Assembly: GCA_022705905.1 (NCBI GenBank)
Contig: JAKJDO010000003.1
Span: forward strand, 14,071-78,070
Direction of reading: 5' to 3'
DNA from: Patescibacteria group bacterium
GTDB taxonomy: Bacteria; Patescibacteriota; Patescibacteriia; Patescibacteriales; UBA12075
DNA: 64,000 bases
In this document: positions 1 to 64,000 of the stretch, one piece after another
How positions within the stretch are numbered: position 1 is the stretch's first letter
Layout of the letters: each line of letters starts with the position of its first letter
Notes under the pieces: model-generated
Database searches by the model: none
Seen by the model: the letters and a program-made list of their open reading frames with translations, nothing else
What the model was told of the DNA's origin: nothing
Program-made: the position numbers and the translations under genes

Positions 1-42
1 TATGGATAATCTTGTTTTTAACAAAGGTGATCATGATTATTG

Positions 43-483
43 CTAAAACCAACCGGTCCTCATCGGATTATTAGCTATGCCGAAAATATTTTTCATAATA
101 AAGTAGACGATGGTGTAGCTGCCGAAGACAATGATCAAGCCGACAACCGCCCCAGTGATAATTTGACGGGCTTTGTTTACTCTCTCGCTCGATCCAGCTG
201 ATATTAAAAACATGAAGCCACCATAAATAAATGCTAATAAGGCCAGCGACCCCGATATTGCCCAGATGAATTTAGCCACTCTAGTTGCTAGAACGATAAA
301 ATCATTTATTTGGTAATCCCCCTTCTCATAACCTTTATCTGAAGTATCGACAATTGGCGCCTGGGCATTGGTTATACCAATCATCCCTATGAATAATAAA
401 ATAAAGGAGACAAATACGAGTAATATTATTTTTTTTCTAAACAGTTTTGACATAAAATTAGAATTATTAATTTTGTTTTTCAA
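43..483 (-). CDS. small two-TM membrane protein, TrbC/VirB2-like (type IV secretion pilin-like)
   Basis: 146-aa ORF with an N-terminal signal/TM (IILLVFVSFILLFIGMIG). Two hydrophobic helices then flank a G/S loop (AFIYGGFMFLISAGSSERVNKARQIITGAVVGLIIVF), the layout of T4SS-pilin-like proteins frequent in CPR genomes. A start at Met11 (nt 453) would remove the 17-nt overlap with the upstream gene. Confidence 0.45.
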   Translation of the reverse strand: MKNKINNSNFMSKLFRKKIILLVFVSFILLFIGMIGITNAQAPIVDTSDKGYEKGDYQINDFIVLATRVAKFIWAISGSLALLAFIYGGFMFLISAGSSERVNKARQIITGAVVGLIIVFGSYTIVYFIMKNIFGIANNPMRTGWF

Positions 484-1918
484 TTTGAGTTATTTTTTTG
501 GTAGCTCTGTTAACAGCTTCGTCGTACGATATTTTACCCGCAACAACGCTGTCGATCATTTCTTTTATGAATGTTTCTGTCGCATTGGGATCTTTTCCCT
601 CATACCAGCTTTTAGCTGTTAAAAGTTGGTCGGCGAAGACGCTTAATTCTTCATTTTCCTTTTGAGAATTTACCAAAGAGCGCAGAGCGGTTGGTCTTTT
701 CGTTTTTTCCAAGTAATTTTTTACTTGGTTTTCGTCGCTGATAAATTGGATAAAATTCCAGGCTACGGCTTGCTTTTGCTTGGCGTAAGCTGAACCCTTT
801 TGCAAATTGTCGGGGTTAGTTAATATCTTTTTAGATACAGAATAAAGCCAATAATTAGCAAAATTAACTGTCGGATTATCTTTTATTTGAGGGAAGTTGC
901 TGATTGCAAAATTTATTTTTGGCCCGTTAGCTTTTATAGTCGGGATCATATAAGAATAGCCAAAAAGCATCGCTAATTTGCCTTGCGCAAAAAGATCGGG
1001 CGAATTGGGCATTTGTTCGTTCCAACAGTAAACTTCTTTGGCTGGATTGGCGAAATCAGTATAAAAGCGCAAAGCTTCAGTGCCGGGCGCGAAATCTTTT
1101 TTAGTGCTGTTGGGCGCTTCATTAAATCTGGCGATGCCGTCGCGCATCATTGCGGAGCCGCTTTGCATCATTAAGACGGACAAAATATCAGTAGATCTTT
1201 CAATATTACTACTGCCGCCCAGAGCTACGCCTGATTGGATTATTTGTCCTTTATTGTCTTGTTTTGTTAATTTTTTTGTATATTGTTGAAAGTCGTTATC
1301 CCAATATGTCGGTGGCGATGTTATGCCGGCATTATTGAATAAGTCTTTATTGTAAAACATCGCCAAGGTGTCAACTGATAACGGCAGGCCATAAATTTTT
1401 TCAGCCATTTTTCCCGAATCATCAATCTTATCTTTGGCCACAGCGTCATGATAAACGACGTCAATAAACCTTTTTTTTAATTCTGCGACGGTTAAGCTGT
1501 TCTTAGTTTCTTTTTGCTGTATAACTTCTTTTTTGAAGGTTCCGCTGACTACCGGTCTGGCCATAGTAATTTTTTCAGGCAAGGGCGTTATCAGGCCCTG
1601 CGAATGATATTTTTCTACCCAGCTGTTGTGAACGGCAAAAATGTCAGGACCGCGATCAGTTGCGAAAGCTTCAATTAAGGCTTTTTCGTATTCGTCATAG
1701 CGAAAACGTCGATATTGTACAGTGACGTAAGGATAGATTGCCTTGTAGGTTTCTATAAAAGTTTTAAAATCATCAGAAGTGTCCCAAACCCCCCAGACAT
1801 TTAAAGTGACCGGTTGCATATAATTTAAAGTATCTTGATTTGTTCCCTTCATGATCGTGCAACCAGGCAGAAAAAGAGAAGTTAGCAAAATTATTACAAA
1901 TATTTTTTTCTTAGCCAT
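467..1918 (-). CDS. ABC-transporter extracellular solute-binding lipoprotein (family 1, sugar-type)
   Basis: 483 aa with a lipobox (LFLPGC) after the signal peptide and overall SBP_bac_1-like sequence. No permease or ATPase gene is adjacent in the window. Confidence 0.8.
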   Translation of the reverse strand: MAKKKIFVIILLTSLFLPGCTIMKGTNQDTLNYMQPVTLNVWGVWDTSDDFKTFIETYKAIYPYVTVQYRRFRYDEYEKALIEAFATDRGPDIFAVHNSWVEKYHSQGLITPLPEKITMARPVVSGTFKKEVIQQKETKNSLTVAELKKRFIDVVYHDAVAKDKIDDSGKMAEKIYGLPLSVDTLAMFYNKDLFNNAGITSPPTYWDNDFQQYTKKLTKQDNKGQIIQSGVALGGSSNIERSTDILSVLMMQSGSAMMRDGIARFNEAPNSTKKDFAPGTEALRFYTDFANPAKEVYCWNEQMPNSPDLFAQGKLAMLFGYSYMIPTIKANGPKINFAISNFPQIKDNPTVNFANYWLYSVSKKILTNPDNLQKGSAYAKQKQAVAWNFIQFISDENQVKNYLEKTKRPTALRSLVNSQKENEELSVFADQLLTAKSWYEGKDPNATETFIKEMIDSVVAGKISYDEAVNRATKKITQIEKQN

Positions 1919-1991
1919 ATTTTTAAGATTAATCTAGATTAATTTTAGCGGTCTTATTTAATTATACCAGGTTTGTTATATTTTTGCATTA

Positions 1992-3512
1992 TTATTCAAT
2001 TTTTGGTCGGTATTGTAAAGCTTCAGCCACATGTTTAGCGGATAATTGCTCAACCGCCTCTAGATCGGCTATGGTGCGCGCTAGCTTTAATATACGAAAA
2101 TAGGCTCTGGCTGATAGATGAAGCTGTTCGACTGCGTTTTTTAGTATTTGCTGAGAGCTACTGTCGATTTGACAAAAATTTTTAGCAGCCTCTGAATTCA
2201 TTTCCGAATTGGTAATAAAGTTTGCGCTTTTAAATCTTTGTCTTTGTATTTCTCTGGCTTGTTCAATTCTTGATTTTATAGCTATTGAATTTTCACCTGG
2301 AGCAACAGAAGATAGTTTCTCAAAATCAAGGCGCGGCACCTCAATATGTAAATCAATACGATCAAGAATGGGGCCTGATATTTTTTTCCGATAGTTTATT
2401 ATTTGAGAAGGCGAACAAATACATTTTTTACCCGTGTCACCGTAAAAGCCGCAAGGGCAAGGATTCATGGCGGCTACCATCATAAATTTTGCTGGGAAAG
2501 TTAAATTGCCGGCAGCTCGACTGACGTTTATAACCCCATCTTCTAAGGGTTGGCGTAAATTTTCTAAGACTTGGCGGGGAAATTCAGCAAATTCGTCTAA
2601 GAATAAAACGCCGCGATGGGCGAGAGATATTTCCCCTGGCCTTGGCCAGGCACCGCCGCCAACCAACGCGACCCCAGAGGCGGTGTGGTGCGGCGAACGA
2701 AAGGGACGAGAAGTTATTAATGCATCGCCAGATGGCAATAATCCGGCCACACTGTATAATTTCGTTATTTCCAAGGCTTCATTTAGGGTTAAGTTCGGCA
2801 GAATTGACGGCATTGTTCTAGCGATTAAAGTTTTTCCAGAGCCAGGAGGCCCGCTCATTAGCATATTGTGGGCGCCAGCGGCGGCAATTTCCATAGCGCG
2901 TTTTACGTGCTCTTGGCCGCGAATGTGGGCCATATCAAAAATAATTTTATTATTAGAAAAATCAAAGTTAGATTCCGGCGTTTCCGAAATATTATTTTGT
3001 CCTTCAAGGTGTTCAACAAGTTCTTTTAGATTTTTGACAGGAATAACTGCCAATTCTTTTACCAGCTTTGCCTCTTGGGCGTTGGCGGGTGGAACAAAAA
3101 GGGTGTTAATTCCTTTATGTTTGGCGTGAACGGCTATCGACAAAACGCCATTAACCGAGCGCAGGTCGCCATTTAGAGCCAATTCCCCTAAAAATATAAT
3201 TTTATCTAGAGGCTGCACGGTAATAATTTTATTAGTAGCCACCAAGACGCTGACGGCAATTGCCAGATCGTAGCTAGGCCCGTGTTTTTTTAAATCAGCT
3301 GGTGCTAAATTGACAGTAACTTTTCTTTTTGGGAAATCAAAGCCAGAATTTTTAACAGCACTGCGGACTCGCTCGCGTGATTCCTGGACAGCTGCATCTG
3401 GTAAACCGACAATCGCGATTAATCCCATGTCGCCGCCACCGACATCGGCCTCTACCTCAACTATTTCCGCCTCCAGACCGATAACTGCCGCTGATAATAT
3501 TTTTGAAGACAT
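1992..3512 (-). CDS. comM: YifB/ComM family Mg-chelatase-like AAA+ ATPase
   Basis: 506 aa. Lon-like N-domain, Walker A GPPGSGKT, LFLDEFAEF Walker B region, Cys cluster CPCG..C.C, and a C-terminal ChlI-like helix bundle. Confidence 0.9.
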   Translation of the reverse strand: MSSKILSAAVIGLEAEIVEVEADVGGGDMGLIAIVGLPDAAVQESRERVRSAVKNSGFDFPKRKVTVNLAPADLKKHGPSYDLAIAVSVLVATNKIITVQPLDKIIFLGELALNGDLRSVNGVLSIAVHAKHKGINTLFVPPANAQEAKLVKELAVIPVKNLKELVEHLEGQNNISETPESNFDFSNNKIIFDMAHIRGQEHVKRAMEIAAAGAHNMLMSGPPGSGKTLIARTMPSILPNLTLNEALEITKLYSVAGLLPSGDALITSRPFRSPHHTASGVALVGGGAWPRPGEISLAHRGVLFLDEFAEFPRQVLENLRQPLEDGVINVSRAAGNLTFPAKFMMVAAMNPCPCGFYGDTGKKCICSPSQIINYRKKISGPILDRIDLHIEVPRLDFEKLSSVAPGENSIAIKSRIEQAREIQRQRFKSANFITNSEMNSEAAKNFCQIDSSSQQILKNAVEQLHLSARAYFRILKLARTIADLEAVEQLSAKHVAEALQYRPKIE

Positions 3513-3739
3513 ATGTTAATGCATTATAATTTTTATTATACCATAGAGTTTTTATTTATTTTATATTTTTTTATTTCAGTAAAACATGCGAAGTTTTTTA
3601 TTTTAAAATTATTAGATTAAATCATTAAACATTGTTTGAAAATTAGTAAATTGCAGGTTGCAAATTATCAACTTAAACTATGTCTCCAAATATGGTAGAA
3701 TTATTTTAATAAGAGCTTAACAATAAAGTTTAATAATTT

Positions 3740-4792
3740 ATGTATAATAATATGAAAAAAGTGTTGTTGCAAAGTTTAATTATCGCTTTAATTCCACTAG
3801 GTTTATTCTTTTGTTTGTATAAAATTGTATTAGCTGAGGATTTGTCGGCGCAGTTAAAAGGCCGAATCCTTTTGCAAGTTGAGTCGCATGGAGAGGCTTG
3901 GTATATCAACCCTGATAACGGGCAGAGGTACTATCTTGGCCGTCCGGCCGACGCCTTTAATTTGATGCGAACATTAGGGCTTGGTATTAGCAATGCCGAC
4001 TTTGATAAATACAGTGGAGCGGCGCCAAAAAGATTGGCAGGAAAAATTTTATTAAAAGTGCAAGACAAAGGGCAGGCTTATTATGTAAATCCAGTTGATT
4101 TAAAATTTCACTATCTTGGCCGTCCGGCCGACGCCTTTGCAATTATGAAAATGTTAGGGCTAGGAATAAGCAACCAAAATTTGAATAAAATAGCTGTTCG
4201 ATCGGGCTTTGGACAAACAAAGAGTCAGAGCCAAACGGAACAAGAAAATAGCAATCAAGACATCCAGAATGGATTATTGAACGGTAATGGTCAAAGCGAC
4301 GGCGCTGGCGTAGTTATTGAAAATATTGCCACCTCGACGGAAGATGTGGCCACTTCTACAAATAAAAACGAAACGGGGGAAGTTGATTCTGAAACAGCAA
4401 CCACCACCACTTGCTACTTTAAAGGAGAATATTTTCGCAATACGAATTTGATTGGCGACGCTAATTTAGTTGTTGAGAATGAAAAAATAAATTTTGACTG
4501 GGGAAAATCATTAGGACCGACTGGCTTAGGAAGAACCGATAATTTTTCTGCTCGTTGGACTGCCAGTTGCTATTTTGATGGCGCTACTTATGAATTTACG
4601 GCCACATTTGATGATGGCATGATCGTTTATTTAGACGACGAACCGATCATAACTTCTTGGCGAGATAATGTTCTGACAAAAACTATGGAAAAAGAAATGG
4701 TAATAACGGCGGGACAACATGACATTAGGGTTGAGTACTATAAGTTGGATAATTTCGGCGTCGCCAGGTTAAGTTGGGAAAATGTGCAATAA
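3740..4792 (+). CDS. secreted protein with two tandem ~60-aa repeats and a C-terminal PA14 domain
   Basis: Signal/TM at the N-terminus. The repeat L.G.ILL.V...G.A.Y.NP.....YLGRPADAF..M..LGLGISN occurs twice. The C-terminus (YFKGEYFRN..FDWG..FSARWT..DDGMIVYLDDE) matches the PA14 pattern. Confidence 0.75.
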   Translation: MYNNMKKVLLQSLIIALIPLGLFFCLYKIVLAEDLSAQLKGRILLQVESHGEAWYINPDNGQRYYLGRPADAFNLMRTLGLGISNADFDKYSGAAPKRLAGKILLKVQDKGQAYYVNPVDLKFHYLGRPADAFAIMKMLGLGISNQNLNKIAVRSGFGQTKSQSQTEQENSNQDIQNGLLNGNGQSDGAGVVIENIATSTEDVATSTNKNETGEVDSETATTTTCYFKGEYFRNTNLIGDANLVVENEKINFDWGKSLGPTGLGRTDNFSARWTASCYFDGATYEFTATFDDGMIVYLDDEPIITSWRDNVLTKTMEKEMVITAGQHDIRVEYYKLDNFGVARLSWENVQ

Positions 4793-4814
4793 ATTTTGAC
4801 AAATTGTTAATGAT

Positions 4815-4844
4815 AAAAAAGAAGGCCCTTTTGGCCTTCTTTTT
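4815..4844. terminator. bidirectional intrinsic terminator between convergent genes
   Basis: GAAGGCC/GGCCTTC stem (4821-27 / 4833-39) flanked by an A-run and a T-run. Confidence 0.7.
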
Positions 4845-4855
4845 AGTTATAGTAA

Positions 4856-5548
4856 TTATTCGATTATAGTTCCTTTGAATTTTTTATTTTCCAAGCATTT
4901 TTTAAGGTTTTTTAGTTTTTTGCCATTTAAAATGACAACTTTTATTTTTAGATTTTCAGCTTGACGGGAGGCGATTGGATCGAAGGGCGTACTTAAACCC
5001 GGCCGCCATTTATCTCCGACTAATTTGCGAAATTCTTTCCAGCTGGTTTTGGTTATTTTTTTGGCATTTTTAAATTCGCGCGGGTCTTTGTCGTAAGCGT
5101 AGTCAATGTTTGACAAGTTAATCAAATTTTTAATTTTGTATTCTTTGGCAATTGTCGTAGCGACAAAATCAGTTGACCAGCCTGGCCGCCAGCCGCCGCC
5201 AACTATAATATTTTTTTTAGTTTTTATCTTAATAGTCGGATCTTTAATTATTTCTGGATAGGCTTGTGCGCGGAAGATTGATTTGATAAGTATGGCATTT
5301 AAGTGTGTCGCTTGTATGCCCATCCAATCCAGATCCTCCGTAGAAGGATGAGTGACATTTTTAGAGGCAGTTTGATAAATTCTAGCCGTTGCGCCGCCGC
5401 CAGTAATAATAAAGAAGCGCTTATTTTTTTTAATTTCATTTAAAATTAAAGCGCGGAATTTTTTTAAAAATTTCCAATCAATGCCAGCTGGCGGAGCGAT
5501 TAGAGAACCGCCGAGGGAAAGAATATAAGTTTGAGGTTTAGTAGTCAT
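4856..5548 (-). CDS. pyrH: amino-acid-kinase fold protein, archaeal-type UMP kinase-like
   Basis: 230 aa. LSLGGSLI, ITGGGATAR and VGGGWRPGWSTD motifs, with length typical of archaeal-type uridylate kinases. Confidence 0.55.
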   Translation of the reverse strand: MTTKPQTYILSLGGSLIAPPAGIDWKFLKKFRALILNEIKKNKRFFIITGGGATARIYQTASKNVTHPSTEDLDWMGIQATHLNAILIKSIFRAQAYPEIIKDPTIKIKTKKNIIVGGGWRPGWSTDFVATTIAKEYKIKNLINLSNIDYAYDKDPREFKNAKKITKTSWKEFRKLVGDKWRPGLSTPFDPIASRQAENLKIKVVILNGKKLKNLKKCLENKKFKGTIIE

Positions 5549-5596
5549 ATTATATTTTATTCAATTCTTTACTAAATATTAGCATTTTTAATAAAA

Positions 5597-5620
5597 TAAA
5601 ACCAGCTGCAGCTGGTTTTT
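5597..5620. terminator. intrinsic terminator hairpin
   Basis: AAAACCAGCTGCAGCTGGTTTTT, a perfect palindrome with A/T runs on both sides. It lies downstream of tRNA-Leu and the GC-rich element on the minus strand. Confidence 0.6.
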
Positions 5621-5708
5621 GCGCACATGGAGGGGCCTGCCTGCCGGTCGGCAGTCTCGGATTCTCATTGTATTGCTTCATTCTGCCTAGGCGGGTGACG
5701 TGCCTTGC
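5621..5708. repeat. GC-rich palindromic intergenic element (CCTGCCTGCC-N4-GGCAG family member)
   Basis: CCTGCCTGCCggtcGGCAG..ATTCTC..TCATTCTG matches the core and flanks of the elements at 8788-8904, 25295-25378 and 39691-39734. Confidence 0.5.
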
Positions 5709-5726
5709 TTTTAATTATTGAAAAAG

Positions 5727-5808
5727 TGCGGATGGAGAGACTCGAACTCTCATGAGTTTCCTCGCATGCTCCTAAGGCATGTGCGTCTACCAGTTTCGCC
5801 ACATCCGC
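5727..5808 (-). tRNA. tRNA-Leu (anticodon UAG), long variable arm
   Basis: Manual cloverleaf: acceptor GCGGATG/CATCCGC, anticodon stem CATGC/GCATG with loop CTTAGGA, variable arm GAG-GAAA-CTC, T-arm GAGAG-TTCGAGT-CTCTC, discriminator A. No encoded CCA. Confidence 0.9.
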
Positions 5809-5940
5809 ATAACTGTTTTTATTTTTATCTTATTTGATAGAAAATGTCAATTATTTTGTTGGCTATGACTTTTTATGTTATAATGAATTTATTAGTTTAT
5901 AAAATTAAAGACAACTCACCAAGGTTGTTAAGAAATTTTT

Positions 5941-8325
5941 ATGTCAAAATTTATTAAATTTTTTGATGAACTAGGAATTAAAGACGTGCCACAAGTTGGC
6001 GGCAAAAATGCGTCGCTGGGAGAAATGTATCGCAAACTAACCAGTAAAGGCGTGCGCGTACCCAATGGTTTTGCGACTACGGCTTGCGCCTATGATTATT
6101 TTATGAAAGAAGCTGGGCTAAAAGACAAGATTCGAGATATTTTAAAAGGTTTAGACACCCATAACGTTCGCGATCTAATGGTAAGAGGCGATAAAGTTCG
6201 TAAATTAATCATCGCTACCGAATTTCCAGAAGACTTTAAAAAAGAAATAGTAGGCGCTTATAAAAAATTATCTAAGGAGTATGAAAGTAATAAAGTAGAT
6301 GTAGCGGTCCGCTCTTCAGCAACGGCTGAAGATTTGCCAGATGCTTCCTTTGCTGGACAGCAGGAAACTTATCTAAATATCCGTGGCGAGGAATATCTGC
6401 TGTTAGCTGTAAAAAAATGCATAGCTTCTTTATTTACAAATCGAGCGATTTCTTATCGTTTTGATAAAAAGTTTGACCATTTTAGCATTGCTTTGTCGGT
6501 TGGCGTTCAGAAAATGATCCGCTCTGATGTTGGATCTTCGGGCGTGATGTTCTCAATTGATACGGAGTCCGGTTTTAAGAATGCCGTTTTAGTTAATTCA
6601 ATTTATGGTTTAGGCGAGAATATAGTTCAGGGCAAAGTTAATCCGGATGAGTTTTATGTCTTTAAACCAACACGAGCAATTATTTCTAGAAAAATCGGCA
6701 AGAAGGCTTTGCGCATGATTTATAATAGCGATCCTAAACGTCCCGTTAAAGATGTTAAAGTATCTGTGGCTGAGCAACACAAACAATCAATTACTGACGA
6801 ACAAGTTTTGCAATTAGCTGATTGGGCTATGCTGATAGAAAAGCATTATAACAAACCGATGGATATGGAATGGGCATTAGATGGGAAGGACGGCAAACTA
6901 TATATTATTCAAGCGCGCCCGGAAACAGTCCAGAGTCAGCGCGACCCGAATATTATTGAAAAATATAGTTTAAGTAAGAAAGGGAAAATAATATTATCGG
7001 GCCAAAGCGTGGGTGATAAAATTGGTGCTGGCGAAGTGAACCGTATTATGGACGTAAAAGACATCCATAAATTTAAAAAAGGTCAAGTGCTCGTGACAGA
7101 CATGACCGATCCAGATTGGGAGCCTATTATGAAAATCGCGTCAGCCATTGTTACTGATAAAGGCGGACGTACTTGTCACGCGGCAATTATTTCCCGTGAA
7201 ATGGGGATTCCCTGTATAGTTGGTTCAAACGTCGCTTCTCGAGTTTTAAAGTCAGGCAAAAAAGTGACAATTAGCTGTGCTGAGGGTGAAATCGGCAATG
7301 TTTATGATGGCATTTTAGAATTCCAGGTCAAGAAGATTAACGTTAAAAGTTTAAAGAAGCCAAAAACGAAAATTATGATGAACGTTGGCAATCCAGACTC
7401 TGCTTTTAGCACTTCGTTTATTCCGAATGATGGAGTGGGACTAGCTCGTTTAGAATTTATTATCAATACTTATATAAAAATTCATCCATTGGTCTTGATC
7501 GATTACGCCAAGATTAAAGATGAAAAGTTGAAAAAGGAAATTGATGAGATTACGGTCGGCTATGAGGACAAAAAACAATTTTTTGTTGATAAATTGGCTG
7601 AAGGTGTTGGCACGATTGCCGCCGCGTTTTATCCGAAAGATGTTATTGTGCGTTTGTCTGATTTTAAAACTAATGAATACGCTAATTTAATCGGCGGTAC
7701 TGGTTATGAACCAGTTGAATCAAATCCGATGATCGGTTGGCGCGGCGCTAGTCGTTATTATACGCCGAAATTTGTGCCAGCGTTTGAGCTTGAATGCCAA
7801 GCTTTAAAAAAAGTCCGTGATGATATGGGGCTGACGAATTTAAAAATCATGATTCCTTTTTGCCGCACAGTTGAAGAAGGTAAAAAAGTAAAAGGCATTA
7901 TGGCCAAGCACGGCTTAAAGCAAGGCAAAAACGGATTAGAAATTTATGTCATGGCTGAAATACCGTCTAATATAATTTTAGCTCATAAATTTGCGGAAGA
8001 GTTTGACGGATTCTCAATTGGTTCAAACGACTTGACGCAACTAACGCTCGGCATTGATCGTGATTCCGGTGGCTCACTGGTTGTTGAAGGTGTATCAAAT
8101 GAGAAAAACGAAGCTGTTAAAACTTTGATTAAATATTTAATTGAAGTCGGTAAAGCCACAAAAACGAAAGTCGGCATCTGCGGCCAAGGCCCAAGCGACT
8201 TTCCGGATTTTGCCCAATTTTTAGTAGAGTGTGGCATTGATTCAATTTCTTTAATTCCGGATACAGTAATTAGCACTTCAATGGCGATTGTAAAGAAAGA
8301 AGAAGAACTGAGGAAAAAGAAATAA
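5941..8325 (+). CDS. ppsA: phosphoenolpyruvate synthase (pyruvate, water dikinase)
   Basis: 794 aa. ATP-grasp N-domain, phospho-His swivel motif GGRTCHAAIISRE, and a C-terminal PEP-utilising TIM barrel (GSNDLTQ, CGQ). Confidence 0.92.
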   Translation: MSKFIKFFDELGIKDVPQVGGKNASLGEMYRKLTSKGVRVPNGFATTACAYDYFMKEAGLKDKIRDILKGLDTHNVRDLMVRGDKVRKLIIATEFPEDFKKEIVGAYKKLSKEYESNKVDVAVRSSATAEDLPDASFAGQQETYLNIRGEEYLLLAVKKCIASLFTNRAISYRFDKKFDHFSIALSVGVQKMIRSDVGSSGVMFSIDTESGFKNAVLVNSIYGLGENIVQGKVNPDEFYVFKPTRAIISRKIGKKALRMIYNSDPKRPVKDVKVSVAEQHKQSITDEQVLQLADWAMLIEKHYNKPMDMEWALDGKDGKLYIIQARPETVQSQRDPNIIEKYSLSKKGKIILSGQSVGDKIGAGEVNRIMDVKDIHKFKKGQVLVTDMTDPDWEPIMKIASAIVTDKGGRTCHAAIISREMGIPCIVGSNVASRVLKSGKKVTISCAEGEIGNVYDGILEFQVKKINVKSLKKPKTKIMMNVGNPDSAFSTSFIPNDGVGLARLEFIINTYIKIHPLVLIDYAKIKDEKLKKEIDEITVGYEDKKQFFVDKLAEGVGTIAAAFYPKDVIVRLSDFKTNEYANLIGGTGYEPVESNPMIGWRGASRYYTPKFVPAFELECQALKKVRDDMGLTNLKIMIPFCRTVEEGKKVKGIMAKHGLKQGKNGLEIYVMAEIPSNIILAHKFAEEFDGFSIGSNDLTQLTLGIDRDSGGSLVVEGVSNEKNEAVKTLIKYLIEVGKATKTKVGICGQGPSDFPDFAQFLVECGIDSISLIPDTVISTSMAIVKKEEELRKKK

Positions 8326-8348
8326 AATAGGTTGTAATTGAAAAATAT

Positions 8349-8378
8349 AAAAGAAGGTGGTATAACCGCCTTCTTTTG
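8349..8378. terminator. intrinsic terminator between convergent ppsA and dksA-like gene
   Basis: GAAGGTGG/CCGCCTTC stem followed by a T-run. Confidence 0.6.
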
Positions 8379-8396
8379 TTGTATAAATACAAAAAA

Positions 8397-8723
8397 TTAT
8401 TGTTTACAACTCCGGCAGTGTTCTGCCCAAGGTTCTTTTTCTAAATCTTCCTCACTAATTTCCGCTCCGCAAATTAAGCAGCGGCCGTAAGTTCCGTCTT
8501 TAATTCTAAGTAAAGCATCGTCAATTTTTGCTAGAATATTTTTATGTACCGCTAAAAGTTGCTCTTCTAATAAATCTTCAGTTGCATCGTTGCTTAAATC
8601 TTCAATGTCCGGATTGTCCATTGGTTCTTCCGGAGTTTTTAATTTTTTTATTTCAGCTTCCACCCGCTCTTTTTCTTCAATTAGACGGGTTTGCATTTTT
8701 TCTATAAAATTTTGATCTAACAT
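8397..8723 (-). CDS. DksA/TraR-family C4 zinc-finger protein
   Basis: 108 aa. Coiled-coil N-part and C-terminal CLIC-x17-CRSC four-Cys finger. Confidence 0.75.
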   Translation of the reverse strand: MLDQNFIEKMQTRLIEEKERVEAEIKKLKTPEEPMDNPDIEDLSNDATEDLLEEQLLAVHKNILAKIDDALLRIKDGTYGRCLICGAEISEEDLEKEPWAEHCRSCKQ

Positions 8724-8787
8724 AATATTTTGTTATTTTACCTATTTACAATTATCTCTTTTTCTTGTAAAAAAGTAAAGAGCCGTT

Positions 8788-8904
8788 GTCATTCTGAGCG
8801 CCTGCCTGCCAGCAGGCAGCGAAGAATCTCTGGTGTGGTGGTAGAGAATCTTCATGTGAAATAACCTGAGATCCTTCACTCCGCTACACTTCGTTCAGGA
8901 TGAC
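8788..8904. repeat. 117-bp imperfect palindromic element (GTCATYCTGARCG ... GAAGRATCTC arms)
   Basis: The left arm is GTCATTCTGAGCG-CCTGCCTGCCAGCAGGCAG-CGAAGAATCTCTGG. The reverse complement of the right arm is GTCATCCTGAACG-..-GAAGGATCTCAGG. The element ends 3 nt from the tsaD stop codon. Confidence 0.7.
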
Positions 8905-8907
8905 AAG

Positions 8908-9981
8908 TTACAGCTTTAGATTACAGTCTACTTTTAATTTTGTCCAGTTGGTCGTTTTTTTATTCTTAGCCTTAAAATAACCAGCCGTGGCTATCATAGC
9001 AGCGTTGTCGGTAGTGTATTGTAATTTTGGCATTTTAAAATCTACGTTGTCTAATTTTTGTTCAACGGCATTTTGCAACTGTTTTCTCAGCTCTTTGTTA
9101 GCAGCCACTCCACCAGCGAGCATGACAGTTTTAACTTCGTATTTTTTAGCGGCTCTTATAGTCTTGCCAACAAGCACGTCAATAATAGCTTGTTGGAAGT
9201 CTTGGCTATATTCCGGAATGCGGTTGCGCCAATTTTTATCTTTTTTTAGTTGATATAATAAAGCTGTTTTTAAACCAGAAAAAGAAAAATCAAAACCAGG
9301 GGAAGTTAACATTGGCCGTGGCAGGCTAATTTTAGATTTTAGATTTTTGATTTCAGATTTGTTTGAAAATTGAAAATTAGAAATTGAAAATTTAGCTGCT
9401 TCAGCAGCTACAGCTGGTCCGCCTGGATAACCGATATCCATAAGTTTGGCGGCTTTATCAAAAGCTTCACCAGCCGCATCATCACGCGTATCGCCGATAG
9501 TTTGAAACTTACCATGCGCTTTCATCAAGACTAGCATCGTATGTCCGCCAGAGACTGTTAGAATAATCGCCGGTAATTTTATATTTTGATAATTGCCAAT
9601 GAAATTAGCATAAATATGACCTTCTACGTGGTTAACCGGCGCAACCGGTAATTTCCAGACATACGCTAAAGTTTTGGCAGTTTCAACTCCGACAATTAAA
9701 GAAGTGATGAGTCCTGGCCCGATTGTTACGGCAATGGCATCTAATTTTTTTGGCGCTTCATTTCGTTTTATGCCAGCTTTTTCTAAAGCCTCGTTAACAA
9801 CTGGTAAAATATTTAAAACATGCTCGCGCGCAGCCACTTCCGGAACGACGCCGCCGTATTTTTTATGAATTTCAATTTGTGAAGAAATGACGTTAGATAA
9901 AACTTTAATTTCTTTAGTGCCGCCTTCAATGATTGATGTTGCGGTTTCATCGCAACTGGTTTCGATGCCTAGTATTTTCAT
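8908..9981 (-). CDS. tsaD: tRNA N6-adenosine threonylcarbamoyltransferase TsaD
   Basis: 357 aa. ILGIETSCDET start, HVEGH metal motif, SGGHT, and DNAAMIA near the C-terminus. It carries a ~21-aa low-complexity insert (KFSISNFQFSNKSEIKNLKSKIS). Confidence 0.92.
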   Translation of the reverse strand: MKILGIETSCDETATSIIEGGTKEIKVLSNVISSQIEIHKKYGGVVPEVAAREHVLNILPVVNEALEKAGIKRNEAPKKLDAIAVTIGPGLITSLIVGVETAKTLAYVWKLPVAPVNHVEGHIYANFIGNYQNIKLPAIILTVSGGHTMLVLMKAHGKFQTIGDTRDDAAGEAFDKAAKLMDIGYPGGPAVAAEAAKFSISNFQFSNKSEIKNLKSKISLPRPMLTSPGFDFSFSGLKTALLYQLKKDKNWRNRIPEYSQDFQQAIIDVLVGKTIRAAKKYEVKTVMLAGGVAANKELRKQLQNAVEQKLDNVDFKMPKLQYTTDNAAMIATAGYFKAKNKKTTNWTKLKVDCNLKL

Positions 9982-10046
9982 AAATGAACTTATTATTACA
10001 TTTTAATTTAAGCATGAAATTAAAAATAAATAAAGAAATGTATTTT

Positions 10047-10080
10047 TAAAATGCCTAGCATCGTTTTGCCAGGCATTTTT
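10047..10080. terminator. intrinsic terminator hairpin
   Basis: AAAATGCCT ... AGGCATTTT stem with flanking A/T runs, between the receiver gene and tsaD. Confidence 0.55.
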
Positions 10081-10103
10081 GTGTTATATAATTTTTTTGA
10101 GTT

Positions 10104-10493
10104 TTATTTTTTACGTTTAGCCAGTACCTGTTTTATTTTGGCGATTATTTCTTGTATGGGGGTGTCTGATTTAACTAAGTAGTCGTCGGCACCTAAATCT
10201 TTACCACGTTTGATGTCTATTTCCTGACTTAAATTAGACGTGATAATCACCGGAATGTCTTTTGTTTCTTCGTCTTGCTTTAATTCATACAAAGCGTCAA
10301 AACCATTTTTTTGCGGCATAATAAGATCTAGCAAGATTATGTCCGGTTTATTTTTTTTGGCTTCAGCGATAGCTTCATTGCCATTGCCGGCAACAATGAC
10401 ATCGAAGCCGTCTTTGGCTAGTTTGACTGCGAAGGCTTTAACTAGAAATTTATCATCTTCGGCCACTAAAACTTTTATATTATTTTTGGGCAT
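10104..10493 (-). CDS. stand-alone response-regulator receiver (CheY-like) protein
   Basis: 129 aa. The DD pair near the N-terminus, phospho-acceptor Asp in ILLDLIMP, and T/S and K (YLVKS) positions are conserved. No output domain. Confidence 0.9.
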   Translation of the reverse strand: MPKNNIKVLVAEDDKFLVKAFAVKLAKDGFDVIVAGNGNEAIAEAKKNKPDIILLDLIMPQKNGFDALYELKQDEETKDIPVIITSNLSQEIDIKRGKDLGADDYLVKSDTPIQEIIAKIKQVLAKRKK

Positions 10494-10528
10494 ATGTTTG
10501 TGGTTATTATTATTTTTTTAGAATATCG

Positions 10529-10915
10529 TCAATTTTTTAATGTCTCGTTTATTTTTTTGACAATATCGGTTATTTTGCAGTCGCTTTTAATCAGAAAGTC
10601 ATTTACGTCATATTTTTTTGTTTCATTGTCAGCCTCTTTATCAGCTAGATTGGTGATAATAATAACTTTAGCTTTTTTGCCCCATTCATCCGCTCGAAGT
10701 TTCTCCAGCATAGCGCCCCCATCCATAACGGGCATAAGAATATCCAAAAGAATTAAATCCGGCTTCTCGCGCAAAGCTAGATCAAAGCCCTCTTTGCCGT
10801 TATAAGCCTGAATAATTAAGTAACCTTCGTGGCTTAGCTTTTCCGTTAATACTTTTTGCAGCGGCAATTCGTCTTCAACTATTAGAATTACTTTTTTATC
10901 TTTTTCTTCTTTCAT
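10529..10915 (-). CDS. stand-alone response-regulator receiver protein
   Basis: 128 aa. VEDE, LILLDILMPVMDG, and a conserved K (FLIKS). No output domain. Confidence 0.9.
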   Translation of the reverse strand: MKEEKDKKVILIVEDELPLQKVLTEKLSHEGYLIIQAYNGKEGFDLALREKPDLILLDILMPVMDGGAMLEKLRADEWGKKAKVIIITNLADKEADNETKKYDVNDFLIKSDCKITDIVKKINETLKN

Positions 10916-10919
10916 ATAT

Positions 10920-11315
10920 TTAGTTAGTTATATATTTATTAATGTCATTGATTATCTCATCCAATCTTTTTTCTGCTTTAACATAAAATTTGACAGCGCC
11001 TAAATTCAAATAGGAGGTGATTTTGTCGTGACCGGCGGTATTGGACACGACAAAGACGGGGATATCCTTATAATTTTTGTCTCCCTTTATTTTGACTAGA
11101 AAATCCAGACCGCTTTCTTTGCCTAGAAGGTAATGATCTAGCCAGATAACATTAATTTTTTGAATATCATTAAGATAATTTAGCGCTTGTTCAACGGTAC
11201 GCGCGCTGACGGTTTCGTACCCACTTTTTTGCATTTTTATTGAAATAGCGTCGAGTAGAGGTTTTTCGTCTTCGACTATTAAGATGGTTTTTGGTTTGGT
11301 TTTTCCTTTAGTCAT
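10920..11315 (-). CDS. stand-alone response-regulator receiver protein (divergent)
   Basis: 131 aa. VEDE, VIWLDHYL acceptor region, FYVKA. No output domain. Confidence 0.85.
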   Translation of the reverse strand: MTKGKTKPKTILIVEDEKPLLDAISIKMQKSGYETVSARTVEQALNYLNDIQKINVIWLDHYLLGKESGLDFLVKIKGDKNYKDIPVFVVSNTAGHDKITSYLNLGAVKFYVKAEKRLDEIINDINKYITN

Positions 11316-11333
11316 ATTATCTTTATTAAATAT

Positions 11334-13619
11334 TTAGTTTAAAGTCTTTGTTCCTTCTTTTTTAATCATGCCCGTTAGCGGAATGAGAATATTAAACGTC
11401 GTTCCTTTGTTTTGTTCTGATGTGAAATTAATTTTTCCACCAACGTTGTCAACGATTGATTTTATGATATACAAACCTAATCCAGTGCCCTCAGTATCTG
11501 TTTCCCTGACATTATCTGCGCGAAAGAGTTTGGAAAAGATTTTGTCTTGTTGGTTAATTGGTATACCTAAGCCAGTATCGGATACCGTTATTTTTATAAA
11601 TTTGCCTTCTCGGTTTATCGCTAAATTAACCTTGCCTTTTTCAGGTGTATATTTAATAGCGTTTGATAATATATTTTGTATGATAATATTTGTCAGTTTT
11701 TTGTCTAGCATCATTTTAGGTAGATTTCTACTATAGTTTTTGCTCAATTTAATTTTTTTCTTTTTAACGTCCGGTTCCATCTGTTTGATATTTTCTTCGG
11801 CTATCATTTTGATATCAAGTAATTCTGGCTCGACCGAGAAAGTTCCCAGCTCTAATCGAGAAACATTTAATAGAGAGTTAACTAATTCTACCATCCTTTG
11901 GTTGCCATTATAAATTTCTTGAACGTACTGCTTTTGCTCTTTACTCAATTTGCCGGCATCCCCATTAATAAGCATTTCAGCATACCAGTTTATAGCCGAG
12001 AGAGGCGTGCGTAGCTGATGAGAGGCTAAAGAGACAAATTCAGTTTTAGCTTTGTCCACTTCCATTTCATGAGTAACGTCCCAAGATACCCCTATAGCCT
12101 TTATTGGATTATTGTTTTTGTTTCTAGAGATTGCTGCACAAGTTCTTATATATCGCGTTGATTTATTCGGCAGAACAGCTCTGTAAACAGTGTCAAATTT
12201 AGAACTGCTTTGTAGGGCTTTCTGAATTTCTGTTTTTACTTTAGGTTTATCTTCGGGGTAGATATTTTCTTCTGTCCATGTTCCTATTGTACCTTTTAAT
12301 TTCTTTCGTTTATTACCGAATAAATTTTCAATTTGCATATCCCAGGTAAGAATATCCCTGCTTATATCCCATTCAAAAATACCAATGCCAGCTGATTGAG
12401 TCGCCAATTTTAAACGTTCAGCTAATTTTTTTGATGTTTCCTTTTCTTTCTCTACGTCTTCTAGAATATTTAAAATAGCTTCTTGTGATTTTTTTAGTCT
12501 TTCATTTTGTCCCTCAATCTCTTCTTCTCTTTCTTTTTCAAGAGTTATGTCATGAACTACTCCTTGTATTTCTACTATTTTATTTTCTCTACGAATAGCA
12601 ACGACATTAATGTCGGTTTGGATTTTTTTTCCGTCTTTACATCTCAAGGCTACGTGTATGTGGTCGATGCTCGACCCCTGGTAAAGCCTTTCGAAAGAGT
12701 TCTTTATTTTTTGATGTTCCGAGCCGGAGGCAAACTCATCGATTTTTCTCCCCAACATCTCTTCCTGCGAAAAGCCCAGCGCTTCTTTGGCGGCAGGAGA
12801 GATATATATTATTTTACCATCAGAATTAAGACGAAAGACAACGTCTTTCATAGCTTCGGTTATAGACCTAAATCGATCTTCTCTTGATTTAATCTCCTTT
12901 TCATTTTTTATTCTTTTGTCCCGATAAACAAAAAATACAATCCAAAGTATTAAGACGAAGAGGCTTATTATTATTGGAAGAACAAGAGATTCCCAAACTT
13001 TTGCTCTCCAAAATTTAGTTTCGATATCAACCCCTAGTACCGCTAGAATCTTTCCGCTTTCCAAATCTTTAATAGGACTAAATGCTGAAATAAACTCTCC
13101 CCATTGATCTGAATAGGGGCCGATTACAACTGTTGTTTCTTTTGTAAAGACTGAGTCTAGCTCCTTCGGGTAATCTTCATAAGGTTCGCCGGGAGGAGTA
13201 TAGTCAGGAGAAGTCTCGTCAAGAGGATCGACGGCAAAAAACCATTTTTCATTTTCATTTTTTATTAAATAGATCCATTTTGCATCGAAGGTTTTCAGGG
13301 CCTTGTTTATGAGTACAAGTTGCTCCTTTAATCTTTGGTAATCTGGGTTTTTTAAATCTTCATCGTTTCCTTGGAGTGTAGTAAGTCTCTTCGGGTTAAC
13401 AGCTGCACTAGCTATATCTGAGATTTTAGCCAGTTCTTCTTTGCTGCTATATTCAGCTTCTTTTTTAACATAAACTGTTGCAGAAATTCCACCAAGAATA
13501 ATAACAAGAAGCCCCAATAAGAATATAATCTTTGAAATGTAATTCTTTTTTTGGGGAGGGGTATGTACTTGATTTTTTTCGGTACTAATCATCTTTTTTT
13601 TGTTTTTTAAATTTTTCAA
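11334..13619 (-). CDS. membrane sensor histidine kinase (ectodomain, 2 PAS, HisKA, HATPase_c)
   Basis: 761 aa. Two TM segments bracket a ~170-aa ectodomain, followed by two PAS-like modules. H-box SHQLRTPL, N-box NAIKYT, DTGLGIP, GTGLGL. The true start is possibly Met10 (nt 13592). Confidence 0.9.
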   Translation of the reverse strand: MKNLKNKKKMISTEKNQVHTPPQKKNYISKIIFLLGLLVIILGGISATVYVKKEAEYSSKEELAKISDIASAAVNPKRLTTLQGNDEDLKNPDYQRLKEQLVLINKALKTFDAKWIYLIKNENEKWFFAVDPLDETSPDYTPPGEPYEDYPKELDSVFTKETTVVIGPYSDQWGEFISAFSPIKDLESGKILAVLGVDIETKFWRAKVWESLVLPIIISLFVLILWIVFFVYRDKRIKNEKEIKSREDRFRSITEAMKDVVFRLNSDGKIIYISPAAKEALGFSQEEMLGRKIDEFASGSEHQKIKNSFERLYQGSSIDHIHVALRCKDGKKIQTDINVVAIRRENKIVEIQGVVHDITLEKEREEEIEGQNERLKKSQEAILNILEDVEKEKETSKKLAERLKLATQSAGIGIFEWDISRDILTWDMQIENLFGNKRKKLKGTIGTWTEENIYPEDKPKVKTEIQKALQSSSKFDTVYRAVLPNKSTRYIRTCAAISRNKNNNPIKAIGVSWDVTHEMEVDKAKTEFVSLASHQLRTPLSAINWYAEMLINGDAGKLSKEQKQYVQEIYNGNQRMVELVNSLLNVSRLELGTFSVEPELLDIKMIAEENIKQMEPDVKKKKIKLSKNYSRNLPKMMLDKKLTNIIIQNILSNAIKYTPEKGKVNLAINREGKFIKITVSDTGLGIPINQQDKIFSKLFRADNVRETDTEGTGLGLYIIKSIVDNVGGKINFTSEQNKGTTFNILIPLTGMIKKEGTKTLN

Positions 13620-15117
13620 TTTCCTTTTTTAATTCTATCATTTTTAGCTCCCTGCCGATCATTAGCCTGTTCATTCTGGCCAGTTCTTCAGCTCTTTCTT
13701 TTTCTAGTCTTTCATTTTTTTTACGTTCGGTTATGTCCCTAACGATACCTATGGCATGCCAGCGGTTATCTAAGTTTGCTTTGGCTACGGTCAATTCGAT
13801 ATTAAATATCTCTCCGCTTTTTCTTTTTACCTCCACTTCAATGTTTTTGCCCAAGACATCTGACTCGCCAGTCTTGCCGAAGTTCAAAATATTTTCTTTT
13901 TTTTGGTGCTCTTTTTTTACTGTGATGATATTATGTAATTCTTTATTTTTAACCTCATCTTCTTGGTAGCCAAACATTTCTTCAGCTGCTTTGTTCCATA
14001 AAACAATCCTGCCTTTTTCGTCCATCATGATAATAGCATCCTTTGCCGCCTCAGTAATAACTCTGAATTTTTCTTCACTTTCTTTAATTTCTCTAGTTAT
14101 AGTTTTAGCGATATCAACTGCTCTTTTTTGAGAAATTGACAAAGAATAAACAAACAAAAAAATAAATACTCCGGAAATAATAAAAGCAGTTAAAGCTAGC
14201 CAAGGAGCGCTTTTTTCAAATTTATTTAAACCATATTGTGTATTGCCGTAGAAATTTATTTTCCAAGTTCTACCACCCAACTCCAGCTCGTCAGATCTAA
14301 TTAAATTTTTGTTATTGGTATCGTTATACGCGTATAATAAATTATTATCATCGTAAATCGTGAAAGCAAATTCCTTGTTGTCTAACTGGCTTTCGTTTAT
14401 TATATTGTTAAAAAATCTATCTATCTTAAAAGAAGCCATCGCAAATCCTAATAAGTTATTTTGTCTTTCCTCCTGGGTCTCCGTTGGTTTATTATTTTGA
14501 AAAATTGGTAGGACAATATTGAAAACTGGAGTATTATCTGTGGCTAATAAAATTTTTGGAGATAAAATCGGCCCATTGTCTATTACGGCCCTGTTCATTG
14601 TTTCAGTTCTAATCGGATCAGAATAAGAGTTGAAACCAAGTCCGGCCAGATTTTCTTTTTCTGGGTAGCCGTAAAGGGCAACCATATATTCTCTGTCTTC
14701 AGAGGCTGGAAAAATTTGAAAATTTTTATATCCTTCAGGATTTGTACTTATATCGTTTTTAACATTATCAGAAAAAAATTCTAATTCTTCCTTTAAAACC
14801 TTGCTATGGAAGCTAACAGAGCTTATGCCCGGATAATTATTTGCCAAATCTATTGTATTGGCGTATGATTCAAACTCATTTCTTTCCACGCTTTTACTGG
14901 CTGCATATAAACCCTTAAAGCCATAGAGCATATTTGTGTCTCTGTTTATCCTTAAATTTATTAGCGCTATTATTTCAAAAGCTTGGGCGTCAAATTTAGA
15001 TCGAGATTGCCACGACATATTCTTTTGAATGTAGTAAAAGCTGACAGCTCCGCCCCCAAGAAATAAAGCCAGCAATATAAAAGGTAATATTAGATTAACA
15101 GCGTATTCTTTTTTCAT
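13585..15117 (-). CDS. CHASE-domain / PAS sensor protein without transmitter domain
   Basis: 510 aa. TM, CHASE-like ectodomain (..ERNEFESYANTIDLANNYPGISSVSF..), second TM, PAS (FRVITEAAKDAIIMMDEKGRIVLWNKAAEEMFGY), then only a coiled-coil tail. Overlaps the kinase ORF by up to 35 nt. Confidence 0.75.
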   Translation of the reverse strand: MKKEYAVNLILPFILLALFLGGGAVSFYYIQKNMSWQSRSKFDAQAFEIIALINLRINRDTNMLYGFKGLYAASKSVERNEFESYANTIDLANNYPGISSVSFHSKVLKEELEFFSDNVKNDISTNPEGYKNFQIFPASEDREYMVALYGYPEKENLAGLGFNSYSDPIRTETMNRAVIDNGPILSPKILLATDNTPVFNIVLPIFQNNKPTETQEERQNNLLGFAMASFKIDRFFNNIINESQLDNKEFAFTIYDDNNLLYAYNDTNNKNLIRSDELELGGRTWKINFYGNTQYGLNKFEKSAPWLALTAFIISGVFIFLFVYSLSISQKRAVDIAKTITREIKESEEKFRVITEAAKDAIIMMDEKGRIVLWNKAAEEMFGYQEDEVKNKELHNIITVKKEHQKKENILNFGKTGESDVLGKNIEVEVKRKSGEIFNIELTVAKANLDNRWHAIGIVRDITERKKNERLEKERAEELARMNRLMIGRELKMIELKKEIEKFKKQKKDD

Positions 15118-15158
15118 ATTGTTAAATTTTATTTTTTATTTGTATTTTTATTATAACA

Positions 15159-15184
15159 AAAATCGCCATAAAAGGCGATTTTTG
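15159..15184. terminator. hairpin with flanking A/T runs
   Basis: AAAAATCGCC-ATAAAA-GGCGATTTTT. Confidence 0.5.
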
Positions 15185-15281
15185 TAAAGAGATGTTTTGT
15201 GGTAGAATTATTCGAAAAATTGGAAAACTAATTATTGCAAGAGAGCAATCGCAGATCTTGTAATTTCATGTAAGTATTTCC

Positions 15282-15309
15282 TTGACAAAATAATAATATT
15301 TTATATAAT
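15282..15309 (+). promoter_or_regulatory. sigma70-type promoter of the 15340 mini-gene
   Basis: TTGACA (15282-87), 16-nt spacer, TATAAT (15304-09). AAGGAGG at 15327-33 lies 6 nt before the ATG. Confidence 0.6.
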
Positions 15310-15339
15310 AACGCTATCTTAAATAAAAGGAGGTCATAT

Positions 15340-15543
15340 ATGGCCGGAACTACGAGATCCAGTATCGGCGGTGGCGGAACCAGGGTAACTGATCACTATG
15401 ATGATGGTTCCAGTACGGACAGGGATTACGTCAAGGGCGATTGTGTCGCAATCACCGATCACGACCGGGATGGCAGTAGCCACACCCATGAAGTGAAGCA
15501 CGGGATTCTCGGCACCTACAAAGGAGACATCATCAAGAAGTAG
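15340..15543 (+). CDS. orphan 67-aa Asp/Gly/His-rich protein with internal duplication
   Basis: Perfect SD with its own promoter and terminators, and visibly GC-rich. Repeat VTDHYDDGSS / ITDHDRDGSS. No TM or signal peptide and no recognised family. Confidence 0.5.
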   Translation: MAGTTRSSIGGGGTRVTDHYDDGSSTDRDYVKGDCVAITDHDRDGSSHTHEVKHGILGTYKGDIIKK

Positions 15544-15573
15544 TCTCCTGCTATACCTACGGGTAAAAGCATG

Positions 15574-15637
15574 CCCCCGCTGCTTAAAGCGGGGGTTTAA
15601 TATGAGAAGAGTAAAACGTTTAGGAGACGTTTTTTTT
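15574..15637 (+). terminator. two tandem intrinsic terminators
   Basis: CCCCCGC-N8-GCGGGGG (15574-95), then AAACGT-TTAGGAG-ACGTTT followed by T8 (15614-37). Confidence 0.65.
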
Positions 15638-15774
15638 CGTAACGAGAAATTCGAAAGTTTGATGATGGTACGCGTGGCGGGACAGCTTTCGAACTTTTGA
15701 TTGGGTAACTGCCCTGCCTGTACCTGAGCTAGTATTAAAGGACATTAGGCACCTATGCTCTTTGGTATAAGTCT

Positions 15775-15951
15775 TTATTGATTGCGGGAATTTTTTTTAT
15801 TTTTTACCAGGCCGACAATACCAGTAATAGCCATTATTAATCCCAGTAACTGTCCTCCCGGGCTATCATCATATTCTCCGAATACAAACATAAATATACC
15901 AAGCAATATTAGTATAACAAAGCCTAGTATTTTGAAATATATTTTTTTCAT
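15775..15951 (-). CDS. 58-aa two-TM peptide (last gene of the membrane operon; absent from the ORF track)
   Basis: My own translation: MKKIYFKILGFVILILLGIFMFVFGEYDDSPGGQLLGLIMAITGIVGLVKNKKNSRNQ. It starts 19 nt after the stop of the 866-aa gene. Confidence 0.5.
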   Translation of the reverse strand: MKKIYFKILGFVILILLGIFMFVFGEYDDSPGGQLLGLIMAITGIVGLVKNKKNSRNQ

Positions 15952-15969
15952 ATTTGTTGTTACTTATAA

Positions 15970-18570
15970 TTAATAATTATTTTCTTCAGCGCTTCTATAC
16001 CCTGAATCCGAGAAGCACGCTCCTTTGCCGATCGAAGTCATTACGCTAGCCGGTATTCTTTCTTTATCCATTAACTCGCAAGGCGGACCTTCTTGCCCGA
16101 TATATATAACCCTGTAACTATCTCCTTCTTCTTTAAGAACGGCGGCTGATCCGGCTCTCCGGCCATGCATACCAATCTGGTAAAATGGATCGTCCTGGCT
16201 AATAACAGTTGCGACACTTTCTTTATTTTTCAAATCAAGTGCTTCCAAAAATGGTCTTTGCTTCGCTTGGCTTCCGGCCAAATCATTACCACAGGTTATC
16301 TCAATAGTATTGCACATAAACATATTTTCAGTACAACCGGATGAACCGTAATCCGGATCCACTCTGACCACACACAATTCATCGCCTTTCTCATAGGCTC
16401 TAACATAATCATAAAATTGCCTGTCAGTTTCATTGTCTGATGAGTTTCTTTCATTCAGATTAAATTCTCTAGCGGTCAACACTTCATCCGCAATATTCAA
16501 AACATCACGGGCGAAACTGGTCTCTGCAAAATTATCCGCTCCCGATCCATCGTCTTTGGCAATTTCAATCGATTCTATTCCCGGCACAATAATACTGTAT
16601 CCATCTTCATCATTCCACCACAAAGATGATTCGTCCATTTTACTAATTTCAATCTTCGAAATTGCCGTCTGCAATCTGGCCGACAATTCTTCAGTTATAG
16701 TAGAAGCTACAACTATGCTCTCTGTAATCTCGCCATATTCATCCGCATAAAGAGTGTCATTATAAAAAGAAACATGCAAAATATAATCACCGGCATCAAG
16801 CAAATAATTCACGTCCAATCCTCCGGAAAATCCAAAAACAAACTTTATTAATTTGATTTTATTTCCATTAATTTCCGTGTCTCTTTCTTCGTAATTCGGA
16901 TAGAGTTCTTTATCCTGCGCTTTTTCATGAAAATAATCCATTAATAATTTATACTCATCGCCCTTGGCAACTTTTTTCATTCTGAGCGAGGTGTAAATAA
17001 AGCCCTCGGGATTTTCTCGGTCCGGGTCATCAGGCGCGAATGGAGTTACCACGATATCAAAATTCGGCCCTAAATTTTCTGTCTCAATATAAAAATTATC
17101 AGGATACGAAAATGACAGTTTTAAATCCTTATCAAAATAATTCTTCTTCGAAACTTCTCCAAGAATGCTTTTTAGTATATATCTAAAATCATCTTGTCTA
17201 ATGTTGTGATCCGGCCTCCAAACATAATCAACATCAGTCGGCATTTCCTCGTCGCTAAAAACATCAAAAATCATATAATACGGTAGATTATTATATATTA
17301 TCCGATAACTATCCAGAACAGCGACCTGATGGGCTTTTGTTATTTTAATGTCTTTAGTTTTATAAATATATTCCGGTTTTTGACCGGCATCTTCAAAATC
17401 AAAGTCTTTTCTCATGGAGTTCGTATGCGCATCTTCTAAATACACAAGCAAGTAAACATCATGCTCCTTGTAATCTGTTTTGAAAAACAAACTGTTCGTA
17501 TCATTTATATCAGGAATTATTCCATGAATTTTTTCTTGGCTAAATCGGCCATCCTTTATCAGTTCTGAGTATGTTACACGGGGCATCCATGGGTGCTTGA
17601 TTCTGTTTAAAATTTCCATGGTGCCAGTCTGAGCCTCATGTTGGAGCCTTTGCATATTTGGATTAAGTAGCAGGCGCATTTCATATTCACTGACTTTCTC
17701 AATGTCAGCCGTCCGATATGTCAAACCGAATAAAGTATAGGCGGTGACCTGATAATTTTTTTCATCCATTCCGGTAATTGCCGTTTTTATGATTATTAGC
17801 TTTTCCAGAGGATTATCAAAAAATATCTTGGCCTGCTGTCTGGCATATAAACCTTCCAATGAGGTGGCGCCGGGGACATCAGTTTTTAAGCACTTAGGAA
17901 TATACGCACCGGAATATATGACCAATATCATAGCGCCGATGATTAATAATGCCCTGTTTGCATTCTTAAAGGCATTATCTTTTTTATTGTGACGAATGAT
18001 CCGGTAAGCAGAGTAAAGCCAGAGTATAAAAACAGCCGCCTCCAAATAATGCCTAGTAAGCGGATAATTCATCTTATACATTTCAAAATCAAGCATAATG
18101 TTAGATAAAATATCCGCAATCATTTGTAGAACTAAAACAGTGAATAATAGATACAAAATATTTAAAACCCATGTCTTTGTCCGGTTTGGTTTTGGCTCTG
18201 ACTCTGCTTCGGGAATAGATTTATCGAAACCGAATCTACGGCGCAGTTTGGATATCAGCCAGCCGATGAAATAACCGATAAAATAATATTGCGCGATTCC
18301 GACTATAAAAAGAAAAATAGTTTGGGGCATCAAATCCTCCACGCTACTGGGCAAAATCATTCTAAAAACCGACATTACAACTGTGCCAAAAAGCGGAAGT
18401 AAAATCGAAGATGGCATATGCAAAAACATCATTCCCATCAAACCTTCAGCTAAAGACGAGCCGCCAAAAAACCAGCTTCCTAAAAAGAATATCCAAAAAG
18501 ATAAATCAAGCCCTCCCAATACTAACCCAGTAATAACCGGCAATTTTAAATTTTTTATTTTACTCATCAT
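15970..18570 (-). CDS. large polytopic membrane protein with ~630-aa extracytoplasmic region, unknown function
   Basis: 866 aa. About 7 hydrophobic helices in residues 1-230, then a long soluble region with a Cys-containing C-terminal part. No family recognised. Confidence 0.75.
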   Translation of the reverse strand: MMSKIKNLKLPVITGLVLGGLDLSFWIFFLGSWFFGGSSLAEGLMGMMFLHMPSSILLPLFGTVVMSVFRMILPSSVEDLMPQTIFLFIVGIAQYYFIGYFIGWLISKLRRRFGFDKSIPEAESEPKPNRTKTWVLNILYLLFTVLVLQMIADILSNIMLDFEMYKMNYPLTRHYLEAAVFILWLYSAYRIIRHNKKDNAFKNANRALLIIGAMILVIYSGAYIPKCLKTDVPGATSLEGLYARQQAKIFFDNPLEKLIIIKTAITGMDEKNYQVTAYTLFGLTYRTADIEKVSEYEMRLLLNPNMQRLQHEAQTGTMEILNRIKHPWMPRVTYSELIKDGRFSQEKIHGIIPDINDTNSLFFKTDYKEHDVYLLVYLEDAHTNSMRKDFDFEDAGQKPEYIYKTKDIKITKAHQVAVLDSYRIIYNNLPYYMIFDVFSDEEMPTDVDYVWRPDHNIRQDDFRYILKSILGEVSKKNYFDKDLKLSFSYPDNFYIETENLGPNFDIVVTPFAPDDPDRENPEGFIYTSLRMKKVAKGDEYKLLMDYFHEKAQDKELYPNYEERDTEINGNKIKLIKFVFGFSGGLDVNYLLDAGDYILHVSFYNDTLYADEYGEITESIVVASTITEELSARLQTAISKIEISKMDESSLWWNDEDGYSIIVPGIESIEIAKDDGSGADNFAETSFARDVLNIADEVLTAREFNLNERNSSDNETDRQFYDYVRAYEKGDELCVVRVDPDYGSSGCTENMFMCNTIEITCGNDLAGSQAKQRPFLEALDLKNKESVATVISQDDPFYQIGMHGRRAGSAAVLKEEGDSYRVIYIGQEGPPCELMDKERIPASVMTSIGKGACFSDSGYRSAEENNY

Positions 18571-18576
18571 ATATTT

Positions 18577-20658
18577 TTATTCAGTCGCCATTCTAATTTC
18601 ACCGCACTTTTCTTTATATTGATCAACAATGTTAAAAATATAATCAATCTCGGGCTCTTGTGCGGTTACTTTCCTACCGTCTTTAAAAGTGGTCGTTACT
18701 TCCAAAGCATGGGTTTGCATAACTGATTCTATCTCGCAATCCGCAATAGCTTGTTTTATTAAATTCCAATTTGAAATATTGGTAAAAGCATAATCTTCAG
18801 CCCTTGCCTTTAACCGACCTACATCATAAGAAGATATTTTTTGCTGAACATCTTCCGGAAAGATGGCTTCAATATCCTCGGAATAAAGAGTTCCGTCTCT
18901 GGGGGCTTCATAGGAAAATTTACTCAAATCATAAAACGATAATTCATTCGGATAATCTATTTTAGCCGGTCCGGATAAACCACTAAGCATTTTTAATTTA
19001 CCATCTTCAATAACATATTCACCGCAATAAGCCCAAACATACAACGGAAATAATTCTTTATCTGGTTTTAAATTTTCGATGGTGCAAAAATTATGGCTGT
19101 CATCCCTGTTTTTCCAGCTAAAATGTTTTTGAATTTTAAGATAATTAGATATCGCTTTTTCGATTTGATCATTACCAAAATTATTGGCTGTTAAATCTTT
19201 TTCAAACTCGTCAAAATAATTCACAATGCCGGAGTTTACACCGGACCTCACATCCATATTATCCGTAACATAGACATTCAATCGGCTGGTATTAACAGCA
19301 TTAATAGTCGCCTCTTCTGCTATGAACTTATCCATCTCAACCCAACAATCACCAGAATTGATAACTAAATTTTTTGCTGACCCAGTCAAATTGATAATGC
19401 CGCCTTTAAGTTCAAGTTTTAAGGTATCCGCGACTTCAACATCACCTTTTATATTGTTAAATCTATGAGTCAGTCCTATTTCCAGATTATCAACTTCCAG
19501 ATTTTCCAATACCATATTAGCGCCTTCATTTTCAATCTTTTCAATATCCGGCATGGTTATCTCTATGGTTAAATGCTTGCTTCCGGCCCGAAACAAAATA
19601 TCCCTGTTCTCCACCGTCCAAGTATCGGTATTAAAAAAGGTTTCCAGCTCTGATCTTTTTATATTCAGAGTATCGCCGATCTTTTCAAAATTTAGGCCAA
19701 TGCGGTCATACTCACTGCCCTTGACTATAATATCGAAATTATCACCCTGCTTAATTATTACATCATCAAACTCAACGAAAGGCGATATATAAATATTCTT
19801 AAAATCTTTAATATCAACGTGACTCTCCTTGATATTTGCTTTCATTTCCGCTGTTTTAACATTAAATTCAGATGTTATATAAGTCGATAACATTGAAAAT
19901 ATCACAAGGGAAACATAAAAATATATTCTCAGTCGTAAAGCGAGTTTTTTATTAACAAATTTTTTTTCTAAAAATAATTTCAATCCCCAGTTCGCCAGAA
20001 ATGTCAGAGGTATAAGAATAATTGATAAAGCTGATACCAACAATAAATAATACTGAACAACTCCAAGTATCTCTATGAGCCTGAAATCAGCCATTATTAT
20101 ATTGAGCCAGGGGCTTGAAGGATTAAAAGACAAAACCAAAAAGACAATCAAAGAAATCAGTCCTCCCAATACGCTGATGCCGACAAAAAGACTTCCAAAT
20201 ATTTTTCTGAATGCAATAGTAATTTTTGAATTAGGATATTTTTTGAATTGTTCAGATGTCCCCCTGATAACCAAACCGATCAAACCGCCAAAAATTGAAA
20301 TTCCGAATATAGGCAAAAACAACTGCATCATTTCAAAAATATCAATAAACTGGCGATAAGCATAACCATGGCGAAAATATTCAGCTACCCCCAAAACCAA
20401 AACGATTGCAATATTATTCAGACATGACCCGATTAAAAGAGTTGGTAAAAACTGGTAGCTTCTGTTTTTGTTTTGGATTAATATCAATAAAATACCACTG
20501 ACAAGAGGCAGTATGAGAAATAAAACAAAAATAGCGGGAACAAAATCAAAAAATATCGAATCCAGCCCTCTGCGGGTTGAAGCTGCTATCAAAGTAACAA
20601 CCAGATTTAAAATCAAAAGCCAGCTAATTTTTTTTATAATATTTTTTAAAGATTCCAT
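18577..20658 (-). CDS. polytopic membrane protein with GIN/DUF2807-like beta-helical segment
   Basis: 693 aa. About 8 TM helices in residues 1-270. The middle segment (IIKQGDNFDIIVKGSEYDRIGLNFEKIGDTLNIK..LEVDNLEIGLT..LELKGGIINLTGSAKNLVINSGD) resembles the putative-adhesin head GIN domain. The C-terminal ~200 aa are unknown. Confidence 0.65.
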   Translation of the reverse strand: MESLKNIIKKISWLLILNLVVTLIAASTRRGLDSIFFDFVPAIFVLFLILPLVSGILLILIQNKNRSYQFLPTLLIGSCLNNIAIVLVLGVAEYFRHGYAYRQFIDIFEMMQLFLPIFGISIFGGLIGLVIRGTSEQFKKYPNSKITIAFRKIFGSLFVGISVLGGLISLIVFLVLSFNPSSPWLNIIMADFRLIEILGVVQYYLLLVSALSIILIPLTFLANWGLKLFLEKKFVNKKLALRLRIYFYVSLVIFSMLSTYITSEFNVKTAEMKANIKESHVDIKDFKNIYISPFVEFDDVIIKQGDNFDIIVKGSEYDRIGLNFEKIGDTLNIKRSELETFFNTDTWTVENRDILFRAGSKHLTIEITMPDIEKIENEGANMVLENLEVDNLEIGLTHRFNNIKGDVEVADTLKLELKGGIINLTGSAKNLVINSGDCWVEMDKFIAEEATINAVNTSRLNVYVTDNMDVRSGVNSGIVNYFDEFEKDLTANNFGNDQIEKAISNYLKIQKHFSWKNRDDSHNFCTIENLKPDKELFPLYVWAYCGEYVIEDGKLKMLSGLSGPAKIDYPNELSFYDLSKFSYEAPRDGTLYSEDIEAIFPEDVQQKISSYDVGRLKARAEDYAFTNISNWNLIKQAIADCEIESVMQTHALEVTTTFKDGRKVTAQEPEIDYIFNIVDQYKEKCGEIRMATE

Positions 20659-21055
20659 AAATAAATATAAATAATAAATAACCTATAATAACCCCTAATG
20701 AATTAAGAATAATATCATCAATATCCAATATCCCCGACTTAAAAATGACTTGCAATAACTCCAATATTATTCCGATAAACAGACCGACTAACAATGCTCT
20801 TCCCCATTTATTTTTATGATACCGAAGAGCAAACAAGAAACCTAAAGGAACTAAAACGATAACGTTACCCAATAAATTACGCATCGCAATTTTCCATGTC
20901 GGCTCGCCAGAAAGATAACCTAAAATCGTTTTAAATGGTAATAAATTGGCATTGGCAATGCTGAATGTCATACCAGGCGGATATTTAAAAACAATCAGTC
21001 TGAGAATCAATGCAGTATAAATAACTAAAATAATATATAAATATTTTTTCTTCAT
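20624..21055 (-). CDS. VanZ-like family membrane protein
   Basis: 143 aa, 4 TM. NLLGNVIVLVPLGFLF and ILELLQV..DIDDIILNSLGVIIGY match the VanZ pattern. Confidence 0.75.
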   Translation of the reverse strand: MKKKYLYIILVIYTALILRLIVFKYPPGMTFSIANANLLPFKTILGYLSGEPTWKIAMRNLLGNVIVLVPLGFLFALRYHKNKWGRALLVGLFIGIILELLQVIFKSGILDIDDIILNSLGVIIGYLLFIFIYGIFKKYYKKN

Positions 21056-21057
21056 AT

Positions 21058-21888
21058 TTACTCAGTAATTAATTTTTTAGAAAGCGAACTATCCATCCTC
21101 TCTATATACAATTTGTCATCTTCTACTCTTAAATCATTATAGTTTCCAAGATCTTGCCTAAAAATTTTTTCTATTTTATTATTCTCTAAATCCCAAATAA
21201 ACAAATAGCCGTCACGCTCGCCTAACGGTGTTCCCCAAAAAGCCAATTTTTTATTATTGCCAAAAAATAATATTGGCTGATAGCCTGGTCTCATTCCGAC
21301 GCTTATAAGCTGGACGCCTAAAATTGGCTCAAGACTCATCTCAAGGTCAGCACTAATTATTGTTTCCCCCTGCCAGCTTCTCTTAAATATCTCGTTCCCA
21401 GAAATATAGAAATACCCGCTCTCATCCGGCGCCACGGCTATGATGTTACCACCAATATGTATTTCCTCTATCGTGTTCTCGCTTTCGGATTTCGGTGAGC
21501 GATGAACCACATATCCGCTTTCCATTGATGAAAAATTTGGATCGCTATATGCAATCAAAGCAAAATCTTCACCGCTATGAATAAGCCGAATACTGCCGAC
21601 CTCACCTTTTAATTTATATTCTGTATTCGGCGCATCATTTTTCCTGTCATGAATATTGATAATCGTTATCTTTTCTTTATTCCACAACCACGGGTTATAT
21701 TGATAGGCCTTTAACCAAAGTCCAGCGGCGGCATCATTTGCCACTTCTTTAATTTCTGGAAAATATAATTTTTCTGCCAGCACAAAACTAAATACACCCG
21801 CACCAATAACAGCGGAAAGGATAATAACTATAACCAGCTTTAGTGATTTGATCATAAAATATAATAGACACCTTGCTCTGCTAATCAA
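21058..21888 (-). CDS. signal-anchored exported protein, unknown function
   Basis: 276 aa. A single N-terminal TM, then a beta-rich-looking ectodomain. No family recognised. Confidence 0.65.
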   Translation of the reverse strand: MISRARCLLYFMIKSLKLVIVIILSAVIGAGVFSFVLAEKLYFPEIKEVANDAAAGLWLKAYQYNPWLWNKEKITIINIHDRKNDAPNTEYKLKGEVGSIRLIHSGEDFALIAYSDPNFSSMESGYVVHRSPKSESENTIEEIHIGGNIIAVAPDESGYFYISGNEIFKRSWQGETIISADLEMSLEPILGVQLISVGMRPGYQPILFFGNNKKLAFWGTPLGERDGYLFIWDLENNKIEKIFRQDLGNYNDLRVEDDKLYIERMDSSLSKKLITE

Positions 21889-22381
21889 AAGCTATAAGCA
21901 ACATGCCCAGACCGGACAAATTTATTATTATATAGATCACCAATAGCCATGTCTTGACTTTTCTATTATTCAAAAATCTATTTTTAGCCAAAAGACTGAC
22001 AAGCAAAGCACTTATGATAAGCCATATAAGATAATTTAAGTAGAACGGCTTCCACATTGAAAGCGGGACATAATCGCCACCCATAGCGCCACAAGGATAA
22101 GTGAATATCTGGAGTGGCCAGCCTGCCTCTGAGCAAGCCGTCAAATCCGCGCTTATCGGGATACTCCGCCGACTTAAAAAAATCGCGGTCCAAAGCAAAA
22201 TCGAAGACAGATTAATAACCCAGTAATAAATATTCCTGATCCTGCCTTTCATCGGCTTCCAAATCAAAAACAATATAAGTTGCAGAACAACAAATATCTT
22301 GGAAAACAACATCACGTAAATCGACATAAAAGGCAAAAACAACAGGGAAGAAATTGAAATAAACGGAACTAAATAATCCAT
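21881..22381 (-). CDS. four-TM membrane protein, unknown function
   Basis: 166 aa, hydrophobic, with a Cys-containing loop (CSEAGWPLQIFTYPCG). Overlaps the next gene by 8 nt. Confidence 0.6.
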   Translation of the reverse strand: MDYLVPFISISSLLFLPFMSIYVMLFSKIFVVLQLILFLIWKPMKGRIRNIYYWVINLSSILLWTAIFLSRRSIPISADLTACSEAGWPLQIFTYPCGAMGGDYVPLSMWKPFYLNYLIWLIISALLVSLLAKNRFLNNRKVKTWLLVIYIIINLSGLGMLLIAFD

Positions 22382-22382
22382 A

Positions 22383-23123
22383 TTAATTGGTAAATAAACT
22401 CAAATTATTATAATAACTAATCAGCTTGCCACCACTGCTCATAATAACCCTGACTCTCGGATTTTCTCCGCTCCAGCCTTCCGGCCAGGCATATTCATCA
22501 TCCTGCCAAGACCATTCATTGGCCGCCGGAGAATTAACCGGATCTTTTTTGCTGGGCGTATAAATCAATTCATCTTTTATCTTGTCAAAATCAGTCACTC
22601 CTCTTTGTAGATAAGTTAATGCGCTCGCTTCGATTTCCGCCTTAGATTTCAATGGAACCTCTAATGACTCATAATCGTCGCATTTTATAGGTCCATCGCC
22701 AGTCGGCGCCTGATTCTGGATTTCTTCGGGATAGACGATATGCACTTCAACCAGTTGATTTGAATCGACTGATACTTCATATTCATAAACTTCACAGCGG
22801 TCATTAATATATTCTTCCTGTTGAAAAACATAAACCGGCCGCTTCCATTCTGGCGGCGTGTCGATCTTAAAAGCACCGTCATCAATTACGGTAGTTTTTC
22901 CCACGGTGAAATTAGAAGGGTTTTTGCTCGTTGATATATATTCCAATTTTAAATCAGGAACATTCATAAATTCCCTGATCGCCTTTTCAGCCTTACTTCT
23001 GTCTATTTCAGATTGTTGGTTTTCAACTTCAGGAGAAATTTTCATGCTCTGCGGTTGAGTTTGGGTGCAGGCGGTTAACGGAAATACGAGGATAAAAAGA
23101 AATAATATTTTTTTCAATTCCAT
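22383..23123 (-). CDS. lipoprotein, unknown function (first gene of the operon)
   Basis: 246 aa. Signal peptide with lipobox LTAC. Two segments look faintly PepSY-like (AEKAIREF.., KAEIEASALTYL..). Confidence 0.65.
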   Translation of the reverse strand: MELKKILFLFILVFPLTACTQTQPQSMKISPEVENQQSEIDRSKAEKAIREFMNVPDLKLEYISTSKNPSNFTVGKTTVIDDGAFKIDTPPEWKRPVYVFQQEEYINDRCEVYEYEVSVDSNQLVEVHIVYPEEIQNQAPTGDGPIKCDDYESLEVPLKSKAEIEASALTYLQRGVTDFDKIKDELIYTPSKKDPVNSPAANEWSWQDDEYAWPEGWSGENPRVRVIMSSGGKLISYYNNLSLFTN

Positions 23124-23140
23124 ATATTTTTTTATAAAAA

Positions 23141-23181
23141 TTATTTTAGCACAATTATTAATCGTGTCTTTATTTTAGCAC
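23141..23181 (-). promoter_or_regulatory. duplicated 12-bp box containing extended -10 (GTGCTAAAATAA x2)
   Basis: TTATTTTAGCAC occurs at 23141-52 and 23170-81 on the + strand. On the minus strand this reads TGcTAAAAT, 18 and 47 nt upstream of the operon ATG. Confidence 0.4.
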
Positions 23182-23240
23182 TTTTTAACATAATTCTAAA
23201 GAAAAACTGCATAACATAGGAAGTTAGTGTGTTCATAGCA

Positions 23241-23286
23241 AAAAAGAGCCATATCGGCTCTTTTTTGAATCCCGCAGATGTGCGGG
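23241..23286 (-). terminator. double hairpin terminator downstream of tRNA-Glu
   Basis: CCCGCA-GATG-TGCGGG (23271-86) and AAAAAGAGCC-ATATC-GGCTCTTTTTT (23241-66). Confidence 0.7.
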
Positions 23287-23310
23287 TCTGTTTACACGCT
23301 TTTTATCAAG

Positions 23311-23382
23311 CACCGCTACGGGGAATCGAACCCCGGTTTTAAGGATGAAAACCTCATGTCCTAACCACTAGACGATAGCGGC
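23311..23382 (-). tRNA. tRNA-Glu (anticodon UUC)
   Basis: Manual cloverleaf: GCCGCTA acceptor (G1-U72), D-arm GTCT-AGTGGTTA-GGAC, anticodon stem TGAGG/CCTTA with loop TTTTCAT, T-arm CGGGG-TTCGATT-CCCCG, discriminator G. No encoded CCA. Confidence 0.9.
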
Positions 23383-23383
23383 A

Positions 23384-23629
23384 TTAATTTTTAAATCTAT
23401 CAATTAATTCTTTTTTTCTAAAGCTATTGTTCTTTAACTCTAGTTCTCGTTTCCGAGCTAGAGTTTTGTTCGCGTACGCTTCAAAATATATTAGCTTAAA
23501 TGGTATTTTATGTTTTATTGATTTCGTTTTTCCTTGATTATGTTCGGTGATTCTTTTCTGCAAATTCTCAGTATAACCAATATAATGACTCCCGTCTAGT
23601 AAGCTCCGAATTAAATAAACAAACCACAT
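23384..23629 (-). CDS. small GIY-YIG nuclease superfamily protein (COG2827/URI-domain type)
   Basis: 81 aa. VYLIRS..GSHYIGYTENLQKRITEHN..K.. pattern with the conserved Arg/Glu region. The stop codon lies 1 nt from the 5' end of tRNA-Glu. Confidence 0.85.
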   Translation of the reverse strand: MWFVYLIRSLLDGSHYIGYTENLQKRITEHNQGKTKSIKHKIPFKLIYFEAYANKTLARKRELELKNNSFRKKELIDRFKN

Positions 23630-23635
23630 ATTTTT

Positions 23636-23670
23636 GTCAGGATGCCAGCCAAAGGCTGGTCAACCTCTGG
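23636..23670. repeat. GC hairpin element (GTCAGGATG-CCAGCC-AAA-GGCTGG)
   Basis: CCAGCC/GGCTGG stem at 23645-59. The GTCAGGATG terminus resembles the palindromic family termini. Confidence 0.45.
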
Positions 23671-23709
23671 TTGAAAAACCTCATGTCCTAACCACTAGAC
23701 GAAGGGACC
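23671..23709 (-). pseudogene. truncated tRNA 5' half (tRNA-Glu-like, positions 1 to about 38)
   Basis: The minus strand reads GGTCCCTTCGTCTAGTGGTTAGGACATGAGGTTTTTCA. 28 nt (23675-23702) are identical to 23348-23375 of the intact tRNA-Glu. No anticodon-stem 3' strand, T-arm or matching AGGGACC 3' acceptor strand was found nearby. Confidence 0.6.
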
Positions 23710-23893
23710 AAACATTAATTTTCGAATTTTATAATTTCCAATTTCCAAAACGAATATGAAAAGTAAAAAATAAAGCCTTCGCGAGAAAGCTAAGTTTAAT
23801 ATAAACTAAAATTATAAAAATGTCAATATTTGATTGTTAAAGCAATAAAGGCTACTATAAAAATAGTAAATAGTAAAAGTCGAGGAGGGCGCC

Positions 23894-24133
23894 ATGAATG
23901 GTACAGTTAAATATTTTGTGCTCATTGAGTCATGCGATCCTATTTTCCCGGTGCTGGCTTCTTTGTTTTTAGGAGATGATCATTCTTTGCCGTGTTTTGA
24001 ATATGAGATCGGCACACCAACTTCTGAATTTAATTCAAAACAGTATCTTCGGGAAATATCTAAGTACCGTCAAGTTGTCGGGGTGGTCGGCGAGACAAAT
24101 AACATTCCGATCAACTTGATGATCATGCGCTAG
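23894..24133 (+). CDS. orphan 79-aa protein
   Basis: GAGGAGGG at 23882-89, 4 nt before the ATG. Strong hairpin terminator directly after the stop. No family recognised. Confidence 0.45.
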   Translation: MNGTVKYFVLIESCDPIFPVLASLFLGDDHSLPCFEYEIGTPTSEFNSKQYLREISKYRQVVGVVGETNNIPINLMIMR

Positions 24134-24146
24134 CTCGCTGCTTTTC

Positions 24147-24174
24147 GAAGGTTCGTTGTTTCTAACGAACCTTC
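24147..24174. terminator. bidirectional intrinsic terminator
   Basis: GAAGGTTCGTT-GTTTCT-AACGAACCTTC, an 11-bp perfect stem between convergent genes. Confidence 0.7.
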
Positions 24175-24176
24175 AT

Positions 24177-25283
24177 TTATTTTAAAGTAATCGCCACAAT
24201 TTCTGGAGTATTGCCAATTCGAATCGGCGGGCCCCAAGTGCCAGCGCCATTAGAAGTATAACTAGTATAATTATTTTCGACATGCAATCCGTTGTGATAT
24301 CGTTTATAAATCAGCCAAGTAAAAAATTGAAAAGGAAATTGTTGACCGCGATGAGTATGCCCAGCTAGTTGTAAATCTATGCCCGCCGCTTTTGCTAATT
24401 CAGTGTATCGCGGTTCATGATGCAGAAAAATATTAGCTTCTTCCGGTTTTACTCTTTTCATTAACTCCGCCACGCCTTGTTTATTTCCAAGATCGCTAGT
24501 AAAATCAGCGCCAATAATATTTAAGCCATTGATGTTTGCTATTTCATCCTTTAAAATTTTAACGCCCGCCTCTTGCAAGGCTTGATCGGCCCCTCGCTCA
24601 CCGATATAAGATTCATGATTGCCGTTAATAAATAATACCCCATACTTGCTGTCAATGCTTTTTAACGGATCTGTTAGCGAATTATATTCAGACAAAGAGC
24701 CGTCAAAGTAATCTCCGCCGATTAAAATTAATTCAGGCTCGACTAAATTTATTTGCTTAACAATTTTTTTTATGAAGGGAGTTCGATTAACTGCTCCCAA
24801 ATGAATATCTGAAACAAAAACAATTTTTTTATTTTGCCATTGCGACGGCAAATTTTTTATATTCACAACAATATTTTTTAGCCGTGGATTTTGCGCGTTC
24901 CATATCCCATAGGTAGAAATGGCGATAGTAGCAACAAATAATACTGACAATATAGTTTTAAAATCCAAATTTATACCAAAATATTTTACAAAGAAATAAA
25001 AAAGCCAGCAAATGATACTGGCTAAAAATAAATTAACTAAAAAGCCATGCCAAGTGGACACGGTGATATAAAGCCAGCGAATCAGAAGCGCGTTGGAGGC
25101 ATGCGCTAGTAGCATACTTGCAAGCAAAGAGAGGGAGAGGATAATAGTTGTGGTGAGTAAAATTATTCTAGTTTGAGAATTGGTGATATTAAAAAATTTT
25201 ACTATGGTATAGTAAACTAAATAATGCCCGCCGAATATTACGGAAAGAAATATTAGTAAGATGGGAATAAAAATTAAGCGCAT
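24177..25283 (-). CDS. membrane-anchored metallophosphoesterase (calcineurin-like)
   Basis: 368 aa. About 4 N-terminal TM helices, then SDIHLG, GGDYFDG, NGNHE and GHTHRGQ motifs. Confidence 0.85.
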   Translation of the reverse strand: MRLIFIPILLIFLSVIFGGHYLVYYTIVKFFNITNSQTRIILLTTTIILSLSLLASMLLAHASNALLIRWLYITVSTWHGFLVNLFLASIICWLFYFFVKYFGINLDFKTILSVLFVATIAISTYGIWNAQNPRLKNIVVNIKNLPSQWQNKKIVFVSDIHLGAVNRTPFIKKIVKQINLVEPELILIGGDYFDGSLSEYNSLTDPLKSIDSKYGVLFINGNHESYIGERGADQALQEAGVKILKDEIANINGLNIIGADFTSDLGNKQGVAELMKRVKPEEANIFLHHEPRYTELAKAAGIDLQLAGHTHRGQQFPFQFFTWLIYKRYHNGLHVENNYTSYTSNGAGTWGPPIRIGNTPEIVAITLK

Positions 25284-25294
25284 TTTCTTGCTTT

Positions 25295-25378
25295 GTCATT
25301 CCCGCCTGTCTACCGATAGGCAGGCGAAAGCGGGAATCTATAATATTGAAATTAATCCCGGCCAAATGCCGGGATGAC
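25295..25378. repeat. 84-bp palindromic element, same family as 8788-8904
   Basis: GTCATTCCCGC-CTGTCTACCGATAGGCAG-GCGAAAGCGGGAATC ... GATTAATCCCGGCCAAATGCCGGGATGAC. It accounts for the spurious 63-aa ORF 25189..25380. Confidence 0.7.
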
Positions 25379-25385
25379 AACGTTG

Positions 25386-26459
25386 TTATTTTAATTGTTG
25401 CTTAAACCAATCGACCCAGGGTATTTTTACCGGATCGATATTATTTAACATACCAAGATAAAAACTTACCCAAGCTCCGAACTGTAGCAGTTCAAATGAT
25501 TGTATTATTTTGTTATCTCCGCCTAGCTCATGGCTAAAAACTTTAACACCATTTTTTTTAACCACCTCCTTAGTTAGCCGGCTGCGTTTTTGGATGCGAG
25601 GGCGGTATAATCTTGAATCAAAAAAAACAAAAGCCAAAGATCTTTTGCCTTCTTTGGGATTAGCCAATCCTTCCATGGCAAAATGATTTAAGTCGGGCAG
25701 GCTTAAATAGGTAGCGAAGTTTTTTGACGACTCACAGAAAATATTACGAAGTGCCCGAATCGTCCCTAGCGTGAATTCAGCGCCGACAAAGACTGGAATT
25801 TTATTTTCTAGTTCACGAGCTAATTTTTTGGCTTTATTTTTTGTCTGCGATGTTTCTGGCCTAAGCAAGCGGTTCCAAATTTCTAAACTGGCGATTAGAT
25901 CTTCAATCTCTCGGACTTTAATTTTAAAGAGGCCAGCTTTAGCAAGCAGGACGGCGATGCCAAAAATCATATAACCGCTACCAAGACGCGGCTGGCCGGA
26001 TGGATTAAAATTTGGTTTAAAAATATAGCCGGGAACATTATCCTTTATCATTAATTTTTCTAGTGGGTTTTTATTACCATGGGCTGTTAGCCCCATAATT
26101 TTTGCGCCGCGTTTTTTGGCTTCTCGATAAGTGCTTAATGGTTCTTCGGTGCCGCCAGAATATGACGAGATGATGTATAGAGTATTTTTATCAACATGAT
26201 GGGGCACAAAATATCCAGGAATTATGCTAACAGGAACTTTAATTTGATCGCTCCAAGCCGATTTAGCAATACCGGCACCGATATTTGAACCGCCCATGCC
26301 ATTAATAACAACGTTAGTAATTTTGCTGTAATCAGTCGGAATTTTTATCAGTCGCGCATCGTCTAGAACCTCACGGATTTGATCAGGGAGCAATTGGATT
26401 GATTTAGCCACTTGTCCGGAGTCTAATTGGCTAATTTTTTTTAAGTCATCTAAATTCAT
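25386..26459 (-). CDS. bifunctional phosphoglucose/phosphomannose isomerase (SIS-domain, archaeal type)
   Basis: 357 aa. Two SIS-like halves (INGMGGSNIG; ISSYSGGTEE), with size and layout of PGI/PMI-family enzymes. Confidence 0.7.
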   Translation of the reverse strand: MNLDDLKKISQLDSGQVAKSIQLLPDQIREVLDDARLIKIPTDYSKITNVVINGMGGSNIGAGIAKSAWSDQIKVPVSIIPGYFVPHHVDKNTLYIISSYSGGTEEPLSTYREAKKRGAKIMGLTAHGNKNPLEKLMIKDNVPGYIFKPNFNPSGQPRLGSGYMIFGIAVLLAKAGLFKIKVREIEDLIASLEIWNRLLRPETSQTKNKAKKLARELENKIPVFVGAEFTLGTIRALRNIFCESSKNFATYLSLPDLNHFAMEGLANPKEGKRSLAFVFFDSRLYRPRIQKRSRLTKEVVKKNGVKVFSHELGGDNKIIQSFELLQFGAWVSFYLGMLNNIDPVKIPWVDWFKQQLK

Positions 26460-26646
26460 ATAGTTAGTTAAAAGTTATAAAGTTGAAAGTTTATAAAGTT
26501 TTAATGTTCGTAGGTAGTTATATTATAACATAATTAAATTTTTATGTTTATTTTATTTTTTTGTCTTGATTTTATCAATTGATTATGTTATAGTAGAAGC
26601 GTCAGGCGAACCCTGACTTAATTTTTAAAAACTAAAATATCACTTT

Positions 26647-27369
26647 ATGTCAGGACATTCAAAATGGGCGACAACTAAAAGAGCAAAAGCGATTGTTGAC
26701 GCGAAAAAAGGAGCGATTTTTACTAAATTAAGTAATAATATTTCTTTGGCGGCGCGTGAAAAAGGCGGCGACCCAAATACAAATTTTAGTTTGCGCATGG
26801 CAATTGATAAAGCTAAGGCCGTCAATATGCCAAAAGAAAATATTGAGCGCTCTATTAAACGCGGAACGGGTGAATTAGGCGGTGAGCAAATTGCCGAGTA
26901 TATTTACGAAGGCATAGGTCCAGTTAAAACTCAATTTGTTGTAAAAGCATTGACTGATAATAAAAATCGTAGCGCTGCTTCCGTGCGCCATCTTTTCTCA
27001 AAATATGGCGGAGCTCTTGGTAGCGTAATGTGGAACTTTGAGCTGAAAGGTGTCGCTAGAATTTTGGCAGAAGACTTAAAAGACGGTTTGTCGGATGAAC
27101 TGGAGCTAGAGCTGATAGATGCTGGCGCTGATGATATTCAAAAAGAAGATGAGGGCGTAACTATTTATACCAAGCCAGAGAATTTGCAGAAAGTTAAGCA
27201 ATATTTAGACGGGAAAAGTATTAAAACTGAAACAGCAGAAATGGAATATATTGCCAAAGAAGAAATGCAATTGTCCGAAGACGAAAAAGAACAGGTGCAA
27301 AAATTTATTGACGAATTGGAAGACGACGAGGATATTAGCGACTATTACAACAATATAGCTAATCTTTAG
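26647..27369 (+). CDS. yebC: YebC/PmpR-family DNA-binding regulator
   Basis: 240 aa. MSGHSKWATTKR.KA..DAKKG..F.KL start is diagnostic. Confidence 0.92.
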   Translation: MSGHSKWATTKRAKAIVDAKKGAIFTKLSNNISLAAREKGGDPNTNFSLRMAIDKAKAVNMPKENIERSIKRGTGELGGEQIAEYIYEGIGPVKTQFVVKALTDNKNRSAASVRHLFSKYGGALGSVMWNFELKGVARILAEDLKDGLSDELELELIDAGADDIQKEDEGVTIYTKPENLQKVKQYLDGKSIKTETAEMEYIAKEEMQLSEDEKEQVQKFIDELEDDEDISDYYNNIANL

Positions 27370-27377
27370 ATATCAAG

Positions 27378-27851
27378 ATGACAAAAATAATCTTAGGCAT
27401 TGACCCAGGAATTGCCGATACAGGATTCGGCGTAATAAAAAAAGAGAAAAATTGCTTAGTTTGCCTTGATTATGGAACGATCAAAACTAGCGCGAAAGCC
27501 AGTCTATCGGATAGGTTGGAAATTTTGAGCTGCGAGTTGTCAAAAATAATAAAAAAATACCAGCCAGAAATAATTGCTGTTGAGCAATTGTTTTTTTGTA
27601 AGAATGTAAAAACAGCTTTAATAGTCGGTCATGCCCGCGGCGTAGTTTTGCTGACGGCCAAACAACATAAAGTAAATTTAGTAGAATTTACACCACTGCA
27701 AATTAAGCAGGCAGTATCGGCTTATGGCAAGGCGAGCAAGATGCAAGTGCAAAAAATGGTAAAGCTTTTATTAAATATGAAAGAGCTGCCGAAACCAGAC
27801 GATGCAGCCGATGCTTTAGCTGCTGCCATTTGCGCAGCCAACAGTATATAA
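27378..27851 (+). CDS. ruvC: crossover junction endodeoxyribonuclease RuvC
   Basis: 157 aa. ILGIDPG...GFGVI start, VEQLFF, and C-terminal DAADALA. Confidence 0.9.
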   Translation: MTKIILGIDPGIADTGFGVIKKEKNCLVCLDYGTIKTSAKASLSDRLEILSCELSKIIKKYQPEIIAVEQLFFCKNVKTALIVGHARGVVLLTAKQHKVNLVEFTPLQIKQAVSAYGKASKMQVQKMVKLLLNMKELPKPDDAADALAAAICAANSI

Positions 27852-27854
27852 AAT

Positions 27855-28448
27855 ATGGCAAAAAAAATTTGGCAAACAAAATGGACTAAAAATAATTGGC
27901 CAACTAGCAGATTTGCCAATCGAGTTTATATATATTTAAAAAATAAAAGAGTTAAATCCATCTTAGATCTTGGCTGCGGCGGAGGAAGAGATTCGGTGTT
28001 TTTTGCCAAAAAAGGTTTTCAGGTCACAGCTTTAGATGTATTTACTGATAATTTCCAGCAAGAGAGGCTAAAAAAGACAGGAATAATTTTTTTCAAAAAG
28101 GATATCAAGGACATTAAATTCAAACCAGGATCATTTGATGTAGTTTACGCTCATTTAAGCCTACATTACTTTGACGACAAAACTACTGATAAAATATTTA
28201 ATAATTTACATAAAATTGTAAAACCTGGCGGTTACATTTTTATAAAATGTAAATCGACGTCCGATCCTTATTTTGGAAAGGGTAAAAAAATTGAAGAAAA
28301 TTATTACGACTTTGAGCACAAGAGACACTTTTTTACCAAAGAATATATGGTAAAGAAGCTACAAAAATTTAAGATTATTAAAATAATAAAAACAAATTGT
28401 CTTTATCCTGATAAAGCGTCTTTTGTTGAGGCTTTTGCTAAAAAATAA
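27855..28448 (+). CDS. class I SAM-dependent methyltransferase
   Basis: 197 aa. ILDLGCGGGRDSVFFAKKG (motif I), DVVYAHLSLHY, LKPGGY-like segment. Confidence 0.8.
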   Translation: MAKKIWQTKWTKNNWPTSRFANRVYIYLKNKRVKSILDLGCGGGRDSVFFAKKGFQVTALDVFTDNFQQERLKKTGIIFFKKDIKDIKFKPGSFDVVYAHLSLHYFDDKTTDKIFNNLHKIVKPGGYIFIKCKSTSDPYFGKGKKIEENYYDFEHKRHFFTKEYMVKKLQKFKIIKIIKTNCLYPDKASFVEAFAKK

Positions 28449-28454
28449 ATCTAG

Positions 28455-29936
28455 GTGATGAGCAAAAAACTAAAAATCGTTTCAATTTCAAGCGAGGTGG
28501 CGCCGTTCTCCAAAACTGGCGGACTGGGTGACGTGGCGCGCAGTTTGCCCAAAGCCATAAAAAGACTCGGACATGATGTTGTAGTTATTACACCGCTTTA
28601 CGACCAGATAGTAGATAAAGAAGCGCACAAATTGAAATTAGTATATGAAAATGTAAATGTTTATTTAAATTCCGAGGAAAGCGTGACTGTCAATTATTGG
28701 CTAGGCAGTTTAATGTCTGGTTTGCCGGTTTATTTCGTTGATTGTAAAAAATATTTTTCCCAGAAAAAAACCTTATATGGCTCAACACATGAGAACGCTC
28801 GTTTTTTGGTTTTTGATGTCGCCGCCCTAAAGCTTATTTCTGTCTTAAAGTACGAAGCCGATATCGTTCATTGCCATGATTGGCAGACCGGTTTAATTCC
28901 ATTTTATTTACGAACAGATTTTCGTTATTCAAAAACTTTGCGTAAAGCCAAGACGGTTTACACTATCCATAATATGGTTTTTCAGTTAGGACGTAATTGG
29001 TGGGAAGTACCGCTTAAGAAAAAAGATTATGGCCGAAGTCGCATACCGCATTTGTCCGATCCTGATATTGAATGTTTAAATTTTGCTAAACGCGCCATAC
29101 TGTCAGCCGACGTGATCAATACTGTGAGCGAACAATATCGCGAAGAAATTTTAACTAAAAATTTCGGCCAGGATTTGCATCGTATTTTAGGTAATCGTAC
29201 TGATAGGTTGTTTGGCATTGTAAACGGCATTGATTACAAAGCTTATAATCCAGCTAACGATCATGGTTTGGCAAGAAGTTATGACTACCGCAAAATAGTC
29301 CATAAAAAAGAAAATAAAGAGGCTTTGCAAAAACATTTTGGCCTGAGCATCGACCCTGACGCTCCTTTAATTTGCACAACTTCGCGCGTTACCTTCCAAA
29401 AAGGTTTTGAACTTATACTCAATATTTTAGAGCCGTTATTGCGCCTGGATATTCAGCTAATAGTTGTCGGCTCCGGTGATAAGTCGTATATCAAGGAAAT
29501 GCAAAAGATCGCCAAGAAACATCAAAAAAGATTTGTCGTTGTGCCCTCACACGAAGATAACCAAAAATACGAAACTTTAGTTTATGCCGGTTCAGACATA
29601 TTTTTGCTACCATCGCATTATGAGCCATGTGGCATTAACCAATTAATTGCTATGCGCTACGGGTGCGTGCCAGTAGTTAGAAAAGTCGGCGGTTTGAATG
29701 ATACTGTGGTCAACTATAATCCAGTCACCAATAAAGGCACTGGGTTCGTTTTTGAATATTTCGGCGATTTTTCCCTTTTTGGCGCGATTGTCCGGGCGGT
29801 TGAAACTTATAAGCATATAAATATTTGGAAAGAGCTAGTTGTCCGATGTATGAAGGAGTCGCATAGCTGGGAGATTCCAGCCAAAAAATATGTTTCATTA
29901 TATAGAAAAGCTTTAAAAATAAAAAACGGAAAATAA
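28455..29936 (+). CDS. glgA: glycogen/starch synthase (GT5), copy 1
   Basis: 493 aa. SSEVAPFSKTGGLGDV, HCHDWQTG, and C-terminal SHYEPCGINQL..RYG..P. Likely ATG at 28458. Confidence 0.88.
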   Translation: MMSKKLKIVSISSEVAPFSKTGGLGDVARSLPKAIKRLGHDVVVITPLYDQIVDKEAHKLKLVYENVNVYLNSEESVTVNYWLGSLMSGLPVYFVDCKKYFSQKKTLYGSTHENARFLVFDVAALKLISVLKYEADIVHCHDWQTGLIPFYLRTDFRYSKTLRKAKTVYTIHNMVFQLGRNWWEVPLKKKDYGRSRIPHLSDPDIECLNFAKRAILSADVINTVSEQYREEILTKNFGQDLHRILGNRTDRLFGIVNGIDYKAYNPANDHGLARSYDYRKIVHKKENKEALQKHFGLSIDPDAPLICTTSRVTFQKGFELILNILEPLLRLDIQLIVVGSGDKSYIKEMQKIAKKHQKRFVVVPSHEDNQKYETLVYAGSDIFLLPSHYEPCGINQLIAMRYGCVPVVRKVGGLNDTVVNYNPVTNKGTGFVFEYFGDFSLFGAIVRAVETYKHINIWKELVVRCMKESHSWEIPAKKYVSLYRKALKIKNGK

Positions 29937-29957
29937 TAAATAAAATAAAAGTTAATT

Positions 29958-31115
29958 ATGAAATGGATAAATTTTTTACATTTGTATCAACCTGTAAACG
30001 CCGATCCAGCAATTATTAAAGAAGCGGCTGAAAAAAGCTATTATCGAATCGTGAGCGCTCTAGAAAAAAGTCCGCGAACAAAATTTACTATAAATATAAC
30101 CGGCTGCCTACTGATGCGGTTGGATGAATTAGGCTATGGCGATTTAATAAAAAGAATAAATAAGCTAGTTAAAAAAGGCCAAATTGAATTAGTCGGCTCA
30201 GCCGCTTATCATGCCTTGTTGCCGTTAATGCCAGTGGCGGAAATAAAAAAACAAATTCGGGAAAACGAACTGTTTTTAGAAAAATATTTTGGCAGATATA
30301 AAATGCGCGGTTTTTTCCTGCCGGAGATGGCTTATAATTCAGAAGCCGCTAAAATTATTAAAAGTTTTGGCTACCAGTGGATTATGTTGAGCGAAATAGC
30401 CTATAACGGAAAATTAAATTCAGTTGATTTTAATAAGGTTTACCAGGATAAAACTAGTAATTTAAAAGTAATTTTTCGTTCGCGGGCTTTTTCCAAATGT
30501 TATGTGCCTTCGTGTTTATTGGAAAAAATTAAAAATGATAAAAATGGATTGTATATTACCGCTACCGACGGAGAGCTTTATGGTCTGAGACACATTGACC
30601 ACGGAAAAGAATTGGAAAAATTATTAAAGAGAAAAAAATTGCAAACTACGACCATCTCAGAATTTATTGGCAGAAAGGAAATCGAAAAAAAAATTATTCC
30701 TCGACCATGCAGCTGGGAATCGACCGAAGAAGAAATGAGTAAAAATAATCCTTATGCCTTGTGGCATGATAAAAAAAATAAGATTCAGCAAGATATTTGG
30801 CAATTAGCCCGTTTAGCTTATAATATAGTTGAGGGCAATAAAAAAGACAAAAATTATCATTTTTCCCGCTGGCATCTAGTTAGGGGTTTGGCTAGCTGTA
30901 CATTTTGGTGGGCAAGCGCTAAGGACTTCCGTCTTTTTAGCCCGATTTCCTGGAGTCCGGATGAGATTGAGCGCGGCGTCAATGAATTAGTCAGAGCTGT
31001 TCGTACTCTTGATAGTGAAAAAACCAGAGCAATAAAAATTAAAGCTGAAAAAATTCATATAAGAATTAAGCACGATATCTGGACAAAACATTGGGCAGAG
31101 TATTGGAAAAAATAA
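29958..31115 (+). CDS. glycoside hydrolase family 57-like protein
   Basis: 385 aa. N-terminal FLHLYQP (HQP-type motif), GQIELVGSAAYHALLPL, and EMAY. Exact activity not inferable. Confidence 0.6.
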   Translation: MKWINFLHLYQPVNADPAIIKEAAEKSYYRIVSALEKSPRTKFTINITGCLLMRLDELGYGDLIKRINKLVKKGQIELVGSAAYHALLPLMPVAEIKKQIRENELFLEKYFGRYKMRGFFLPEMAYNSEAAKIIKSFGYQWIMLSEIAYNGKLNSVDFNKVYQDKTSNLKVIFRSRAFSKCYVPSCLLEKIKNDKNGLYITATDGELYGLRHIDHGKELEKLLKRKKLQTTTISEFIGRKEIEKKIIPRPCSWESTEEEMSKNNPYALWHDKKNKIQQDIWQLARLAYNIVEGNKKDKNYHFSRWHLVRGLASCTFWWASAKDFRLFSPISWSPDEIERGVNELVRAVRTLDSEKTRAIKIKAEKIHIRIKHDIWTKHWAEYWKK

Positions 31116-31119
31116 TCAT

Positions 31120-32151
31120 ATGAACCGCGCTTCTCGATTATTTGACGAGTTGTATGTAAGAAATCTATTTCGCCAGGAAATTTTACCAAAATATTCCGAC
31201 TTTGTTGATGTTGGTAAAATTGCCATCAAGCCGTATAAAAAGTTGATTTGGGAGACGACTTATCACGTAGTAATTGAGTATAAAACCGTTTTTATTACCA
31301 GAGAGAAGAAAAAAAGACAGCTGTCTATCATTTGCTCCGCTCATAGCAATGAACCTCGTCTTAATTTTTATGAAGGCATGCAGTTTTTGTGGAATAAGGG
31401 ATTCGGCAACGGCTATTATTCCATTCCGCGCCCTTTATTTTATTCAGAATATTTTAACGGTTTGTTTTATCGAGCGGCTAAAGGCAATAATCTTTACACG
31501 TACATCAAGACAAACGATCGCCAAGAAATAGAATCTATAATACCAAAGGCGGCGGTTTGGTTTGCTAAGCTTCATCGGTTGCCAGCGGCAGATGTAAAAA
31601 ATTTTAATGCTAAAAATAGCCGTATTGCCACAGTTTTACCGGGGTTGGAACATATATTGCTTCGCGTTCAGCATGATTATCCTAATTTGCATAATATTTT
31701 TTCGGAGCTATATAAAGTTATAAATAATAATGAAAAATATTTTTTTAATAGCACTGACAAAAGATGGCTGATACATGGCGACGCTCATCCGGAAAATATA
31801 ATTAGAATGAGCAGACGGAAAATCGCCGTTATTGATTTTTCCGATTTATGTATCGCTGATTTCGCTCGCGATTTAGGTTGTTTTATCCAGCAGCTCGGCT
31901 ATATGAGCAACCGAAAAATAGGCGACAGGGACTACATCAAAAAAATTCAGCAATTATTTTTAGACAGCTACTTTAAAGCGAGCAAGTATAGTTTAGACGA
32001 CAATCTTCAATTCCGAATTGACAATTATTATAATTGGACGACTATGCGCACTGCTACTCACTTTTTAATAAAAGACGGGCCCGAACCGGAAAGGGCATTG
32101 CCTTTAATTAAAGAAGTAGCCGATAGATTAAAAATTAATTTTTCATTTTAA
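31120..32151 (+). CDS. aminoglycoside-phosphotransferase-fold kinase (maltokinase-like context)
   Basis: 343 aa. Catalytic loop IHGDAHPENII and DFSD (Mg-binding), within a glycogen gene cluster. Confidence 0.6.
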   Translation: MNRASRLFDELYVRNLFRQEILPKYSDFVDVGKIAIKPYKKLIWETTYHVVIEYKTVFITREKKKRQLSIICSAHSNEPRLNFYEGMQFLWNKGFGNGYYSIPRPLFYSEYFNGLFYRAAKGNNLYTYIKTNDRQEIESIIPKAAVWFAKLHRLPAADVKNFNAKNSRIATVLPGLEHILLRVQHDYPNLHNIFSELYKVINNNEKYFFNSTDKRWLIHGDAHPENIIRMSRRKIAVIDFSDLCIADFARDLGCFIQQLGYMSNRKIGDRDYIKKIQQLFLDSYFKASKYSLDDNLQFRIDNYYNWTTMRTATHFLIKDGPEPERALPLIKEVADRLKINFSF

Positions 32152-32154
32152 TAT

Positions 32155-33024
32155 ATGCTAATTGACCTGCAACTTCATTCAACCTATTCAGATGGCTATT
32201 TGACGCCAACGGAGTTGGTTAAATTTATTGCCAGCCAAGGAGTTAAGGTGGCGGCTTTGACTGACCATAATACCGTTGGGGGCGTCGAAGAGTTTAGGCA
32301 AGCTTGCCGCAAAGAAAAAATAAAACCAATAATCGGCGTAGAGCTTTATGCAAGCCTAGGCTCTAAAAGATTTAATATTTTATGGTATAATTTTAATCCT
32401 GAATGTCCGCAACTTCATAATATGCTGCGCAAAACACATATTCGCCGCCGTCAACAAATGCGCCGAATTTTAGATAAGTTAGTAAGTAAGGGCTTCAAAA
32501 TTGATGTTGAAAAAATTCTCGATCAATATAACCGCTACGTGCCCGTCAATCACGTTATAGATAGAATTTTAGAAAATAGAGACAATTTAAGAAAAGTAAA
32601 AAGGGAGCTAGGCATAGCAAGTCCGCGCGAGGAAGACATGATTAATAATTATTTTCGCAATCCTCGAATAGGAGTTTTGCAAGAATGTTTTATTGATTTA
32701 GAAAAAATTTTAGCTTTAAAAAAAGAAATTGGCGGTCAGATTGTTTTGTGTCATCCGGCTAAGAACGGCTATGTTATTCGTGATTTTTGGACAAAGTTAA
32801 AAAAAATTGGACTAGATGGAGCCGAAATTTTTTCGCCGCATCACTCGATTAACGGTATGCTGTATATGCAGCAGCTAGCGCGGGATTTAGATTTTATTAT
32901 TACTGGCGGCTCTGATTTTCATAAACCTGAAGGTGGCGGCCAGCCGTTGCAATATTCCTGGCAATATTATAAAATCGACTCGCAATACTTGCGAGGTGTA
33001 AAAAAAATAATTAGCACAAAATAA
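32155..33024 (+). CDS. PHP-domain metal-dependent phosphoesterase
   Basis: 289 aa. DLQLHSTYSDG, ALTDHNT, and GGSDFH motifs. Confidence 0.75.
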   Translation: MLIDLQLHSTYSDGYLTPTELVKFIASQGVKVAALTDHNTVGGVEEFRQACRKEKIKPIIGVELYASLGSKRFNILWYNFNPECPQLHNMLRKTHIRRRQQMRRILDKLVSKGFKIDVEKILDQYNRYVPVNHVIDRILENRDNLRKVKRELGIASPREEDMINNYFRNPRIGVLQECFIDLEKILALKKEIGGQIVLCHPAKNGYVIRDFWTKLKKIGLDGAEIFSPHHSINGMLYMQQLARDLDFIITGGSDFHKPEGGGQPLQYSWQYYKIDSQYLRGVKKIISTK

Positions 33025-33029
33025 AAGTT

Positions 33030-33770
33030 ATGTTGACGTTATTGGCCATTATTTTTTCGACTTTTCTTATTACTCTGTGTGTTTGGGCGGGTGCCTTAGT
33101 AATACTTTTAAAAAAGGATATTCTGCAGAAAATTATAAAATTTTTAGTAGCTTTATCGGCTGGTGTGTTGATGGGAGGGGCTTTTTTACATTTATTGCCG
33201 GAAGCGGCTGAAAAAATAAATACTAACATATTGTTTGTCATATTTTTGATTGCTTTTGCCAGTTTTTTTCTTATTGAGAAATTACTTTTTTGGCGACATT
33301 GTCATGAAGATGACTGTTCAGTTCATACTTTTGGCTATATGAATTTAGTGGGTGATAGTATTCATAATTTTATTGACGGTTTAGTTATTGCAGGTGCTTT
33401 TCTGGTCAATTGGCATCTAGGTTTTGCCACCACCTTAGCCATTGCTATCCATGAAATACCTCAAGAAATTGGTGATTTCGGTGTGCTTATTCATGCTGGT
33501 TTTGAATATAAGACAGCTTTAATAGTAAATTATTTAGTGGCTTTAACAGTTGTTTTAGGTGGAGTTGTCGGTTATTTTTTCCTATCTTTTTCTAGTAATA
33601 TCTTACCTTACATTTTACCAGTTGCTGCTGGCGGCTTCGTCTATATTGCTGCGTCGGACTTGATTCCTGAAATAAGAAGAGAACAGAACAAAAAAAAGTC
33701 AATTATTGCCTATTTAATTTTTATTTTAGGGATAGTTTTTATGTTTATAGTAAAAGCTTTCAGCCATTAA
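33030..33770 (+). CDS. ZIP-family divalent metal transporter
   Basis: 246 aa, polytopic. HNFIDGLVIAGAF and HEIPQEIGDFGVL signature helices. Confidence 0.85.
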   Translation: MLTLLAIIFSTFLITLCVWAGALVILLKKDILQKIIKFLVALSAGVLMGGAFLHLLPEAAEKINTNILFVIFLIAFASFFLIEKLLFWRHCHEDDCSVHTFGYMNLVGDSIHNFIDGLVIAGAFLVNWHLGFATTLAIAIHEIPQEIGDFGVLIHAGFEYKTALIVNYLVALTVVLGGVVGYFFLSFSSNILPYILPVAAGGFVYIAASDLIPEIRREQNKKKSIIAYLIFILGIVFMFIVKAFSH

Positions 33771-33786
33771 TTTTTTAAAATAAAAA

Positions 33787-34983
33787 ATGAATATGAAGAT
33801 AAAAGTTATTATTTTCAGTCTTGTCTTTCTATTTTTCGGCTGTTGCGATTATGCTTTAGCTGAATCAAGCCAAGTTAATGTTTACTTTTTTTGGGGCAGC
33901 GGTTGCCCGCATTGTGCCAAAGAAGAAAAGTTTTTGGAATTTTTAGAGAGCAAATATCCGCAAATTAAATTAAGGAGCTACGAAGTTTGGAATAATGCAG
34001 ACAATCGGCAGTTGCTGATGGATTTAGGCAAGAAGATGAATGTTAACATTTCGGGAGTGCCGTTTACTGTTGTCGGCGAACATTACTTTACTGGTTGGTA
34101 TGATGAAAAAAGTACGGGCAAGGCAATCGAGGACGCAATCAACTGCGCTTTAGAAAACGGCTGTCGAGATGTGGCTAGCGAGATAGTTAATGAAAAAAAA
34201 CAAGAAGGGGATAAAGCAAGTATCTCTGCCATTCCGCAATCAATCAATGTTCCCGTTATCGGAGAGATCGAAACAAAGCATCTCTCTTTACCGGTTCTAA
34301 CTATAATTTTTGGCGCTTTGGACGGTTTTAATCCTTGTGCTATGTGGGTGCTCCTGTTTTTAATTAGTCTTTTATTGGGAATGGAAAATAAAAAGAAGAT
34401 GTGGATTTTAGGCTCAACTTTCATCGTCGCCTCTGCTTTAGTTTATTTTTTGTTTATGACAGCTTGGCTAAATTTGCTTTTATTTATTGGTTTTATTTTT
34501 CTGATTAGAATTGTGATTGGCGTTGTTGCTTTGTTGGCTGGCGGATATAATTTAAAAGAATATTTTACAAATCCAACGGCTAGTTGCAAGGTTACTGGCG
34601 CGCCAAAAAGACAAAAGATTTTTGCTAAGCTAAAAGCTATTACTCAGCAAGAAAGTTTTTACTTAGCTTTGGGCGGGATTATTCTTTTAGCCTTTGCTGT
34701 AAATTTAGTTGAATTAATTTGCTCCGCTGGTTTTCCAGCAGTTTATACTCAAATTTTAGCGATTAGCAATTTATCTGGCTGGCAGCACTATTTTTATATT
34801 CTTCTTTATATAGTTATATTTTTGCTTGATGATTTATTTGTTTTTGTGGCAGCAATGGTGACTTTGCAAACAACGGGTATAACAACGAAGTATACTCGTA
34901 TTTCCCATTTGATAGGGGGAATTTTGATGGTTGTTATTGGCATTTTGCTAATTTTAAAGCCAGAGTGGTTAATGTTCGGATAA
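33787..34983 (+). CDS. thioredoxin-fold (CPHC) domain fused to CcdA/DsbD-like membrane domain
   Basis: 398 aa. Signal peptide, WGSGCPHCAKEE, then a 6-TM region with the DGFNPCAMWVL motif typical of thiol-disulfide transporters. Confidence 0.65.
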   Translation: MNMKIKVIIFSLVFLFFGCCDYALAESSQVNVYFFWGSGCPHCAKEEKFLEFLESKYPQIKLRSYEVWNNADNRQLLMDLGKKMNVNISGVPFTVVGEHYFTGWYDEKSTGKAIEDAINCALENGCRDVASEIVNEKKQEGDKASISAIPQSINVPVIGEIETKHLSLPVLTIIFGALDGFNPCAMWVLLFLISLLLGMENKKKMWILGSTFIVASALVYFLFMTAWLNLLLFIGFIFLIRIVIGVVALLAGGYNLKEYFTNPTASCKVTGAPKRQKIFAKLKAITQQESFYLALGGIILLAFAVNLVELICSAGFPAVYTQILAISNLSGWQHYFYILLYIVIFLLDDLFVFVAAMVTLQTTGITTKYTRISHLIGGILMVVIGILLILKPEWLMFG

Positions 34984-34986
34984 TTT

Positions 34987-35820
34987 ATGTACAATGATAT
35001 TAGTTTCGCTTTATTTTTAACTTTTTTGGCTGGTCTTTCAACTGTGTTGGGTGGCGCTTTTGTTTTTTTATTTAAACAAATTAATGCTAGATTTTTATCC
35101 TTTGGTCTTGGTTTTTCAGCAGGAGTAATGATTTATTTGGCCCTTTTTGAATTGCTAGAGGAGGCAAACAATGAGTTGCAACTATCCCTGGGACATGAAG
35201 CTCATTGGCAGACTACTGGTTTCTTTGTTCTGGGCTTAGCAATTGCTGGCGCTATCGATTTAATTACTTTCCATCAAGCAAAAATTTGTGAAAATTTAAA
35301 TCTTAGTATAAGCAGCCAGAAAAAAAATAGTAGAAATTGTTTAATTTATAAAAGCAATAGTAAGCAGGGATTGTTAAGAACAGGTCTTTTTGTTGCTTTT
35401 GCTATAGCGCTACATAATTTTCCTGAGGGTATGATAACTTTTACAGCCGCTAATGTTAATTATGTTTTTGGTTTATCAGTCGCGCTAGCAGTAGCTGTTC
35501 ATAATATACCTGAAGGCCTTTGTGTTTCTTTACCAATTTTTTATGCCACAAAAGATAAAATGAAAAGTTTATTTTATACTTTATTGGCCGGATTGTCTGA
35601 GCCGGTTGGTGCTTTGGTTGTTTATTTCTTTTTTAGCAAATATTTAGATTCAGTTGTTCTCGGGAGAATGTTAGCTGCAGTCGCTGGTATAATGGTTTAT
35701 ATTTCTATTGATGAGTTATTGCCGACTGCTCGTCGTTTCGCTCGATGGCACGTTAGCCTTTTTGGTCTGGTTTCCGGAATAGCCGTGATAGCTAGTAGTT
35801 TATATTTATTAAATCAGTAA
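34987..35820 (+). CDS. zupT: ZIP-family zinc transporter (ZupT-like)
   Basis: 277 aa. ALHNFPEGM and AVHNIPEGL motifs. Confidence 0.85.
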   Translation: MYNDISFALFLTFLAGLSTVLGGAFVFLFKQINARFLSFGLGFSAGVMIYLALFELLEEANNELQLSLGHEAHWQTTGFFVLGLAIAGAIDLITFHQAKICENLNLSISSQKKNSRNCLIYKSNSKQGLLRTGLFVAFAIALHNFPEGMITFTAANVNYVFGLSVALAVAVHNIPEGLCVSLPIFYATKDKMKSLFYTLLAGLSEPVGALVVYFFFSKYLDSVVLGRMLAAVAGIMVYISIDELLPTARRFARWHVSLFGLVSGIAVIASSLYLLNQ

Positions 35821-35822
35821 AT

Positions 35823-36941
35823 ATGTATAAGAAGATAGTATTCATTATTTTGTTTATATTTATTGTTGTTTTTTCTTCACCAGTTCTGGCTCAAAAGGAA
35901 AATGAAAATAATTTTAGCGAAGAAACTTTTGAAGCACAAGTTGTAAAAGTCCTAGAAAAAAGAACAGTTAGAAAAGAAGATGGTTTTACAGCAACTTTAC
36001 AAAAATTAAAATTATTAGGGACAAGCGGTTCTTGGAAAAATAAAGAAATATTTTTTGATGGGACGGAAATAGATGTAATAGCAAAGAATATTTATAAAAC
36101 AGGCGACAAAGTTTTGGTTTCTCGCAGTCTCAGCAGCGATGGCAGCGAAAAGTTTTATGTTACGGATTATGTTCGTCGTGGCAATCTGTATTTGCTGTCA
36201 GTATTATTTTTTATTGTCGTATTGTTAACAGGACGTTGGCGCGGTTTTAGAGCAATTTTAGGCCTTGGGCTTAGTTTTTTTATTATTTTTTACTTTATTA
36301 TTCCTCAGATATTAAAAGGTAACAATCCCCTAGCTGTCAGTTTATTTTTTTCTATACTGATAATAGTCGCGTCTACTTATTTAGTTTATGGTTTAAATAA
36401 AAAATCTAACATTGCTATAGTTGGTACTTTTGCCGGCATAGCTATTGTCGGAACACTTTCTTTAGTTTTTACAAAGCTAACTCATCTGGCTGGTTTCGCC
36501 GACGACGAATCTCTTTATTTAGTTAGCTTAATGGGTGGCGATATTAATCTTCAAGGCTTGTTATTGGCGGGGTTTATTATTGGCGCTCTTGGCGTTTTAG
36601 ACGACATAACAGTCAGTCAGGTTTCAACTGTTAAAGAGTTGACTGAAGCTAATTCTGCTTTAAAGTTAAGAGAAACATATAAACGAGCAATGAAAGTTGG
36701 CGTTGATCATATTGCTTCAATGGTTAATACTTTATTTCTGGCTTATGCTGGCGCTTCTTTTTCCTTATTGTTGCTTTTTAGTTTTAAGCAATCTCCATTT
36801 TTAACTTTTAGCCAAGTGATAAACAATGAGATTATTGCTACGGAAATTGTTAGAACCTTGGTTGGTAGTATAGGTTTGACTTTAGCTGTACCAATTACTA
36901 CTTTGCTCGCTTCTTATTTTTACACAAAAAGAAAAAAGTAA
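35823..36941 (+). CDS. YibE/F-family membrane protein
   Basis: 372 aa. Signal peptide, small ectodomain (GDKVLV...YVTDYVRRGNL), then ~6 TM helices in the YibE/F pattern. Confidence 0.65.
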   Translation: MYKKIVFIILFIFIVVFSSPVLAQKENENNFSEETFEAQVVKVLEKRTVRKEDGFTATLQKLKLLGTSGSWKNKEIFFDGTEIDVIAKNIYKTGDKVLVSRSLSSDGSEKFYVTDYVRRGNLYLLSVLFFIVVLLTGRWRGFRAILGLGLSFFIIFYFIIPQILKGNNPLAVSLFFSILIIVASTYLVYGLNKKSNIAIVGTFAGIAIVGTLSLVFTKLTHLAGFADDESLYLVSLMGGDINLQGLLLAGFIIGALGVLDDITVSQVSTVKELTEANSALKLRETYKRAMKVGVDHIASMVNTLFLAYAGASFSLLLLFSFKQSPFLTFSQVINNEIIATEIVRTLVGSIGLTLAVPITTLLASYFYTKRKK

Positions 36942-37016
36942 ATAGCTTATATTCTAATGAAATATAAATGTTTGTATAGTTTTATTAATCACAGGAAGTG
37001 AACTAATATCTAAATT

Positions 37017-37631
37017 ATGACTAATAAAAAATATAAGATACTTTTATTGATTATTTTCTTAGCAGCTTTGTTGTGGTCGGCTATAAACCCCAAAGATTAT
37101 TTCACTTGGTTTTTGGAAGTGTTTCCAGCAGTAATTGGCTTAATTATCTTGATTGTAATAGATAAAAAATTTGAGTTGACTAGACTACTTTATTTTTTGA
37201 TTTTGTTAGAAGGTCTAATTTTAGTGATCGGTGGACATTATACTTATGCGGAGATGCCTTTATTTAATTGGTTAAAAGATGTTTTTGATCTAGGCAGAAA
37301 TTATTACGATCGTTTAGGGCATCTGATGCAAGGACTCGTACCAGCCCTAATTGCCCGTGAAGTTTTAATTCGCAAGAATGTATTAAAGCCAGGTGCCTGG
37401 CTTTATTTTATTGTTGTTTGCATTTGTTTAGCTATCAGCGCTTTTTATGAATTTATTGAGTGGTGGGTAGCGGTTGCCTCCGGAACAGCCGCGGAAGCGT
37501 TCTTGGGAACACAAGGCGACACTTGGGATACGCAGTGGGATATGTTTATGGCTTTTGTCGGCGCTAATTTAGGGTTGATTTTTCTAAGTAAATTACACGA
37601 TAGATATTTAACAAAATTAGAAAATAAATAA
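37017..37631 (+). CDS. DUF2238 / YjdF-family inner-membrane protein
   Basis: 204 aa. YTYAEMPLFNW, RNYYDRLGHLMQG, FYEFIEWW, and FLGTQGDTWDTQWDM are family-typical. Confidence 0.8.
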   Translation: MTNKKYKILLLIIFLAALLWSAINPKDYFTWFLEVFPAVIGLIILIVIDKKFELTRLLYFLILLEGLILVIGGHYTYAEMPLFNWLKDVFDLGRNYYDRLGHLMQGLVPALIAREVLIRKNVLKPGAWLYFIVVCICLAISAFYEFIEWWVAVASGTAAEAFLGTQGDTWDTQWDMFMAFVGANLGLIFLSKLHDRYLTKLENK

Positions 37632-37661
37632 GTTCATTATCAAAAGACAAGGAGGCCGATC

Positions 37662-38183
37662 ATGGCAAAAAAGGATAGACCGACTATTTGCACGGTTTGT
37701 TATGTTGTTGAGTTTAAGAAAAAGATGATTCTTTTAGGCCATAAGCGAAAAAGGCAAAATAGCAAAAGCTTGGGGGTAGGCAAATGGAATGGCCATGGTG
37801 GTCACTGGAAAGACAGCGAAACGATCGAAGCTACGGTCGCCAGGGAGCTGCTTGAAGAAAGCGGGTTGATTGTCCATTCAATGGAGAAGCGTGGCATTGC
37901 GCTGGCGAAAAATGAAGCCAAAAATACCCTGATAGAATTGCACATTTTTTTCGTTCATGATTATGACGGCGAATTGCTTTTGCAGACAGACGAGATGATA
38001 AACCAATGGTTCACGATCGACGAGATCCCTTACGACCAGATGTGGGCGAGCGACCAGATTTTACTGCCCTTGTTCTTTGCCGGCAAACAAGTTGCCGGTT
38101 GGTTCCACTATTATGACGACAACCATTTGATTTGGCACAAAATTGAGGAAGTGGTTCTCTTGCCAAATTCTATCGAGTGGTAA
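37662..38183 (+). CDS. NUDIX hydrolase
   Basis: 173 aa. Nudix box GGHWKDSETIEATVARELLEESGL. It is one of the AAGGAGG-led (37649-55), visibly GC-richer genes. Confidence 0.85.
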   Translation: MAKKDRPTICTVCYVVEFKKKMILLGHKRKRQNSKSLGVGKWNGHGGHWKDSETIEATVARELLEESGLIVHSMEKRGIALAKNEAKNTLIELHIFFVHDYDGELLLQTDEMINQWFTIDEIPYDQMWASDQILLPLFFAGKQVAGWFHYYDDNHLIWHKIEEVVLLPNSIEW

Positions 38184-38262
38184 AAGGTTTTGACCCATAT
38201 GCCTCGGCGCTAGCCAAAAGGGTCGTTTTTTTATTTTGGGCATCAATGATATAATGTTTCAT

Positions 38263-39669
38263 ATGACTAATAAAAAGTTAAAAGTTTTAATGGCAGCTTC
38301 GGAAGCGTCGCCGTTTGCTAAAGTCGGCGGGTTGGCCGATGTTGTCGGGAGCTTGCCTTTAGCTTTAGAAAAATTGGGAGTAGATGCGCGAGTAATTCTG
38401 CCGCTTTACGGCTCAGTTAACCGTCGGCAGTTTAATTTAAAAGTTGCTGCAAAAAACATTGAGGTTGTTTCGGCAGGCAAAAAAGAAAAAGTTAACGTTT
38501 GGCAGGCAAAATTAAAAGGCGCTCGGTCGATTTTTTATTTTATCGAATCACGGCGTTTTGCGCCTAAAGAAATTTATAGCGCAAAAAATGATAATGAATT
38601 AGCAAAAAAATTTTTGTTTTTTTCTTTAGCGGTTTTAGAGGTTTTACCGGTTATAAAATTTCAGCCGGATATTATTCATTGCCACGATTTTCACACGGCG
38701 TTAATTGCTGGCTTGCTTAAAGCTAGGAAATCAAAAATAAAAACAATCTATACAATACATAATCTTAGTTATCAAGGGAGCAGCTCGCCGCTCATCTTGC
38801 AAGAAGCAAATTTAAGCGCTGGTTCTTTGACCAGTTTGCAACGCGACGCGCAAGACGGCGAAATCAATTTTATGGTGCAGGGAATCTTAAACTCCGACGC
38901 AGTTACTACAGTGAGCAAAACTTATGCTAAAGAAATAGCCGCGCCTAGTAGCGGAGAAAATTTAGAGAAAGTTATCGCCTTGCGCAAAGTTTATGGCATT
39001 CTTAATGGCCTTGATACCAAAATATTTAATCCCGCGACTGACAAGCTGATTGTTAGGAATTATTCAGTTAAAAATTTAAGAAGCAAACAAGACAATAAAA
39101 AAGCTTTACAAAAAAAATTAGGATTTGCAATTGACGACAATATTCCGGTAGTCGGCATGGTAACGCGCTTAACATGTCAAAAAGGTTTTAGCTTGTTTAA
39201 TGACCAGCTGTTGCGGTTGCCGATGCAGTTAATAATTTTAGGTACGGGTTTCAAAAAATACGAAGAAGATTTAGGCAGATTAGCGGGTAAATATCCTGAT
39301 AAATTTAAATTTGCCAATTATTTTGATTTGCAGCTGGCGCAACAAATTTACGCTGGCTCAGACATTTTTTTAATGCCGTCTCGTTTTGAACCATGCGGCT
39401 TGGGGCAGATGATAGCGATGCGCTATGGCGCCATACCAGTCGTTCGCGCAACGGGTGGACTGGACGATACGGTTAACAGTAAAGTTGGTTTTAAGTTTAA
39501 AGATTTTTCTACCGACGCTTTAATAAAAACTTTGCAAAAAGCTATAAAAGTTTTTGACAACAAGAAAAAAAGGAAGCAGTTGCAACAAAACTGTATGCAA
39601 CAAGATTTTTCTTGGGATAAGTCGGCTAAGGAGTACTTGGCGTTATATAAAAAACTGTTATCGTCATAA
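38263..39669 (+). CDS. glgA: glycogen/starch synthase (GT5), copy 2
   Basis: The ORF opens at 38236, but MTNKKLKVLMAASEASPFAKVGGLADV suggests a start at 38263. HCHDFHTA and SRFEPCGLGQM..RYG motifs. Confidence 0.85.
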   Translation: MTNKKLKVLMAASEASPFAKVGGLADVVGSLPLALEKLGVDARVILPLYGSVNRRQFNLKVAAKNIEVVSAGKKEKVNVWQAKLKGARSIFYFIESRRFAPKEIYSAKNDNELAKKFLFFSLAVLEVLPVIKFQPDIIHCHDFHTALIAGLLKARKSKIKTIYTIHNLSYQGSSSPLILQEANLSAGSLTSLQRDAQDGEINFMVQGILNSDAVTTVSKTYAKEIAAPSSGENLEKVIALRKVYGILNGLDTKIFNPATDKLIVRNYSVKNLRSKQDNKKALQKKLGFAIDDNIPVVGMVTRLTCQKGFSLFNDQLLRLPMQLIILGTGFKKYEEDLGRLAGKYPDKFKFANYFDLQLAQQIYAGSDIFLMPSRFEPCGLGQMIAMRYGAIPVVRATGGLDDTVNSKVGFKFKDFSTDALIKTLQKAIKVFDNKKKRKQLQQNCMQQDFSWDKSAKEYLALYKKLLSS

Positions 39670-39690
39670 TTTAATTATAATACATTTTTG

Positions 39691-39734
39691 GATCCCCGCC
39701 TGCCTGCGCAGGTAGGCCTTTAGCTCAGAATGAC
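39691..39734. repeat. single-arm copy of the GTCATTCTGAGC / CCTGC..GCAGG element
   Basis: The reverse complement reads GTCATTCTGAGCTAAAGGCCTACCTGCGCAGGCAGGCGGGGATCC. Confidence 0.6.
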
Positions 39735-39839
39735 AAATTTATACACAGCCATCATTAATTTAATTATAAATTAATGATTTTTTATCACTAAGTTAATTTA
39801 GAATTTTGTTTAATATTAGCTACAAAATTATAAAATCTA

Positions 39840-39868
39840 TTGATTTTTTTGTTTTTGTGTGGTATAAT
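39840..39868 (+). promoter_or_regulatory. sigma70-type promoter with extended -10
   Basis: TTGATT (39840-45), 17-nt spacer, TGgTATAAT (39860-68). Confidence 0.6.
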
Positions 39869-39902
39869 TATATTATAAATGTTCTTCGAAGGAGGATGCG
39901 CC

Positions 39903-40115
39903 ATGTGTATTGATACCAAAAAAACATTTGGCATTGTCCTTACTCCAGAACAAGAGGAAAGAGTAACTCTTTTTGAGCAAGTATGCGATGAAGAATTGCC
40001 GGATATGGATCCGCAAACGAGGCGAGACGCCATTTTCGTCTTCATAAAAACGCATATACATCACGAGAATGTCTTTCCTTGGCTGGAAAAATCACTGGAG
40101 GCAGGACTCCGATGA
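39903..40115 (+). CDS. orphan ~70-aa acidic protein
   Basis: AAGGAGG at 39889-95, 7 nt before ATG 39903. The track ORF opens at 39879 in the same frame. Own promoter and terminator. No family recognised. Confidence 0.45.
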   Translation: MCIDTKKTFGIVLTPEQEERVTLFEQVCDEELPDMDPQTRRDAIFVFIKTHIHHENVFPWLEKSLEAGLR

Positions 40116-40157
40116 AATGTTGCTCTTATGCTTTATTGAGGGCAACATTTTCTTTTG
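40115..40157 (+). terminator. intrinsic terminator
   Basis: AAATGTTGC ... GCAACATTT stem followed by TCTTTTG. Confidence 0.6.
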
Positions 40158-40307
40158 TAGTGCTTTGACTTATTCACATTGACTAAAGGCAAAAAATTTG
40201 CTAAAATATAAGTAGATAAAATCTGCCTTCACCAATTTCGGTGGGCAAGTAAAAATCCGCCTGCACTGAAGTTGTGGCGGACAGGTAAAAACAAAAATAC
40301 AAACAAA

Positions 40308-40649
40308 ATGACAAGCGCAGAAATGGCTTCGGCTAATATTCTTGATTTTAGACATATTGGTTGGAAGTATTACAATCAAATAAGAAAGAAAGTAATGGAT
40401 AAGAGTTCAGCCTCTGGACTCTTCGTTAGTCTGTCCATTGCTTTTTTTATTGTCATTTTTGCCGCTTCTTTTTTACGAATTTGTTATATTTCCATTGAAA
40501 GATCTGATGTGGAGCAGAAGATTATTCAAGAAAAAATTTATCAGCTGGAAGTTTTTAACAATAATCAAGATAGCCAAATTCAGTATTTGCAACCCGGCAG
40601 TATGAATAGAAATAAAATAGATAGTATCAGTAGCATAAAGCTCGCTTAA
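40308..40649 (+). CDS. bitopic membrane protein with coiled-coil C-terminus (FtsL/DivIC-like topology)
   Basis: The track ORF opens at 40272, with plausible ATG starts at 40308 or 40395. Single TM (LFVSLSIAFFIVIFAASFL). TTGACT-17-TGcTAAAAT promoter at about 40181-40215. The function call is topology-based only. Confidence 0.4.
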   Translation: MTSAEMASANILDFRHIGWKYYNQIRKKVMDKSSASGLFVSLSIAFFIVIFAASFLRICYISIERSDVEQKIIQEKIYQLEVFNNNQDSQIQYLQPGSMNRNKIDSISSIKLA

Positions 40650-40956
40650 GCTTAGCAATAATAGTTTTATATAATTATTGCAGAATTTGAGGTCGCATAC
40701 ACAATGACCTCATACAATGCTCTTTTAAAAAACTATGTTGCATTTTTGCAACATGTATTTCCCATAGGAGGGAAAAAATAAAAAGAAACGGGGATTGGTT
40801 GAGATGTTTATTTATAAACGTTCTCCCGCCCCTCTCTTTCTCACTTCGTCAAAATAAAAAAATGATGAAGTGAGTATGGGGATGAAAAACAAAAGTACCG
40901 CTTGAACTCGCAAAAGCGGTATTTTTGTTTTTGACCTCACTCAGACCTTTTTTCTG

Positions 40957-40972
40957 CCTGCCGTTAGGCAGG
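40957..40972. repeat. CCTGCC-GTTA-GGCAGG hairpin
   Basis: Perfect 6-bp GC stem with the same core as the palindromic family. Confidence 0.5.
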
Positions 40973-41044
40973 TTTTGCCAGGATAGAAAAATATATTTAT
41001 CCACTTAAAATTTTCAGAAAGCATGATATATTATAGTTAAGCTG

Positions 41045-41317
41045 TGAATATTTAATGAAAGGAGGGTGGCGCTTTTGGTCGCAACTTGTAGAAGAAGTCT
41101 ATCAGGCAACGACAAAGCAGCAGTTGAAAGGAGGACGGCCATGGCCAAGCTTCTCAAGATTCCGAAACAGAGCCTTTCGGGCTCCACAGGCGTTCTTTCT
41201 CCGTTATTTGCGAAAACGGCTTCGTCCGGAAGGAGGTGATCCAGCGCAGGAATTCTGAGCGCAGTGAGCTCGGATAGTTTGTAGATTGACCGGAGACTTT
41301 TTGTCTCCGGATTTTTT
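41045..41317 (+). other. GC-rich self-contained transcription unit with three AAGGAGG motifs (coding status unresolved)
   Basis: Extended -10 (TGaTATATT, about 41024-32). AAGGAGG at 41059, 41128 and 41230. Possible 32-aa ORF 41141-41239 (MAKLLKIPKQSLSGSTGVLSPLFAKTASSGRR) or the 67-aa track ORF 41055-41258 in another frame. Terminator CCGGAGAC-TTTTT-GTCTCCGG plus T-run (41290-41317). Confidence 0.4.
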
Positions 41318-41381
41318 ATTTTTAAGTTTTTGTTGTATAATAATAAAAGTAAATAATATATTTTTAGCAGACCTCACCCCA

Positions 41382-41406
41382 TCCCTCTCCTTTTGAAGGA
41401 GAGGGA
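41382..41406. repeat. TCCCTCTCCTT-TTG-AAGGAGAGGGA hairpin
   Basis: Perfect 11-bp stem, 24 nt upstream of the smc start. Same CCCTC..GAGGG type as 60879-95 and 60984-61001. Confidence 0.55.
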
Positions 41407-41429
41407 GCTAAGTTTAAGTTTTGATTATT

Positions 41430-44084
41430 ATGTATTTAGAGAAGTTAGAGGTACAAGGATTTAAATCTTTTGCCAATAAAAATGTATTGGTTTTTCCGGG
41501 CATGCTTGATAAAAGCAAGCGCGGTTTGACAGCCGTGGTTGGACCGAACGGTTCGGGAAAATCAAATGTGGCTGATGCTGTGCGCTGGGCTTTAGGAGAA
41601 CAAAGCATGAAGACCTTGCGCGGTAAAAAGAGCGAGGACGTTATTTTCTCCGGTTCTGATAAGAAGGGCAAACTAGGTATGGCCGAAGTATCTCTGCATT
41701 TAAATAATGAAGATAAAAAAGCGCCGATTGACTATTCGCAAATTGTTATAACCAGGAGATTGTACCGCAACGGCGAAAGTGAATATATTTTAAATAATAG
41801 CCGTGTCCGTTTGTCTGATATTCAAATGCTACTTGCTAAAGCTAAATTTGGTCAAAAAACTTATAGCGTTATTGGTCAGGGCATGGTGGAGGGGTTTCTT
41901 AACACATCGCTAGCTGAACGCAAAGAGTTTTTTGATGAAGCGACTGGTGTTAAGCAATATCAGATTAAACGTGATGAATCTTTGAACAAATTATTATCAA
42001 GTTATGATAATTTAGCACAGGCGCAGATGCTGATAGCAGAAATTGATCCGCGGCTGAAAAGTTTAACGCGCCAGGTAAATAAATTAAAAAAACGCGATGA
42101 AATCGAAACTGAATTAAAACAAGAGCAGCTAGATTATTACAGCAAATTATGGCACGAAATCAATAAGCAGTTTAAAGACAGCAACGAAAAGTACCTACGT
42201 TTAGAAAAAGATAAATTCGCCAAAGAGAAAAAAATTGAAAATGTAGCGTTGGAACTAGAGAATTTTCGTAAAGAATTGTCAGCCGATAATAAGTTTGAAA
42301 TTAAGCAGAATGAGTTAAATAAAAAGCAGACTTTGCGCGACGAGATAAATAAAAAGTTGGCTCGCCTAGAAACGCAGTTAGAAATGAAGCTGGAAGCTAA
42401 TGGCCAGTTTGATTTGTCATTCTTGATGAATAGGCGCAGTGAAATTGAGCGAGAAAAAAATAAATTAGCAGATGAAATAAAAGTATTGTCGGGTAGCATT
42501 GACGCTGAGAGAGCTAAGGCCGATAGCTTAGCAAAGGAAAAAAATGAAATAGATAGAAAGACGGCTGAATTGAACGCTGATTTAGAAAAAGAAAGTAAAC
42601 GAGAATATGCTTTTGAAAACATCGAATTAAGCAAACTTTTACGCCAGACTTTGAATAAAATTAAAGTTTTTGATGAAGAGGAAGACTTAAGCAAGCTCAG
42701 GTCTTTAGCCAAGGAAATTGAGAAAGAAATTGAAGATATAATCAATATTTATGAAAATAAAGCTGGGAAAAACAAAGCAATAGATGGAGCCAATTGGCAA
42801 AAATTACAAAATTCTCTTAACGCTTTAATGCAGGCCAAGGAGGAAGTGATGATAAAAATAAATGAAGTTAATTTGAACATCTCTATCAAGCAAGAAAAGC
42901 TAAGGATGCTAAAGGAAAAGGCCGATAGTTTAGACTCTGAATTCGGAGGTTTAGATTTTAAAATAAAGCAAAAATCACAAAATTTTGATTTTAAGGAATT
43001 GGAATCGGAAAAGGAAAAAATAAAAAAAGATTTGATTAAAATTGATAGCGAAATTAGCTTTGTCAGAAACGAAATTAACGAAACAAACGAAAAGGAAGAA
43101 GCGCATCGCAATAAACTATTTTCTTTACAAAATGATTTGCAAAATTTACAGTACGAGCTAAACGTTTTAAATAGCCAGTTAAGCGAAATAAAAATAAATT
43201 CAACACGTTATGAGACAAAATTGGAAGATCTAGAAGTAGAGATTAGGGATGAACTGGGAAGTTTAAAAGAAGTAAAAGATAAAGAGCGCGGAGATTTTGA
43301 CGTTGAAGTTAAGAAAGAAAGAATCGGGCAGCTAAAACGACAATTGGAACAAATCGGCGGCATTGATGCGCAAGTAGAGAAAGAATATGAGGAGACTAAG
43401 GAACGCTTTGACTTTTTGACAACTCAAGTTGAAGATTTATTGAAGGCGATAGAATCTTTAGAAAAGGTTATTAAAGAACTAGACATTATAATAAAAGAGC
43501 AGTTTGACAAAGAATATAAGGAGATAGCTCACAATTTTGAAAAATATTTCAAGATTTTGTTTAATGGCGGCAGCGCTAAGATTATAAAAGTGATGGCTGA
43601 TGAAAAAGAAGATGAAGAAAAGCCGGGTGAAGAAAATGGGGAGGAAAAAGTTGAGGACAAAAAAAAGGATGAAAGTGTGGTCGGAGTTGATTTAAAGAAA
43701 ATTAAGTTTTTGCAAAAGCATAATGCCACTGGACTAGCTGGCATTGAGATTCAGGCCACGCCTCCAGGTAAAAAAATAAAGTCTATTTCCATGCTTTCCG
43801 GCGGCGAACGCGCTTTAACCGCGATTGCTTTAATCTGCGCGATTATTAACTCTAACCCCTCACCGTTTGTAGTTTTAGACGAAGTGGACGCGGCGTTAGA
43901 CGAGGCGAATTCGGAACGATTAGCTAAGATTTTAGACGAACTCTCGCACAAGACTCAATTCATAGTTATTACTCACAACCGCGCTTCCATGCGCCGCGCT
44001 AATATTTTATATGGTGTGACGATGGGCGATGATGGTGTAAGTAAATTATTGTCAATAAAATTAGAAGAGGCAAAAACTGTTTAA
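41430..44084 (+). CDS. smc: SMC-family chromosome segregation ATPase, short and apparently hinge-less
   Basis: N-head MYLEKLEVQGFKSF..VVGPNGSGKSNV. C-head LSGGERALTAIAL..VLDEVDAALDEAN..QFIVITHN..LYGVTM. Only ~884 aa. The central ~535 aa are uniformly K/E-rich coiled-coil-like. Confidence 0.9.
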   Translation: MYLEKLEVQGFKSFANKNVLVFPGMLDKSKRGLTAVVGPNGSGKSNVADAVRWALGEQSMKTLRGKKSEDVIFSGSDKKGKLGMAEVSLHLNNEDKKAPIDYSQIVITRRLYRNGESEYILNNSRVRLSDIQMLLAKAKFGQKTYSVIGQGMVEGFLNTSLAERKEFFDEATGVKQYQIKRDESLNKLLSSYDNLAQAQMLIAEIDPRLKSLTRQVNKLKKRDEIETELKQEQLDYYSKLWHEINKQFKDSNEKYLRLEKDKFAKEKKIENVALELENFRKELSADNKFEIKQNELNKKQTLRDEINKKLARLETQLEMKLEANGQFDLSFLMNRRSEIEREKNKLADEIKVLSGSIDAERAKADSLAKEKNEIDRKTAELNADLEKESKREYAFENIELSKLLRQTLNKIKVFDEEEDLSKLRSLAKEIEKEIEDIINIYENKAGKNKAIDGANWQKLQNSLNALMQAKEEVMIKINEVNLNISIKQEKLRMLKEKADSLDSEFGGLDFKIKQKSQNFDFKELESEKEKIKKDLIKIDSEISFVRNEINETNEKEEAHRNKLFSLQNDLQNLQYELNVLNSQLSEIKINSTRYETKLEDLEVEIRDELGSLKEVKDKERGDFDVEVKKERIGQLKRQLEQIGGIDAQVEKEYEETKERFDFLTTQVEDLLKAIESLEKVIKELDIIIKEQFDKEYKEIAHNFEKYFKILFNGGSAKIIKVMADEKEDEEKPGEENGEEKVEDKKKDESVVGVDLKKIKFLQKHNATGLAGIEIQATPPGKKIKSISMLSGGERALTAIALICAIINSNPSPFVVLDEVDAALDEANSERLAKILDELSHKTQFIVITHNRASMRRANILYGVTMGDDGVSKLLSIKLEEAKTV

Positions 44085-44116
44085 TTTTTTAATTTAGCAA
44101 TTTCTAAATTAATTTT

Positions 44117-44452
44117 ATGACCCAAGAGCAAACAAAAAAATGTCCATTTTGCGCTGAAGAAATAAAAGCTGACGCAATAGTCTGCAGATATTGCCAGCGT
44201 GATTTGTCGGGGGATTTATCGGGAGCAGTAGCCGTTAATAAGACAAGCAAAAAAATAAAAAAGCATTTTATTAATTCAACCATTTTGTTTGTTTCGGGGT
44301 GTGTTTTGTTTTTTAGTGGAATAATTAGTTTTTTTGAAAACCGTAATGATGGCATGAGTATGATAAGGATAATGTTGGGTTCCGTTATTGGAATCGTTGG
44401 TATGATTTGGCTATTAGCGGTGATAATAAAAAATTATTGGGATAGAGGATAG
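44117..44452 (+). CDS. zinc-ribbon membrane protein
   Basis: 111 aa. CPFC-x13-CRYC ribbon followed by two TM helices. Confidence 0.6.
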   Translation: MTQEQTKKCPFCAEEIKADAIVCRYCQRDLSGDLSGAVAVNKTSKKIKKHFINSTILFVSGCVLFFSGIISFFENRNDGMSMIRIMLGSVIGIVGMIWLLAVIIKNYWDRG

Positions 44453-44586
44453 AAGCGAGATGTTTTAAATTTGTTAAAATACAATTTTTAATTACCGATT
44501 GCCCGGGAGTGGTGAAATAAATAATTAAAACAAGGGCCCGTTGTTGATTGGGCCCCCTTGGGGAGTCTTGCCGATAGAGACAGTTT

Positions 44587-45066
44587 TTATTCGCTTTTAG
44601 CTTTATATATTCCCGTCATCATTTGCCATTGCGCTGATAAGTCGGCAAATGGCAGTTTATCTTTCCGTAATCCCGATCTGATATTTACCGAATTTATTTT
44701 GATTATTTTAACCCCCTTGACGTTGCTGTCTATTCGTGTGTAGTAGCCGTCAATAGGCAGCTGCTGGATACGAGGAAGTATCAGGTCCGCAAACCTCAGC
44801 ACATCTTTTGCTCCCGTGCAAACATCAATTTCTCCCCAAACAGAAAAGATAGTTATGGTCGGACTGTGCAGCAGGGAATTAAAGACAATCCAAACCCCAT
44901 CATTGAGCTGGAGGCTGCTTTTTTTGGGGACGGGTTCGTTCTTTATGAAAGGTAAATTATTTTTCCCGAACCAGACCGCTAATTTTTCGAAGATCTTGAA
45001 TAATGACTGCACGATAATAAAGAGCGAGAATTCTTCAACACTAAATTCTGTTGTATCATGTTTCAT
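44587..45066 (-). CDS. orphan 159-aa protein
   Basis: AAGGAGG (complement of 45073-79) 6 nt before ATG 45066. TTGACC-17-TAAGAT promoter (45127-32 / 45104-09). GGGCCC-stem terminator at about 44530-44560. The track ORF extends to 45090. No family recognised. Confidence 0.5.
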   Translation of the reverse strand: MKHDTTEFSVEEFSLFIIVQSLFKIFEKLAVWFGKNNLPFIKNEPVPKKSSLQLNDGVWIVFNSLLHSPTITIFSVWGEIDVCTGAKDVLRFADLILPRIQQLPIDGYYTRIDSNVKGVKIIKINSVNIRSGLRKDKLPFADLSAQWQMMTGIYKAKSE

Positions 45067-45155
45067 GATATTCCTCCTTAGTCTATTCAATTTTTAGTAT
45101 TTCATCTTAATACATATATCTTTTTAGGTCAATAACGTAATAAAAATAAAAAATT

Positions 45156-47885
45156 ATGACAAAACGAGGAGGAGTAAAGATTGTCTTATGCCTAATTGGT
45201 TTAGGACTTTTTATTTTGGCGCCGAATAAGTTAGTTGCTGTTGGCGAACATTTAATAATTAACGAAGTGCAAATAAATGGCGCGGGCGGCACGCAGGAGG
45301 ATTTTATAGAACTATATAATCCGACCAGCGAGCCGATTAATTTAAAAGGCTATCGACTAGTAAAAAGAACCAAAGTTGGTACGTCGGATACTTCGATTAA
45401 ATCGTGGACCGGCGACGAATATGTTGCCGCTGGCGGCTATTATCTTTGGGCCAACAGCGCTAATGGTTTTGCTGATAGTATCGGCGCCGATGTCTTTACA
45501 ACCCAAACAATTGCTGCGGATAATGGCATAGCTTTGCGTTTTGGCAAAGAAAACGAAGGTGAGATTATTGATAGCGTCGGTTGGGGAGCCTGTGCTAACA
45601 TTTTTGTTGAAAACAGCGTTTTTCCTAACAATCCTGAAGCCGGGCAGAGCCTGGAAAGAAACAACTTCATTGATACAGACAATAACGCTAATGATTTTTT
45701 AATCAATCTTTCGCCTTCGCCGCAGAGTTCTCTCGGCAGTGCCGATCAGCCGAGCGAATCATTTTGCGGAGACGGCCAAAAAGATGAAGATGAAGAATGC
45801 GACGACGGTAATAGCAATAATGGCGATGGCTGCGATTCAGCCTGCGTGGTAGAAAAAAATGGTGAACCGACTGATACAAGCTTTGCATCTTCAACCTCGA
45901 CAATCCCAGCAGATTCTCAAGCAAGCTTTCGCTGGGGTGAAGTCGTCATTAACGAATTTGTGGCCGATCCTAGCGACAATGACACCGAATGGATTGAAAT
46001 TTTTAACGCAAGCTATAAAGAAATTGATCTGTCTGATTGGTTGATTGAAGACGGTAGCGGCGCCAAAACGAAATTGTCAGGCAAGCTAGGAACCAGCGGA
46101 GATAGCAGGTTTTTTGTTATTAATAAGCCAGCGGGCAGCCTTAATAATGCCGGGGATTTAATTATTTTAAAATATAAAGACGGAATTATTGATAAAGTAG
46201 CTTATGGCAATTGGGACGAGGGAGACAAAGATAATAATGCCCCAACCTCCCGCGATCCTTATGCGGTTGCGCGCCGAGCAGACGGCTATAACACCGGTAA
46301 TAGTAAAAATGATTTTGCTATAACGACAACTTTGACTAAGGGTAAAAGCAATATTATCACCATCAGCGCCGAAGACGAAAATAAAAGCCAGGACAGTGGT
46401 TGTGGTTTGCAACAAGATGTTTTTATATCAGAAATTTTTCCCAATCCAATTGGGGCGACTGATGATCAGGAAGAATTTATCGAACTGTATAATCAAAGTA
46501 GCAGTGACATAAATTTGTTTGGTTGGAGTTTGGGAGACAACAGTAAAAAAAGATATGAATTTAAGTCAGGAGCTATAATAGGAGCTGGTTCTTTTTTGGC
46601 GGTTTACAGACCGGAGAGCGGTTTGTCATTAAATAATGACGAGGATACAGTCAAGCTTTTTAAACCTGACTGTGAAGAAACAAGCGAAGCAGTGAAATAT
46701 AGCGGAGTCAAAGAAGGCTGGAGTTATAATAATGCCAAATATGCGTCGAGTAGTATTAATGTAAAAAACAAATGGGTTTGGAGCGACAAGGTGACGCCTG
46801 GTCAGTCCAATGATATGCCGGTAACCAATGAGCCGCCGGAAGTGGCTTTTGACGCTCCGGCTGAAGTTGAAGCTGGGAGCCCGGTATTTTTTGACAGCTC
46901 TGACACGACTGACGAAAGCACTAGCAGTTTAAAATATTTTTGGGATTTTGCCGACGGCGCTACCAGCACTTTAGCTAATCCGGAGCATACATTTTTTAAA
47001 ACTGGCTCGTTTAAAATTAAGTTAACGGTTTCCGACGGCAAGAACGAAGCTAGCAAAATAAAAACAATAAAAGTGGTTAAAAAAGGCAGTGTGGTTGTAA
47101 AAGGAACCAGCACAGACAGTGCCAAAGCAGCAGCTTCTAAAACAGCCACCACAAAAAAGGCAGCTAGCAACATAAAAATTATAAATTTAGACAAAGTAAA
47201 AGAAATGGCCAAGGGCGATAGAGTTAAGGTTGAAGGTGCCGTAGCCATTTTGCCAAACATTTTTAGTTCTCAGTATTTCTATATCGTTGGTTCGGGTGGC
47301 GTTCAAGTTTATAGTTATAAAAAAGACTTTCCGGAATTAAAAGTTGGCGATATAGTTTCAGTCACTGGTGAAATTTCGATTGTCAGCGGCGAGAAAAGAA
47401 TAAAAACCAACACTAAAGACGATATCAAAATCATAAAAAACGAAAAAGAACCAGAACCGGAAGTTTTAAGCTGTGAGAATATTGATGAAGAAAGCGTCGG
47501 TCATTTAGTGTCAGTTGTTGGTGAAGTGACCGAAAAAAAAGGTTATACTATTTTTTTGGACGACGGTACCGACGAAGCGCAAGTTTATTTAAAGAAAAAT
47601 ACGGGATTAAGCAATAGCGATTTTACCGAAGGCGACAAAATAGAAGTGCGCGGAATTGTCGGCCAAAGCGGAACGAATTTAAGAATTATGCCACGCAGCA
47701 AAGATGATTTAATAAGGCAAAACGATGAGGCCGGTGAAGTTTTGGGCGAGGTATCACAAAGCGATGGGTGGCAATTAGCACAAAGAGATAAAAAAATGGA
47801 ATTACTAAAATATTTTTTAGCTATAGCGGTTTTTATTATTTTAGGTTTAGTCATATTTATTTTCAAAAAATTGACAAATAAATGA
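45156..47885 (+). CDS. surface protein: 3 lamin-tail domains, Cys-rich repeat, PKD domain, OB-fold-like module, C-terminal TM anchor
   Basis: 909 aa. LTD signatures (INEV..G....EFIELYN, three times), CGDG..DEECDDGN..NGDGC repeat, PKD (YFWDFADG..HTF...G...I.LTV.D), OB-like VKVEG.V.....QYFYI.., and a terminal hydrophobic helix with a KK tail. Confidence 0.8.
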   Translation: MTKRGGVKIVLCLIGLGLFILAPNKLVAVGEHLIINEVQINGAGGTQEDFIELYNPTSEPINLKGYRLVKRTKVGTSDTSIKSWTGDEYVAAGGYYLWANSANGFADSIGADVFTTQTIAADNGIALRFGKENEGEIIDSVGWGACANIFVENSVFPNNPEAGQSLERNNFIDTDNNANDFLINLSPSPQSSLGSADQPSESFCGDGQKDEDEECDDGNSNNGDGCDSACVVEKNGEPTDTSFASSTSTIPADSQASFRWGEVVINEFVADPSDNDTEWIEIFNASYKEIDLSDWLIEDGSGAKTKLSGKLGTSGDSRFFVINKPAGSLNNAGDLIILKYKDGIIDKVAYGNWDEGDKDNNAPTSRDPYAVARRADGYNTGNSKNDFAITTTLTKGKSNIITISAEDENKSQDSGCGLQQDVFISEIFPNPIGATDDQEEFIELYNQSSSDINLFGWSLGDNSKKRYEFKSGAIIGAGSFLAVYRPESGLSLNNDEDTVKLFKPDCEETSEAVKYSGVKEGWSYNNAKYASSSINVKNKWVWSDKVTPGQSNDMPVTNEPPEVAFDAPAEVEAGSPVFFDSSDTTDESTSSLKYFWDFADGATSTLANPEHTFFKTGSFKIKLTVSDGKNEASKIKTIKVVKKGSVVVKGTSTDSAKAAASKTATTKKAASNIKIINLDKVKEMAKGDRVKVEGAVAILPNIFSSQYFYIVGSGGVQVYSYKKDFPELKVGDIVSVTGEISIVSGEKRIKTNTKDDIKIIKNEKEPEPEVLSCENIDEESVGHLVSVVGEVTEKKGYTIFLDDGTDEAQVYLKKNTGLSNSDFTEGDKIEVRGIVGQSGTNLRIMPRSKDDLIRQNDEAGEVLGEVSQSDGWQLAQRDKKMELLKYFLAIAVFIILGLVIFIFKKLTNK

Positions 47886-47940
47886 TCTGACGTTATTGTG
47901 TAATTACAATAAAACATCCTTGAAAGGAGGAACAATCAGA

Positions 47941-48240
47941 ATGTTGCCGAGAGGTTGTTTAATATCCGTACCAGGAATTCACAAATTGATCCACGACCTT
48001 GATGGTTTAATATGGTTGTTTCAGGAGCGTTCTTACGAATATCTTTTGGACTTGCACAAGTATCCCCACTCCTGCATCGATCAGTATGGGGAAAAGAGCG
48101 ATGTTTTTAACGGCAGGCCCAGAAGGGGCGAAAATGGAGGACAGCCAACTCCGACTTTTGGAGATTGGCTTCAAGTAAGCGGCTTATTAGAGCTCGTAAG
48201 TGAGTTTAATACAAGGAAGGAGTCGGTGGGGATCAGGTGA
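47941..48240 (+). CDS. orphan 99-aa protein
   Basis: TTGACA (47871-76, inside the end of the LTD gene), 17-nt spacer, TATTGT. AAGGAGG at 47924-30. Terminator GGGGATC-AGGT-GATCCCC overlaps the TGA stop. The track ORF opens at 47896. Confidence 0.45.
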   Translation: MLPRGCLISVPGIHKLIHDLDGLIWLFQERSYEYLLDLHKYPHSCIDQYGEKSDVFNGRPRRGENGGQPTPTFGDWLQVSGLLELVSEFNTRKESVGIR

Positions 48241-48318
48241 TCCCCCTTTTTCTTTATTTACTTTTGGAATTATATTATAATTAGTGTATAAAGTTACTTT
48301 AAGTAATGAATATTTTTT

Positions 48319-50955
48319 ATGGCTTTTGGCAAAAAAAAGTTTAAGTTTAGAAGAAGGCGTAGCGCTCTAGATTATATTGCCTTACCGCATTTACCCGAGT
48401 TTGATCTTGATCCAGAAACGAAAAGGGGCATTTGGGTGATAGTGTTAATTGCTTTGGGCGCAATTGGTGCTCTGGGCTTGTTTGATATGGCTGGCGATCT
48501 AGGTCGCTATTTGAACAAAGGCCTATCTTTAGGCTTTGGTTGGGGCAGGTTTTTTATTCCATTTTTAATCATGATTTTAGGCTATCTTATTTATAATCAG
48601 GAGCTAGAAATAAAAAAGAGCAATTATTTTGGCTTGCTCATTTTTGTTTTTTCGTTGCAAGCTTTGTTAATGATATCTATTAATATTGATAGTTGGGAGA
48701 CTAGTTTGTCAGAAGGAAAGGGGGGCGGTTATATTGGTTGGTTGCTAGCTAATAGCTTAATGAAAGGCGCTGGCTTTTGGGGAACTATAATTTTAATTTT
48801 TAGCTTGTTAATTATTTCAATTTTATTGTTATTTAATACTGGTTTAGCTCGTATTTTTGGTAAAGAAAGCGCTATCGGAAAAATAATGACACCAGTTAGC
48901 GCTGTTTTAGGTTGGTTTACAGAATGGCGTAAACGCCGTCAGGAGCTAGCCGATAAAGAGGAAGAGGAGGAAGAAGAAGACGATGAGGACGACAAAGACG
49001 AGGAAGAGGAGGAAGAAGAAGACGATGAGGACGACAAAGACGAGGAAGAGGAGGAAGAAGAAGACGATGAGGACGATGATGATAAGACAGACAAAGAAGA
49101 CTTGGAACAAAAGAAGCTGCCAATCTTTAAAATAGAAGAAATAAAAAACGGCGGTGAACAATTTTGGTGGCAAGAGCCAACTAATATTAGAATAAGTTTG
49201 CCTTTGGGCTTGCTAGACGGTAAGAAAGAAAAGCCGACCAGCGGTGATATAAAAGAATACCAGGAAATAATCAAGAGAACTTTAGAAAATTTTGGTATTC
49301 CAGTAGAAATGGGAGAAGTGACTGTTGGTCCTACCGTAACGCAATATACTTTAAAACCGGCTGAGGGTGTGAAATTATCACGTATCACAACCTTAAGTAA
49401 TGATTTGGCTTTGGCTTTGGCGGCGCATCCAATTAGAATTGAAGCGCCGATTCCGGGCAAAAGATTGGTCGGTGTAGAAGTGCCTAACCAGAAAAAAGCT
49501 ATGGTATCGCTTAAGGAAGTTTTACTGTCTAAAAATTATGTTAACCGCAAATCTAACAATATGGTTGCTTTAGGTAAGGACGTGGCGGGTACAGTTTGGC
49601 TGGATGATATTTCCAAGATGCCTCATTTATTGGTGGCTGGCGCGACTAATTCCGGTAAATCAGTTTGTTTAAATTCAATTATTGTCAGCTTATTATATCA
49701 AAATAGTCCGGATGAGTTGCGGTTCATTATGGTTGATCCGAAACGCGTTGAAATGCAGGTTTACAATAATATTCCGTATTTGCTGACGCCGGTAATCACT
49801 GATGCTAAGAATACGATTATTGCTTTGAAGTGGTGTCTCGTAGAGATGGAAAAACGTTTTGATCTTTTGTCAAAAGCCGGTCATCGCAATATTCAGACTT
49901 ATAACGCTTCCGTCAAAATAAAAATGCCTTATATAGTTTTTATTATTGACGAGTTGGCTGATTTGATGGTGGCCGCAGCCAAGGACGTTGAAGCTGGGGT
50001 TATCCGTTTGGCGCAGATGGCGCGCGCGGTTGGAATACATTTGGTTTTGGCTACACAGCGTCCTAGCGTTGATATTATTACCGGTTTAATTAAATCCAAT
50101 ATGCCGGCGCGCATTGCATTCTCCGTGGCTTCCGGAACTGATTCACGCACGATTATTGACACGATGGGCGCTGAAAAATTATTAGGACGCGGCGATATGC
50201 TATATATTAATGCCGAGATGTCTAAACCAGTTAGGTTGCAAGGAGCGTTTTTAAGCGACGATGAAATTCGGCGAGTGGTTAGGTATATAAAAGAAAAAGG
50301 CGGCCCCGCCCAATATTTAGAAGATGTAACTAACAAGCAAAAAGTCGGCGGTTTGAGTGGCAACGGTTTTGGCGATGACGGTGAAGGCGACGATCTCTAC
50401 GAAGAAGCTAAAGAAATTGTTATTAATCAGGGTAAAGCTTCAGCTTCGTTTTTGCAAAGAAAATTTAGCATCGGCTATAATCGAGCCGCTCGTCTGATAG
50501 ACATAATGGAGCAGATGGGCGTAGTCGGTCCTGCCAACGGCTCGAAGCCGCGTGAAATTTTAATTAGCCGCGAACAATATGAAGCGACAATAACGACTGG
50601 TGTCAGCGGCGTGGCTTTGCATAGCCGCGAAGAGGCAGAGGCGCCGGATGAATTTTTAAATAGTTTAGGTGAAGAAGCAGAAGTGCCGCCGGTTTTAGTT
50701 AGAAAAAAAATTGATGATGATATTGATTGGGAAGGAGAGGAAATTACTGTCGGTGAAGAAGAAGGCGACGAAAACGAAGACGAGGCTGAAACAGAAGAAG
50801 AAATAGAAGAAGAGGCAAGGTCAGAGCTTACAGAAAGAAAAGCCAGAAAAGAAATAAAAAAAGCCAGAAAAATTGAAGTTACTAAAAACGACGACGATCC
50901 ATCATATGACATAGTCAAAGAAGAAGATGACGATGGTCGATACTTTTCGCGTTAA
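48319..50955 (+). CDS. ftsK: DNA translocase FtsK/SpoIIIE
   Basis: 878 aa. 4-5 N-terminal TM helices, motor domain with AGATNSGKS Walker A and IIDELADL Walker B, gamma winged helix (ASASFLQRKFSIGYNRAARLID), plus an acidic linker and a ~140-aa acidic C-terminal tail. Confidence 0.92.
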   Translation: MAFGKKKFKFRRRRSALDYIALPHLPEFDLDPETKRGIWVIVLIALGAIGALGLFDMAGDLGRYLNKGLSLGFGWGRFFIPFLIMILGYLIYNQELEIKKSNYFGLLIFVFSLQALLMISINIDSWETSLSEGKGGGYIGWLLANSLMKGAGFWGTIILIFSLLIISILLLFNTGLARIFGKESAIGKIMTPVSAVLGWFTEWRKRRQELADKEEEEEEEDDEDDKDEEEEEEEDDEDDKDEEEEEEEDDEDDDDKTDKEDLEQKKLPIFKIEEIKNGGEQFWWQEPTNIRISLPLGLLDGKKEKPTSGDIKEYQEIIKRTLENFGIPVEMGEVTVGPTVTQYTLKPAEGVKLSRITTLSNDLALALAAHPIRIEAPIPGKRLVGVEVPNQKKAMVSLKEVLLSKNYVNRKSNNMVALGKDVAGTVWLDDISKMPHLLVAGATNSGKSVCLNSIIVSLLYQNSPDELRFIMVDPKRVEMQVYNNIPYLLTPVITDAKNTIIALKWCLVEMEKRFDLLSKAGHRNIQTYNASVKIKMPYIVFIIDELADLMVAAAKDVEAGVIRLAQMARAVGIHLVLATQRPSVDIITGLIKSNMPARIAFSVASGTDSRTIIDTMGAEKLLGRGDMLYINAEMSKPVRLQGAFLSDDEIRRVVRYIKEKGGPAQYLEDVTNKQKVGGLSGNGFGDDGEGDDLYEEAKEIVINQGKASASFLQRKFSIGYNRAARLIDIMEQMGVVGPANGSKPREILISREQYEATITTGVSGVALHSREEAEAPDEFLNSLGEEAEVPPVLVRKKIDDDIDWEGEEITVGEEEGDENEDEAETEEEIEEEARSELTERKARKEIKKARKIEVTKNDDDPSYDIVKEEDDDGRYFSR
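48958..49083 (+). repeat. 42-bp tandem repeat, ~2.8 copies, inside ftsK
   Basis: GAGGAAGAGGAGGAAGAAGAAGACGATGAGGACGACAAAGAC is identical at 48958-48999 and 49000-49041. The third copy diverges at its end. It encodes EEEEEEEDDEDDKD. Confidence 0.9.
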
Positions 50956-51001
50956 TTTTTGTTGGCTTGCATTCCTGAAATTTTTAGTGTAATATTTGTT
51001 T

Positions 51002-51078
51002 AGCTCCCAGCTTTTAGCTGTTAGCTTTTAGAATTAATTGGCAAGCTATAAGTTAAGAGCTTACAGCTTACAGCTATT
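51002..51078. repeat. 7-bp-period AGCTNNN repeat arrays (4 + 3 units)
   Basis: AGCT at 51002, 51009, 51016 and 51023, and at 51058, 51065 and 51072. The two arrays are partly complementary. They lie immediately upstream of the MBL-fold gene. Confidence 0.65.
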
Positions 51079-51083
51079 ATAAT

Positions 51084-51734
51084 ATGTATCTTCAATATTT
51101 CGGGCATTCATGCTTTAAAATTCAAGATAAAACGACTACTGACGGTATCACGGTTGTCACCGATCCGTTTAGTAAGGAGGTGGGTTTAAAAGTGCCGAAT
51201 TTCGAGGCAGATATTATAACTATCAGTCACGATCATTACGATCATAATAATTATAAAGCTTTACGAGGTACGCCATATATTATTAGACATGCCGGCGAAT
51301 ATGACATCAAGGGTGTGGCGGTGCATGGCGTTGATGCTTATCATGATAACAAAGAAGGTAAAGAAAAGGGCGGTAATGTAATCTATCGTATCGAGATTGA
51401 CGATATTTCTATAACTCATTTAGGTGATTTAGGACACACTTTGACCAGCCAGCAGTTAGAGGTTTTAGTCGGTACCGACATTTTGCTAATTCCAGTGGGC
51501 AATAAATATTCTCTTGATGCCAAACAGGCTATGGAAGTAATTAGCCAGATTGAGCCGCGCATTGTTATTCCGATGCATTATAAATTGCCGGGCTCTGCGA
51601 TAACTGACATTGATAGTGTTGATAAGTTTATTAAAGAGATCGGTTTAAAACCGACCGAAGAAGAAAGATTAAAAATTAGTAAAAAAGATTTGCCGGCAGA
51701 AGATATGGAGCTAGTAGTGATGAAGGTGTCGTAA
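51084..51734 (+). CDS. MBL-fold metal-dependent hydrolase (UPF0173-like)
   Basis: 216 aa. ISHDHYDH motif and downstream His/Asp ligands (HGVDAYHD, HLGDLGH). Confidence 0.85.
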   Translation: MYLQYFGHSCFKIQDKTTTDGITVVTDPFSKEVGLKVPNFEADIITISHDHYDHNNYKALRGTPYIIRHAGEYDIKGVAVHGVDAYHDNKEGKEKGGNVIYRIEIDDISITHLGDLGHTLTSQQLEVLVGTDILLIPVGNKYSLDAKQAMEVISQIEPRIVIPMHYKLPGSAITDIDSVDKFIKEIGLKPTEEERLKISKKDLPAEDMELVVMKVS

Positions 51735-52053
51735 TAGCACATAGCGTAGAGCGTATAACAAAAAAACGAGCGGAAAAACCGTTCTTTTTTTAATTTTTAT
51801 ATATTTAAATTATTTTTTTATTTTAAATATAAAAAATATTGATCTTTTGGACAATGTTTTGGTGAATAATTGATAAGTAAAAAGAGAAGGCAACTAAACG
51901 TTTAGACACCTTCTAAATATTAATAAAAATTTATTTAATTTTAGCCTAAAATAAGAATATAATTTTAACTAAAAACTCTTTACATTTTGATATATTTTTG
52001 CTACAATTTAGATGTATTTGGCACTCATTTCGGGGTGATTTTTATTTTAATAT

Positions 52054-52578
52054 ATGGAGGGCAAAAAACAAAAAAATAGGTTTAAAAAGGACGGAGTAAA
52101 AATGTCAAAACGGGTAGATTTGCACGTCAAAGTCAAGAAAACAGAGGTGGGGAAACGAGACAGTCATTCAGAGAATAATGCAGAGCAAATAAAAAGAGAG
52201 AGGGTGTATATAGCGCCCGCTGCGGTGGAAAAGGATAAAATTACTTTAATGTGGGGCGGAGCGATATTCTTTTTGGCCCTAATATTCGTTTGCTGGATGA
52301 CAATTTTTAAAGATTCATGGCGCGGTTTAACTTTAGGATCGGAATTAAATTTAGACCCTATTAACAAAATCGTTGATGAATTTAGCGATGGGTTCAGCTC
52401 TACTTCCGATCAGATAGAAATAGTCAATACGATGGTAAAAAAAATAGAGCAAGAATCTGCGAGCACGACTGCAATTTTAGAACAAGATGAAAATAACCCG
52501 CCGTTTGATGATAATGAGTTAAATAAAATCAAAGAAGAAATTATAAATTTAAAAAGCGATTTTGAAAACCAACAATAA
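52054..52578 (+). CDS. bitopic membrane protein, unknown function
   Basis: 174 aa. Basic N-terminus, one TM (ITLMWGGAIFFLALIFVCWMTIF). An alternative start is at 52102. Confidence 0.5.
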   Translation: MEGKKQKNRFKKDGVKMSKRVDLHVKVKKTEVGKRDSHSENNAEQIKRERVYIAPAAVEKDKITLMWGGAIFFLALIFVCWMTIFKDSWRGLTLGSELNLDPINKIVDEFSDGFSSTSDQIEIVNTMVKKIEQESASTTAILEQDENNPPFDDNELNKIKEEIINLKSDFENQQ

Positions 52579-52602
52579 TCAAAGGTTAGTAAATTAAAAA
52601 CA

Positions 52603-55203
52603 ATGACTAAAGATAAAAAAACAACTAGCAAAAAGGGCGCTAAAAAAGATGAAAAAAATAAAGAAGAACCAACAGCAAAAGAAGAGGCCGTTGAAAATGG
52701 TAGCAACGAAGATAGAGGCGAGGTAAAAAATTTAGTGGTGGCAGAAAAGTCTAAAACTGAATATGGCTTGGTGGAACCCTTATCTATTAGCGACGAAATG
52801 AAGAAGTCTTATTTGGAATACGCGATGAGCGTGATTGTTTCACGCGCCTTGCCGGATGTTCGCGATGGTTTGAAACCAGTGCATCGCCGTATTCTTTACG
52901 CAATGTGGAATATCGGTTTGAAAGCAAATGCTAAATTTCGTAAATCAGCGACCGTTGTCGGTGAGGTTTTAGGCAAATACCATCCGCATGGCGACGCGGC
53001 CGTTTATGAATCAATGGTTAGAATGGCACAAGATTTTTCAATGCGCTATCCTTTGGTACGCGGTCAAGGAAACTTTGGCTCGATGGATGGCGATAGCGCG
53101 GCCGCTATGCGTTATACAGAAGCGAAAATGTCGGCTATTGCCGAAGAGCTTCTGCGTGATATTGAAAAAGACACAGTTAGTTTTATACCAAACTACGATG
53201 GCTCGCAAAAAGAGCCGACAGTTTTGCCGGCCACCTTACCGCAATTATTGCTAAACGGCACTATGGGTATCGCCGTCGGCATGTCGACCAACATTCCGCC
53301 ACACAACCTAAATGAATTATTGGATGCTATTAACTATTTAATTGATGAGCCGGAAGCGACAACTGAAGATTTGATGAAATTTGTCAAAGGTCCTGATTTC
53401 CCGACTGGCGGCGTGATTTATAATAGTAAAGATATTTTACAGGCCTATGCTACTGGTAAAGGCGGTATTGTTGTACGCGGTCGGGCAGAAATCGTGGAAA
53501 CTAAAAGCGGCGGCTTTAAAATTGTCGTTACTGAAATTCCTTATCAGGTGAATAAGGCGACTTTAGTAGAAAAAATTGCTGAGTTGATCAAAATAAAAAA
53601 ATTGGAAGGAATTAAAGACTTGCGTGATGAATCCGATAAAGACGGCGTGAGAATAGTGATGGAGCTAAAAAAAGACGCTTATCCTAAAAAGATTTTGAAT
53701 AGTTTATTTAAGCACACCCAGCTGCAAGAAACCTTCCATGTTAATATCTTAGCTTTAGTAGACGGCATCCAACCAAAGGTTTTAACTTTAAAGATGGCGC
53801 TGGAAGAGTATATTAAACATCGCCAAGAAGTTATAAAAAACAGAACGCAGTATGAATTAAATAAAGCTAAAGAGCGCGCCCATATTTTAGAAGGATTGAT
53901 GGTCGCCTTGGCTAACATTGATGCGGTCATAAAAACTATAAAAGCCAGTCGCGATCGCGAAGTAGCAAAGACCAGCTTGATCAAAAAATTCAAATTAACC
54001 GAACGTCAAGCCTTTGCTATCTTAGAAATGAAGTTAGCGACTTTGGCCAATTTGGAAAGTTTAAAAATTGAAACCGAATTGAAAGACAAACAAAAGTTGA
54101 TTAAAGAATTAGAAAGTATCTTAAAATCAGCAGCAAAAATAAAGGCGATAATTAGAGAAGATTCGCAAGCGATGAGAGATAAATTCGGGGATGAACGCCG
54201 TACTCAAGTTATCAGCCATGGTGTTAAAGAATTTTCAGTTGAAGATTTGGTGCCCAATGAAGAGTCGGTGGTACTCATGACACGCGACGGCTATATTAAA
54301 CGCATCGCTCCCGATACTTTTAAAACTCAAAGCCGTGGCGGCAAGGGCGTAATTGGCCTAACAACCAAAGAAGAGGATATGGTTGAATTTATGTTTACGA
54401 CCACAACTCATAGCGACATTCTTTTTTTCACTACTCGCGGCCGCGTTTTTCAACTAAAAGCTTATGAGATCCCCGCTGCAGCTCGTACAGCCAAAGGCCA
54501 GGCAATCGTCAACTTTCTGCAGCTAGGCAGCGGCGAACAAGTGACTTCAACCCTGCCCCTAGATAAAATCGCCAACAATGAATATTTGTTTTTTGCCACT
54601 GAAAAAGGTTTGGTCAAAAAAGTAAAAATTAACGCTTTTGATAATGTCCGCCGTTCTGGTTTGATTGCTATCAAAATAAAGCCGGAGGATAAATTAATAT
54701 GGGCTAAACCAACCAGCGGCAAAGACGATATCCAGTTGATTACCGCTAACGGCCAGGCAATTAGGTTCAATGAAAAGATGGTGCGCGATATGGGCAGGAA
54801 TGCTGCCGGCGTTACTGGGATTAGGATGAAAGGCAATGACGCCGTTGTCGGTATGGGAGTTATTAAGAGTGATAAAGAGAAGCAAAAGAAGTATCAAGTA
54901 TTGACTATTATGGAAAATGGTTTTGGCAAGCGTTCTCCGCTAAATTTATATAAAGTTCAAGGACGCGGCGGTTCCGGAATTAAAACGGCTAAAGTGACGA
55001 CTAAAACCGGCAAATTAACTAACGCTTATATTGTTAACGTAGAAACTATGCAAGACAAGGATTTGATTATAATATCCGAACAAGGGCAGGTTATCCGTTT
55101 GCCATTTAAATCAGTTAATCAAGCTGGCCGCGACACTCAGGGCGTTCGTCTGATGCGCTTTAAAGACGCTAAGGATAGGGTGGCCTGTGTAACCTGGGTT
55201 TAG
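52603..55203 (+). CDS. gyrA: DNA gyrase subunit A
   Basis: 866 aa. [27 protein letters not shown], catalytic-Tyr region AAMRYTE, and C-terminal beta-pinwheel repeats. It has a ~60-aa K/E-rich N-terminal extension. Confidence 0.95.
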
Positions 55204-55312
55204 TTTTGCCTTAATTTGCAGCTAATTAAATAGTCTGCTATTATTAAATAATATTTATTTATTAACCTAAGAAATTCTTCATTCCTAAGAGTTTCTTAAA
55301 AAAAATAAAGCT

Positions 55313-56314
55313 ATGAAAAAAGTTGTTATTTTGAGTTTAGCCCTCATGCTACTAACAGCCGGTTGTAGTTTGACGGGCAGCAAGGAAGGCGGTTTTAGCT
55401 TGTTTAAGAATAAAGATGAGCTCAGTGCCGAAGAAGCTAAAATAAAAGCGGCTGATTTTATTGATAATAATTTAGTACAACCAGGCAGTAACGTGACTAT
55501 TAAGGACATTATTGAAGAGGACGGTCTTTATAAGATGACTGTTGTGACTGCCTCTGGTCAAGAAGTTGTTTCTTATTTATCAAAAGACGGTAAGAGATTC
55601 TATCCGCAAGTAATTGACATTGAACAAGTTGAAGCGCAAGCTAAAGAGCAAGAAGCGGCTAACCAAGAATCAGAAACCGTTACCGCTGTCAATTTACCGA
55701 AGCAGGACAAGGCAAAAGTTGAGTTATTCGTTATGAGCCATTGCCCCTACGGCACGCAAATAGAAAAGGGTATTATTCCGGTTATCGAAACTTTAGGCAA
55801 TAAGATAGATTTTGAATTAAAGTTTTGCAACTACGCTATGCACGGTGAGAAAGAATTAAAGGAGCAGCTAAATCAATATTGTATTCAGAAGAACGAGCCA
55901 ACTAAGCTCATTGCTTACTTAAAGTGCTTTTTAGAAGCTGGTGATGGCGATGGTTGTTTAACTAAGACAGGCATTAACAAGAGCAAGTTGTCTGCTTGCT
56001 TTAGCGCAACCGATAAAGAATTTAAAGTGATGGAAGGATTTAATGATAAAAGCACCTGGTTAAACGGCAATTATCCTAAGTTTAATGTTTACAATGATGA
56101 TAATGTGAAATATAGTATTGGCGGCTCCCCAGCTTTGGTGGTTAATGGCCAGCAGGTTTCTTCTGGACGCAGCGCTAAAAGTTTGCTCGATACTATTTGC
56201 GCCGGTTTTAGTTCCCAGCCAGATGAGTGCCAAGAGAATTTGTCTAGCGACAATCCTTCGGCTGGCTTCGGTATGGCTACTGGCGGTTCAGCTTCAAATG
56301 CTAGCTGCAACTAA
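55313..56314 (+). CDS. lipoprotein with thioredoxin/DsbA-like domain
   Basis: 333 aa. Lipobox LTAGC. VMSHCPYG CxxC-type motif (CPYG variant) and several conserved-looking Cys. The family call is tentative. Confidence 0.45.
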   Translation: MKKVVILSLALMLLTAGCSLTGSKEGGFSLFKNKDELSAEEAKIKAADFIDNNLVQPGSNVTIKDIIEEDGLYKMTVVTASGQEVVSYLSKDGKRFYPQVIDIEQVEAQAKEQEAANQESETVTAVNLPKQDKAKVELFVMSHCPYGTQIEKGIIPVIETLGNKIDFELKFCNYAMHGEKELKEQLNQYCIQKNEPTKLIAYLKCFLEAGDGDGCLTKTGINKSKLSACFSATDKEFKVMEGFNDKSTWLNGNYPKFNVYNDDNVKYSIGGSPALVVNGQQVSSGRSAKSLLDTICAGFSSQPDECQENLSSDNPSAGFGMATGGSASNASCN

Positions 56315-56390
56315 AAATTTTTAATATTCTGCATAATAGACGCAAGGGGCGATTGATTTCGCCTCTTGTTTGTTCTAAAATATAAGTTGT

Positions 56391-57104
56391 ATGGCTTTAA
56401 TTTTTGATATTGAGACTGTTGGCGAAAAATTTGATGAACTCGATAGTATTACTCAAGAAAATTTGACTCGTTGGATAAAACGTGAAGCCGCCGGCAATAC
56501 AGAAAAATTTAATGTGATGCTGGCTGACTTGAAAGAGAGCTTAGGATTTTCGCCTTTAACCGGGCAAATTGTCGCTATCGGCGTTTTTGACACCATAAAA
56601 AATCAAGGAGTCGTTTATTATCAGGCGCCAGCTAGCGAAGAAAAAGACAGTCAAGAAGAAAATTTTTTATTTAAACCTAAAACCGAAGCAGAAATGTTAA
56701 CAGCTTTTTGGCTGGGAGCAACCCGTTACCAGGAATTCATTAGTTTTAACGGCCGTTCTTTTGACGTCCCCTTTTTGGTCATGCGCTCCGCCAAACACCA
56801 GATAAAGCCGACTGTTAATTTGATGACTTATCGTTATGGGCGCGATCGCGATTACGGAACTAAGCACATTGACTTACTTGACCATCTAACTTATCAAGGC
56901 GCTGTTAGGCGCAAAGGCAGTTTACATTTATTTTGTCGGATGTTTAATATTAAATCGCCGAAAAGCGGCGGCATAACCGGAGATGACGTTAGTCGTTTAT
57001 TCAACGAAAAAAAATATTTGGAAATAGCGGAATATAATAGTTGGGATTTGATTGCGACCTGGGATCTCTATAAGATTTGGCAAAAATATATTAATTTAAA
57101 TTAA
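56391..57104 (+). CDS. RNase H-fold 3'-5' exonuclease (PolB-exonuclease-like)
   Basis: 237 aa. LIFDIETVG (ExoI), FNGRSFDVPFL (ExoII), HIDLLD region. Confidence 0.6.
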   Translation: MALIFDIETVGEKFDELDSITQENLTRWIKREAAGNTEKFNVMLADLKESLGFSPLTGQIVAIGVFDTIKNQGVVYYQAPASEEKDSQEENFLFKPKTEAEMLTAFWLGATRYQEFISFNGRSFDVPFLVMRSAKHQIKPTVNLMTYRYGRDRDYGTKHIDLLDHLTYQGAVRRKGSLHLFCRMFNIKSPKSGGITGDDVSRLFNEKKYLEIAEYNSWDLIATWDLYKIWQKYINLN

Positions 57105-57159
57105 TATAAAATGAAAAGTTATTTAATTTTTAACTTTGAATTGCCATTTTGTATTATTC

Positions 57160-57188
57160 TTGACAGAAAGTAGAAATTACAATATACT
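57160..57188 (+). promoter_or_regulatory. sigma70-type promoter of rpsA
   Basis: TTGACA (57160-65), 17-nt spacer, TATACT (57183-88). It is followed by a ~115-nt structured, SD-less leader. Confidence 0.55.
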
Positions 57189-57312
57189 TAGAATGTAAAA
57201 AAATAATACCGCTTTTATTAAACCTCTGAAGTAGCGGCCAGAGGACTTGCCTGCGGGCGGGTTAAACTAGGCTTTTTTTATTAGTAAAAAAGTTTAGCTT
57301 GAAGATAATATT

Positions 57313-58578
57313 ATGTCAGATGAAGTAAAGACAACCAATAACAGCTCTAGTGAAGATTTCAAAAAATTGCTAGATGTCAATGATTTTAAAATTCCGCAAG
57401 TTGGCGACTTGGTAAAAGGCAAAGTTATTACCGCCTCTAAAGCTGAAGTCAAATTGGATATCGGCGGCTTTATTACAGGTGTGGTCCGCGGCCCGGAGCT
57501 TTACGAAGAAGACGATGATTATGCTGATTTACAGTCAGGCGACGATGTCGAAGCTACCGTTATTGATGCTGAAAACGAGAATGGTGAGTTGGAACTTTCT
57601 TTTCGTTTTGCCGGCCAGGAAAAGGCTTGGAGCGGTTTGCGCAAGGCCTTCTCTAACCGTGAAATTCTTAAAGTCAAAGTAGCCGACGCCAATAAAGGCG
57701 GTCTTTTGGTTAAGTATCGCCAGATTGCCGGTTTTTTGCCAGTGTCGCAATTAGCTCCGGAAAATTATCCGCGCGTTAACGGTGGTGATAAGGGTAAGAT
57801 TTTAGAAAAATTAAAATCATTCGCCGGCAAAGAATTTGAAGCCAAAGTCATGACTCTTGAAGAAAGAGAAGATAAAATTATTTTTTCAGAAAAGGAAGCC
57901 TGGAACGAGAAACAAAAAGATGTTATTCAAAAATATAAAGTCGGTACCGCTGTTGAGGGGAATATTACCGCTATTACTGATTTTGGTGTTTTTGTTAGCT
58001 TCGGCGACAATATGGAAGGTTTAATCCATATTTCCGAATTAGCTTGGCAACGCATTGACGATCCCGCTGATCTTTTTAAAGTCGGCGACAAAGTTAAGGC
58101 TGAGGTTATCAGCGTTGAGAACGGCAAAATTTTCTTAAGCGCCAAAAAGCTCATCCATGATCCTTGGACCGATGTTGATAAAAAGTATAAAACCGGTCAG
58201 ATTGTCGACGGCACCATTCTTAAAGTTAATCCGTTTGGTTTGTTTGTGAAATTAGACGACGACATTCATGGCTTAGCTCATATCAGTCAAATCGCCCTTG
58301 GCCCAAAGGAAAGAATCCACGATATTTACAAAGCCAAAGACGTTGTTAAATTTGAAATTGTTTCTATCGAACCAAAAGAACATCGACTTGGTCTGACGGT
58401 TGCCGCTGATAAAGCCAAAAAACAAGCAGAGCCAGCTAAGGAAGTTAAGGAAGAAAAAGAAAAAAAGACAAAAGATGAACCCTCCTCTGCTGAAGCTACG
58501 GATGACAAGAAATCAAAAGCTAAAAAAGAGACTAAAGAAAAAGCAGAAAAAAAGCCAGCCAAGAAAGCAAAAAAGTAA
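57313..58578 (+). CDS. rpsA: 30S ribosomal protein S1 (four S1 domains) with Lys-rich tail
   Basis: 421 aa. Repeated S1 OB motifs (G..V.G.V......G.FV....G..G..H.SE). The C-terminal ~60 aa are K/E/A-rich. Confidence 0.9.
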   Translation: MSDEVKTTNNSSSEDFKKLLDVNDFKIPQVGDLVKGKVITASKAEVKLDIGGFITGVVRGPELYEEDDDYADLQSGDDVEATVIDAENENGELELSFRFAGQEKAWSGLRKAFSNREILKVKVADANKGGLLVKYRQIAGFLPVSQLAPENYPRVNGGDKGKILEKLKSFAGKEFEAKVMTLEEREDKIIFSEKEAWNEKQKDVIQKYKVGTAVEGNITAITDFGVFVSFGDNMEGLIHISELAWQRIDDPADLFKVGDKVKAEVISVENGKIFLSAKKLIHDPWTDVDKKYKTGQIVDGTILKVNPFGLFVKLDDDIHGLAHISQIALGPKERIHDIYKAKDVVKFEIVSIEPKEHRLGLTVAADKAKKQAEPAKEVKEEKEKKTKDEPSSAEATDDKKSKAKKETKEKAEKKPAKKAKK

Positions 58579-58603
58579 ACTCACATATTACGTAACACGT
58601 AAC

Positions 58604-58631
58604 AAAACGAGCGGTTTTATCCGCTCGTTTT
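58604..58631. terminator. bidirectional intrinsic terminator
   Basis: AAAACGAGCGG-TTTTAT-CCGCTCGTTTT. Confidence 0.75.
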
Positions 58632-58815
58632 GGTTTCAAAATGTTTATGATTGTTATTGATGCTATGAACTAAAGTGTTTGAGACAAAAGCGTCTATTTT
58701 CTCTAGGCTTCTCATGGCATAGGTATTTATCATGAGTCTAAAGTCTGATTTTTTAGCACATGACCGCCTCCTTTATAATTTTTTAAAGTATATTCCCTGG
58801 ACATTAATATGTCAA
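58617..58815 (-). other. promoter + AAGGAGG + two-codon ORF (ATG TGC TAA) unit; possible sRNA or leader
   Basis: On the minus strand: TTGACA (58815-10), 17-nt spacer, TATACT (58792-87), AAGGAGG (58773-67), ATG at 58761 followed by TGC TAA. A 38-aa ORF (58733-58617, no SD) runs into the shared terminator. Confidence 0.35.
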
Positions 58816-58927
58816 ATGAAAAATATTAGGCTAAAATGGCTGTAAAAAATGGTCTAACAGCTGTTGCCAAATGCGCCATAATATTATATACTACCATTTA
58901 TGCTAACAATTAAAATTATTTTTTAAT

Positions 58928-60865
58928 ATGAAAAATTTAATAAAAAATTTTTTAATCTTTTTTGTCTTTTTTTTGGTTATTGCGGCAGTTTTTAGCGGTC
59001 TGGTTAACAAAGCCGAACAAGCAGAAAAAGTCGGTATAGAAACTTTAATTAGCCGTATAAATGAAGAACAGGTTGAGAGCATAACTATCAACGGTGCAGA
59101 AATGCAAGTGGCTTTAAAGGACGGCGCTAAAGAGGTAGTTAAAAAGGAGGCCGGGCAGACTTATTCAGAGCTTTTGGCTAATTACGGCGTTGATAAAGAT
59201 AAGATGGTTAAAGTTAAAGTCGAGGTAATTGAAGATCAGGGCTGGAATTTTTGGCTGACGACTATCCTGCCTTTTCTGCTGCCATTTTTGTTGATTGGCG
59301 CTTTTATTTATTTTATGATGCGCAGCGTCCAGGGGGCCAATTCCAAGGCTTTGATGTTTGGACAATCGCAGGCCAAAGAGTTTAATCAGGAAAATAAAAA
59401 TAAAGTGTCTTTTAAAGACGTAGCTGGCGCCAAGGAAGCTAAGGAAGAATTGGCAGAAGTGGTAGAATTTTTAAGAACGCCGAAAAAATTTCAGGAATTA
59501 GGCGCGCGTATTCCGCGCGGCGTTTTGCTTTTGGGCAGTCCGGGCACCGGCAAGACTTTGCTAGCGCGGGCGGTAGCTGGCGAAGCTAATGTCCCCTTTT
59601 TCCATATTTCAGGTTCGGAATTTGTTGAGATGTTTGTCGGTGTTGGCGCTTCGCGCGTCCGCGATTTATTTAAAAAAGCCAAAAAGAATGCTCCCTGTAT
59701 TGTTTTTATTGATGAAATTGACGCCGTTGGTCGTAAGCGCGGCGCCGGACTGGGTGGGTCGCATGATGAGCGCGAGCAGACTTTAAACCAGATCCTAGTC
59801 GAGATGGACGGTTTTGATCAAAATACTAATATTATTGTTATGGCGGCAACGAATCGTCCGGATGTTTTAGATCCAGCGCTTTTACGTCCGGGACGTTTTG
59901 ACCGTCAGGTAGTACTTGAAAATCCGGACATTAAAGATCGTGAAGAAATCTTAAAAGTGCATGCCAAGAAAAAACCGTTGGCAAAAGATGTTAGCTTACG
60001 TCGCGTGGCTGAACGTACACCTGGATTCTCCGGTGCTGATTTAGCTAACGTTTTAAACGAGGGCGCGATTTTGGCCGCTCGCCAAAATAAAAAGATTATT
60101 GAAATGCCCGATTTATTTGAAGCGATTGAAAAAGTCATGCTGGGTCCGGAGCGTAAGAGCCGCGTTTTATCTGAGCGCGAAAAAGAAATTACCGCTTATC
60201 ATGAAGCCGGGCACGCTATCGTGGCTCACTTTTTGCATCATATGGATCCGGTGCAGAAAATTTCGATTATCGCCCGCGGCCAGGCTGGCGGTTATACGAT
60301 AAAATTACCGACCGAAGATAAGCATATGTTTACTAAAACCGAGTATATTGAAGAGATCGCGGTGCTACTCGCCGGCTATTTAACTGAAAAAGAAAAGTAC
60401 GGCGAAGTAACAACCGGCGCTACCTCTGATTTGCGCCGCGCCACTTCGATTGCCCGCCGTTTAGTGACGGACTTCGGCATGTCCGATGGTCTTGGCCTGC
60501 GTACTTACGGCGAAAAAGAAGAGCTTATTTTCTTAGGACGAGAAATTCACGAGCAGCGCGATTATAGCGAAAAAGTCGCCGAACAAATTGATAATGAAAT
60601 TTCCGCTTTTATTGAAAAAGCGACTAAGGAAGCGGAAAAAGTAATTAAAGATAAAAAAGAAATTTTAGAAAAAGTAGTGGCTGAATTGTTAGTTAAAGAA
60701 ACTTTAGAGAAGGAAGAATTCGAAGCGATTGTTGGAGAAAAGGATGGTAAAAAAGTTTTACCAAAAAAAAACGAAGAAGGGCAGGAAAAATTTTCCGCAG
60801 AAGAGGTAACTACAAATGAAAAATCAACTGAGACCGAAATTGTATTAGACAAAGAAGACAAATAA
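58928..60865 (+). CDS. ftsH: ATP-dependent zinc metalloprotease FtsH
   Basis: 645 aa. Two TM helices, GSPGTGKT Walker [13 protein letters not shown] region, HEAGHA zinc motif. It has a K/E-rich C-terminal extension. Confidence 0.95.
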
Positions 60866-60878
60866 TATTTTTATAATT

Positions 60879-61001
60879 CCCCTCCTAGGGAGGGGTTGGG
60901 CCTGCCCGCAATGCTTCGCTTGCGAGGCGAGGCGGGGGTAGGTTTATTTTTTCTAACACACCCCGCTCCGCAAATGCGGAGCGCCCCTCTAAATAGAGGG
61001 G
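60879..61001. repeat. cluster of four consecutive GC-rich hairpins
   Basis: CCCCTCC-TA-GGGAGGGG (60879-95). GCTTCGC-TT-GCGAGGC nested in CCCGC..GCGGG (60905-36). CGCTCCGC-AAAT-GCGGAGCG (60964-83). CCCCTCTA-AA-TAGAGGGG (60984-61001). Confidence 0.7.
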
Positions 61002-61038
61002 AATAAAAAAGATCTCGCGTGAAGTGGGATTTTTTTGT

Positions 61039-61076
61039 AAAAAAAAGGGGGCGAGCGTTTTTGGATTGCTCGCCCC
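61039..61076 (-). terminator. intrinsic terminator of the 61105-61539 gene
   Basis: GGGGCGAGC-N11-GCTCGCCCC, followed on the minus strand by T8. Confidence 0.7.
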
Positions 61077-61104
61077 AAGAGGAGGTAACTTGTTTGGGCG
61101 GTTT

Positions 61105-61539
61105 TTAGGCCGCTTTATTTTCGGTTTCAGCGAGTCTGCCGAAGAATTCGTGAGCCTTGATAGCTCCCTTCGGCAACACTGACAGCACCTGTCCCGGCGA
61201 ATATGTTTCGTGGGGCACCAGGTAATCCAGAATCGGCAGGGTCTTTATCTCCTTGGTCACGATATCTAAATAATCGCTTCCAAGGTGAATCAGAGTCTTG
61301 CCGGCGGCAGGCCCATGATAAAAGTTAACCGGCTTCTCTACGATGGTCAGCATAAAACGCCTGACCTTGAGATGTTTTGATAGTACTCCAGCTTCCTGCT
61401 GGAGTCCATTCTGGCTGAGTTCATCAGCCAGAGTCTTTATCTCTTCAGTTGAGACCTTCAGCAAGTCTCGGTCGATCATTTTATTATAGGCTCTGAGTTG
61501 TTCCTTGGCTCCTCGTTGTTCCGTAGTTTGAATGTGCAT
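61105..61539 (-). CDS. orphan 144-aa protein
   Basis: Visibly GC-richer ORF. TTGACA-17-TATGCT promoter (61619-14 / 61596-91), weak SD (AAGGGG), own terminator. No family recognised. Confidence 0.55.
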   Translation of the reverse strand: MHIQTTEQRGAKEQLRAYNKMIDRDLLKVSTEEIKTLADELSQNGLQQEAGVLSKHLKVRRFMLTIVEKPVNFYHGPAAGKTLIHLGSDYLDIVTKEIKTLPILDYLVPHETYSPGQVLSVLPKGAIKAHEFFGRLAETENKAA

Positions 61540-61668
61540 GACTAGTTTTCCCCTTTTTATTGTAGTTTTTTGTTAAAATACAGCTTCGTTAGCATATCAT
61601 TAAATAATTTTTTTGTCAAGTCTTGAGCGATTTTTGTAAATACAGTATGATAACTTACGACTATTAAT

Positions 61669-62004
61669 ATGCGTATCTGGGATCTGCCGCCAAAACATTT
61701 TTGCCACAAGCACCTTGTCGCGGAACATCGTGAGTTGCACGGTCTTTGGAATATTTTAACTATTCATAGGGGTCAAGGCGGTTATTCGCGCCATCCAGAA
61801 ACCTTGCGCTGGGTCGGAAAAACTAAAGCGCTTTATAGTCGCCATAAACTTTTAGTTAAGGAATTTAAACGTCGCGGTTATCGTCATCTATCGCCGTTAG
61901 ATAAAAAGTTGGCAACAGGGAAAAGTAAGCAAGATAAATTAATAGACTCTTTGATCAAGCAAAGAGAAAAATTGAAAGCTAAAAATTGTATCTGCTTTAA
62001 ATAA
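61669..62004 (+). CDS. pyrimidine-dimer DNA glycosylase / endonuclease V (T4 DenV-like, Pyr_excise family)
   Basis: 111 aa. MRIWDLPPKHFCHKHLVAEHRELHGLWNIL..GY..HPE..RW matches the family N-terminal pattern (MR.W.L.P..L....L.AE.RE). Confidence 0.7.
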   Translation: MRIWDLPPKHFCHKHLVAEHRELHGLWNILTIHRGQGGYSRHPETLRWVGKTKALYSRHKLLVKEFKRRGYRHLSPLDKKLATGKSKQDKLIDSLIKQREKLKAKNCICFK

Positions 62005-62130
62005 AGAGGCTGCTTTTTAAAGCAGCTTTTTAGATTGATTTTTTTGGCTAAAAATGGTAGATTAAAGGTGGGTTAAAATATAAAAGATGATTTTATAAGA
62101 AAATAATTATTAATAGTTCTTTGCAATTTT

Positions 62131-62765
62131 ATGTTAGTTTTTATTGATGATTCTGGAGATCCAGGATTTAAATTTAACAAAGGCTCCGCTACTCATTTTG
62201 TTATTGGCATGGTTATATTTGAGGATGAACTAGAAGCGGAAAAGACCGCAATTGCCATTAAAGAGTTAAAACGAGAAATAGGTTTTAAAGATAATACTGA
62301 GTTTAGGTTTTTTAAAACTAGAAAAATTATTCGTCAAAAATTTTTAGAAACCATAAATAAGTTTAATTTTAAAATTAGATGTTTAGTAGTTTAGTAGTAG
62401 ATAAATCAAAAATTTATAGTGACGAGTTAAAAAATAACAAAAATTCATTTTATAGTTATTTTATTAAAGAAGTTTTGCAAAATAGCAATGATAAAATTTT
62501 AGATGCAAAGATTAGAATTGATGGCAGCGGCGACAGATCTTTTAAAAGAAATTTTGTAGCCTATTTAAGGCGTGAATTAAATTCAAAACAAAGAATAGTT
62601 ATGAAAAATTGTAAATTTGTTGATTCTAAAAATAATGTATTAATACAAATGGCGGATATGGTTGCCGGTAGTATTAACAGAGCGCAATGTAAAAATAAAG
62701 AGGACGCGGCTAATTATCTTAAAATTATCAAGAGTCATTTAGATGATATTTGGAATTTTAAGTAA
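62131..62765 (+). pseudogene. DUF3800-domain gene disrupted by an 8-bp tandem duplication
   Basis: MLVFIDDSGDPGF start is typical of DUF3800. GTTTAGTA is duplicated at 62381-88 and 62389-96, giving a TAG in frame 1. Deleting one copy fuses the 87-aa and 128-aa ORFs as ..IRCLVVDKSK.. Confidence 0.75.
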
Positions 62766-62866
62766 CAAAAAAAGCCCTTATAAAAAGGGTCTTTCCAACC
62801 ACGTTCCTATGCTGGGTGTCCCAGCCACGCCACCATCCGGTGACAGTTCGGAATACAGGTTTTTGT
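62764..62866 (-). ncRNA. candidate ~100-nt structured small RNA (promoter and terminator, no ORF)
   Basis: On the minus strand: TTGTTT (62900-895), 17-nt spacer, TGcTACAAT (62880-72). GC-rich body with hairpins GUCACC-GGAU-GGUGGC and CUGGG-ACA-CCCAG enclosed by UUCCGAAC/GUGGUUGGAA. Terminator CCCUU-N5-AAGGG plus U-run (62790-62764). Confidence 0.35.
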
Positions 62867-63027
62867 ATCTTTATTGTAGCACATATTTTTTAGAAAAACA
62901 AGAAATATAGTGGGCTATTTTAAAATATTTGTTTAATTTTAGGCAAAATATTTTTTATAAAAATGATAATTTTCATAAAATTTTAATATCACAAATAAAT
63001 ATATCTAAAAGAAATAGTTAAATAATC

Positions 63028-64000
63028 ATGGCAAATAAGTCATCAAATAAAAATTTGCATAAGGCCAACCAGGCAAAAAAGGACGAGTTTTATACTCAGC
63101 TGGTTGATATTGAAAAAGAGCTGAAGCATTACAAAGAACAGTTCAAAGGCAAGGTTGTTTATTGCAATTGCGATGATCCGTTTGAGAGTAATTTTTTTAA
63201 GTATTTTGCCGCTAATTTCAACGCGCTAAAATTAAAAAAACTTATAACCACCAGTTATGTTAAATCGCCGATTGTTGGCGGACAATTATCGCTGTTTGAG
63301 ATGGAGGGTTTAAAACCGTCAGGCAAAGAGCCGTTTAAAATTGAGATTAAAAAGGTTCCGGATATTGACGGCAATGGAGCGGTAAATATAGATGACGTAG
63401 AATATTTACTTAGGCATGACAAAAATACAGCCACTCCGCTTAAAGGCAACGGAGATTTTAGAAGCGACGAATGCATTAAGCTACTTAAACAAGCCGATAT
63501 AGTCGTCACCAATCCGCCGTTTTCACTATTTCGAGAATATGTGGCACAGTTGGCGGAATACAACAAGAAATTTCTTATTATTGGTAATGTTAACTCAATT
63601 ACCTATAAAGAGTGCTTCAAACTTATAAAGGTTAATAAGATGTGGCTTGGAGCAAGTATTCATAGCGGTGATCGTGAGTTTCGAGTGCCGGATGATTATC
63701 CGCTTGATGCTGCTAGCTCTAGAATTGATAGTGATGGTTATAAATATATTCGCGTTAAAGGTGTGCGCTGGTTTACGAATTTAGATTATAAAGAGCGCCA
63801 TGAAAATTTAGTGCTTTATAAAAAATATACCCTCCAAGAATATCCGAAGTATGAAAATTACGATGCAATAAATGTCAATAAAACCTCTGATATCCCAATA
63901 GATTATAATGGCGCTATTGGCGCCCCAATTACTTTTTTGGATAAATATAATCCGGATCAATTTGAAATCATTGGTTTAGGTATATCTAATTCAGGATTAG
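63028..64000 (+). CDS. EcoRI-methylase-family N6-adenine DNA methyltransferase (3'-truncated by window end)
   Basis: My own translation from ATG 63028: MANKSSNKNLHKANQAKKDEFYTQ...DIVVTNPPFSLFREY.. It shows the DEFYT N-terminal motif and NPPF catalytic motif and stays open to nt 64000. It is absent from the ORF track because no stop lies in the window. Confidence 0.8.
   Translation, partial: MANKSSNKNLHKANQAKKDEFYTQLVDIEKELKHYKEQFKGKVVYCNCDDPFESNFFKYFAANFNALKLKKLITTSYVKSPIVGGQLSLFEMEGLKPSGKEPFKIEIKKVPDIDGNGAVNIDDVEYLLRHDKNTATPLKGNGDFRSDECIKLLKQADIVVTNPPFSLFREYVAQLAEYNKKFLIIGNVNSITYKECFKLIKVNKMWLGASIHSGDREFRVPDDYPLDAASSRIDSDGYKYIRVKGVRWFTNLDYKERHENLVLYKKYTLQEYPKYENYDAINVNKTSDIPIDYNGAIGAPITFLDKYNPDQFEIIGLGISNSGL

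Follow-up and report, generated by a model that had tools for sequence, protein, structure and literature searches.

A large part of bacterial diversity consists of CPR bacteria, whose gene expression has hardly been studied by experiment. The DNA considered here, a stretch of 64 kb (the window), belongs to a Parcubacteria (CPR) genome near 'Parcubacteria bacterium ADurb.Bin316' of anaerobic digesters. It raises the question of why a few of its genes start behind a strong Shine-Dalgarno (SD) motif while the others have none. An earlier note on this DNA had offered three readings of the SD-led genes: recent acquisition from a G+C-richer host, a dedicated SD-dependent regulon, or small mobile cassettes. 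The material covered comprises the window with 20 kb more of the same genome and about 150 kb of relatives; ORF starts were called by a simple longest-ORF caller.

Two kinds of start site in the window

The motif AAGGAGG occurs 13 times in the window against 5.4 +/- 2.1 expected, a count reached in 0 of 100 shuffles. An ATG stands 5-10 nt downstream of eight of the 13 sites, for which the background probability is 0.08 (binomial P = 1.7e-6). When AAGGAGG, GAGGAGG and AAGGGG 5-10 nt upstream of a start are all counted, the window holds eight SD-led ORFs and one 2-codon mini-ORF, distributed over the following predicted units:

15282..15600, plus strand: SD-led unit 1; TTGACA 15282-87, 16-nt spacer, TATAAT 15304-09; AAGGAGG 15327-33; ORF 15340-15543 (67 aa, GC 0.53, GC3 0.62, no family); terminator hairpin 15574-95
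23820..24185, plus strand: SD-led unit 2; promoter-like TTGATT...TACTAT; GAGGAGG 23882-88 with spacer gcgcc; ORF 23894-24133 (79 aa, GC 0.40); terminator about 24146-74
37649..38183, plus strand: SD-led NUDIX hydrolase; AAGGAGG 37649-55; ORF 37662-38183 (173 aa, GC 0.44, GC3 0.55)
39840..40151, plus strand: SD-led unit 3; TTGATT, 17-nt spacer, TG-TATAAT (39840-68); AAGGAGG 39889-95; ORF 39903-40115 (70 aa); terminator 40114-51
41005..41318, plus strand: SD-led unit 4; promoter 41005-34; SD1 41059-65, then TTG ORF 41075-41239 (54 aa); SD2 41128-34, then in-frame ATG at 41141; third motif AAGGAGGTGATCCAGCGCAGG 41230-50, complementary over 21 nt to the bacterial 16S 3' end; hairpin 41254-74; terminator 41290-41318
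44526..45132, minus strand: SD-led unit 5; TTGACC, 17-nt spacer, TAAGAT (45132-45104); AAGGAGG 45079-73; ORF 45066-44587 (o45066, 159 aa); terminator about 44556-26
47871..48255, plus strand: SD-led unit 6; TTGACA, 17-nt spacer, TATTGT (47871-99); AAGGAGG 47924-30; ORF 47941-48240 (99 aa, GC 0.46) in the LTD-FtsK slot; terminator 48228-45
58601..58815, minus strand: SD and mini-ORF unit; TTGACA 58815-10, 17-nt spacer, TATACT 58792-87; AAGGAGG 58773-67; ATG TGC TAA 58761-53; terminator 58630-01
61035..61619, minus strand: SD-led unit 7; TTGACA 61619-14, 17-nt spacer, TATGCT; weaker SD AAGGGG 61555-50; ORF 61539-61105 (144 aa, GC 0.48); terminator 61076-35

Most SD loci of the earlier note hold up: those at 15327, 37649, 39889, 41128, 45073(-) and 47924, the GAGGAGG at 23882 and the AAGGGG at 61550-61555(-). 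At 58767(-) the site does precede an ATG, behind which there is only the 2-codon ORF. The motif at 41059 is followed by TTG and not ATG, and that at 41230, which overlaps the stop codon of the small ORF of unit 4, has no start codon downstream and was rejected as a ribosome-binding site. Four further AAGGAGG sites, at 25565(-), 42837, 51174 and 59144, lie within core genes in about the number due to chance. The units had also been described as monocistronic, running from promoter to terminator; this applies to all except the NUDIX gene, which is not monocistronic because it starts 30 nt past a DUF2238 stop and a promoter scan found no promoter of its own.

Unit 4 (41 kb) could possibly be an RNA, and the A+T-rich transcript predicted for the mini-ORF unit, of about 190 nt, carries some 120 nt of structured RNA after the mini-ORF (fold z = -4.5). 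Searches of the 41-kb and 58.7-kb units against Rfam covariance models gave nothing near gathering scores.

The leaders of the 49 core ORFs of at least 100 aa that served for comparison are A/U-rich and SD-free. Scored against CACCUCCUUU (no clade 16S 3' end lies in the window, the 20-kb flanks or the clade loci; the L017 16S is cut off at model position 1434), the mean SD pairing energy is -11.5 kcal/mol for SD-led starts versus -0.6 kcal/mol for core ORFs. The distribution is bimodal, with the eight SD-led ORFs spanning -8.0 to -13.0 kcal/mol. Two core outliers are artefacts, one due to a palindrome before SMC and the other to a motif 19 nt off. The genes for S6, S18, SSB, EF-P, RecA and YchF, just outside the window in the same organism, are also without SD. 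The statement that the other starts, about 45 of which had been inspected earlier, lack an SD is borne out, and SD motifs are not equally common at core genes in the window.

The two kinds of start also differ at position -1, which is U in 36 of 41 core genes (88%) versus one of nine SD-led starts (Fisher p = 2e-5); C occupies it in seven of the nine. The U(-1) bias is also present in most SD-less relatives. U at -1 (0.88), A at -5 (0.71) and A at -10 (0.68) are the strongest signals in core leaders, where A at -3 reaches only 0.49. Start regions fold more stably in SD-led than in core genes (-8.0 versus -4.6 kcal/mol, p = 0.0045).

Composition and families of the SD-led genes

As a class, SD-led ORFs are richer in G+C than core genes (0.458 versus 0.370, Mann-Whitney p = 1e-6), their GC3 is about 0.50-0.51 versus about 0.35, and their codon usage is shifted in all codon classes, with AGG, CTG and CTC enriched. 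The claim that each single unit exceeds its flanks in G+C goes too far: compared with size-matched core coding pieces, outliers are limited to 15340, the 41-kb unit, 61539 and 47941, and 23894, 39903 and 45066 (G+C 0.40-0.42) fall within the core range. SD-led genes of relatives are G+C-richer as well (+0.059, p = 0.002). Between G+C-richer, structured start regions and a need for SD, the tie is one of correlation only.

The NUDIX hydrolase is the only SD-led product that matches families in Pfam, NCBIfam, PHROG or PADLOC; the orphans have none in these collections, as the earlier note had anticipated. A Pfam family is present in one of eight SD-led products versus about 40 of 51 core genes (about 80%, p = 6e-4), as tallied from Pfam listings. 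Among SD-led proteins of relatives, nine of ten have no Pfam family. The AF2 single-sequence model of the unit 7 protein is poor (pLDDT 54). Strain-level SNPs, of which the SD-led ORFs contain zero, were uninformative.

Conservation and turnover in relatives

Genus-level relatives separate the fate of the SD from that of the ORF behind it. The NUDIX gene has an ortholog in relative L027 with 48% amino acid identity, syntenic before glgA2 and led by a perfect SD (aaaAAGGAGGacattcgcaATG), and all of its neighbours there are SD-less. The NUDIX gene is vertically inherited with its SD retained. In the 39.9-kb unit, neither the promoter hexamers nor AAGGAGGA vary among the window, L015 and L021. 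A small ORF is common to L015 and L021 in this slot (with an alignment score matched by 0 of 500 sequence shuffles), and the window ORF is unrelated to it (p about 0.2). L015 is the sister of the window, which places the apparent replacement of ORF and terminator in the window lineage.

Other slots behave in a similar way. The promoter, SD1 and about 100 nt at the 3' end of the 41-kb unit are conserved in L015, and its peptide is not. An SD-led minus-strand gene occupies the 45.1-kb slot in the window, L029 and L021, and the non-consensus hexamers TTGACC/TAAGAT are common to the window and L029. The window and L029 proteins are unrelated by BLASTP, and neither matched L021 by tblastn. In the LTD-FtsK slot, L020, L021 and L029 carry different SD-led orphans or nothing. 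The window orphans are absent from L010, L011, L015 and L020-L022 (L029 was compared at slot neighbours only), which speaks against their vertical conservation in these lineages.

Across the NUDIX gene (L027) and the 39.9-kb and 45.1-kb units, the SD is invariant at orthologous starts while flanks diverge, as purifying selection on the motif would have it, and the intergenic DNA of the compared lineages is otherwise unalignable. At least two units are thereby shown to be conserved 'expression slots', in which promoter and SD remain fixed and the ORF has been replaced or has diverged beyond recognition. Given an SD conserved on the NUDIX ortholog and at the slots, SD pairing is most likely functional in the window lineage. 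The SD most likely marks accessory genes that turn over fast and sit in conserved expression slots.

Alternative explanations

The SDs could instead be passive baggage that G+C-richer genes brought along from SD-using donors, the host or other community members, and functionless in a lineage where even the anti-SD may be missing; one survey reports that about half of Parcubacteria 16S sequences lack its motif (PMC9297842). Codon usage that is atypical in all codon classes, the G+C-rich spacers behind the SD, the absence of the orphans from relatives and the insertion of an SD-led beta-CASP gene in L021 would agree with such an origin. However, passive baggage does not readily explain an SD that is invariant at orthologous positions in three lineages with otherwise unalignable intergenic DNA, nor a vertical NUDIX gene that still has its perfect SD, and the unit promoters are of the resident, A+T-rich sigma-70 type. 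Donors are also wanting: o45066 matched only itself among 5.8 billion (5.8e9) proteins, and the best non-self NUDIX relative, at most 49% identical, is the clade's own ortholog. For the other orphans the searches covered family, phage and IMG/VR libraries only; the orphans gave no match by tblastn in 50,697 phage records, nor did three of them in IMG/VR. Functionless baggage is accordingly considered quite unlikely.

The same evidence bears on recent acquisition from a G+C-richer host. Shifted codon usage, orphans absent from relatives and replaced ORFs favour it, whereas the NUDIX gene and two promoter and SD modules are vertical across the clade; as the searches yielded no donor homologs, simple recent HGT has partial support only. 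Of the traits of genomic islands, atypical composition and patchy distribution are present, with the NUDIX gene as the vertical exception, and an identifiable donor lineage is absent in the searches made.

A further alternative is a conditionally translated, Bacteroidia-like regulon served by a sub-population of ribosomes with an exposed tail, through the lack of bS21 or under stress. Flavobacteria have the same architecture (PMC7797042, PMC9976891, PMC13000453), and the GGATCACCTCCTTTCT tail is intact in L013, which is SD-less and distantly related. The 41-kb transcript, one of whose three SD motifs is complementary to the 16S tail over 13-21 nt and conserved in L015, could titrate free tails. 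Yet about 10% of genes are SD-led rather than one, and rpsU is not among them; bS21 is frequently missing from Parcubacteria, so that the tail would stay permanently free; and the units have no common regulatory motif beyond consensus promoter elements. Conditional translation of this kind thus seems a distinctly improbable explanation. Of the three readings offered earlier, an SD-dependent class is nonetheless the best supported, because the SD is conserved at orthologs and slots and three independent start-site features accompany it; the co-regulation that the term regulon implies would go beyond these results.

It is highly improbable that the units are mobile cassettes of small size, whether integron-like, moron-like or miniature, which insert with promoter, SD and terminator. 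They are self-contained, of deviant composition and placed between conserved genes, formally like phage morons, and slot occupancy differs among relatives. But they are linked neither by a family of direct or inverted repeats nor by an attC-like site or a target duplication; integrase, transposase and phage genes are absent from the Pfam listings of the region; PHROG and phage searches with the orphans gave no match; and promoter and SD are the conserved backbone in two slots, not the variable part. The GC-rich palindromic elements noted beside the units resemble ordinary hairpins of terminators or leaders and form no repeat family. Prophage location or phage homologs, the traits of phage morons, are absent among the PHROG, phage and IMG/VR searches.

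A proposal of two start-site classes

The reading preferred here, held with moderate confidence, is that of two start-site classes: an SD-less core and an SD-led accessory set in conserved expression slots. Class I comprises about 90% of genes, with no SD, a nearly G-free leader and U at -1, and includes ribosomal proteins S1, S6 and S18, EF-P, RecA, GyrA, FtsH, FtsK and SMC. Here the 30S subunit may bind unstructured A/U-rich RNA by S1-type binding, and the start could be set by extended pairing of UAUG with the initiator-tRNA anticodon loop. Class II, about 10% of genes, starts 5-10 nt behind a near-perfect extended SD (AAGGAGG); its spacer is richer in G+C, position -1 is usually C and the start region is more structured. 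The 16S 3' tail would recruit the class II mRNAs through classical pairing, and the lineage must then keep this tail exposed and functional; we infer a working anti-SD in the window clade. Most class II genes are short, have no family, are richer in G+C and show atypical codon usage; except for the NUDIX gene, they are arranged as self-contained promoter-SD-ORF-terminator units between conserved core genes. In a cell whose own genes rely on a different signal, the SD may allow translation of foreign-composition or young, more structured ORFs, which probably turn over by recombination in the lineage's flexible gene pool and not through a dedicated mobile element.

A more specific version would make promoter and SD conserved 'landing pads' between core genes, into which unrelated small ORFs are swapped again and again, with the SD as a separate translational channel for flexible or young genes in a CPR bacterium that otherwise initiates independently of SD. 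This channel might be tuned by the conserved 41-kb transcript, whose three SD motifs, one a 13-21-nt 16S 3' complement, would bind free 30S tails. It is speculative and, on balance, unlikely.

If the split between an SD-free core and conserved SD-led accessory genes is true, it would speak for a working anti-SD in at least this clade, despite the loss reported in the group. The split would provide a genomic marker of the flexible or orphan gene pool, helpful in annotation and in correcting start codons in CPR MAGs, and a natural setting in which to ask why lineages poor in SDs keep SD pairing at all. The small, strongly signalled orphans would be candidate genes for functions specific to the lineage, possibly in interaction with a host. 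In their U(-1) signature, core genes offer a second initiation signal that can be tested independently.

Comparison with known systems

Phage morons and replacement-type flexible islands are autonomous units of promoter, gene and terminator, deviant in composition and lying among conserved genes, and related genomes fill one slot with unrelated genes. The window units resemble them in autonomy, deviant composition and slots with unrelated genes. They differ in being chromosomal, non-phage, single small genes, and in two slots promoter and SD are conserved and only ORF and terminator vary.

Among Parcubacteria 16S sequences, Tsurumaki et al. (2022) found the CCTCCT motif in only 48%, with bS21 often absent from the group (PMC9297842). 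Their work concerns the same phylum-level group and implies much SD-independent initiation, as in the core genes here; it deals with 16S sequences rather than mRNA start sites and, in its accessible text, does not describe a two-class gene set (PMC9297842). A conserved, perfectly spaced SD on a minority of genes argues that the present clade retains a working anti-SD.

There is also a likeness to Bacteroidia. Flavobacterium johnsoniae has an SD-free genome, an anti-SD that is retained and sequestered by bS21/bS18/bS6, and a strong SD on rpsU and in prfB (PMC6847099, PMC7797042, PMC9976891, PMC13000453). In both systems core genes are SD-free, with A-rich unstructured leaders that carry position-specific signals, and a small minority of genes retains a strong extended SD. 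The anti-SD is retained in at least one distant SD-less relative of the window (L013, GGATCACCTCCTTTCT), and the window organism has S6 and S18 genes. In contrast, about nine SD-led starts occur in 64 kb here and essentially one gene there; those here belong to orphans and a NUDIX hydrolase, none encoding bS21 (rpsU), and the leader signals are U(-1) and A at -5/-10 instead of A at -3, -6 and -12/-13.

Genomic setting

The window (37% G+C) is a chromosome segment of a member of the Parcubacteria (CPR/Patescibacteria), and near-identical contigs (99.1-100% identity) are present in many anaerobic-digester metagenomes; the organism is abundant in numerous publicly available digester samples. Its FtsK is 98% identical to the FtsK of 'Parcubacteria group bacterium ADurb.Bin316'. 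The core genes include ppsA, tsaD, comM, a PAS/CHASE kinase cluster, ruvC, two glycogen synthase genes and the genes for SMC, FtsK, GyrA, S1 and FtsH, accompanied by two tRNAs and one further RNA:

62793-62861 (-), DUF3800-IX RNA (Rfam RF02968, 57 bits), directly after two DUF3800 ORFs; L026 carries it at 10415-10483

A restriction-modification-like cluster (EcoRI methylase, GmrSD/HNH) follows this RNA just beyond the window. Strain variation is patchy. In the strain L005, the Zip gene (window 32985-33770) has 101 SNPs and several indels, and two additional small genes (DUF5320-like and DUF134) lie between PHP and Zip; most of the remaining genes show no differences. These differences look like recombination patches. 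The interior of ftsK (window 48940-49110) holds an imperfect tandem repeat that encodes an acidic Glu/Asp-rich linker (GAGGAAGAGGAGGAAGAAGAAGACGATGAGGACGAC...) and accounts for several internal GGAGG motifs; FtsK of the relative L029 has a similar repeat.

Two classes of translation start

The best-supported reading is that two start-site architectures co-exist, an A/U-rich core with U at position -1 and a stable SD-type minority. AAGGAGG occurs 13 times in the window against 5.4 expected, a number reached in none of 100 shuffles, and an ATG follows 5-10 nt downstream at 8 of the 13 sites (background chance 8%, P = 1.7e-6). With the 20 nt ahead of each start paired against the anti-SD, eight ORFs stand out at -8.0 to -13.0 kcal/mol, against a mean of -0.6 kcal/mol for the 49 core ORFs that reach 100 aa; two seeming exceptions among the latter are artefacts. 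These bimodal energies bear out the earlier note, which had described perfect SD motifs before a minority of genes in an otherwise SD-less set. The SD-led ORFs start at:

15340, SD-led ORF
23894, SD-led ORF
37662, NUDIX gene
39903, ORF of the 39.9-kb unit
41075/41141, ORF of the 41-kb unit
45066 (-), SD-led ORF
47941, SD-led ORF
61539 (-), SD-led ORF

Roughly 30 nt ahead of the SMC start, an SD is falsely suggested by a leader hairpin (window 41376-41406, CCCTCTCC-TTTTGAA-GGAGAGGG), which recurs in the relative L015 at about 9940-9975 (CCCTCCCT-TTCGAAA-AGGGAGGG) with both stem changes compensated.

The two classes also differ in composition. SD-led ORFs have a G+C of 0.458 versus 0.370 in the core (p = 1e-6) and a GC3 of 0.50 versus 0.345, so that the greater G+C richness claimed for every unit holds for the class; compared one by one with stretches of core coding sequence of matching size, only four of the ORFs are outliers. 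Codon usage of the SD-led ORFs departs from that of the core in every class; Lys, Glu and Gln codons ending in G, AGG, CTG and CTC are among those affected, and the shift looks compositional rather than driven by plain selection for optimal codons. Except for NUDIX, which is probably co-transcribed with the preceding gene, every unit has a promoter close to consensus and a terminator formed by a hairpin and a T-run, as was likewise proposed for each. By a tally of Pfam listings, one of eight SD-led genes has a Pfam domain versus about 40 of 51 core genes (p = 6e-4). A role of the SD as a label of strongly expressed housekeeping genes was rejected, because the organism's own genes for S1, S6, S18, EF-P, SSB and RecA have none.

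The start sites themselves separate the classes in ways that exceed what the earlier note listed. Position -1 is U in 36 of the 41 ATG-started core genes (88%), whose leaders contain at most 10% G from -17 to -1 and show A peaks at -5 and -10.

Window 1918, 3512, 3740, 5941, 48319 and 52603, core starts with U at -1 (examples)

In the SD class, C occupies this position in 7 of 9 cases and U in 1 of 9 (Fisher p = 2e-5), and the spacer is G+C-rich, with gcgcc found twice. The U(-1) bias extends to the SD-less genes of most relatives (e.g., L011, L017, L023 and L025) and, going by the literature, would fit extended UAUG pairing with A37 of the initiator tRNA. SD-led genes are more structured around the start, folding at -8.0 versus -4.6 kcal/mol for the core (p = 0.0045). 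An SD might compensate where young or compositionally foreign ORFs have starts that are richer in G+C and more structured, an idea that fits the folding and codon data.

Conservation and turnover in relatives

Relatives were ranked by amino acid identity of SMC (L015 and L020, 85%; L021 and L027, 77%) or by identity of FtsK (L029, 78%; L022, 73%), with L010 and L011 at about 55% and L013 distant; L021 and L027 form the outgroup to the window plus L015. All those compared combine core genes lacking an SD with a few SD-led genes each, which are G+C-richer by +0.059 (p = 0.002) and encode family-less proteins in 9 of 10 cases. The existence of two start classes is real, statistically solid and lineage-wide, with corrections in detail.

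The SD outlasts much of what surrounds it. The NUDIX ortholog of L027, 48% identical and in the same place before glgA2, carries aaaAAGGAGGacattcgcaATG among neighbours that are all SD-less; judged by this sequence comparison, the gene is inherited vertically. In the 39.9-kb unit, the -35/-10 hexamers and AAGGAGGA are invariant across the window, L015 and L021. The small ORF is homologous between L015 and L021, while the window ORF and terminator are unrelated, the DNA alignment stopping right behind the SD. Given the sister relationship of the window and L015, it is in the window lineage that the ORF was exchanged, with the promoter and SD ahead of it retained.

Other slots show similar exchange. 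Upstream of the LTD gene, an SD-led gene in divergent orientation is found in the window, in L029 and in L021, with the non-consensus hexamers TTGACC/TAAGAT common to the window and L029. BLASTP showed no resemblance between the window and L029 proteins (159 and 294 aa), and tblastn matched neither of them to L021, whose protein has 176 aa. Between LTD and FtsK, the window has a single SD-led orphan and L020 has two others; in L021 the slot is taken by a gene without an SD, and in L029 it is empty. No syntenic slot around 15340 was found among CHASE-gene relatives, whose contigs are too short or not syntenic. Vertical conservation covers the NUDIX gene and two promoter-SD modules; the orphan ORFs, whose conservation the earlier note had set against its own view, are replaced or unrelated in these slots. 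The SD class is best described as a few ordinary genes plus many short, fast-turnover orphans in conserved promoter-SD slots. Among nine near-identical contigs (99.1-100% identity) the SD-led ORFs contain zero SNPs, which precludes a strain-level dN/dS.

In L010, four consecutive SD-led genes (13412-16261, -), none with a Pfam family, form an island of SD-led genes instead of a lone unit; at least three have signal-peptide-like N-termini, and two reach a G+C of 0.46-0.48 within a 35% G+C locus. Elsewhere in L010 (6400-6760, -), three tandem copies of ~180 nt, each opening with a tRNA 3'-end-like sequence (TTCGAATCCTGCTGGGCGCACAAAATAAA...), adjoin three tRNA genes and look like repeated integration scars.

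Conservation of a correctly spaced SD on orthologs and orthologous slots, amid unalignable intergenic DNA, indicates purifying selection, and the clade therefore probably has a functional pairing of SD and anti-SD. The 16S 3' end of the organism was found neither in the 20-kb flanks of the window nor in any relative locus searched; a distant SD-less relative has an intact 16S tail. For about half of the 16S sequences of Parcubacteria, one survey is reported to have detected no anti-SD motif (PMC9297842).

The 41-kb and 58.7-kb units

Two units depart from the simple SD-led gene. In the 41-kb unit, the promoter, the first SD and the last ~100 nt are conserved in L015, and the intervening peptide is not (p = 0.5). 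The site at 41059, said to precede an ATG, is followed by TTG, and that at 41230 is not a ribosome-binding site: AAGGAGGTGATCCAGCGCAGG (window 41230-41250, +) overlaps the stop codon of the small ORF and matches the complement of the bacterial 16S 3' end at 21 of 22 nt, 16 nt being shared exactly with the region of the universal 1541R primer. Its L015 counterpart is GGGGGTGATCCAGCCCAGG (9818-9838); the motif is absent in L021 and had no match in a scan of viral contigs. The conserved stretch also holds a hairpin with pair-preserving changes and a terminator. The transcript is not a globally structured RNA (fold z = -0.7). The AGGAGG motifs of the unit are in-frame Arg-Arg codons in both the window and L015. 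A minus-strand 16S pseudogene fragment at 41230 was rejected, as the resemblance ends after 21 nt, helix 45 is missing, and the terminator orientation implies a plus-strand transcript. Comparison of two sequences, which carries no statistical power, suggests an RNA-level role that would involve the 16S tail.

58601-58815 (-), 58.7-kb unit: strong promoter, perfect SD, ATG TGC TAA, structured A+T-rich RNA and terminator

The perfect SD reported at 58767 is present here, with only ATG-TGC-TAA behind it. The RNA has a fold z-score of -4.5 and its start codon lies within a stem; possible identities of the unit are a start-stop-type element, a small RNA and a decayed gene. Rfam at permissive thresholds returned only noise for 15.1-16.0, 39.6-41.5 and 58.6-58.9 kb.

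Origin of the SD-led genes and relation to known systems

Recent acquisition from a host, one of three readings offered initially, partly accounts for the data, as it explains the composition and patchiness of the SD-led units; it leaves unexplained the conservation of the SD and the lack of donors. A search of 5.8 billion proteins with o45066 recovered only itself, and the orphans, which appear to be without relatives elsewhere, had no match in Pfam, NCBIfam, PHROGs, PADLOC or PDB sequences. The AF2 single-sequence model of o61539 has a pLDDT of 54. A conditional, SD-dependent regulon like that of Bacteroidia is possible, but its defining feature, an SD confined to rpsU, fails here, where the SD precedes eight ORFs. 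Small mobile cassettes have no support: no repeat family links the units, and neither tblastn of the concatenated orphans against phage records nor IMG/VR scans of three orphans gave a match.

Promoter-SD landing pads into which ORFs are exchanged would be a less probable extension of the main reading. The co-existence of SD-less core genes and an SD-led minority is a member of the known SD-poor translation regimes, not a new kind of system.

What the first reader, a model, noticed from the sequence alone, without database searches (positions are those of the whole stretch)
15775..23123. Seven-gene operon made only of membrane/exported proteins of unknown function, next to tRNA-Glu
Seven co-directional minus-strand ORFs are separated by about 1-20 nt or overlap, which suggests a single transcript. 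In order they are: a lipoprotein (LTAC lipobox); a 4-TM protein; a signal-anchored 276-aa protein; a VanZ-like protein; a 693-aa polytopic protein with a GIN/DUF2807-like beta-helical ectodomain; an 866-aa polytopic protein with a ~630-aa Cys-containing ectodomain; and a 58-aa 2-TM peptide that the ORF track misses. I see no ATPase, enzyme motif, regulator or known secretion/pilus component, and only two weak family resemblances. The block is bounded by a tRNA gene with signs of rearrangement on one side and by an SD-led orphan cassette on the other. In a reduced, probably episymbiotic genome, 7.3 kb devoted to an uncharacterised envelope complex is a good candidate for a new cell-surface, attachment or envelope-maintenance system.
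Basis: partly seen in the sequence, partly recalled or inferred. Interest (0 to 1): 0.6.

Follow-up and report, generated by a model that had tools for sequence, protein, structure and literature searches.

The report
Shuffled envelope-protein operon around a Toastrack hub
This is a real seven-gene operon of membrane and exported proteins in a Parcubacteria (CPR) genome, but it is a lineage-specific assortment of modules around one conserved LiaF-like membrane protein with an outward-facing beta-helix plus a VanZ protein, not a wholly unknown or fixed seven-part machine.

Summary
The seven co-directional minus-strand genes exist as described. They have a promoter-like site upstream and a strong terminator hairpin downstream. 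They are not family-less. Gene 4 is a VanZ-1 (Lipocone) protein with its DxDDxxxN motif intact. Gene 5 is a 7-TM protein whose last helices resemble the LiaI-LiaF-TM/PspC region, followed by a DUF2807/Toastrack beta-helix. Foldseek matches that helix to 3PET and 4OPW. Charge bias in 46 of 46 homologues, and fusions to a domain that elsewhere follows lipoprotein signals, place the helix outside the cell. Gene 5 is a fusion, because its last 213 residues are a separate gene's C-terminus in relatives. Gene 6 is a mosaic of a TM module, a PsbP-like domain and an unannotated exported domain with an invariant Cys pair (about 250 clusters). The seven-gene block is not conserved, but each gene recurs beside the core in other Patescibacteria, in other orders or as fusions. 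The closest relative keeps genes 1, 2, 4, 5 and part of 6. Best reading: an envelope hub linked to lipid-carrier or cell-wall homeostasis or sensing. Function is inferred. It is a new variant of a known kind, of moderate interest.

The parts
23143..23200 (-). Promoter-like region of the operon (two overlapping -35/-10 candidates, both with a TG extension), downstream of the terminator-like hairpin that follows tRNA-Glu
   Evidence: Consensus scan, 9/12 matches each; sequence read. This is weak evidence, because the number of such sites in the region equals the shuffled expectation.
22383..23123 (-). Gene 1: 246-aa lipoprotein (lipobox LTAC, Cys19) with an acidic ectodomain. No family assigned.
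   Evidence: Homologues sit next to the core gene in L021 (51% identity) and L032 (85%).
21881..22381 (-). Gene 2: 166-aa polytopic membrane protein (4-5 hydrophobic segments, 42-residue loop with 2 Cys). No family assigned.
   Evidence: Homologues lie upstream of the core gene in L012, L013, L020 and L032.
21058..21855 (-). Gene 3: 265-aa signal-anchored exported protein (the ATG start is preferred; the TTG at 21888 would give 276 aa). It belongs to a highly conserved Patescibacteria family without annotation.
   Evidence: 95 homologues at 35-87% identity, all about 265 aa, and none carries a Pfam domain. The alignment shows invariant residues in both the anchor helix and the ectodomain. It lies directly after the core gene in L028 and L033, but elsewhere in L029 and L030.
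20624..21055 (-). Gene 4: 143-aa VanZ-like protein of VanZ-1 type. Motifs: DIDDIILN at residues 111-118 and ELLQ at 99-102.
   Evidence: Pfam VanZ 2.1e-23, 83.7 bits against a cutoff of 30.1. Motifs found; motif definition from PMC12419801. It is far below the NCBIfam cutoffs for resistance VanZ-A/F/Pt. It overlaps gene 5 by 35 nt, and the same overlap is seen in L005 and L032.
19834..20658 (-). Gene 5, residues 1-275: seven-helix transmembrane domain. Helices 5-7 resemble the LiaI-LiaF-TM/PspC TM region.
   Evidence: AF2 helices at 2-27, 42-60, 67-96, 107-140, 145-178, 200-230 and 237-274, with pLDDT mostly 65-92 (one 10-residue block at 38). PF22571 scores E = 4e-4 in the window protein, below the cutoff. 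17 of 46 homologues hit it at E <= 0.01, best 4.4e-6. K+R bias is 14.1 inside against 3.3 outside, and holds in 46/46 homologues.
19219..19833 (-). Gene 5, residues 276-480: DUF2807/GIN = Toastrack right-handed beta-helix, predicted to be extracytoplasmic. Invariant motifs include SGDCWxEMD and TSRLN.
   Evidence: Pfam DUF2807 6.2e-17 and DUF4097 2.7e-3. Foldseek hits 3pet, 3jx8, 3lyc, 4opw and 4ygu at E 1e-6 to 1e-4, and 4qrk at 5e-3. Invariant columns.
18577..19218 (-). Gene 5, residues 481-693: C-terminal exported domain (4 Cys). In relatives it is the C-terminus of a separate downstream membrane protein, so the window gene is a fusion.
   Evidence: 72-80% identity to the C-termini of 313-453-aa proteins encoded after the core gene in L006/7, L009, L010/11, L013 and L015, plus a partial match (residues 626-693, 57%) in L027. 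The AF2 model is poor here, with pLDDT below 40.
17881..18570 (-). Gene 6, residues 1-230: polytopic TM module that also exists as a stand-alone protein of about 215-225 aa.
   Evidence: Stand-alone homologues P0069, P0110 and P0117. Present next to the core gene in L023 and L032. AF2 helices.
17164..17880 (-). Gene 6, residues 231-469: alpha/beta ectodomain found only in close relatives.
   Evidence: pLDDT mostly 70-91.
16705..17163 (-). Gene 6, residues 470-622: PsbP/Mog1/DcrB-like domain.
   Evidence: Foldseek hits to PsbP/CyanoP (6e-4), Mog1p, DcrB and MTC28. The stand-alone homologue P0095 passes the Pfam PsbP_2 cutoff, 33.2 against 27 bits. Foldseek reports no query ranges, so assigning the fold match to these residues rests on the sequence homologues.
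15970..16704 (-). Gene 6, residues 623-866: unannotated exported domain with an invariant C-terminal Cys pair (C831, C852) and a WW..DGY motif.
   Evidence: Most of the 279 profile hits cover only this region; they are typically 260-320-aa proteins. Many carry signal anchors or lipoboxes. The domain is fused directly after the Toastrack domain in Komeilibacteria P0034/P0043. It has no Pfam hit. AF2 pLDDT is above 90, with no confident PDB or BFVD match that can be attributed to this domain; all confident (high-probability) Foldseek hits were PsbP/DcrB-like folds, although Foldseek reports no query ranges.
15775..15951 (-). Gene 7: 58-aa peptide with two TM segments.
   Evidence: Called independently on L001-L003. 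A 37%-identical ORF holds the equivalent position in L015. Unrelated 65-74-aa two-TM ORFs follow the core gene in L009-L011, L014 and L016.
15574..15595 (-). Intrinsic-terminator-like hairpin that ends the operon. It is shared with the convergent 67-aa gene.
   Evidence: Stem of 8 pairs, 7 of them G-C, then a T-rich tail.

Best explanation
The operon encodes a cell-envelope module built around a hub protein, gene 5. A seven-helix anchor related to the LiaI-LiaF-TM/PspC region holds a rigid DUF2807/Toastrack beta-helix on the outer face of the cytoplasmic membrane. The flat faces of that helix act as a docking platform for exported partner domains. These partners are either fused to the hub (gene 5 C-terminal domain here; the gene 6 Cys-pair domain in Komeilibacteria) or encoded next to it (lipoprotein gene 1, anchored gene 3, the gene 6 ectodomains, and the small TM proteins genes 2 and 7). 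A VanZ-1 Lipocone protein with an intact predicted active site is translationally coupled to the hub. VanZ-1 is proposed in the literature to act on head groups of undecaprenyl-linked wall or polysaccharide precursors. The module therefore most likely monitors or organises lipid-carrier-dependent envelope (wall or surface-polymer) assembly, by analogy with LiaF, VraT and PspC-Toastrack proteins, rather than acting as a host adhesin. Shown here: gene structure, family and fold assignments, the fusions, and the recurrent neighbourhood. Inferred here: outward topology (two independent lines of evidence), the docking role, the link to lipid-carrier metabolism, and any signalling output.
For: Gene 5 carries DUF2807 above the Pfam cutoff and DUF4097 more weakly. 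Its fold matches 3PET, 4OPW and 4QRK; 4OPW and 4QRK are the Toastrack exemplars named in PMC11237479. PF22571 hits 17 of 46 family members. That paper describes Toastrack C-terminal to PspC, LiaI-LiaF-TM or other multi-TM domains and proposes a protein-docking role. Outward topology rests on 7 modelled helices, a K+R bias of 14.1 against 3.3 in 46/46 homologues, and direct fusion of the helix to a domain that elsewhere follows lipoprotein or secretion signals and has an invariant Cys pair. The hub behaviour is shown by every other gene of the operon recurring within a few genes of a core homologue in other genomes. Gene 1 recurs in L021 and L032; gene 2 in L012, L013, L020 and L032; gene 3 in L028 and L033; VanZ in L005, L018, L020 and L032; gene 6 parts in L005, L006, L008, L013, L018/19, L023, L027 and L032; gene 7 in L015. 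The core is 48-81% identical across the family, while the accessory genes turn over even between close relatives. The VanZ-1 motifs are conserved in four operons, and the 35-nt VanZ/core overlap is conserved in L005 and L032. Other neighbours of core homologues include DUF218 (5 loci), YceG/MltG (2 loci) and a glycosyltransferase. In the closest relative, L032, an OmpR-type regulator and a PAS kinase follow directly on the same strand.
Against: There is no experimental datum for any member. PF22571 is below its gathering score in the window protein. LiaF-type Toastrack domains are predicted to be cytoplasmic (PMC11237479), so this family would be inverted relative to its best-studied analogue. 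VanZ accompanies the core in only about 5 of roughly 22 loci, and DUF218, YceG and sigma factors in 2-5 each, while most neighbours are unannotated. In the window the kinase genes are cut off from the operon by a terminator and a convergent gene, and kinases are absent from most other loci. No PspA, LiaS or LiaR was seen in the operon or its +/-10 kb flanks. The VanZ enzymology itself is a published prediction, not a demonstrated activity.
Confidence: 0.4

Rival explanations
1. The operon is a surface attachment apparatus. The outward beta-helix and the rapidly changing ectodomains (gene 5 C-terminal domain, gene 6, genes 1 and 3) bind a host cell or substrate, serving the episymbiotic life style.
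For: The DUF2807 beta-helix is the fold of Bacteroidales 'putative adhesins'. One such protein, PGN_1547, is needed for biofilm formation and host-cell attachment in P. gingivalis (PMC10949514). The helix is predicted to be outside. Accessory ectodomains are shuffled between close relatives, and codon usage is atypical, as is common for variable surface loci.
Against: The helix is unusually conserved, at 48-81% identity with long invariant motifs, across genomes from very different habitats. That fits a conserved self partner better than host-specific binding. Gene 3 is also 65-87% identical across dozens of lineages. No pilus, sortase, LPXTG or S-layer component is present. The helix sits directly on the membrane, about 200 residues long, beneath any wall.
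Confidence: 0.2
2. The operon is a LiaFSR/VraTSR-like three-component signalling input. The Toastrack membrane protein controls the neighbouring PAS histidine kinase and receiver proteins, and the other genes belong to the regulon or are co-sensors.
For: The architecture resembles LiaF/VraT (PMC11237479). Kinase and receiver genes lie 650 nt downstream in the window. In L032 they lie immediately downstream on the same strand, and in L031 within 3 kb.
Against: In the window a terminator and a convergent gene separate the two blocks. The window's receivers have no DNA-binding domain, and the kinases are PAS/CHASE-type rather than LiaS-like intramembrane sensors. No kinase or receiver family ranks among recurrent neighbours in the other 18 loci. 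An outward Toastrack domain could not contact a cytoplasmic kinase domain the way LiaF is thought to.
Confidence: 0.15
3. There is no common function. The genes are co-transcribed merely because small CPR genomes pack unrelated membrane-protein genes together, and the block is a flexible island that collects exported proteins.
For: The seven-gene order is unique to this organism. Gene 3 occurs away from the core gene in L029 and L030. A transposase, a restriction-modification system and a recombinase sit next to core homologues in L031 and L005. Codon usage deviates from the rest of the window.
Against: Two independent domain fusions join the core to gene-5C and gene-6C modules. All six other genes recur beside core homologues, although a 20-kb locus is only about 2% of a 1-Mb genome. 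The VanZ/core overlap is conserved.
Confidence: 0.15

Closest known systems
LiaF / VraT (YvqF) and PspC-Toastrack proteins of the Lia/Psp envelope stress systems (Ravi et al. 2024, PMC11237479)
   Same: An N-terminal multi-TM region with similarity to the LiaI-LiaF-TM/PspC TM model, followed by a C-terminal Toastrack beta-helix. Operon partners are small membrane proteins. Kinase and regulator genes lie nearby in the window and in L032.
   Different: Seven helices instead of four. The Toastrack subtype is DUF2807, not DUF2154. The beta-helix is predicted to be outside the membrane rather than cytoplasmic. No LiaS/LiaR-type pair is in the operon and no PspA or LiaI/LiaH is present. PF22571 is below its cutoff in the window protein.
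Bacteroidales DUF2807/GIN 'putative adhesins' (PDB 3PET, 3JX8, 3LYC, 4OPW, 4YGU; P. gingivalis PGN_1547)
   Same: Same Pfam family and fold for residues 276-480. The location is extracytoplasmic.
   Different: Those are soluble or lipid-anchored single-domain proteins of about 170-250 aa. Here the domain is the ectodomain of a conserved 7-TM protein and carries further fused domains. Sequence identity to them is 10-16%.
VanZ-1 family of the Lipocone superfamily (Burroughs et al. 2025, PMC12419801); VanZ of the vanA teicoplanin-resistance cluster
   Same: Gene 4 matches Pfam VanZ end to end and keeps the VanZ-1 DxDDxxxN and ExxQ motifs.
   Different: It scores 35-42 bits against NCBIfam cutoffs of 250-375 for resistance VanZ-A/F/Pt, so it is a generic VanZ-like protein. 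No van genes, flippase or MraY-like transferase are in the operon. The published Patescibacteria VanZ operon is a VanZ-2 with an ABC transporter, a peptidase and Lamin-tail proteins, which is not this one.
PsbP / Mog1p / DcrB / MTC28 fold (Pfam PsbP_2)
   Same: Residues about 470-622 of gene 6, by fold match and through stand-alone homologues that pass the PsbP_2 cutoff.
   Different: Here the domain is embedded in an 866-aa polytopic mosaic protein. The window protein itself gives no Pfam hit.

Membership tests
DUF2807 / GIN domain (Toastrack superfamily) | Pfam PF10988 match above the gathering score | tested here: met
   62.4 bits against a cutoff of 24.2, residues 298-472. All 46 aligned homologues match.
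DUF2807 / GIN domain (Toastrack superfamily) | [quoted passage not shown] | tested here: met
   The AF2 model has pLDDT mostly 80-92 over residues 276-480, except for a low-confidence insert at 340-359. Foldseek gives 3pet 1.5e-6, 4opw 1.2e-5 and 4qrk 5e-3.
LiaI-LiaF-TM / PspC transmembrane region (PF22571) | Profile match above the gathering score in the TM region preceding the Toastrack domain | tested here: inconclusive
   The window protein scores 20.6 bits against a cutoff of 27 (E = 4e-4; residues 150-265 on profile positions 30-142). 17 of 46 homologues hit at E <= 0.01, best 4.4e-6. 4 of 60 carry the precomputed annotation.
LiaFSR / VraTSR three-component system | Co-operonic cognate histidine kinase (LiaS/VraS type) and REC-HTH regulator | tested here: not met
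   The operon ends at a terminator. The downstream genes are CHASE-PAS, a PAS kinase and three REC-only proteins. No kinase or receiver family ranks among recurrent neighbours in 18 other loci. Only L032 has an OmpR-type regulator plus a PAS kinase directly downstream.
LiaFSR / VraTSR three-component system | Cytoplasmic location of the Toastrack domain | tested here: not met
   Prediction only. Seven helices, positive-inside bias in 46/46, and fusion to a domain found behind lipoprotein signals all place it outside.
Phage-shock-protein (Psp) system | PspA/IM30 or a PspC domain (PF04024) in the neighbourhood | tested here: not met
   No such Pfam hit in the seven proteins, in the flanking genes scanned, or in the precomputed annotation of +/-10 kb.
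VanZ-like family (VanZ-1 clade of Lipocone) | Pfam VanZ above cutoff, plus the H4 motif DxDDxxxN and H3 motif ExxQ | tested here: met
   83.7 bits against 30.1. DIDDIILN at 111-118 and ELLQ at 99-102, conserved in L005, L018 and L020. Motif definition from PMC12419801.
Glycopeptide-resistance VanZ (VanZ-A / -F / -Pt) | NCBIfam exception-model score above cutoff | tested here: not met
   35-42 bits against cutoffs of 250-375.
PsbP_2 (PsbP-like) | Pfam PF18933 above cutoff, or a PsbP-like fold | tested here: inconclusive
   The window protein has no Pfam hit. Homologue P0095 scores 33.2 against 27 bits, while P0141 and P0146 fall just below. Foldseek gives PsbP/CyanoP at 6e-4 with probability 1.00. 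The query range of the fold match is not reported.
Known anti-phage defence systems (PADLOC) | Any model hit | tested here: not met
   Only one chance-level hit (Cas8b, E = 0.011) among eight proteins.
Bacterial lipoprotein (gene 1) | Signal peptide ending in the lipobox [LVI][ASTVI][GAS]C | tested here: met
   MELKKILFLFILVFPLTAC, Cys19. The Pfam LPAM_1 hit is only weak. Acylation is not testable here.

The most novel reading that the evidence does not exclude
A previously undescribed envelope apparatus specific to some Patescibacteria. A LiaF-related protein has been turned inside-out so that its Toastrack beta-helix works outside the cell. There it acts as a universal socket for a rapidly exchanging repertoire of exported domains, including an unannotated Cys-pair domain family (about 250 clusters) and the highly conserved gene-3 family. 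This would couple wall-precursor chemistry (VanZ-1) to the cell surface. It could be the way these wall-dependent, biosynthetically poor cells sense or exploit their host or environment.
Probability: 0.2. Interest if true: 0.65.

Novelty: new variant of a known kind. Interest (0 to 1): 0.4.

Why it matters
CPR/Patescibacteria genomes are full of unannotated membrane proteins, and almost nothing is known about how their envelopes are built or sensed. This locus offers a concrete, testable entry point. It has one strongly conserved hub protein with a recognisable architecture, two natural fusions that name its partners, and three unannotated families that could be defined as new domains: the gene-3 family, the Cys-pair domain and the gene-6 TM module. 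It also bears on the general claim that Toastrack domains are intracellular, because this family and the Bacteroidales DUF2807 proteins argue for an extracytoplasmic branch. Without experiments the function stays inferred, and none of the component folds is unprecedented.

Tried and rejected
- PADLOC gave no defence-system hit.
- NCBIfam gave nothing beyond sub-threshold VanZ models.
- PDB sequence searches with profiles of the gene-5 core, gene 6 and the gene-3 family, and with gene 1, found nothing meaningful.
- Foldseek of the gene-6 model against viral structures gave no hit at E <= 1e-3.
- I tested whether the most frequent neighbour family in other genomes ('fam1', about 300 aa, 9 loci) is a diverged gene-3 homologue. 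HMM-versus-sequence and profile-profile comparisons were negative, with hhalign probability 0.8%.
- All-against-all BLAST of the operon's domains showed no internal paralogy.
- A scan of viral contigs for the Cys-pair domain could not be run, because the alignment has no stretch conserved enough.
- Gene 5 as an assembly or frameshift artefact was rejected. The identical gene-6 protein is encoded on 13 contigs from ENA, JGI and Logan assemblies, and all four places read carry the same 693-aa gene 5.
- Foreign origin judged from G+C was rejected, since G+C is ordinary. Codon usage is atypical, however, so lateral exchange among relatives or low expression remains open.

Full report
OBSERVATION

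Transcription runs from 23123 down to 15775. The genes are:
- gene 1: 246-aa lipoprotein with the LTAC lipobox
- gene 2: 166-aa polytopic protein
- gene 3: signal-anchored protein
- gene 4: 143-aa VanZ-like protein
- gene 5: 693 aa
- gene 6: 866 aa
- gene 7: 58-aa peptide with two TM segments

Gaps between the genes are 1-25 nt or overlaps of 8 and 35 nt. Independent gene callers recover the same seven genes on 13 contigs from ENA, JGI and Logan assemblies. They start gene 3 at the ATG at 21855, giving 265 aa, which is also the length of nearly all of its 95 homologues. A terminator-like hairpin follows tRNA-Glu, and two promoter-like sites with TG extensions precede gene 1. A G+C-rich hairpin with a T tail at 15595-15574 closes the operon and faces a convergent 67-aa gene. 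G+C content is ordinary. Synonymous codon usage is not: RSCU r = 0.75 to the other genes of the window, against 0.925 +/- 0.028 (minimum 0.81) for random gene sets of the same size. The difference lies mainly in Arg and Gly codons. The identical gene-3 product is named in NCBI as a protein of 'Parcubacteria group bacterium ADurb.Bin316', so the CPR assignment holds.

GENE 4 (VanZ)

Gene 4 matches Pfam VanZ end to end, at 83.7 bits against a cutoff of 30.1. It is far below the NCBIfam cutoffs for the resistance proteins VanZ-A, -F and -Pt. It carries DIDDIILN at residues 111-118 and ELLQ at 99-102, and both are conserved in the VanZ genes next to core homologues in L005, L018 and L020. These are the DxDDxxxN and ExxQ signatures of the VanZ-1 clade of the Lipocone superfamily. 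Burroughs et al. predict, but have not shown, that this clade acts on head groups of lipid-carrier-linked peptidoglycan or exopolysaccharide precursors (PMC12419801).

GENE 5 (the hub)

Pfam finds DUF2807 (6e-17), the Toastrack model DUF4097 (3e-3) and, below its cutoff, the LiaI-LiaF-TM/PspC TM model PF22571 (4e-4, residues 150-265). Of 46 aligned homologues, all hit DUF2807, 17 hit PF22571 (best 4.4e-6) and 15 hit DUF4097.

An AlphaFold2 model built on 46 sequences shows seven TM helices followed by a beta-helix over residues 276-480, with pLDDT mostly 80-92. Foldseek matches the beta-helix to the Bacteroidales DUF2807 structures 3PET, 3JX8, 3LYC, 4OPW and 4YGU (E from 1e-6 to 1e-4) and to 4QRK (5e-3). 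4OPW and 4QRK are the structures Ravi et al. use to define Toastrack. Those authors report that Toastrack typically sits C-terminal to PspC, LiaI-LiaF-TM or other multi-TM domains, and they propose that it is a docking surface (PMC11237479). Gene 5 therefore belongs to a described architectural class.

TOPOLOGY

Ravi et al. predict that Toastrack is intracellular. Two independent arguments put it outside in this family.
- With seven helices, the K/R-rich segments (N-terminus, 61-66, 133-153, 226-244) fall on one side and the helix on the other. Summed K+R is 14.1 against 3.3, and the bias holds in 46 of 46 homologues.
- In Komeilibacteria the helix is followed directly, with no intervening TM segment, by the C-terminal domain of gene 6. 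That domain elsewhere sits behind signal anchors or lipoprotein signals (LVGCSS, LLSACSQ, ILAACSS, LLTGCSS) and has an invariant Cys pair.

This is inference, not measurement. If it is right, the family is an outward-facing relative of LiaF-like proteins. In location it is closer to the Bacteroidales DUF2807 lipoproteins.

GENE 5 IS A FUSION

Residues 1-485 correspond to a free-standing family of 470-490-aa proteins. The search returned 60 clusters at 48-81% identity, all from Patescibacteria. The alignment has long invariant motifs such as SGDCWxEMD and TSRLN. Residues 481-693 are 72-80% identical to the C-terminus of a separate 313-453-aa membrane protein encoded just after the core gene in L006/7, L009, L010/11, L013 and L015, with a partial match (residues 626-693, 57%) in L027. 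The window has lost that protein's TM part and joined the exported domain to the helix. The same sequence on 13 contigs excludes an assembly artefact.

GENE 6 (a mosaic)

The word-based search found only five close relatives. An exhaustive profile search found 279 proteins, nearly all matching only one part of gene 6.
- Residues 1-220 form a TM module that also exists as stand-alone proteins of about 215-225 aa.
- Residues 231-469 occur only in close relatives.
- Residues 470-622 recur in small signal-anchored proteins. One of them passes the Pfam PsbP_2 cutoff.
- Residues 623-866 recur in most of the hits, typically 260-320-aa exported proteins with no Pfam domain.

The AF2 model is good, with mean pLDDT 83.6 and above 90 in the last domain. 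Foldseek finds PsbP/CyanoP (6e-4), Mog1p, DcrB and MTC28, in keeping with the PsbP_2 relatives. All confident (high-probability) PDB and BFVD hits were PsbP/DcrB-like folds, so none can be attributed to the Cys-pair domain, although Foldseek reports no query ranges.

GENES 1, 2, 3 AND 7

None has a Pfam, NCBIfam, PADLOC or PDB relative. Gene 3 nevertheless belongs to a strikingly conserved family. Most of its 95 clusters are 65-87% identical, and invariant residues occur in both the anchor helix and the ectodomain.

SYNTENY

A motif-based scan of 185,579 species genomes returned 20 loci with a core homologue, all Patescibacteria MAGs, though some records carry wrong taxon labels. The count is a lower bound because the two search patterns were strict. 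Further contigs came from exact look-ups. The seven-gene order is found only in this organism. Even so, every gene recurs beside a core homologue somewhere:
- gene 1 in L021 and L032
- gene 2 in L012, L013, L020 and L032
- gene 3 directly after the core in L028 and L033 (but elsewhere in L029 and L030)
- VanZ in L005, L018, L020 and L032, with a partial match in L026
- parts of gene 6 in L005, L006, L008, L013, L023, L027 and L032, and fused to the core in L018/L019
- gene 7 in L015

The closest relative, L032, keeps gene 1 (85%), gene 2 (89%), VanZ (93%), the core (72%), a 248-aa protein and only the TM module of gene 6 (68%). L031, whose core is 81% identical, has none of the accessory genes and has a transposase next door.

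Other recurrent neighbours of the core are an unannotated 300-aa anchored protein (9 loci), DUF218 (5 loci), YceG/MltG, DUF3160 and sigma-70 (2 loci each), and a glycosyltransferase. A 20-kb locus is about 2% of a 1-Mb genome. These recurrences, together with two independent fusions and a conserved 35-nt VanZ/core overlap, therefore argue for real functional linkage with the core as the hub. The census was not done genome-wide, so it is not a formal statistic.

MECHANISM

The best-supported reading is an envelope module in which the hub's outward beta-helix docks exported partner domains, fused or encoded nearby. It would work together with a VanZ-1 protein in lipid-carrier-dependent wall or surface-polymer homeostasis or its sensing.

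The analogy is with LiaF/VraT and PspC-Toastrack proteins, which respond to interference with the lipid II cycle. This point comes from established knowledge and PMC11237479 and was not tested here. The strong conservation of the helix and of gene 3 favours a conserved self partner over a host ligand.

Attachment remains possible, because DUF2807 proteins include a demonstrated P. gingivalis adhesin (PMC10949514) and the accessory ectodomains turn over quickly.

A LiaFSR-like link to the neighbouring kinases is suggested by the window, L032 and L031. It is weakened by the terminator and convergent gene in the window, by the REC-only receivers, by the absence of kinases among recurrent neighbours in the other loci, and by the outward topology.

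VERDICT

This is not a family-less, self-contained new system. It is a lineage-specific combination of modules around a known architectural class (multi-TM plus Toastrack) and a VanZ-1 protein. The unusual features are the outward orientation, two natural fusions, and at least three unannotated but well-populated families. I rate it a new variant of a known kind with moderate interest (0.4). The function is inferred only.

Noticed in passing
window 23310-23725 (-): A truncated tRNA-like 5' half at about 23655-23720 shares a perfect 28-nt repeat (TCGTCTAGTGGTTAGGACATGAGGTTTT) with the intact tRNA-Glu(UUC) at 23310-23382. An 81-aa GIY-YIG gene (23384-23629) lies exactly between the two copies, and its stop codon abuts the tRNA 5' end. 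This looks like the footprint of a homing-endonuclease or mobile-element insertion into a tRNA gene.
   Followed up: partly
window 15282-15543 (+): A convergent 67-aa ORF has a perfect sigma-70 consensus promoter (TTGACA-16-TATAAT) and a strong Shine-Dalgarno sequence. Its G+C is 0.53 and GC3 0.62, against 0.38 and 0.35 for the window's genes. The Gly/Asp/His/Thr-rich product has no Pfam or PADLOC hit. It is present on the same organism's other contigs.
   Followed up: partly
window 10104-15117 (-): A signalling block lies downstream of the operon: a CHASE-PAS membrane protein with no output domain, a PAS-PAS histidine kinase whose start overlaps it, and three consecutive receiver-only proteins. 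Its codon usage is also atypical.
   Followed up: partly
window ~24000-26650: The cumulative GC skew reaches its minimum here, and gene orientation switches from minus to plus at 26459/26647. This is compatible with a replication origin nearby.
   Followed up: no
window 62793-62861 (-): Rfam match to the DUF3800-IX RNA motif, 57.2 bits against a gathering score of 36.8.
   Followed up: no
window 41421-55203 (+): Four large ORFs on the same strand, of similar size (887, 909, 878 and 866 aa), lie within 14 kb, separated by a few small ORFs. They were not examined and may be paralogues.
   Followed up: no
L008-L033 (related loci): An unannotated ~300-aa signal-anchored protein family ('fam1') is 53-84% identical between genomes and has conserved Cys residues and a PD40-like 'FSPD..RLA' motif. 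It lies directly upstream of the core gene in 9 loci, often followed by a DUF218 protein. The window lacks both.
   Followed up: partly
L005 5301-7995; L031 8727-9698: Mobile or defence genes sit immediately next to core homologues: a DpnII-type restriction-modification system with a serine recombinase in L005, and an IS110 transposase in L031. This suggests the neighbourhood is a recombination-prone region.
   Followed up: no
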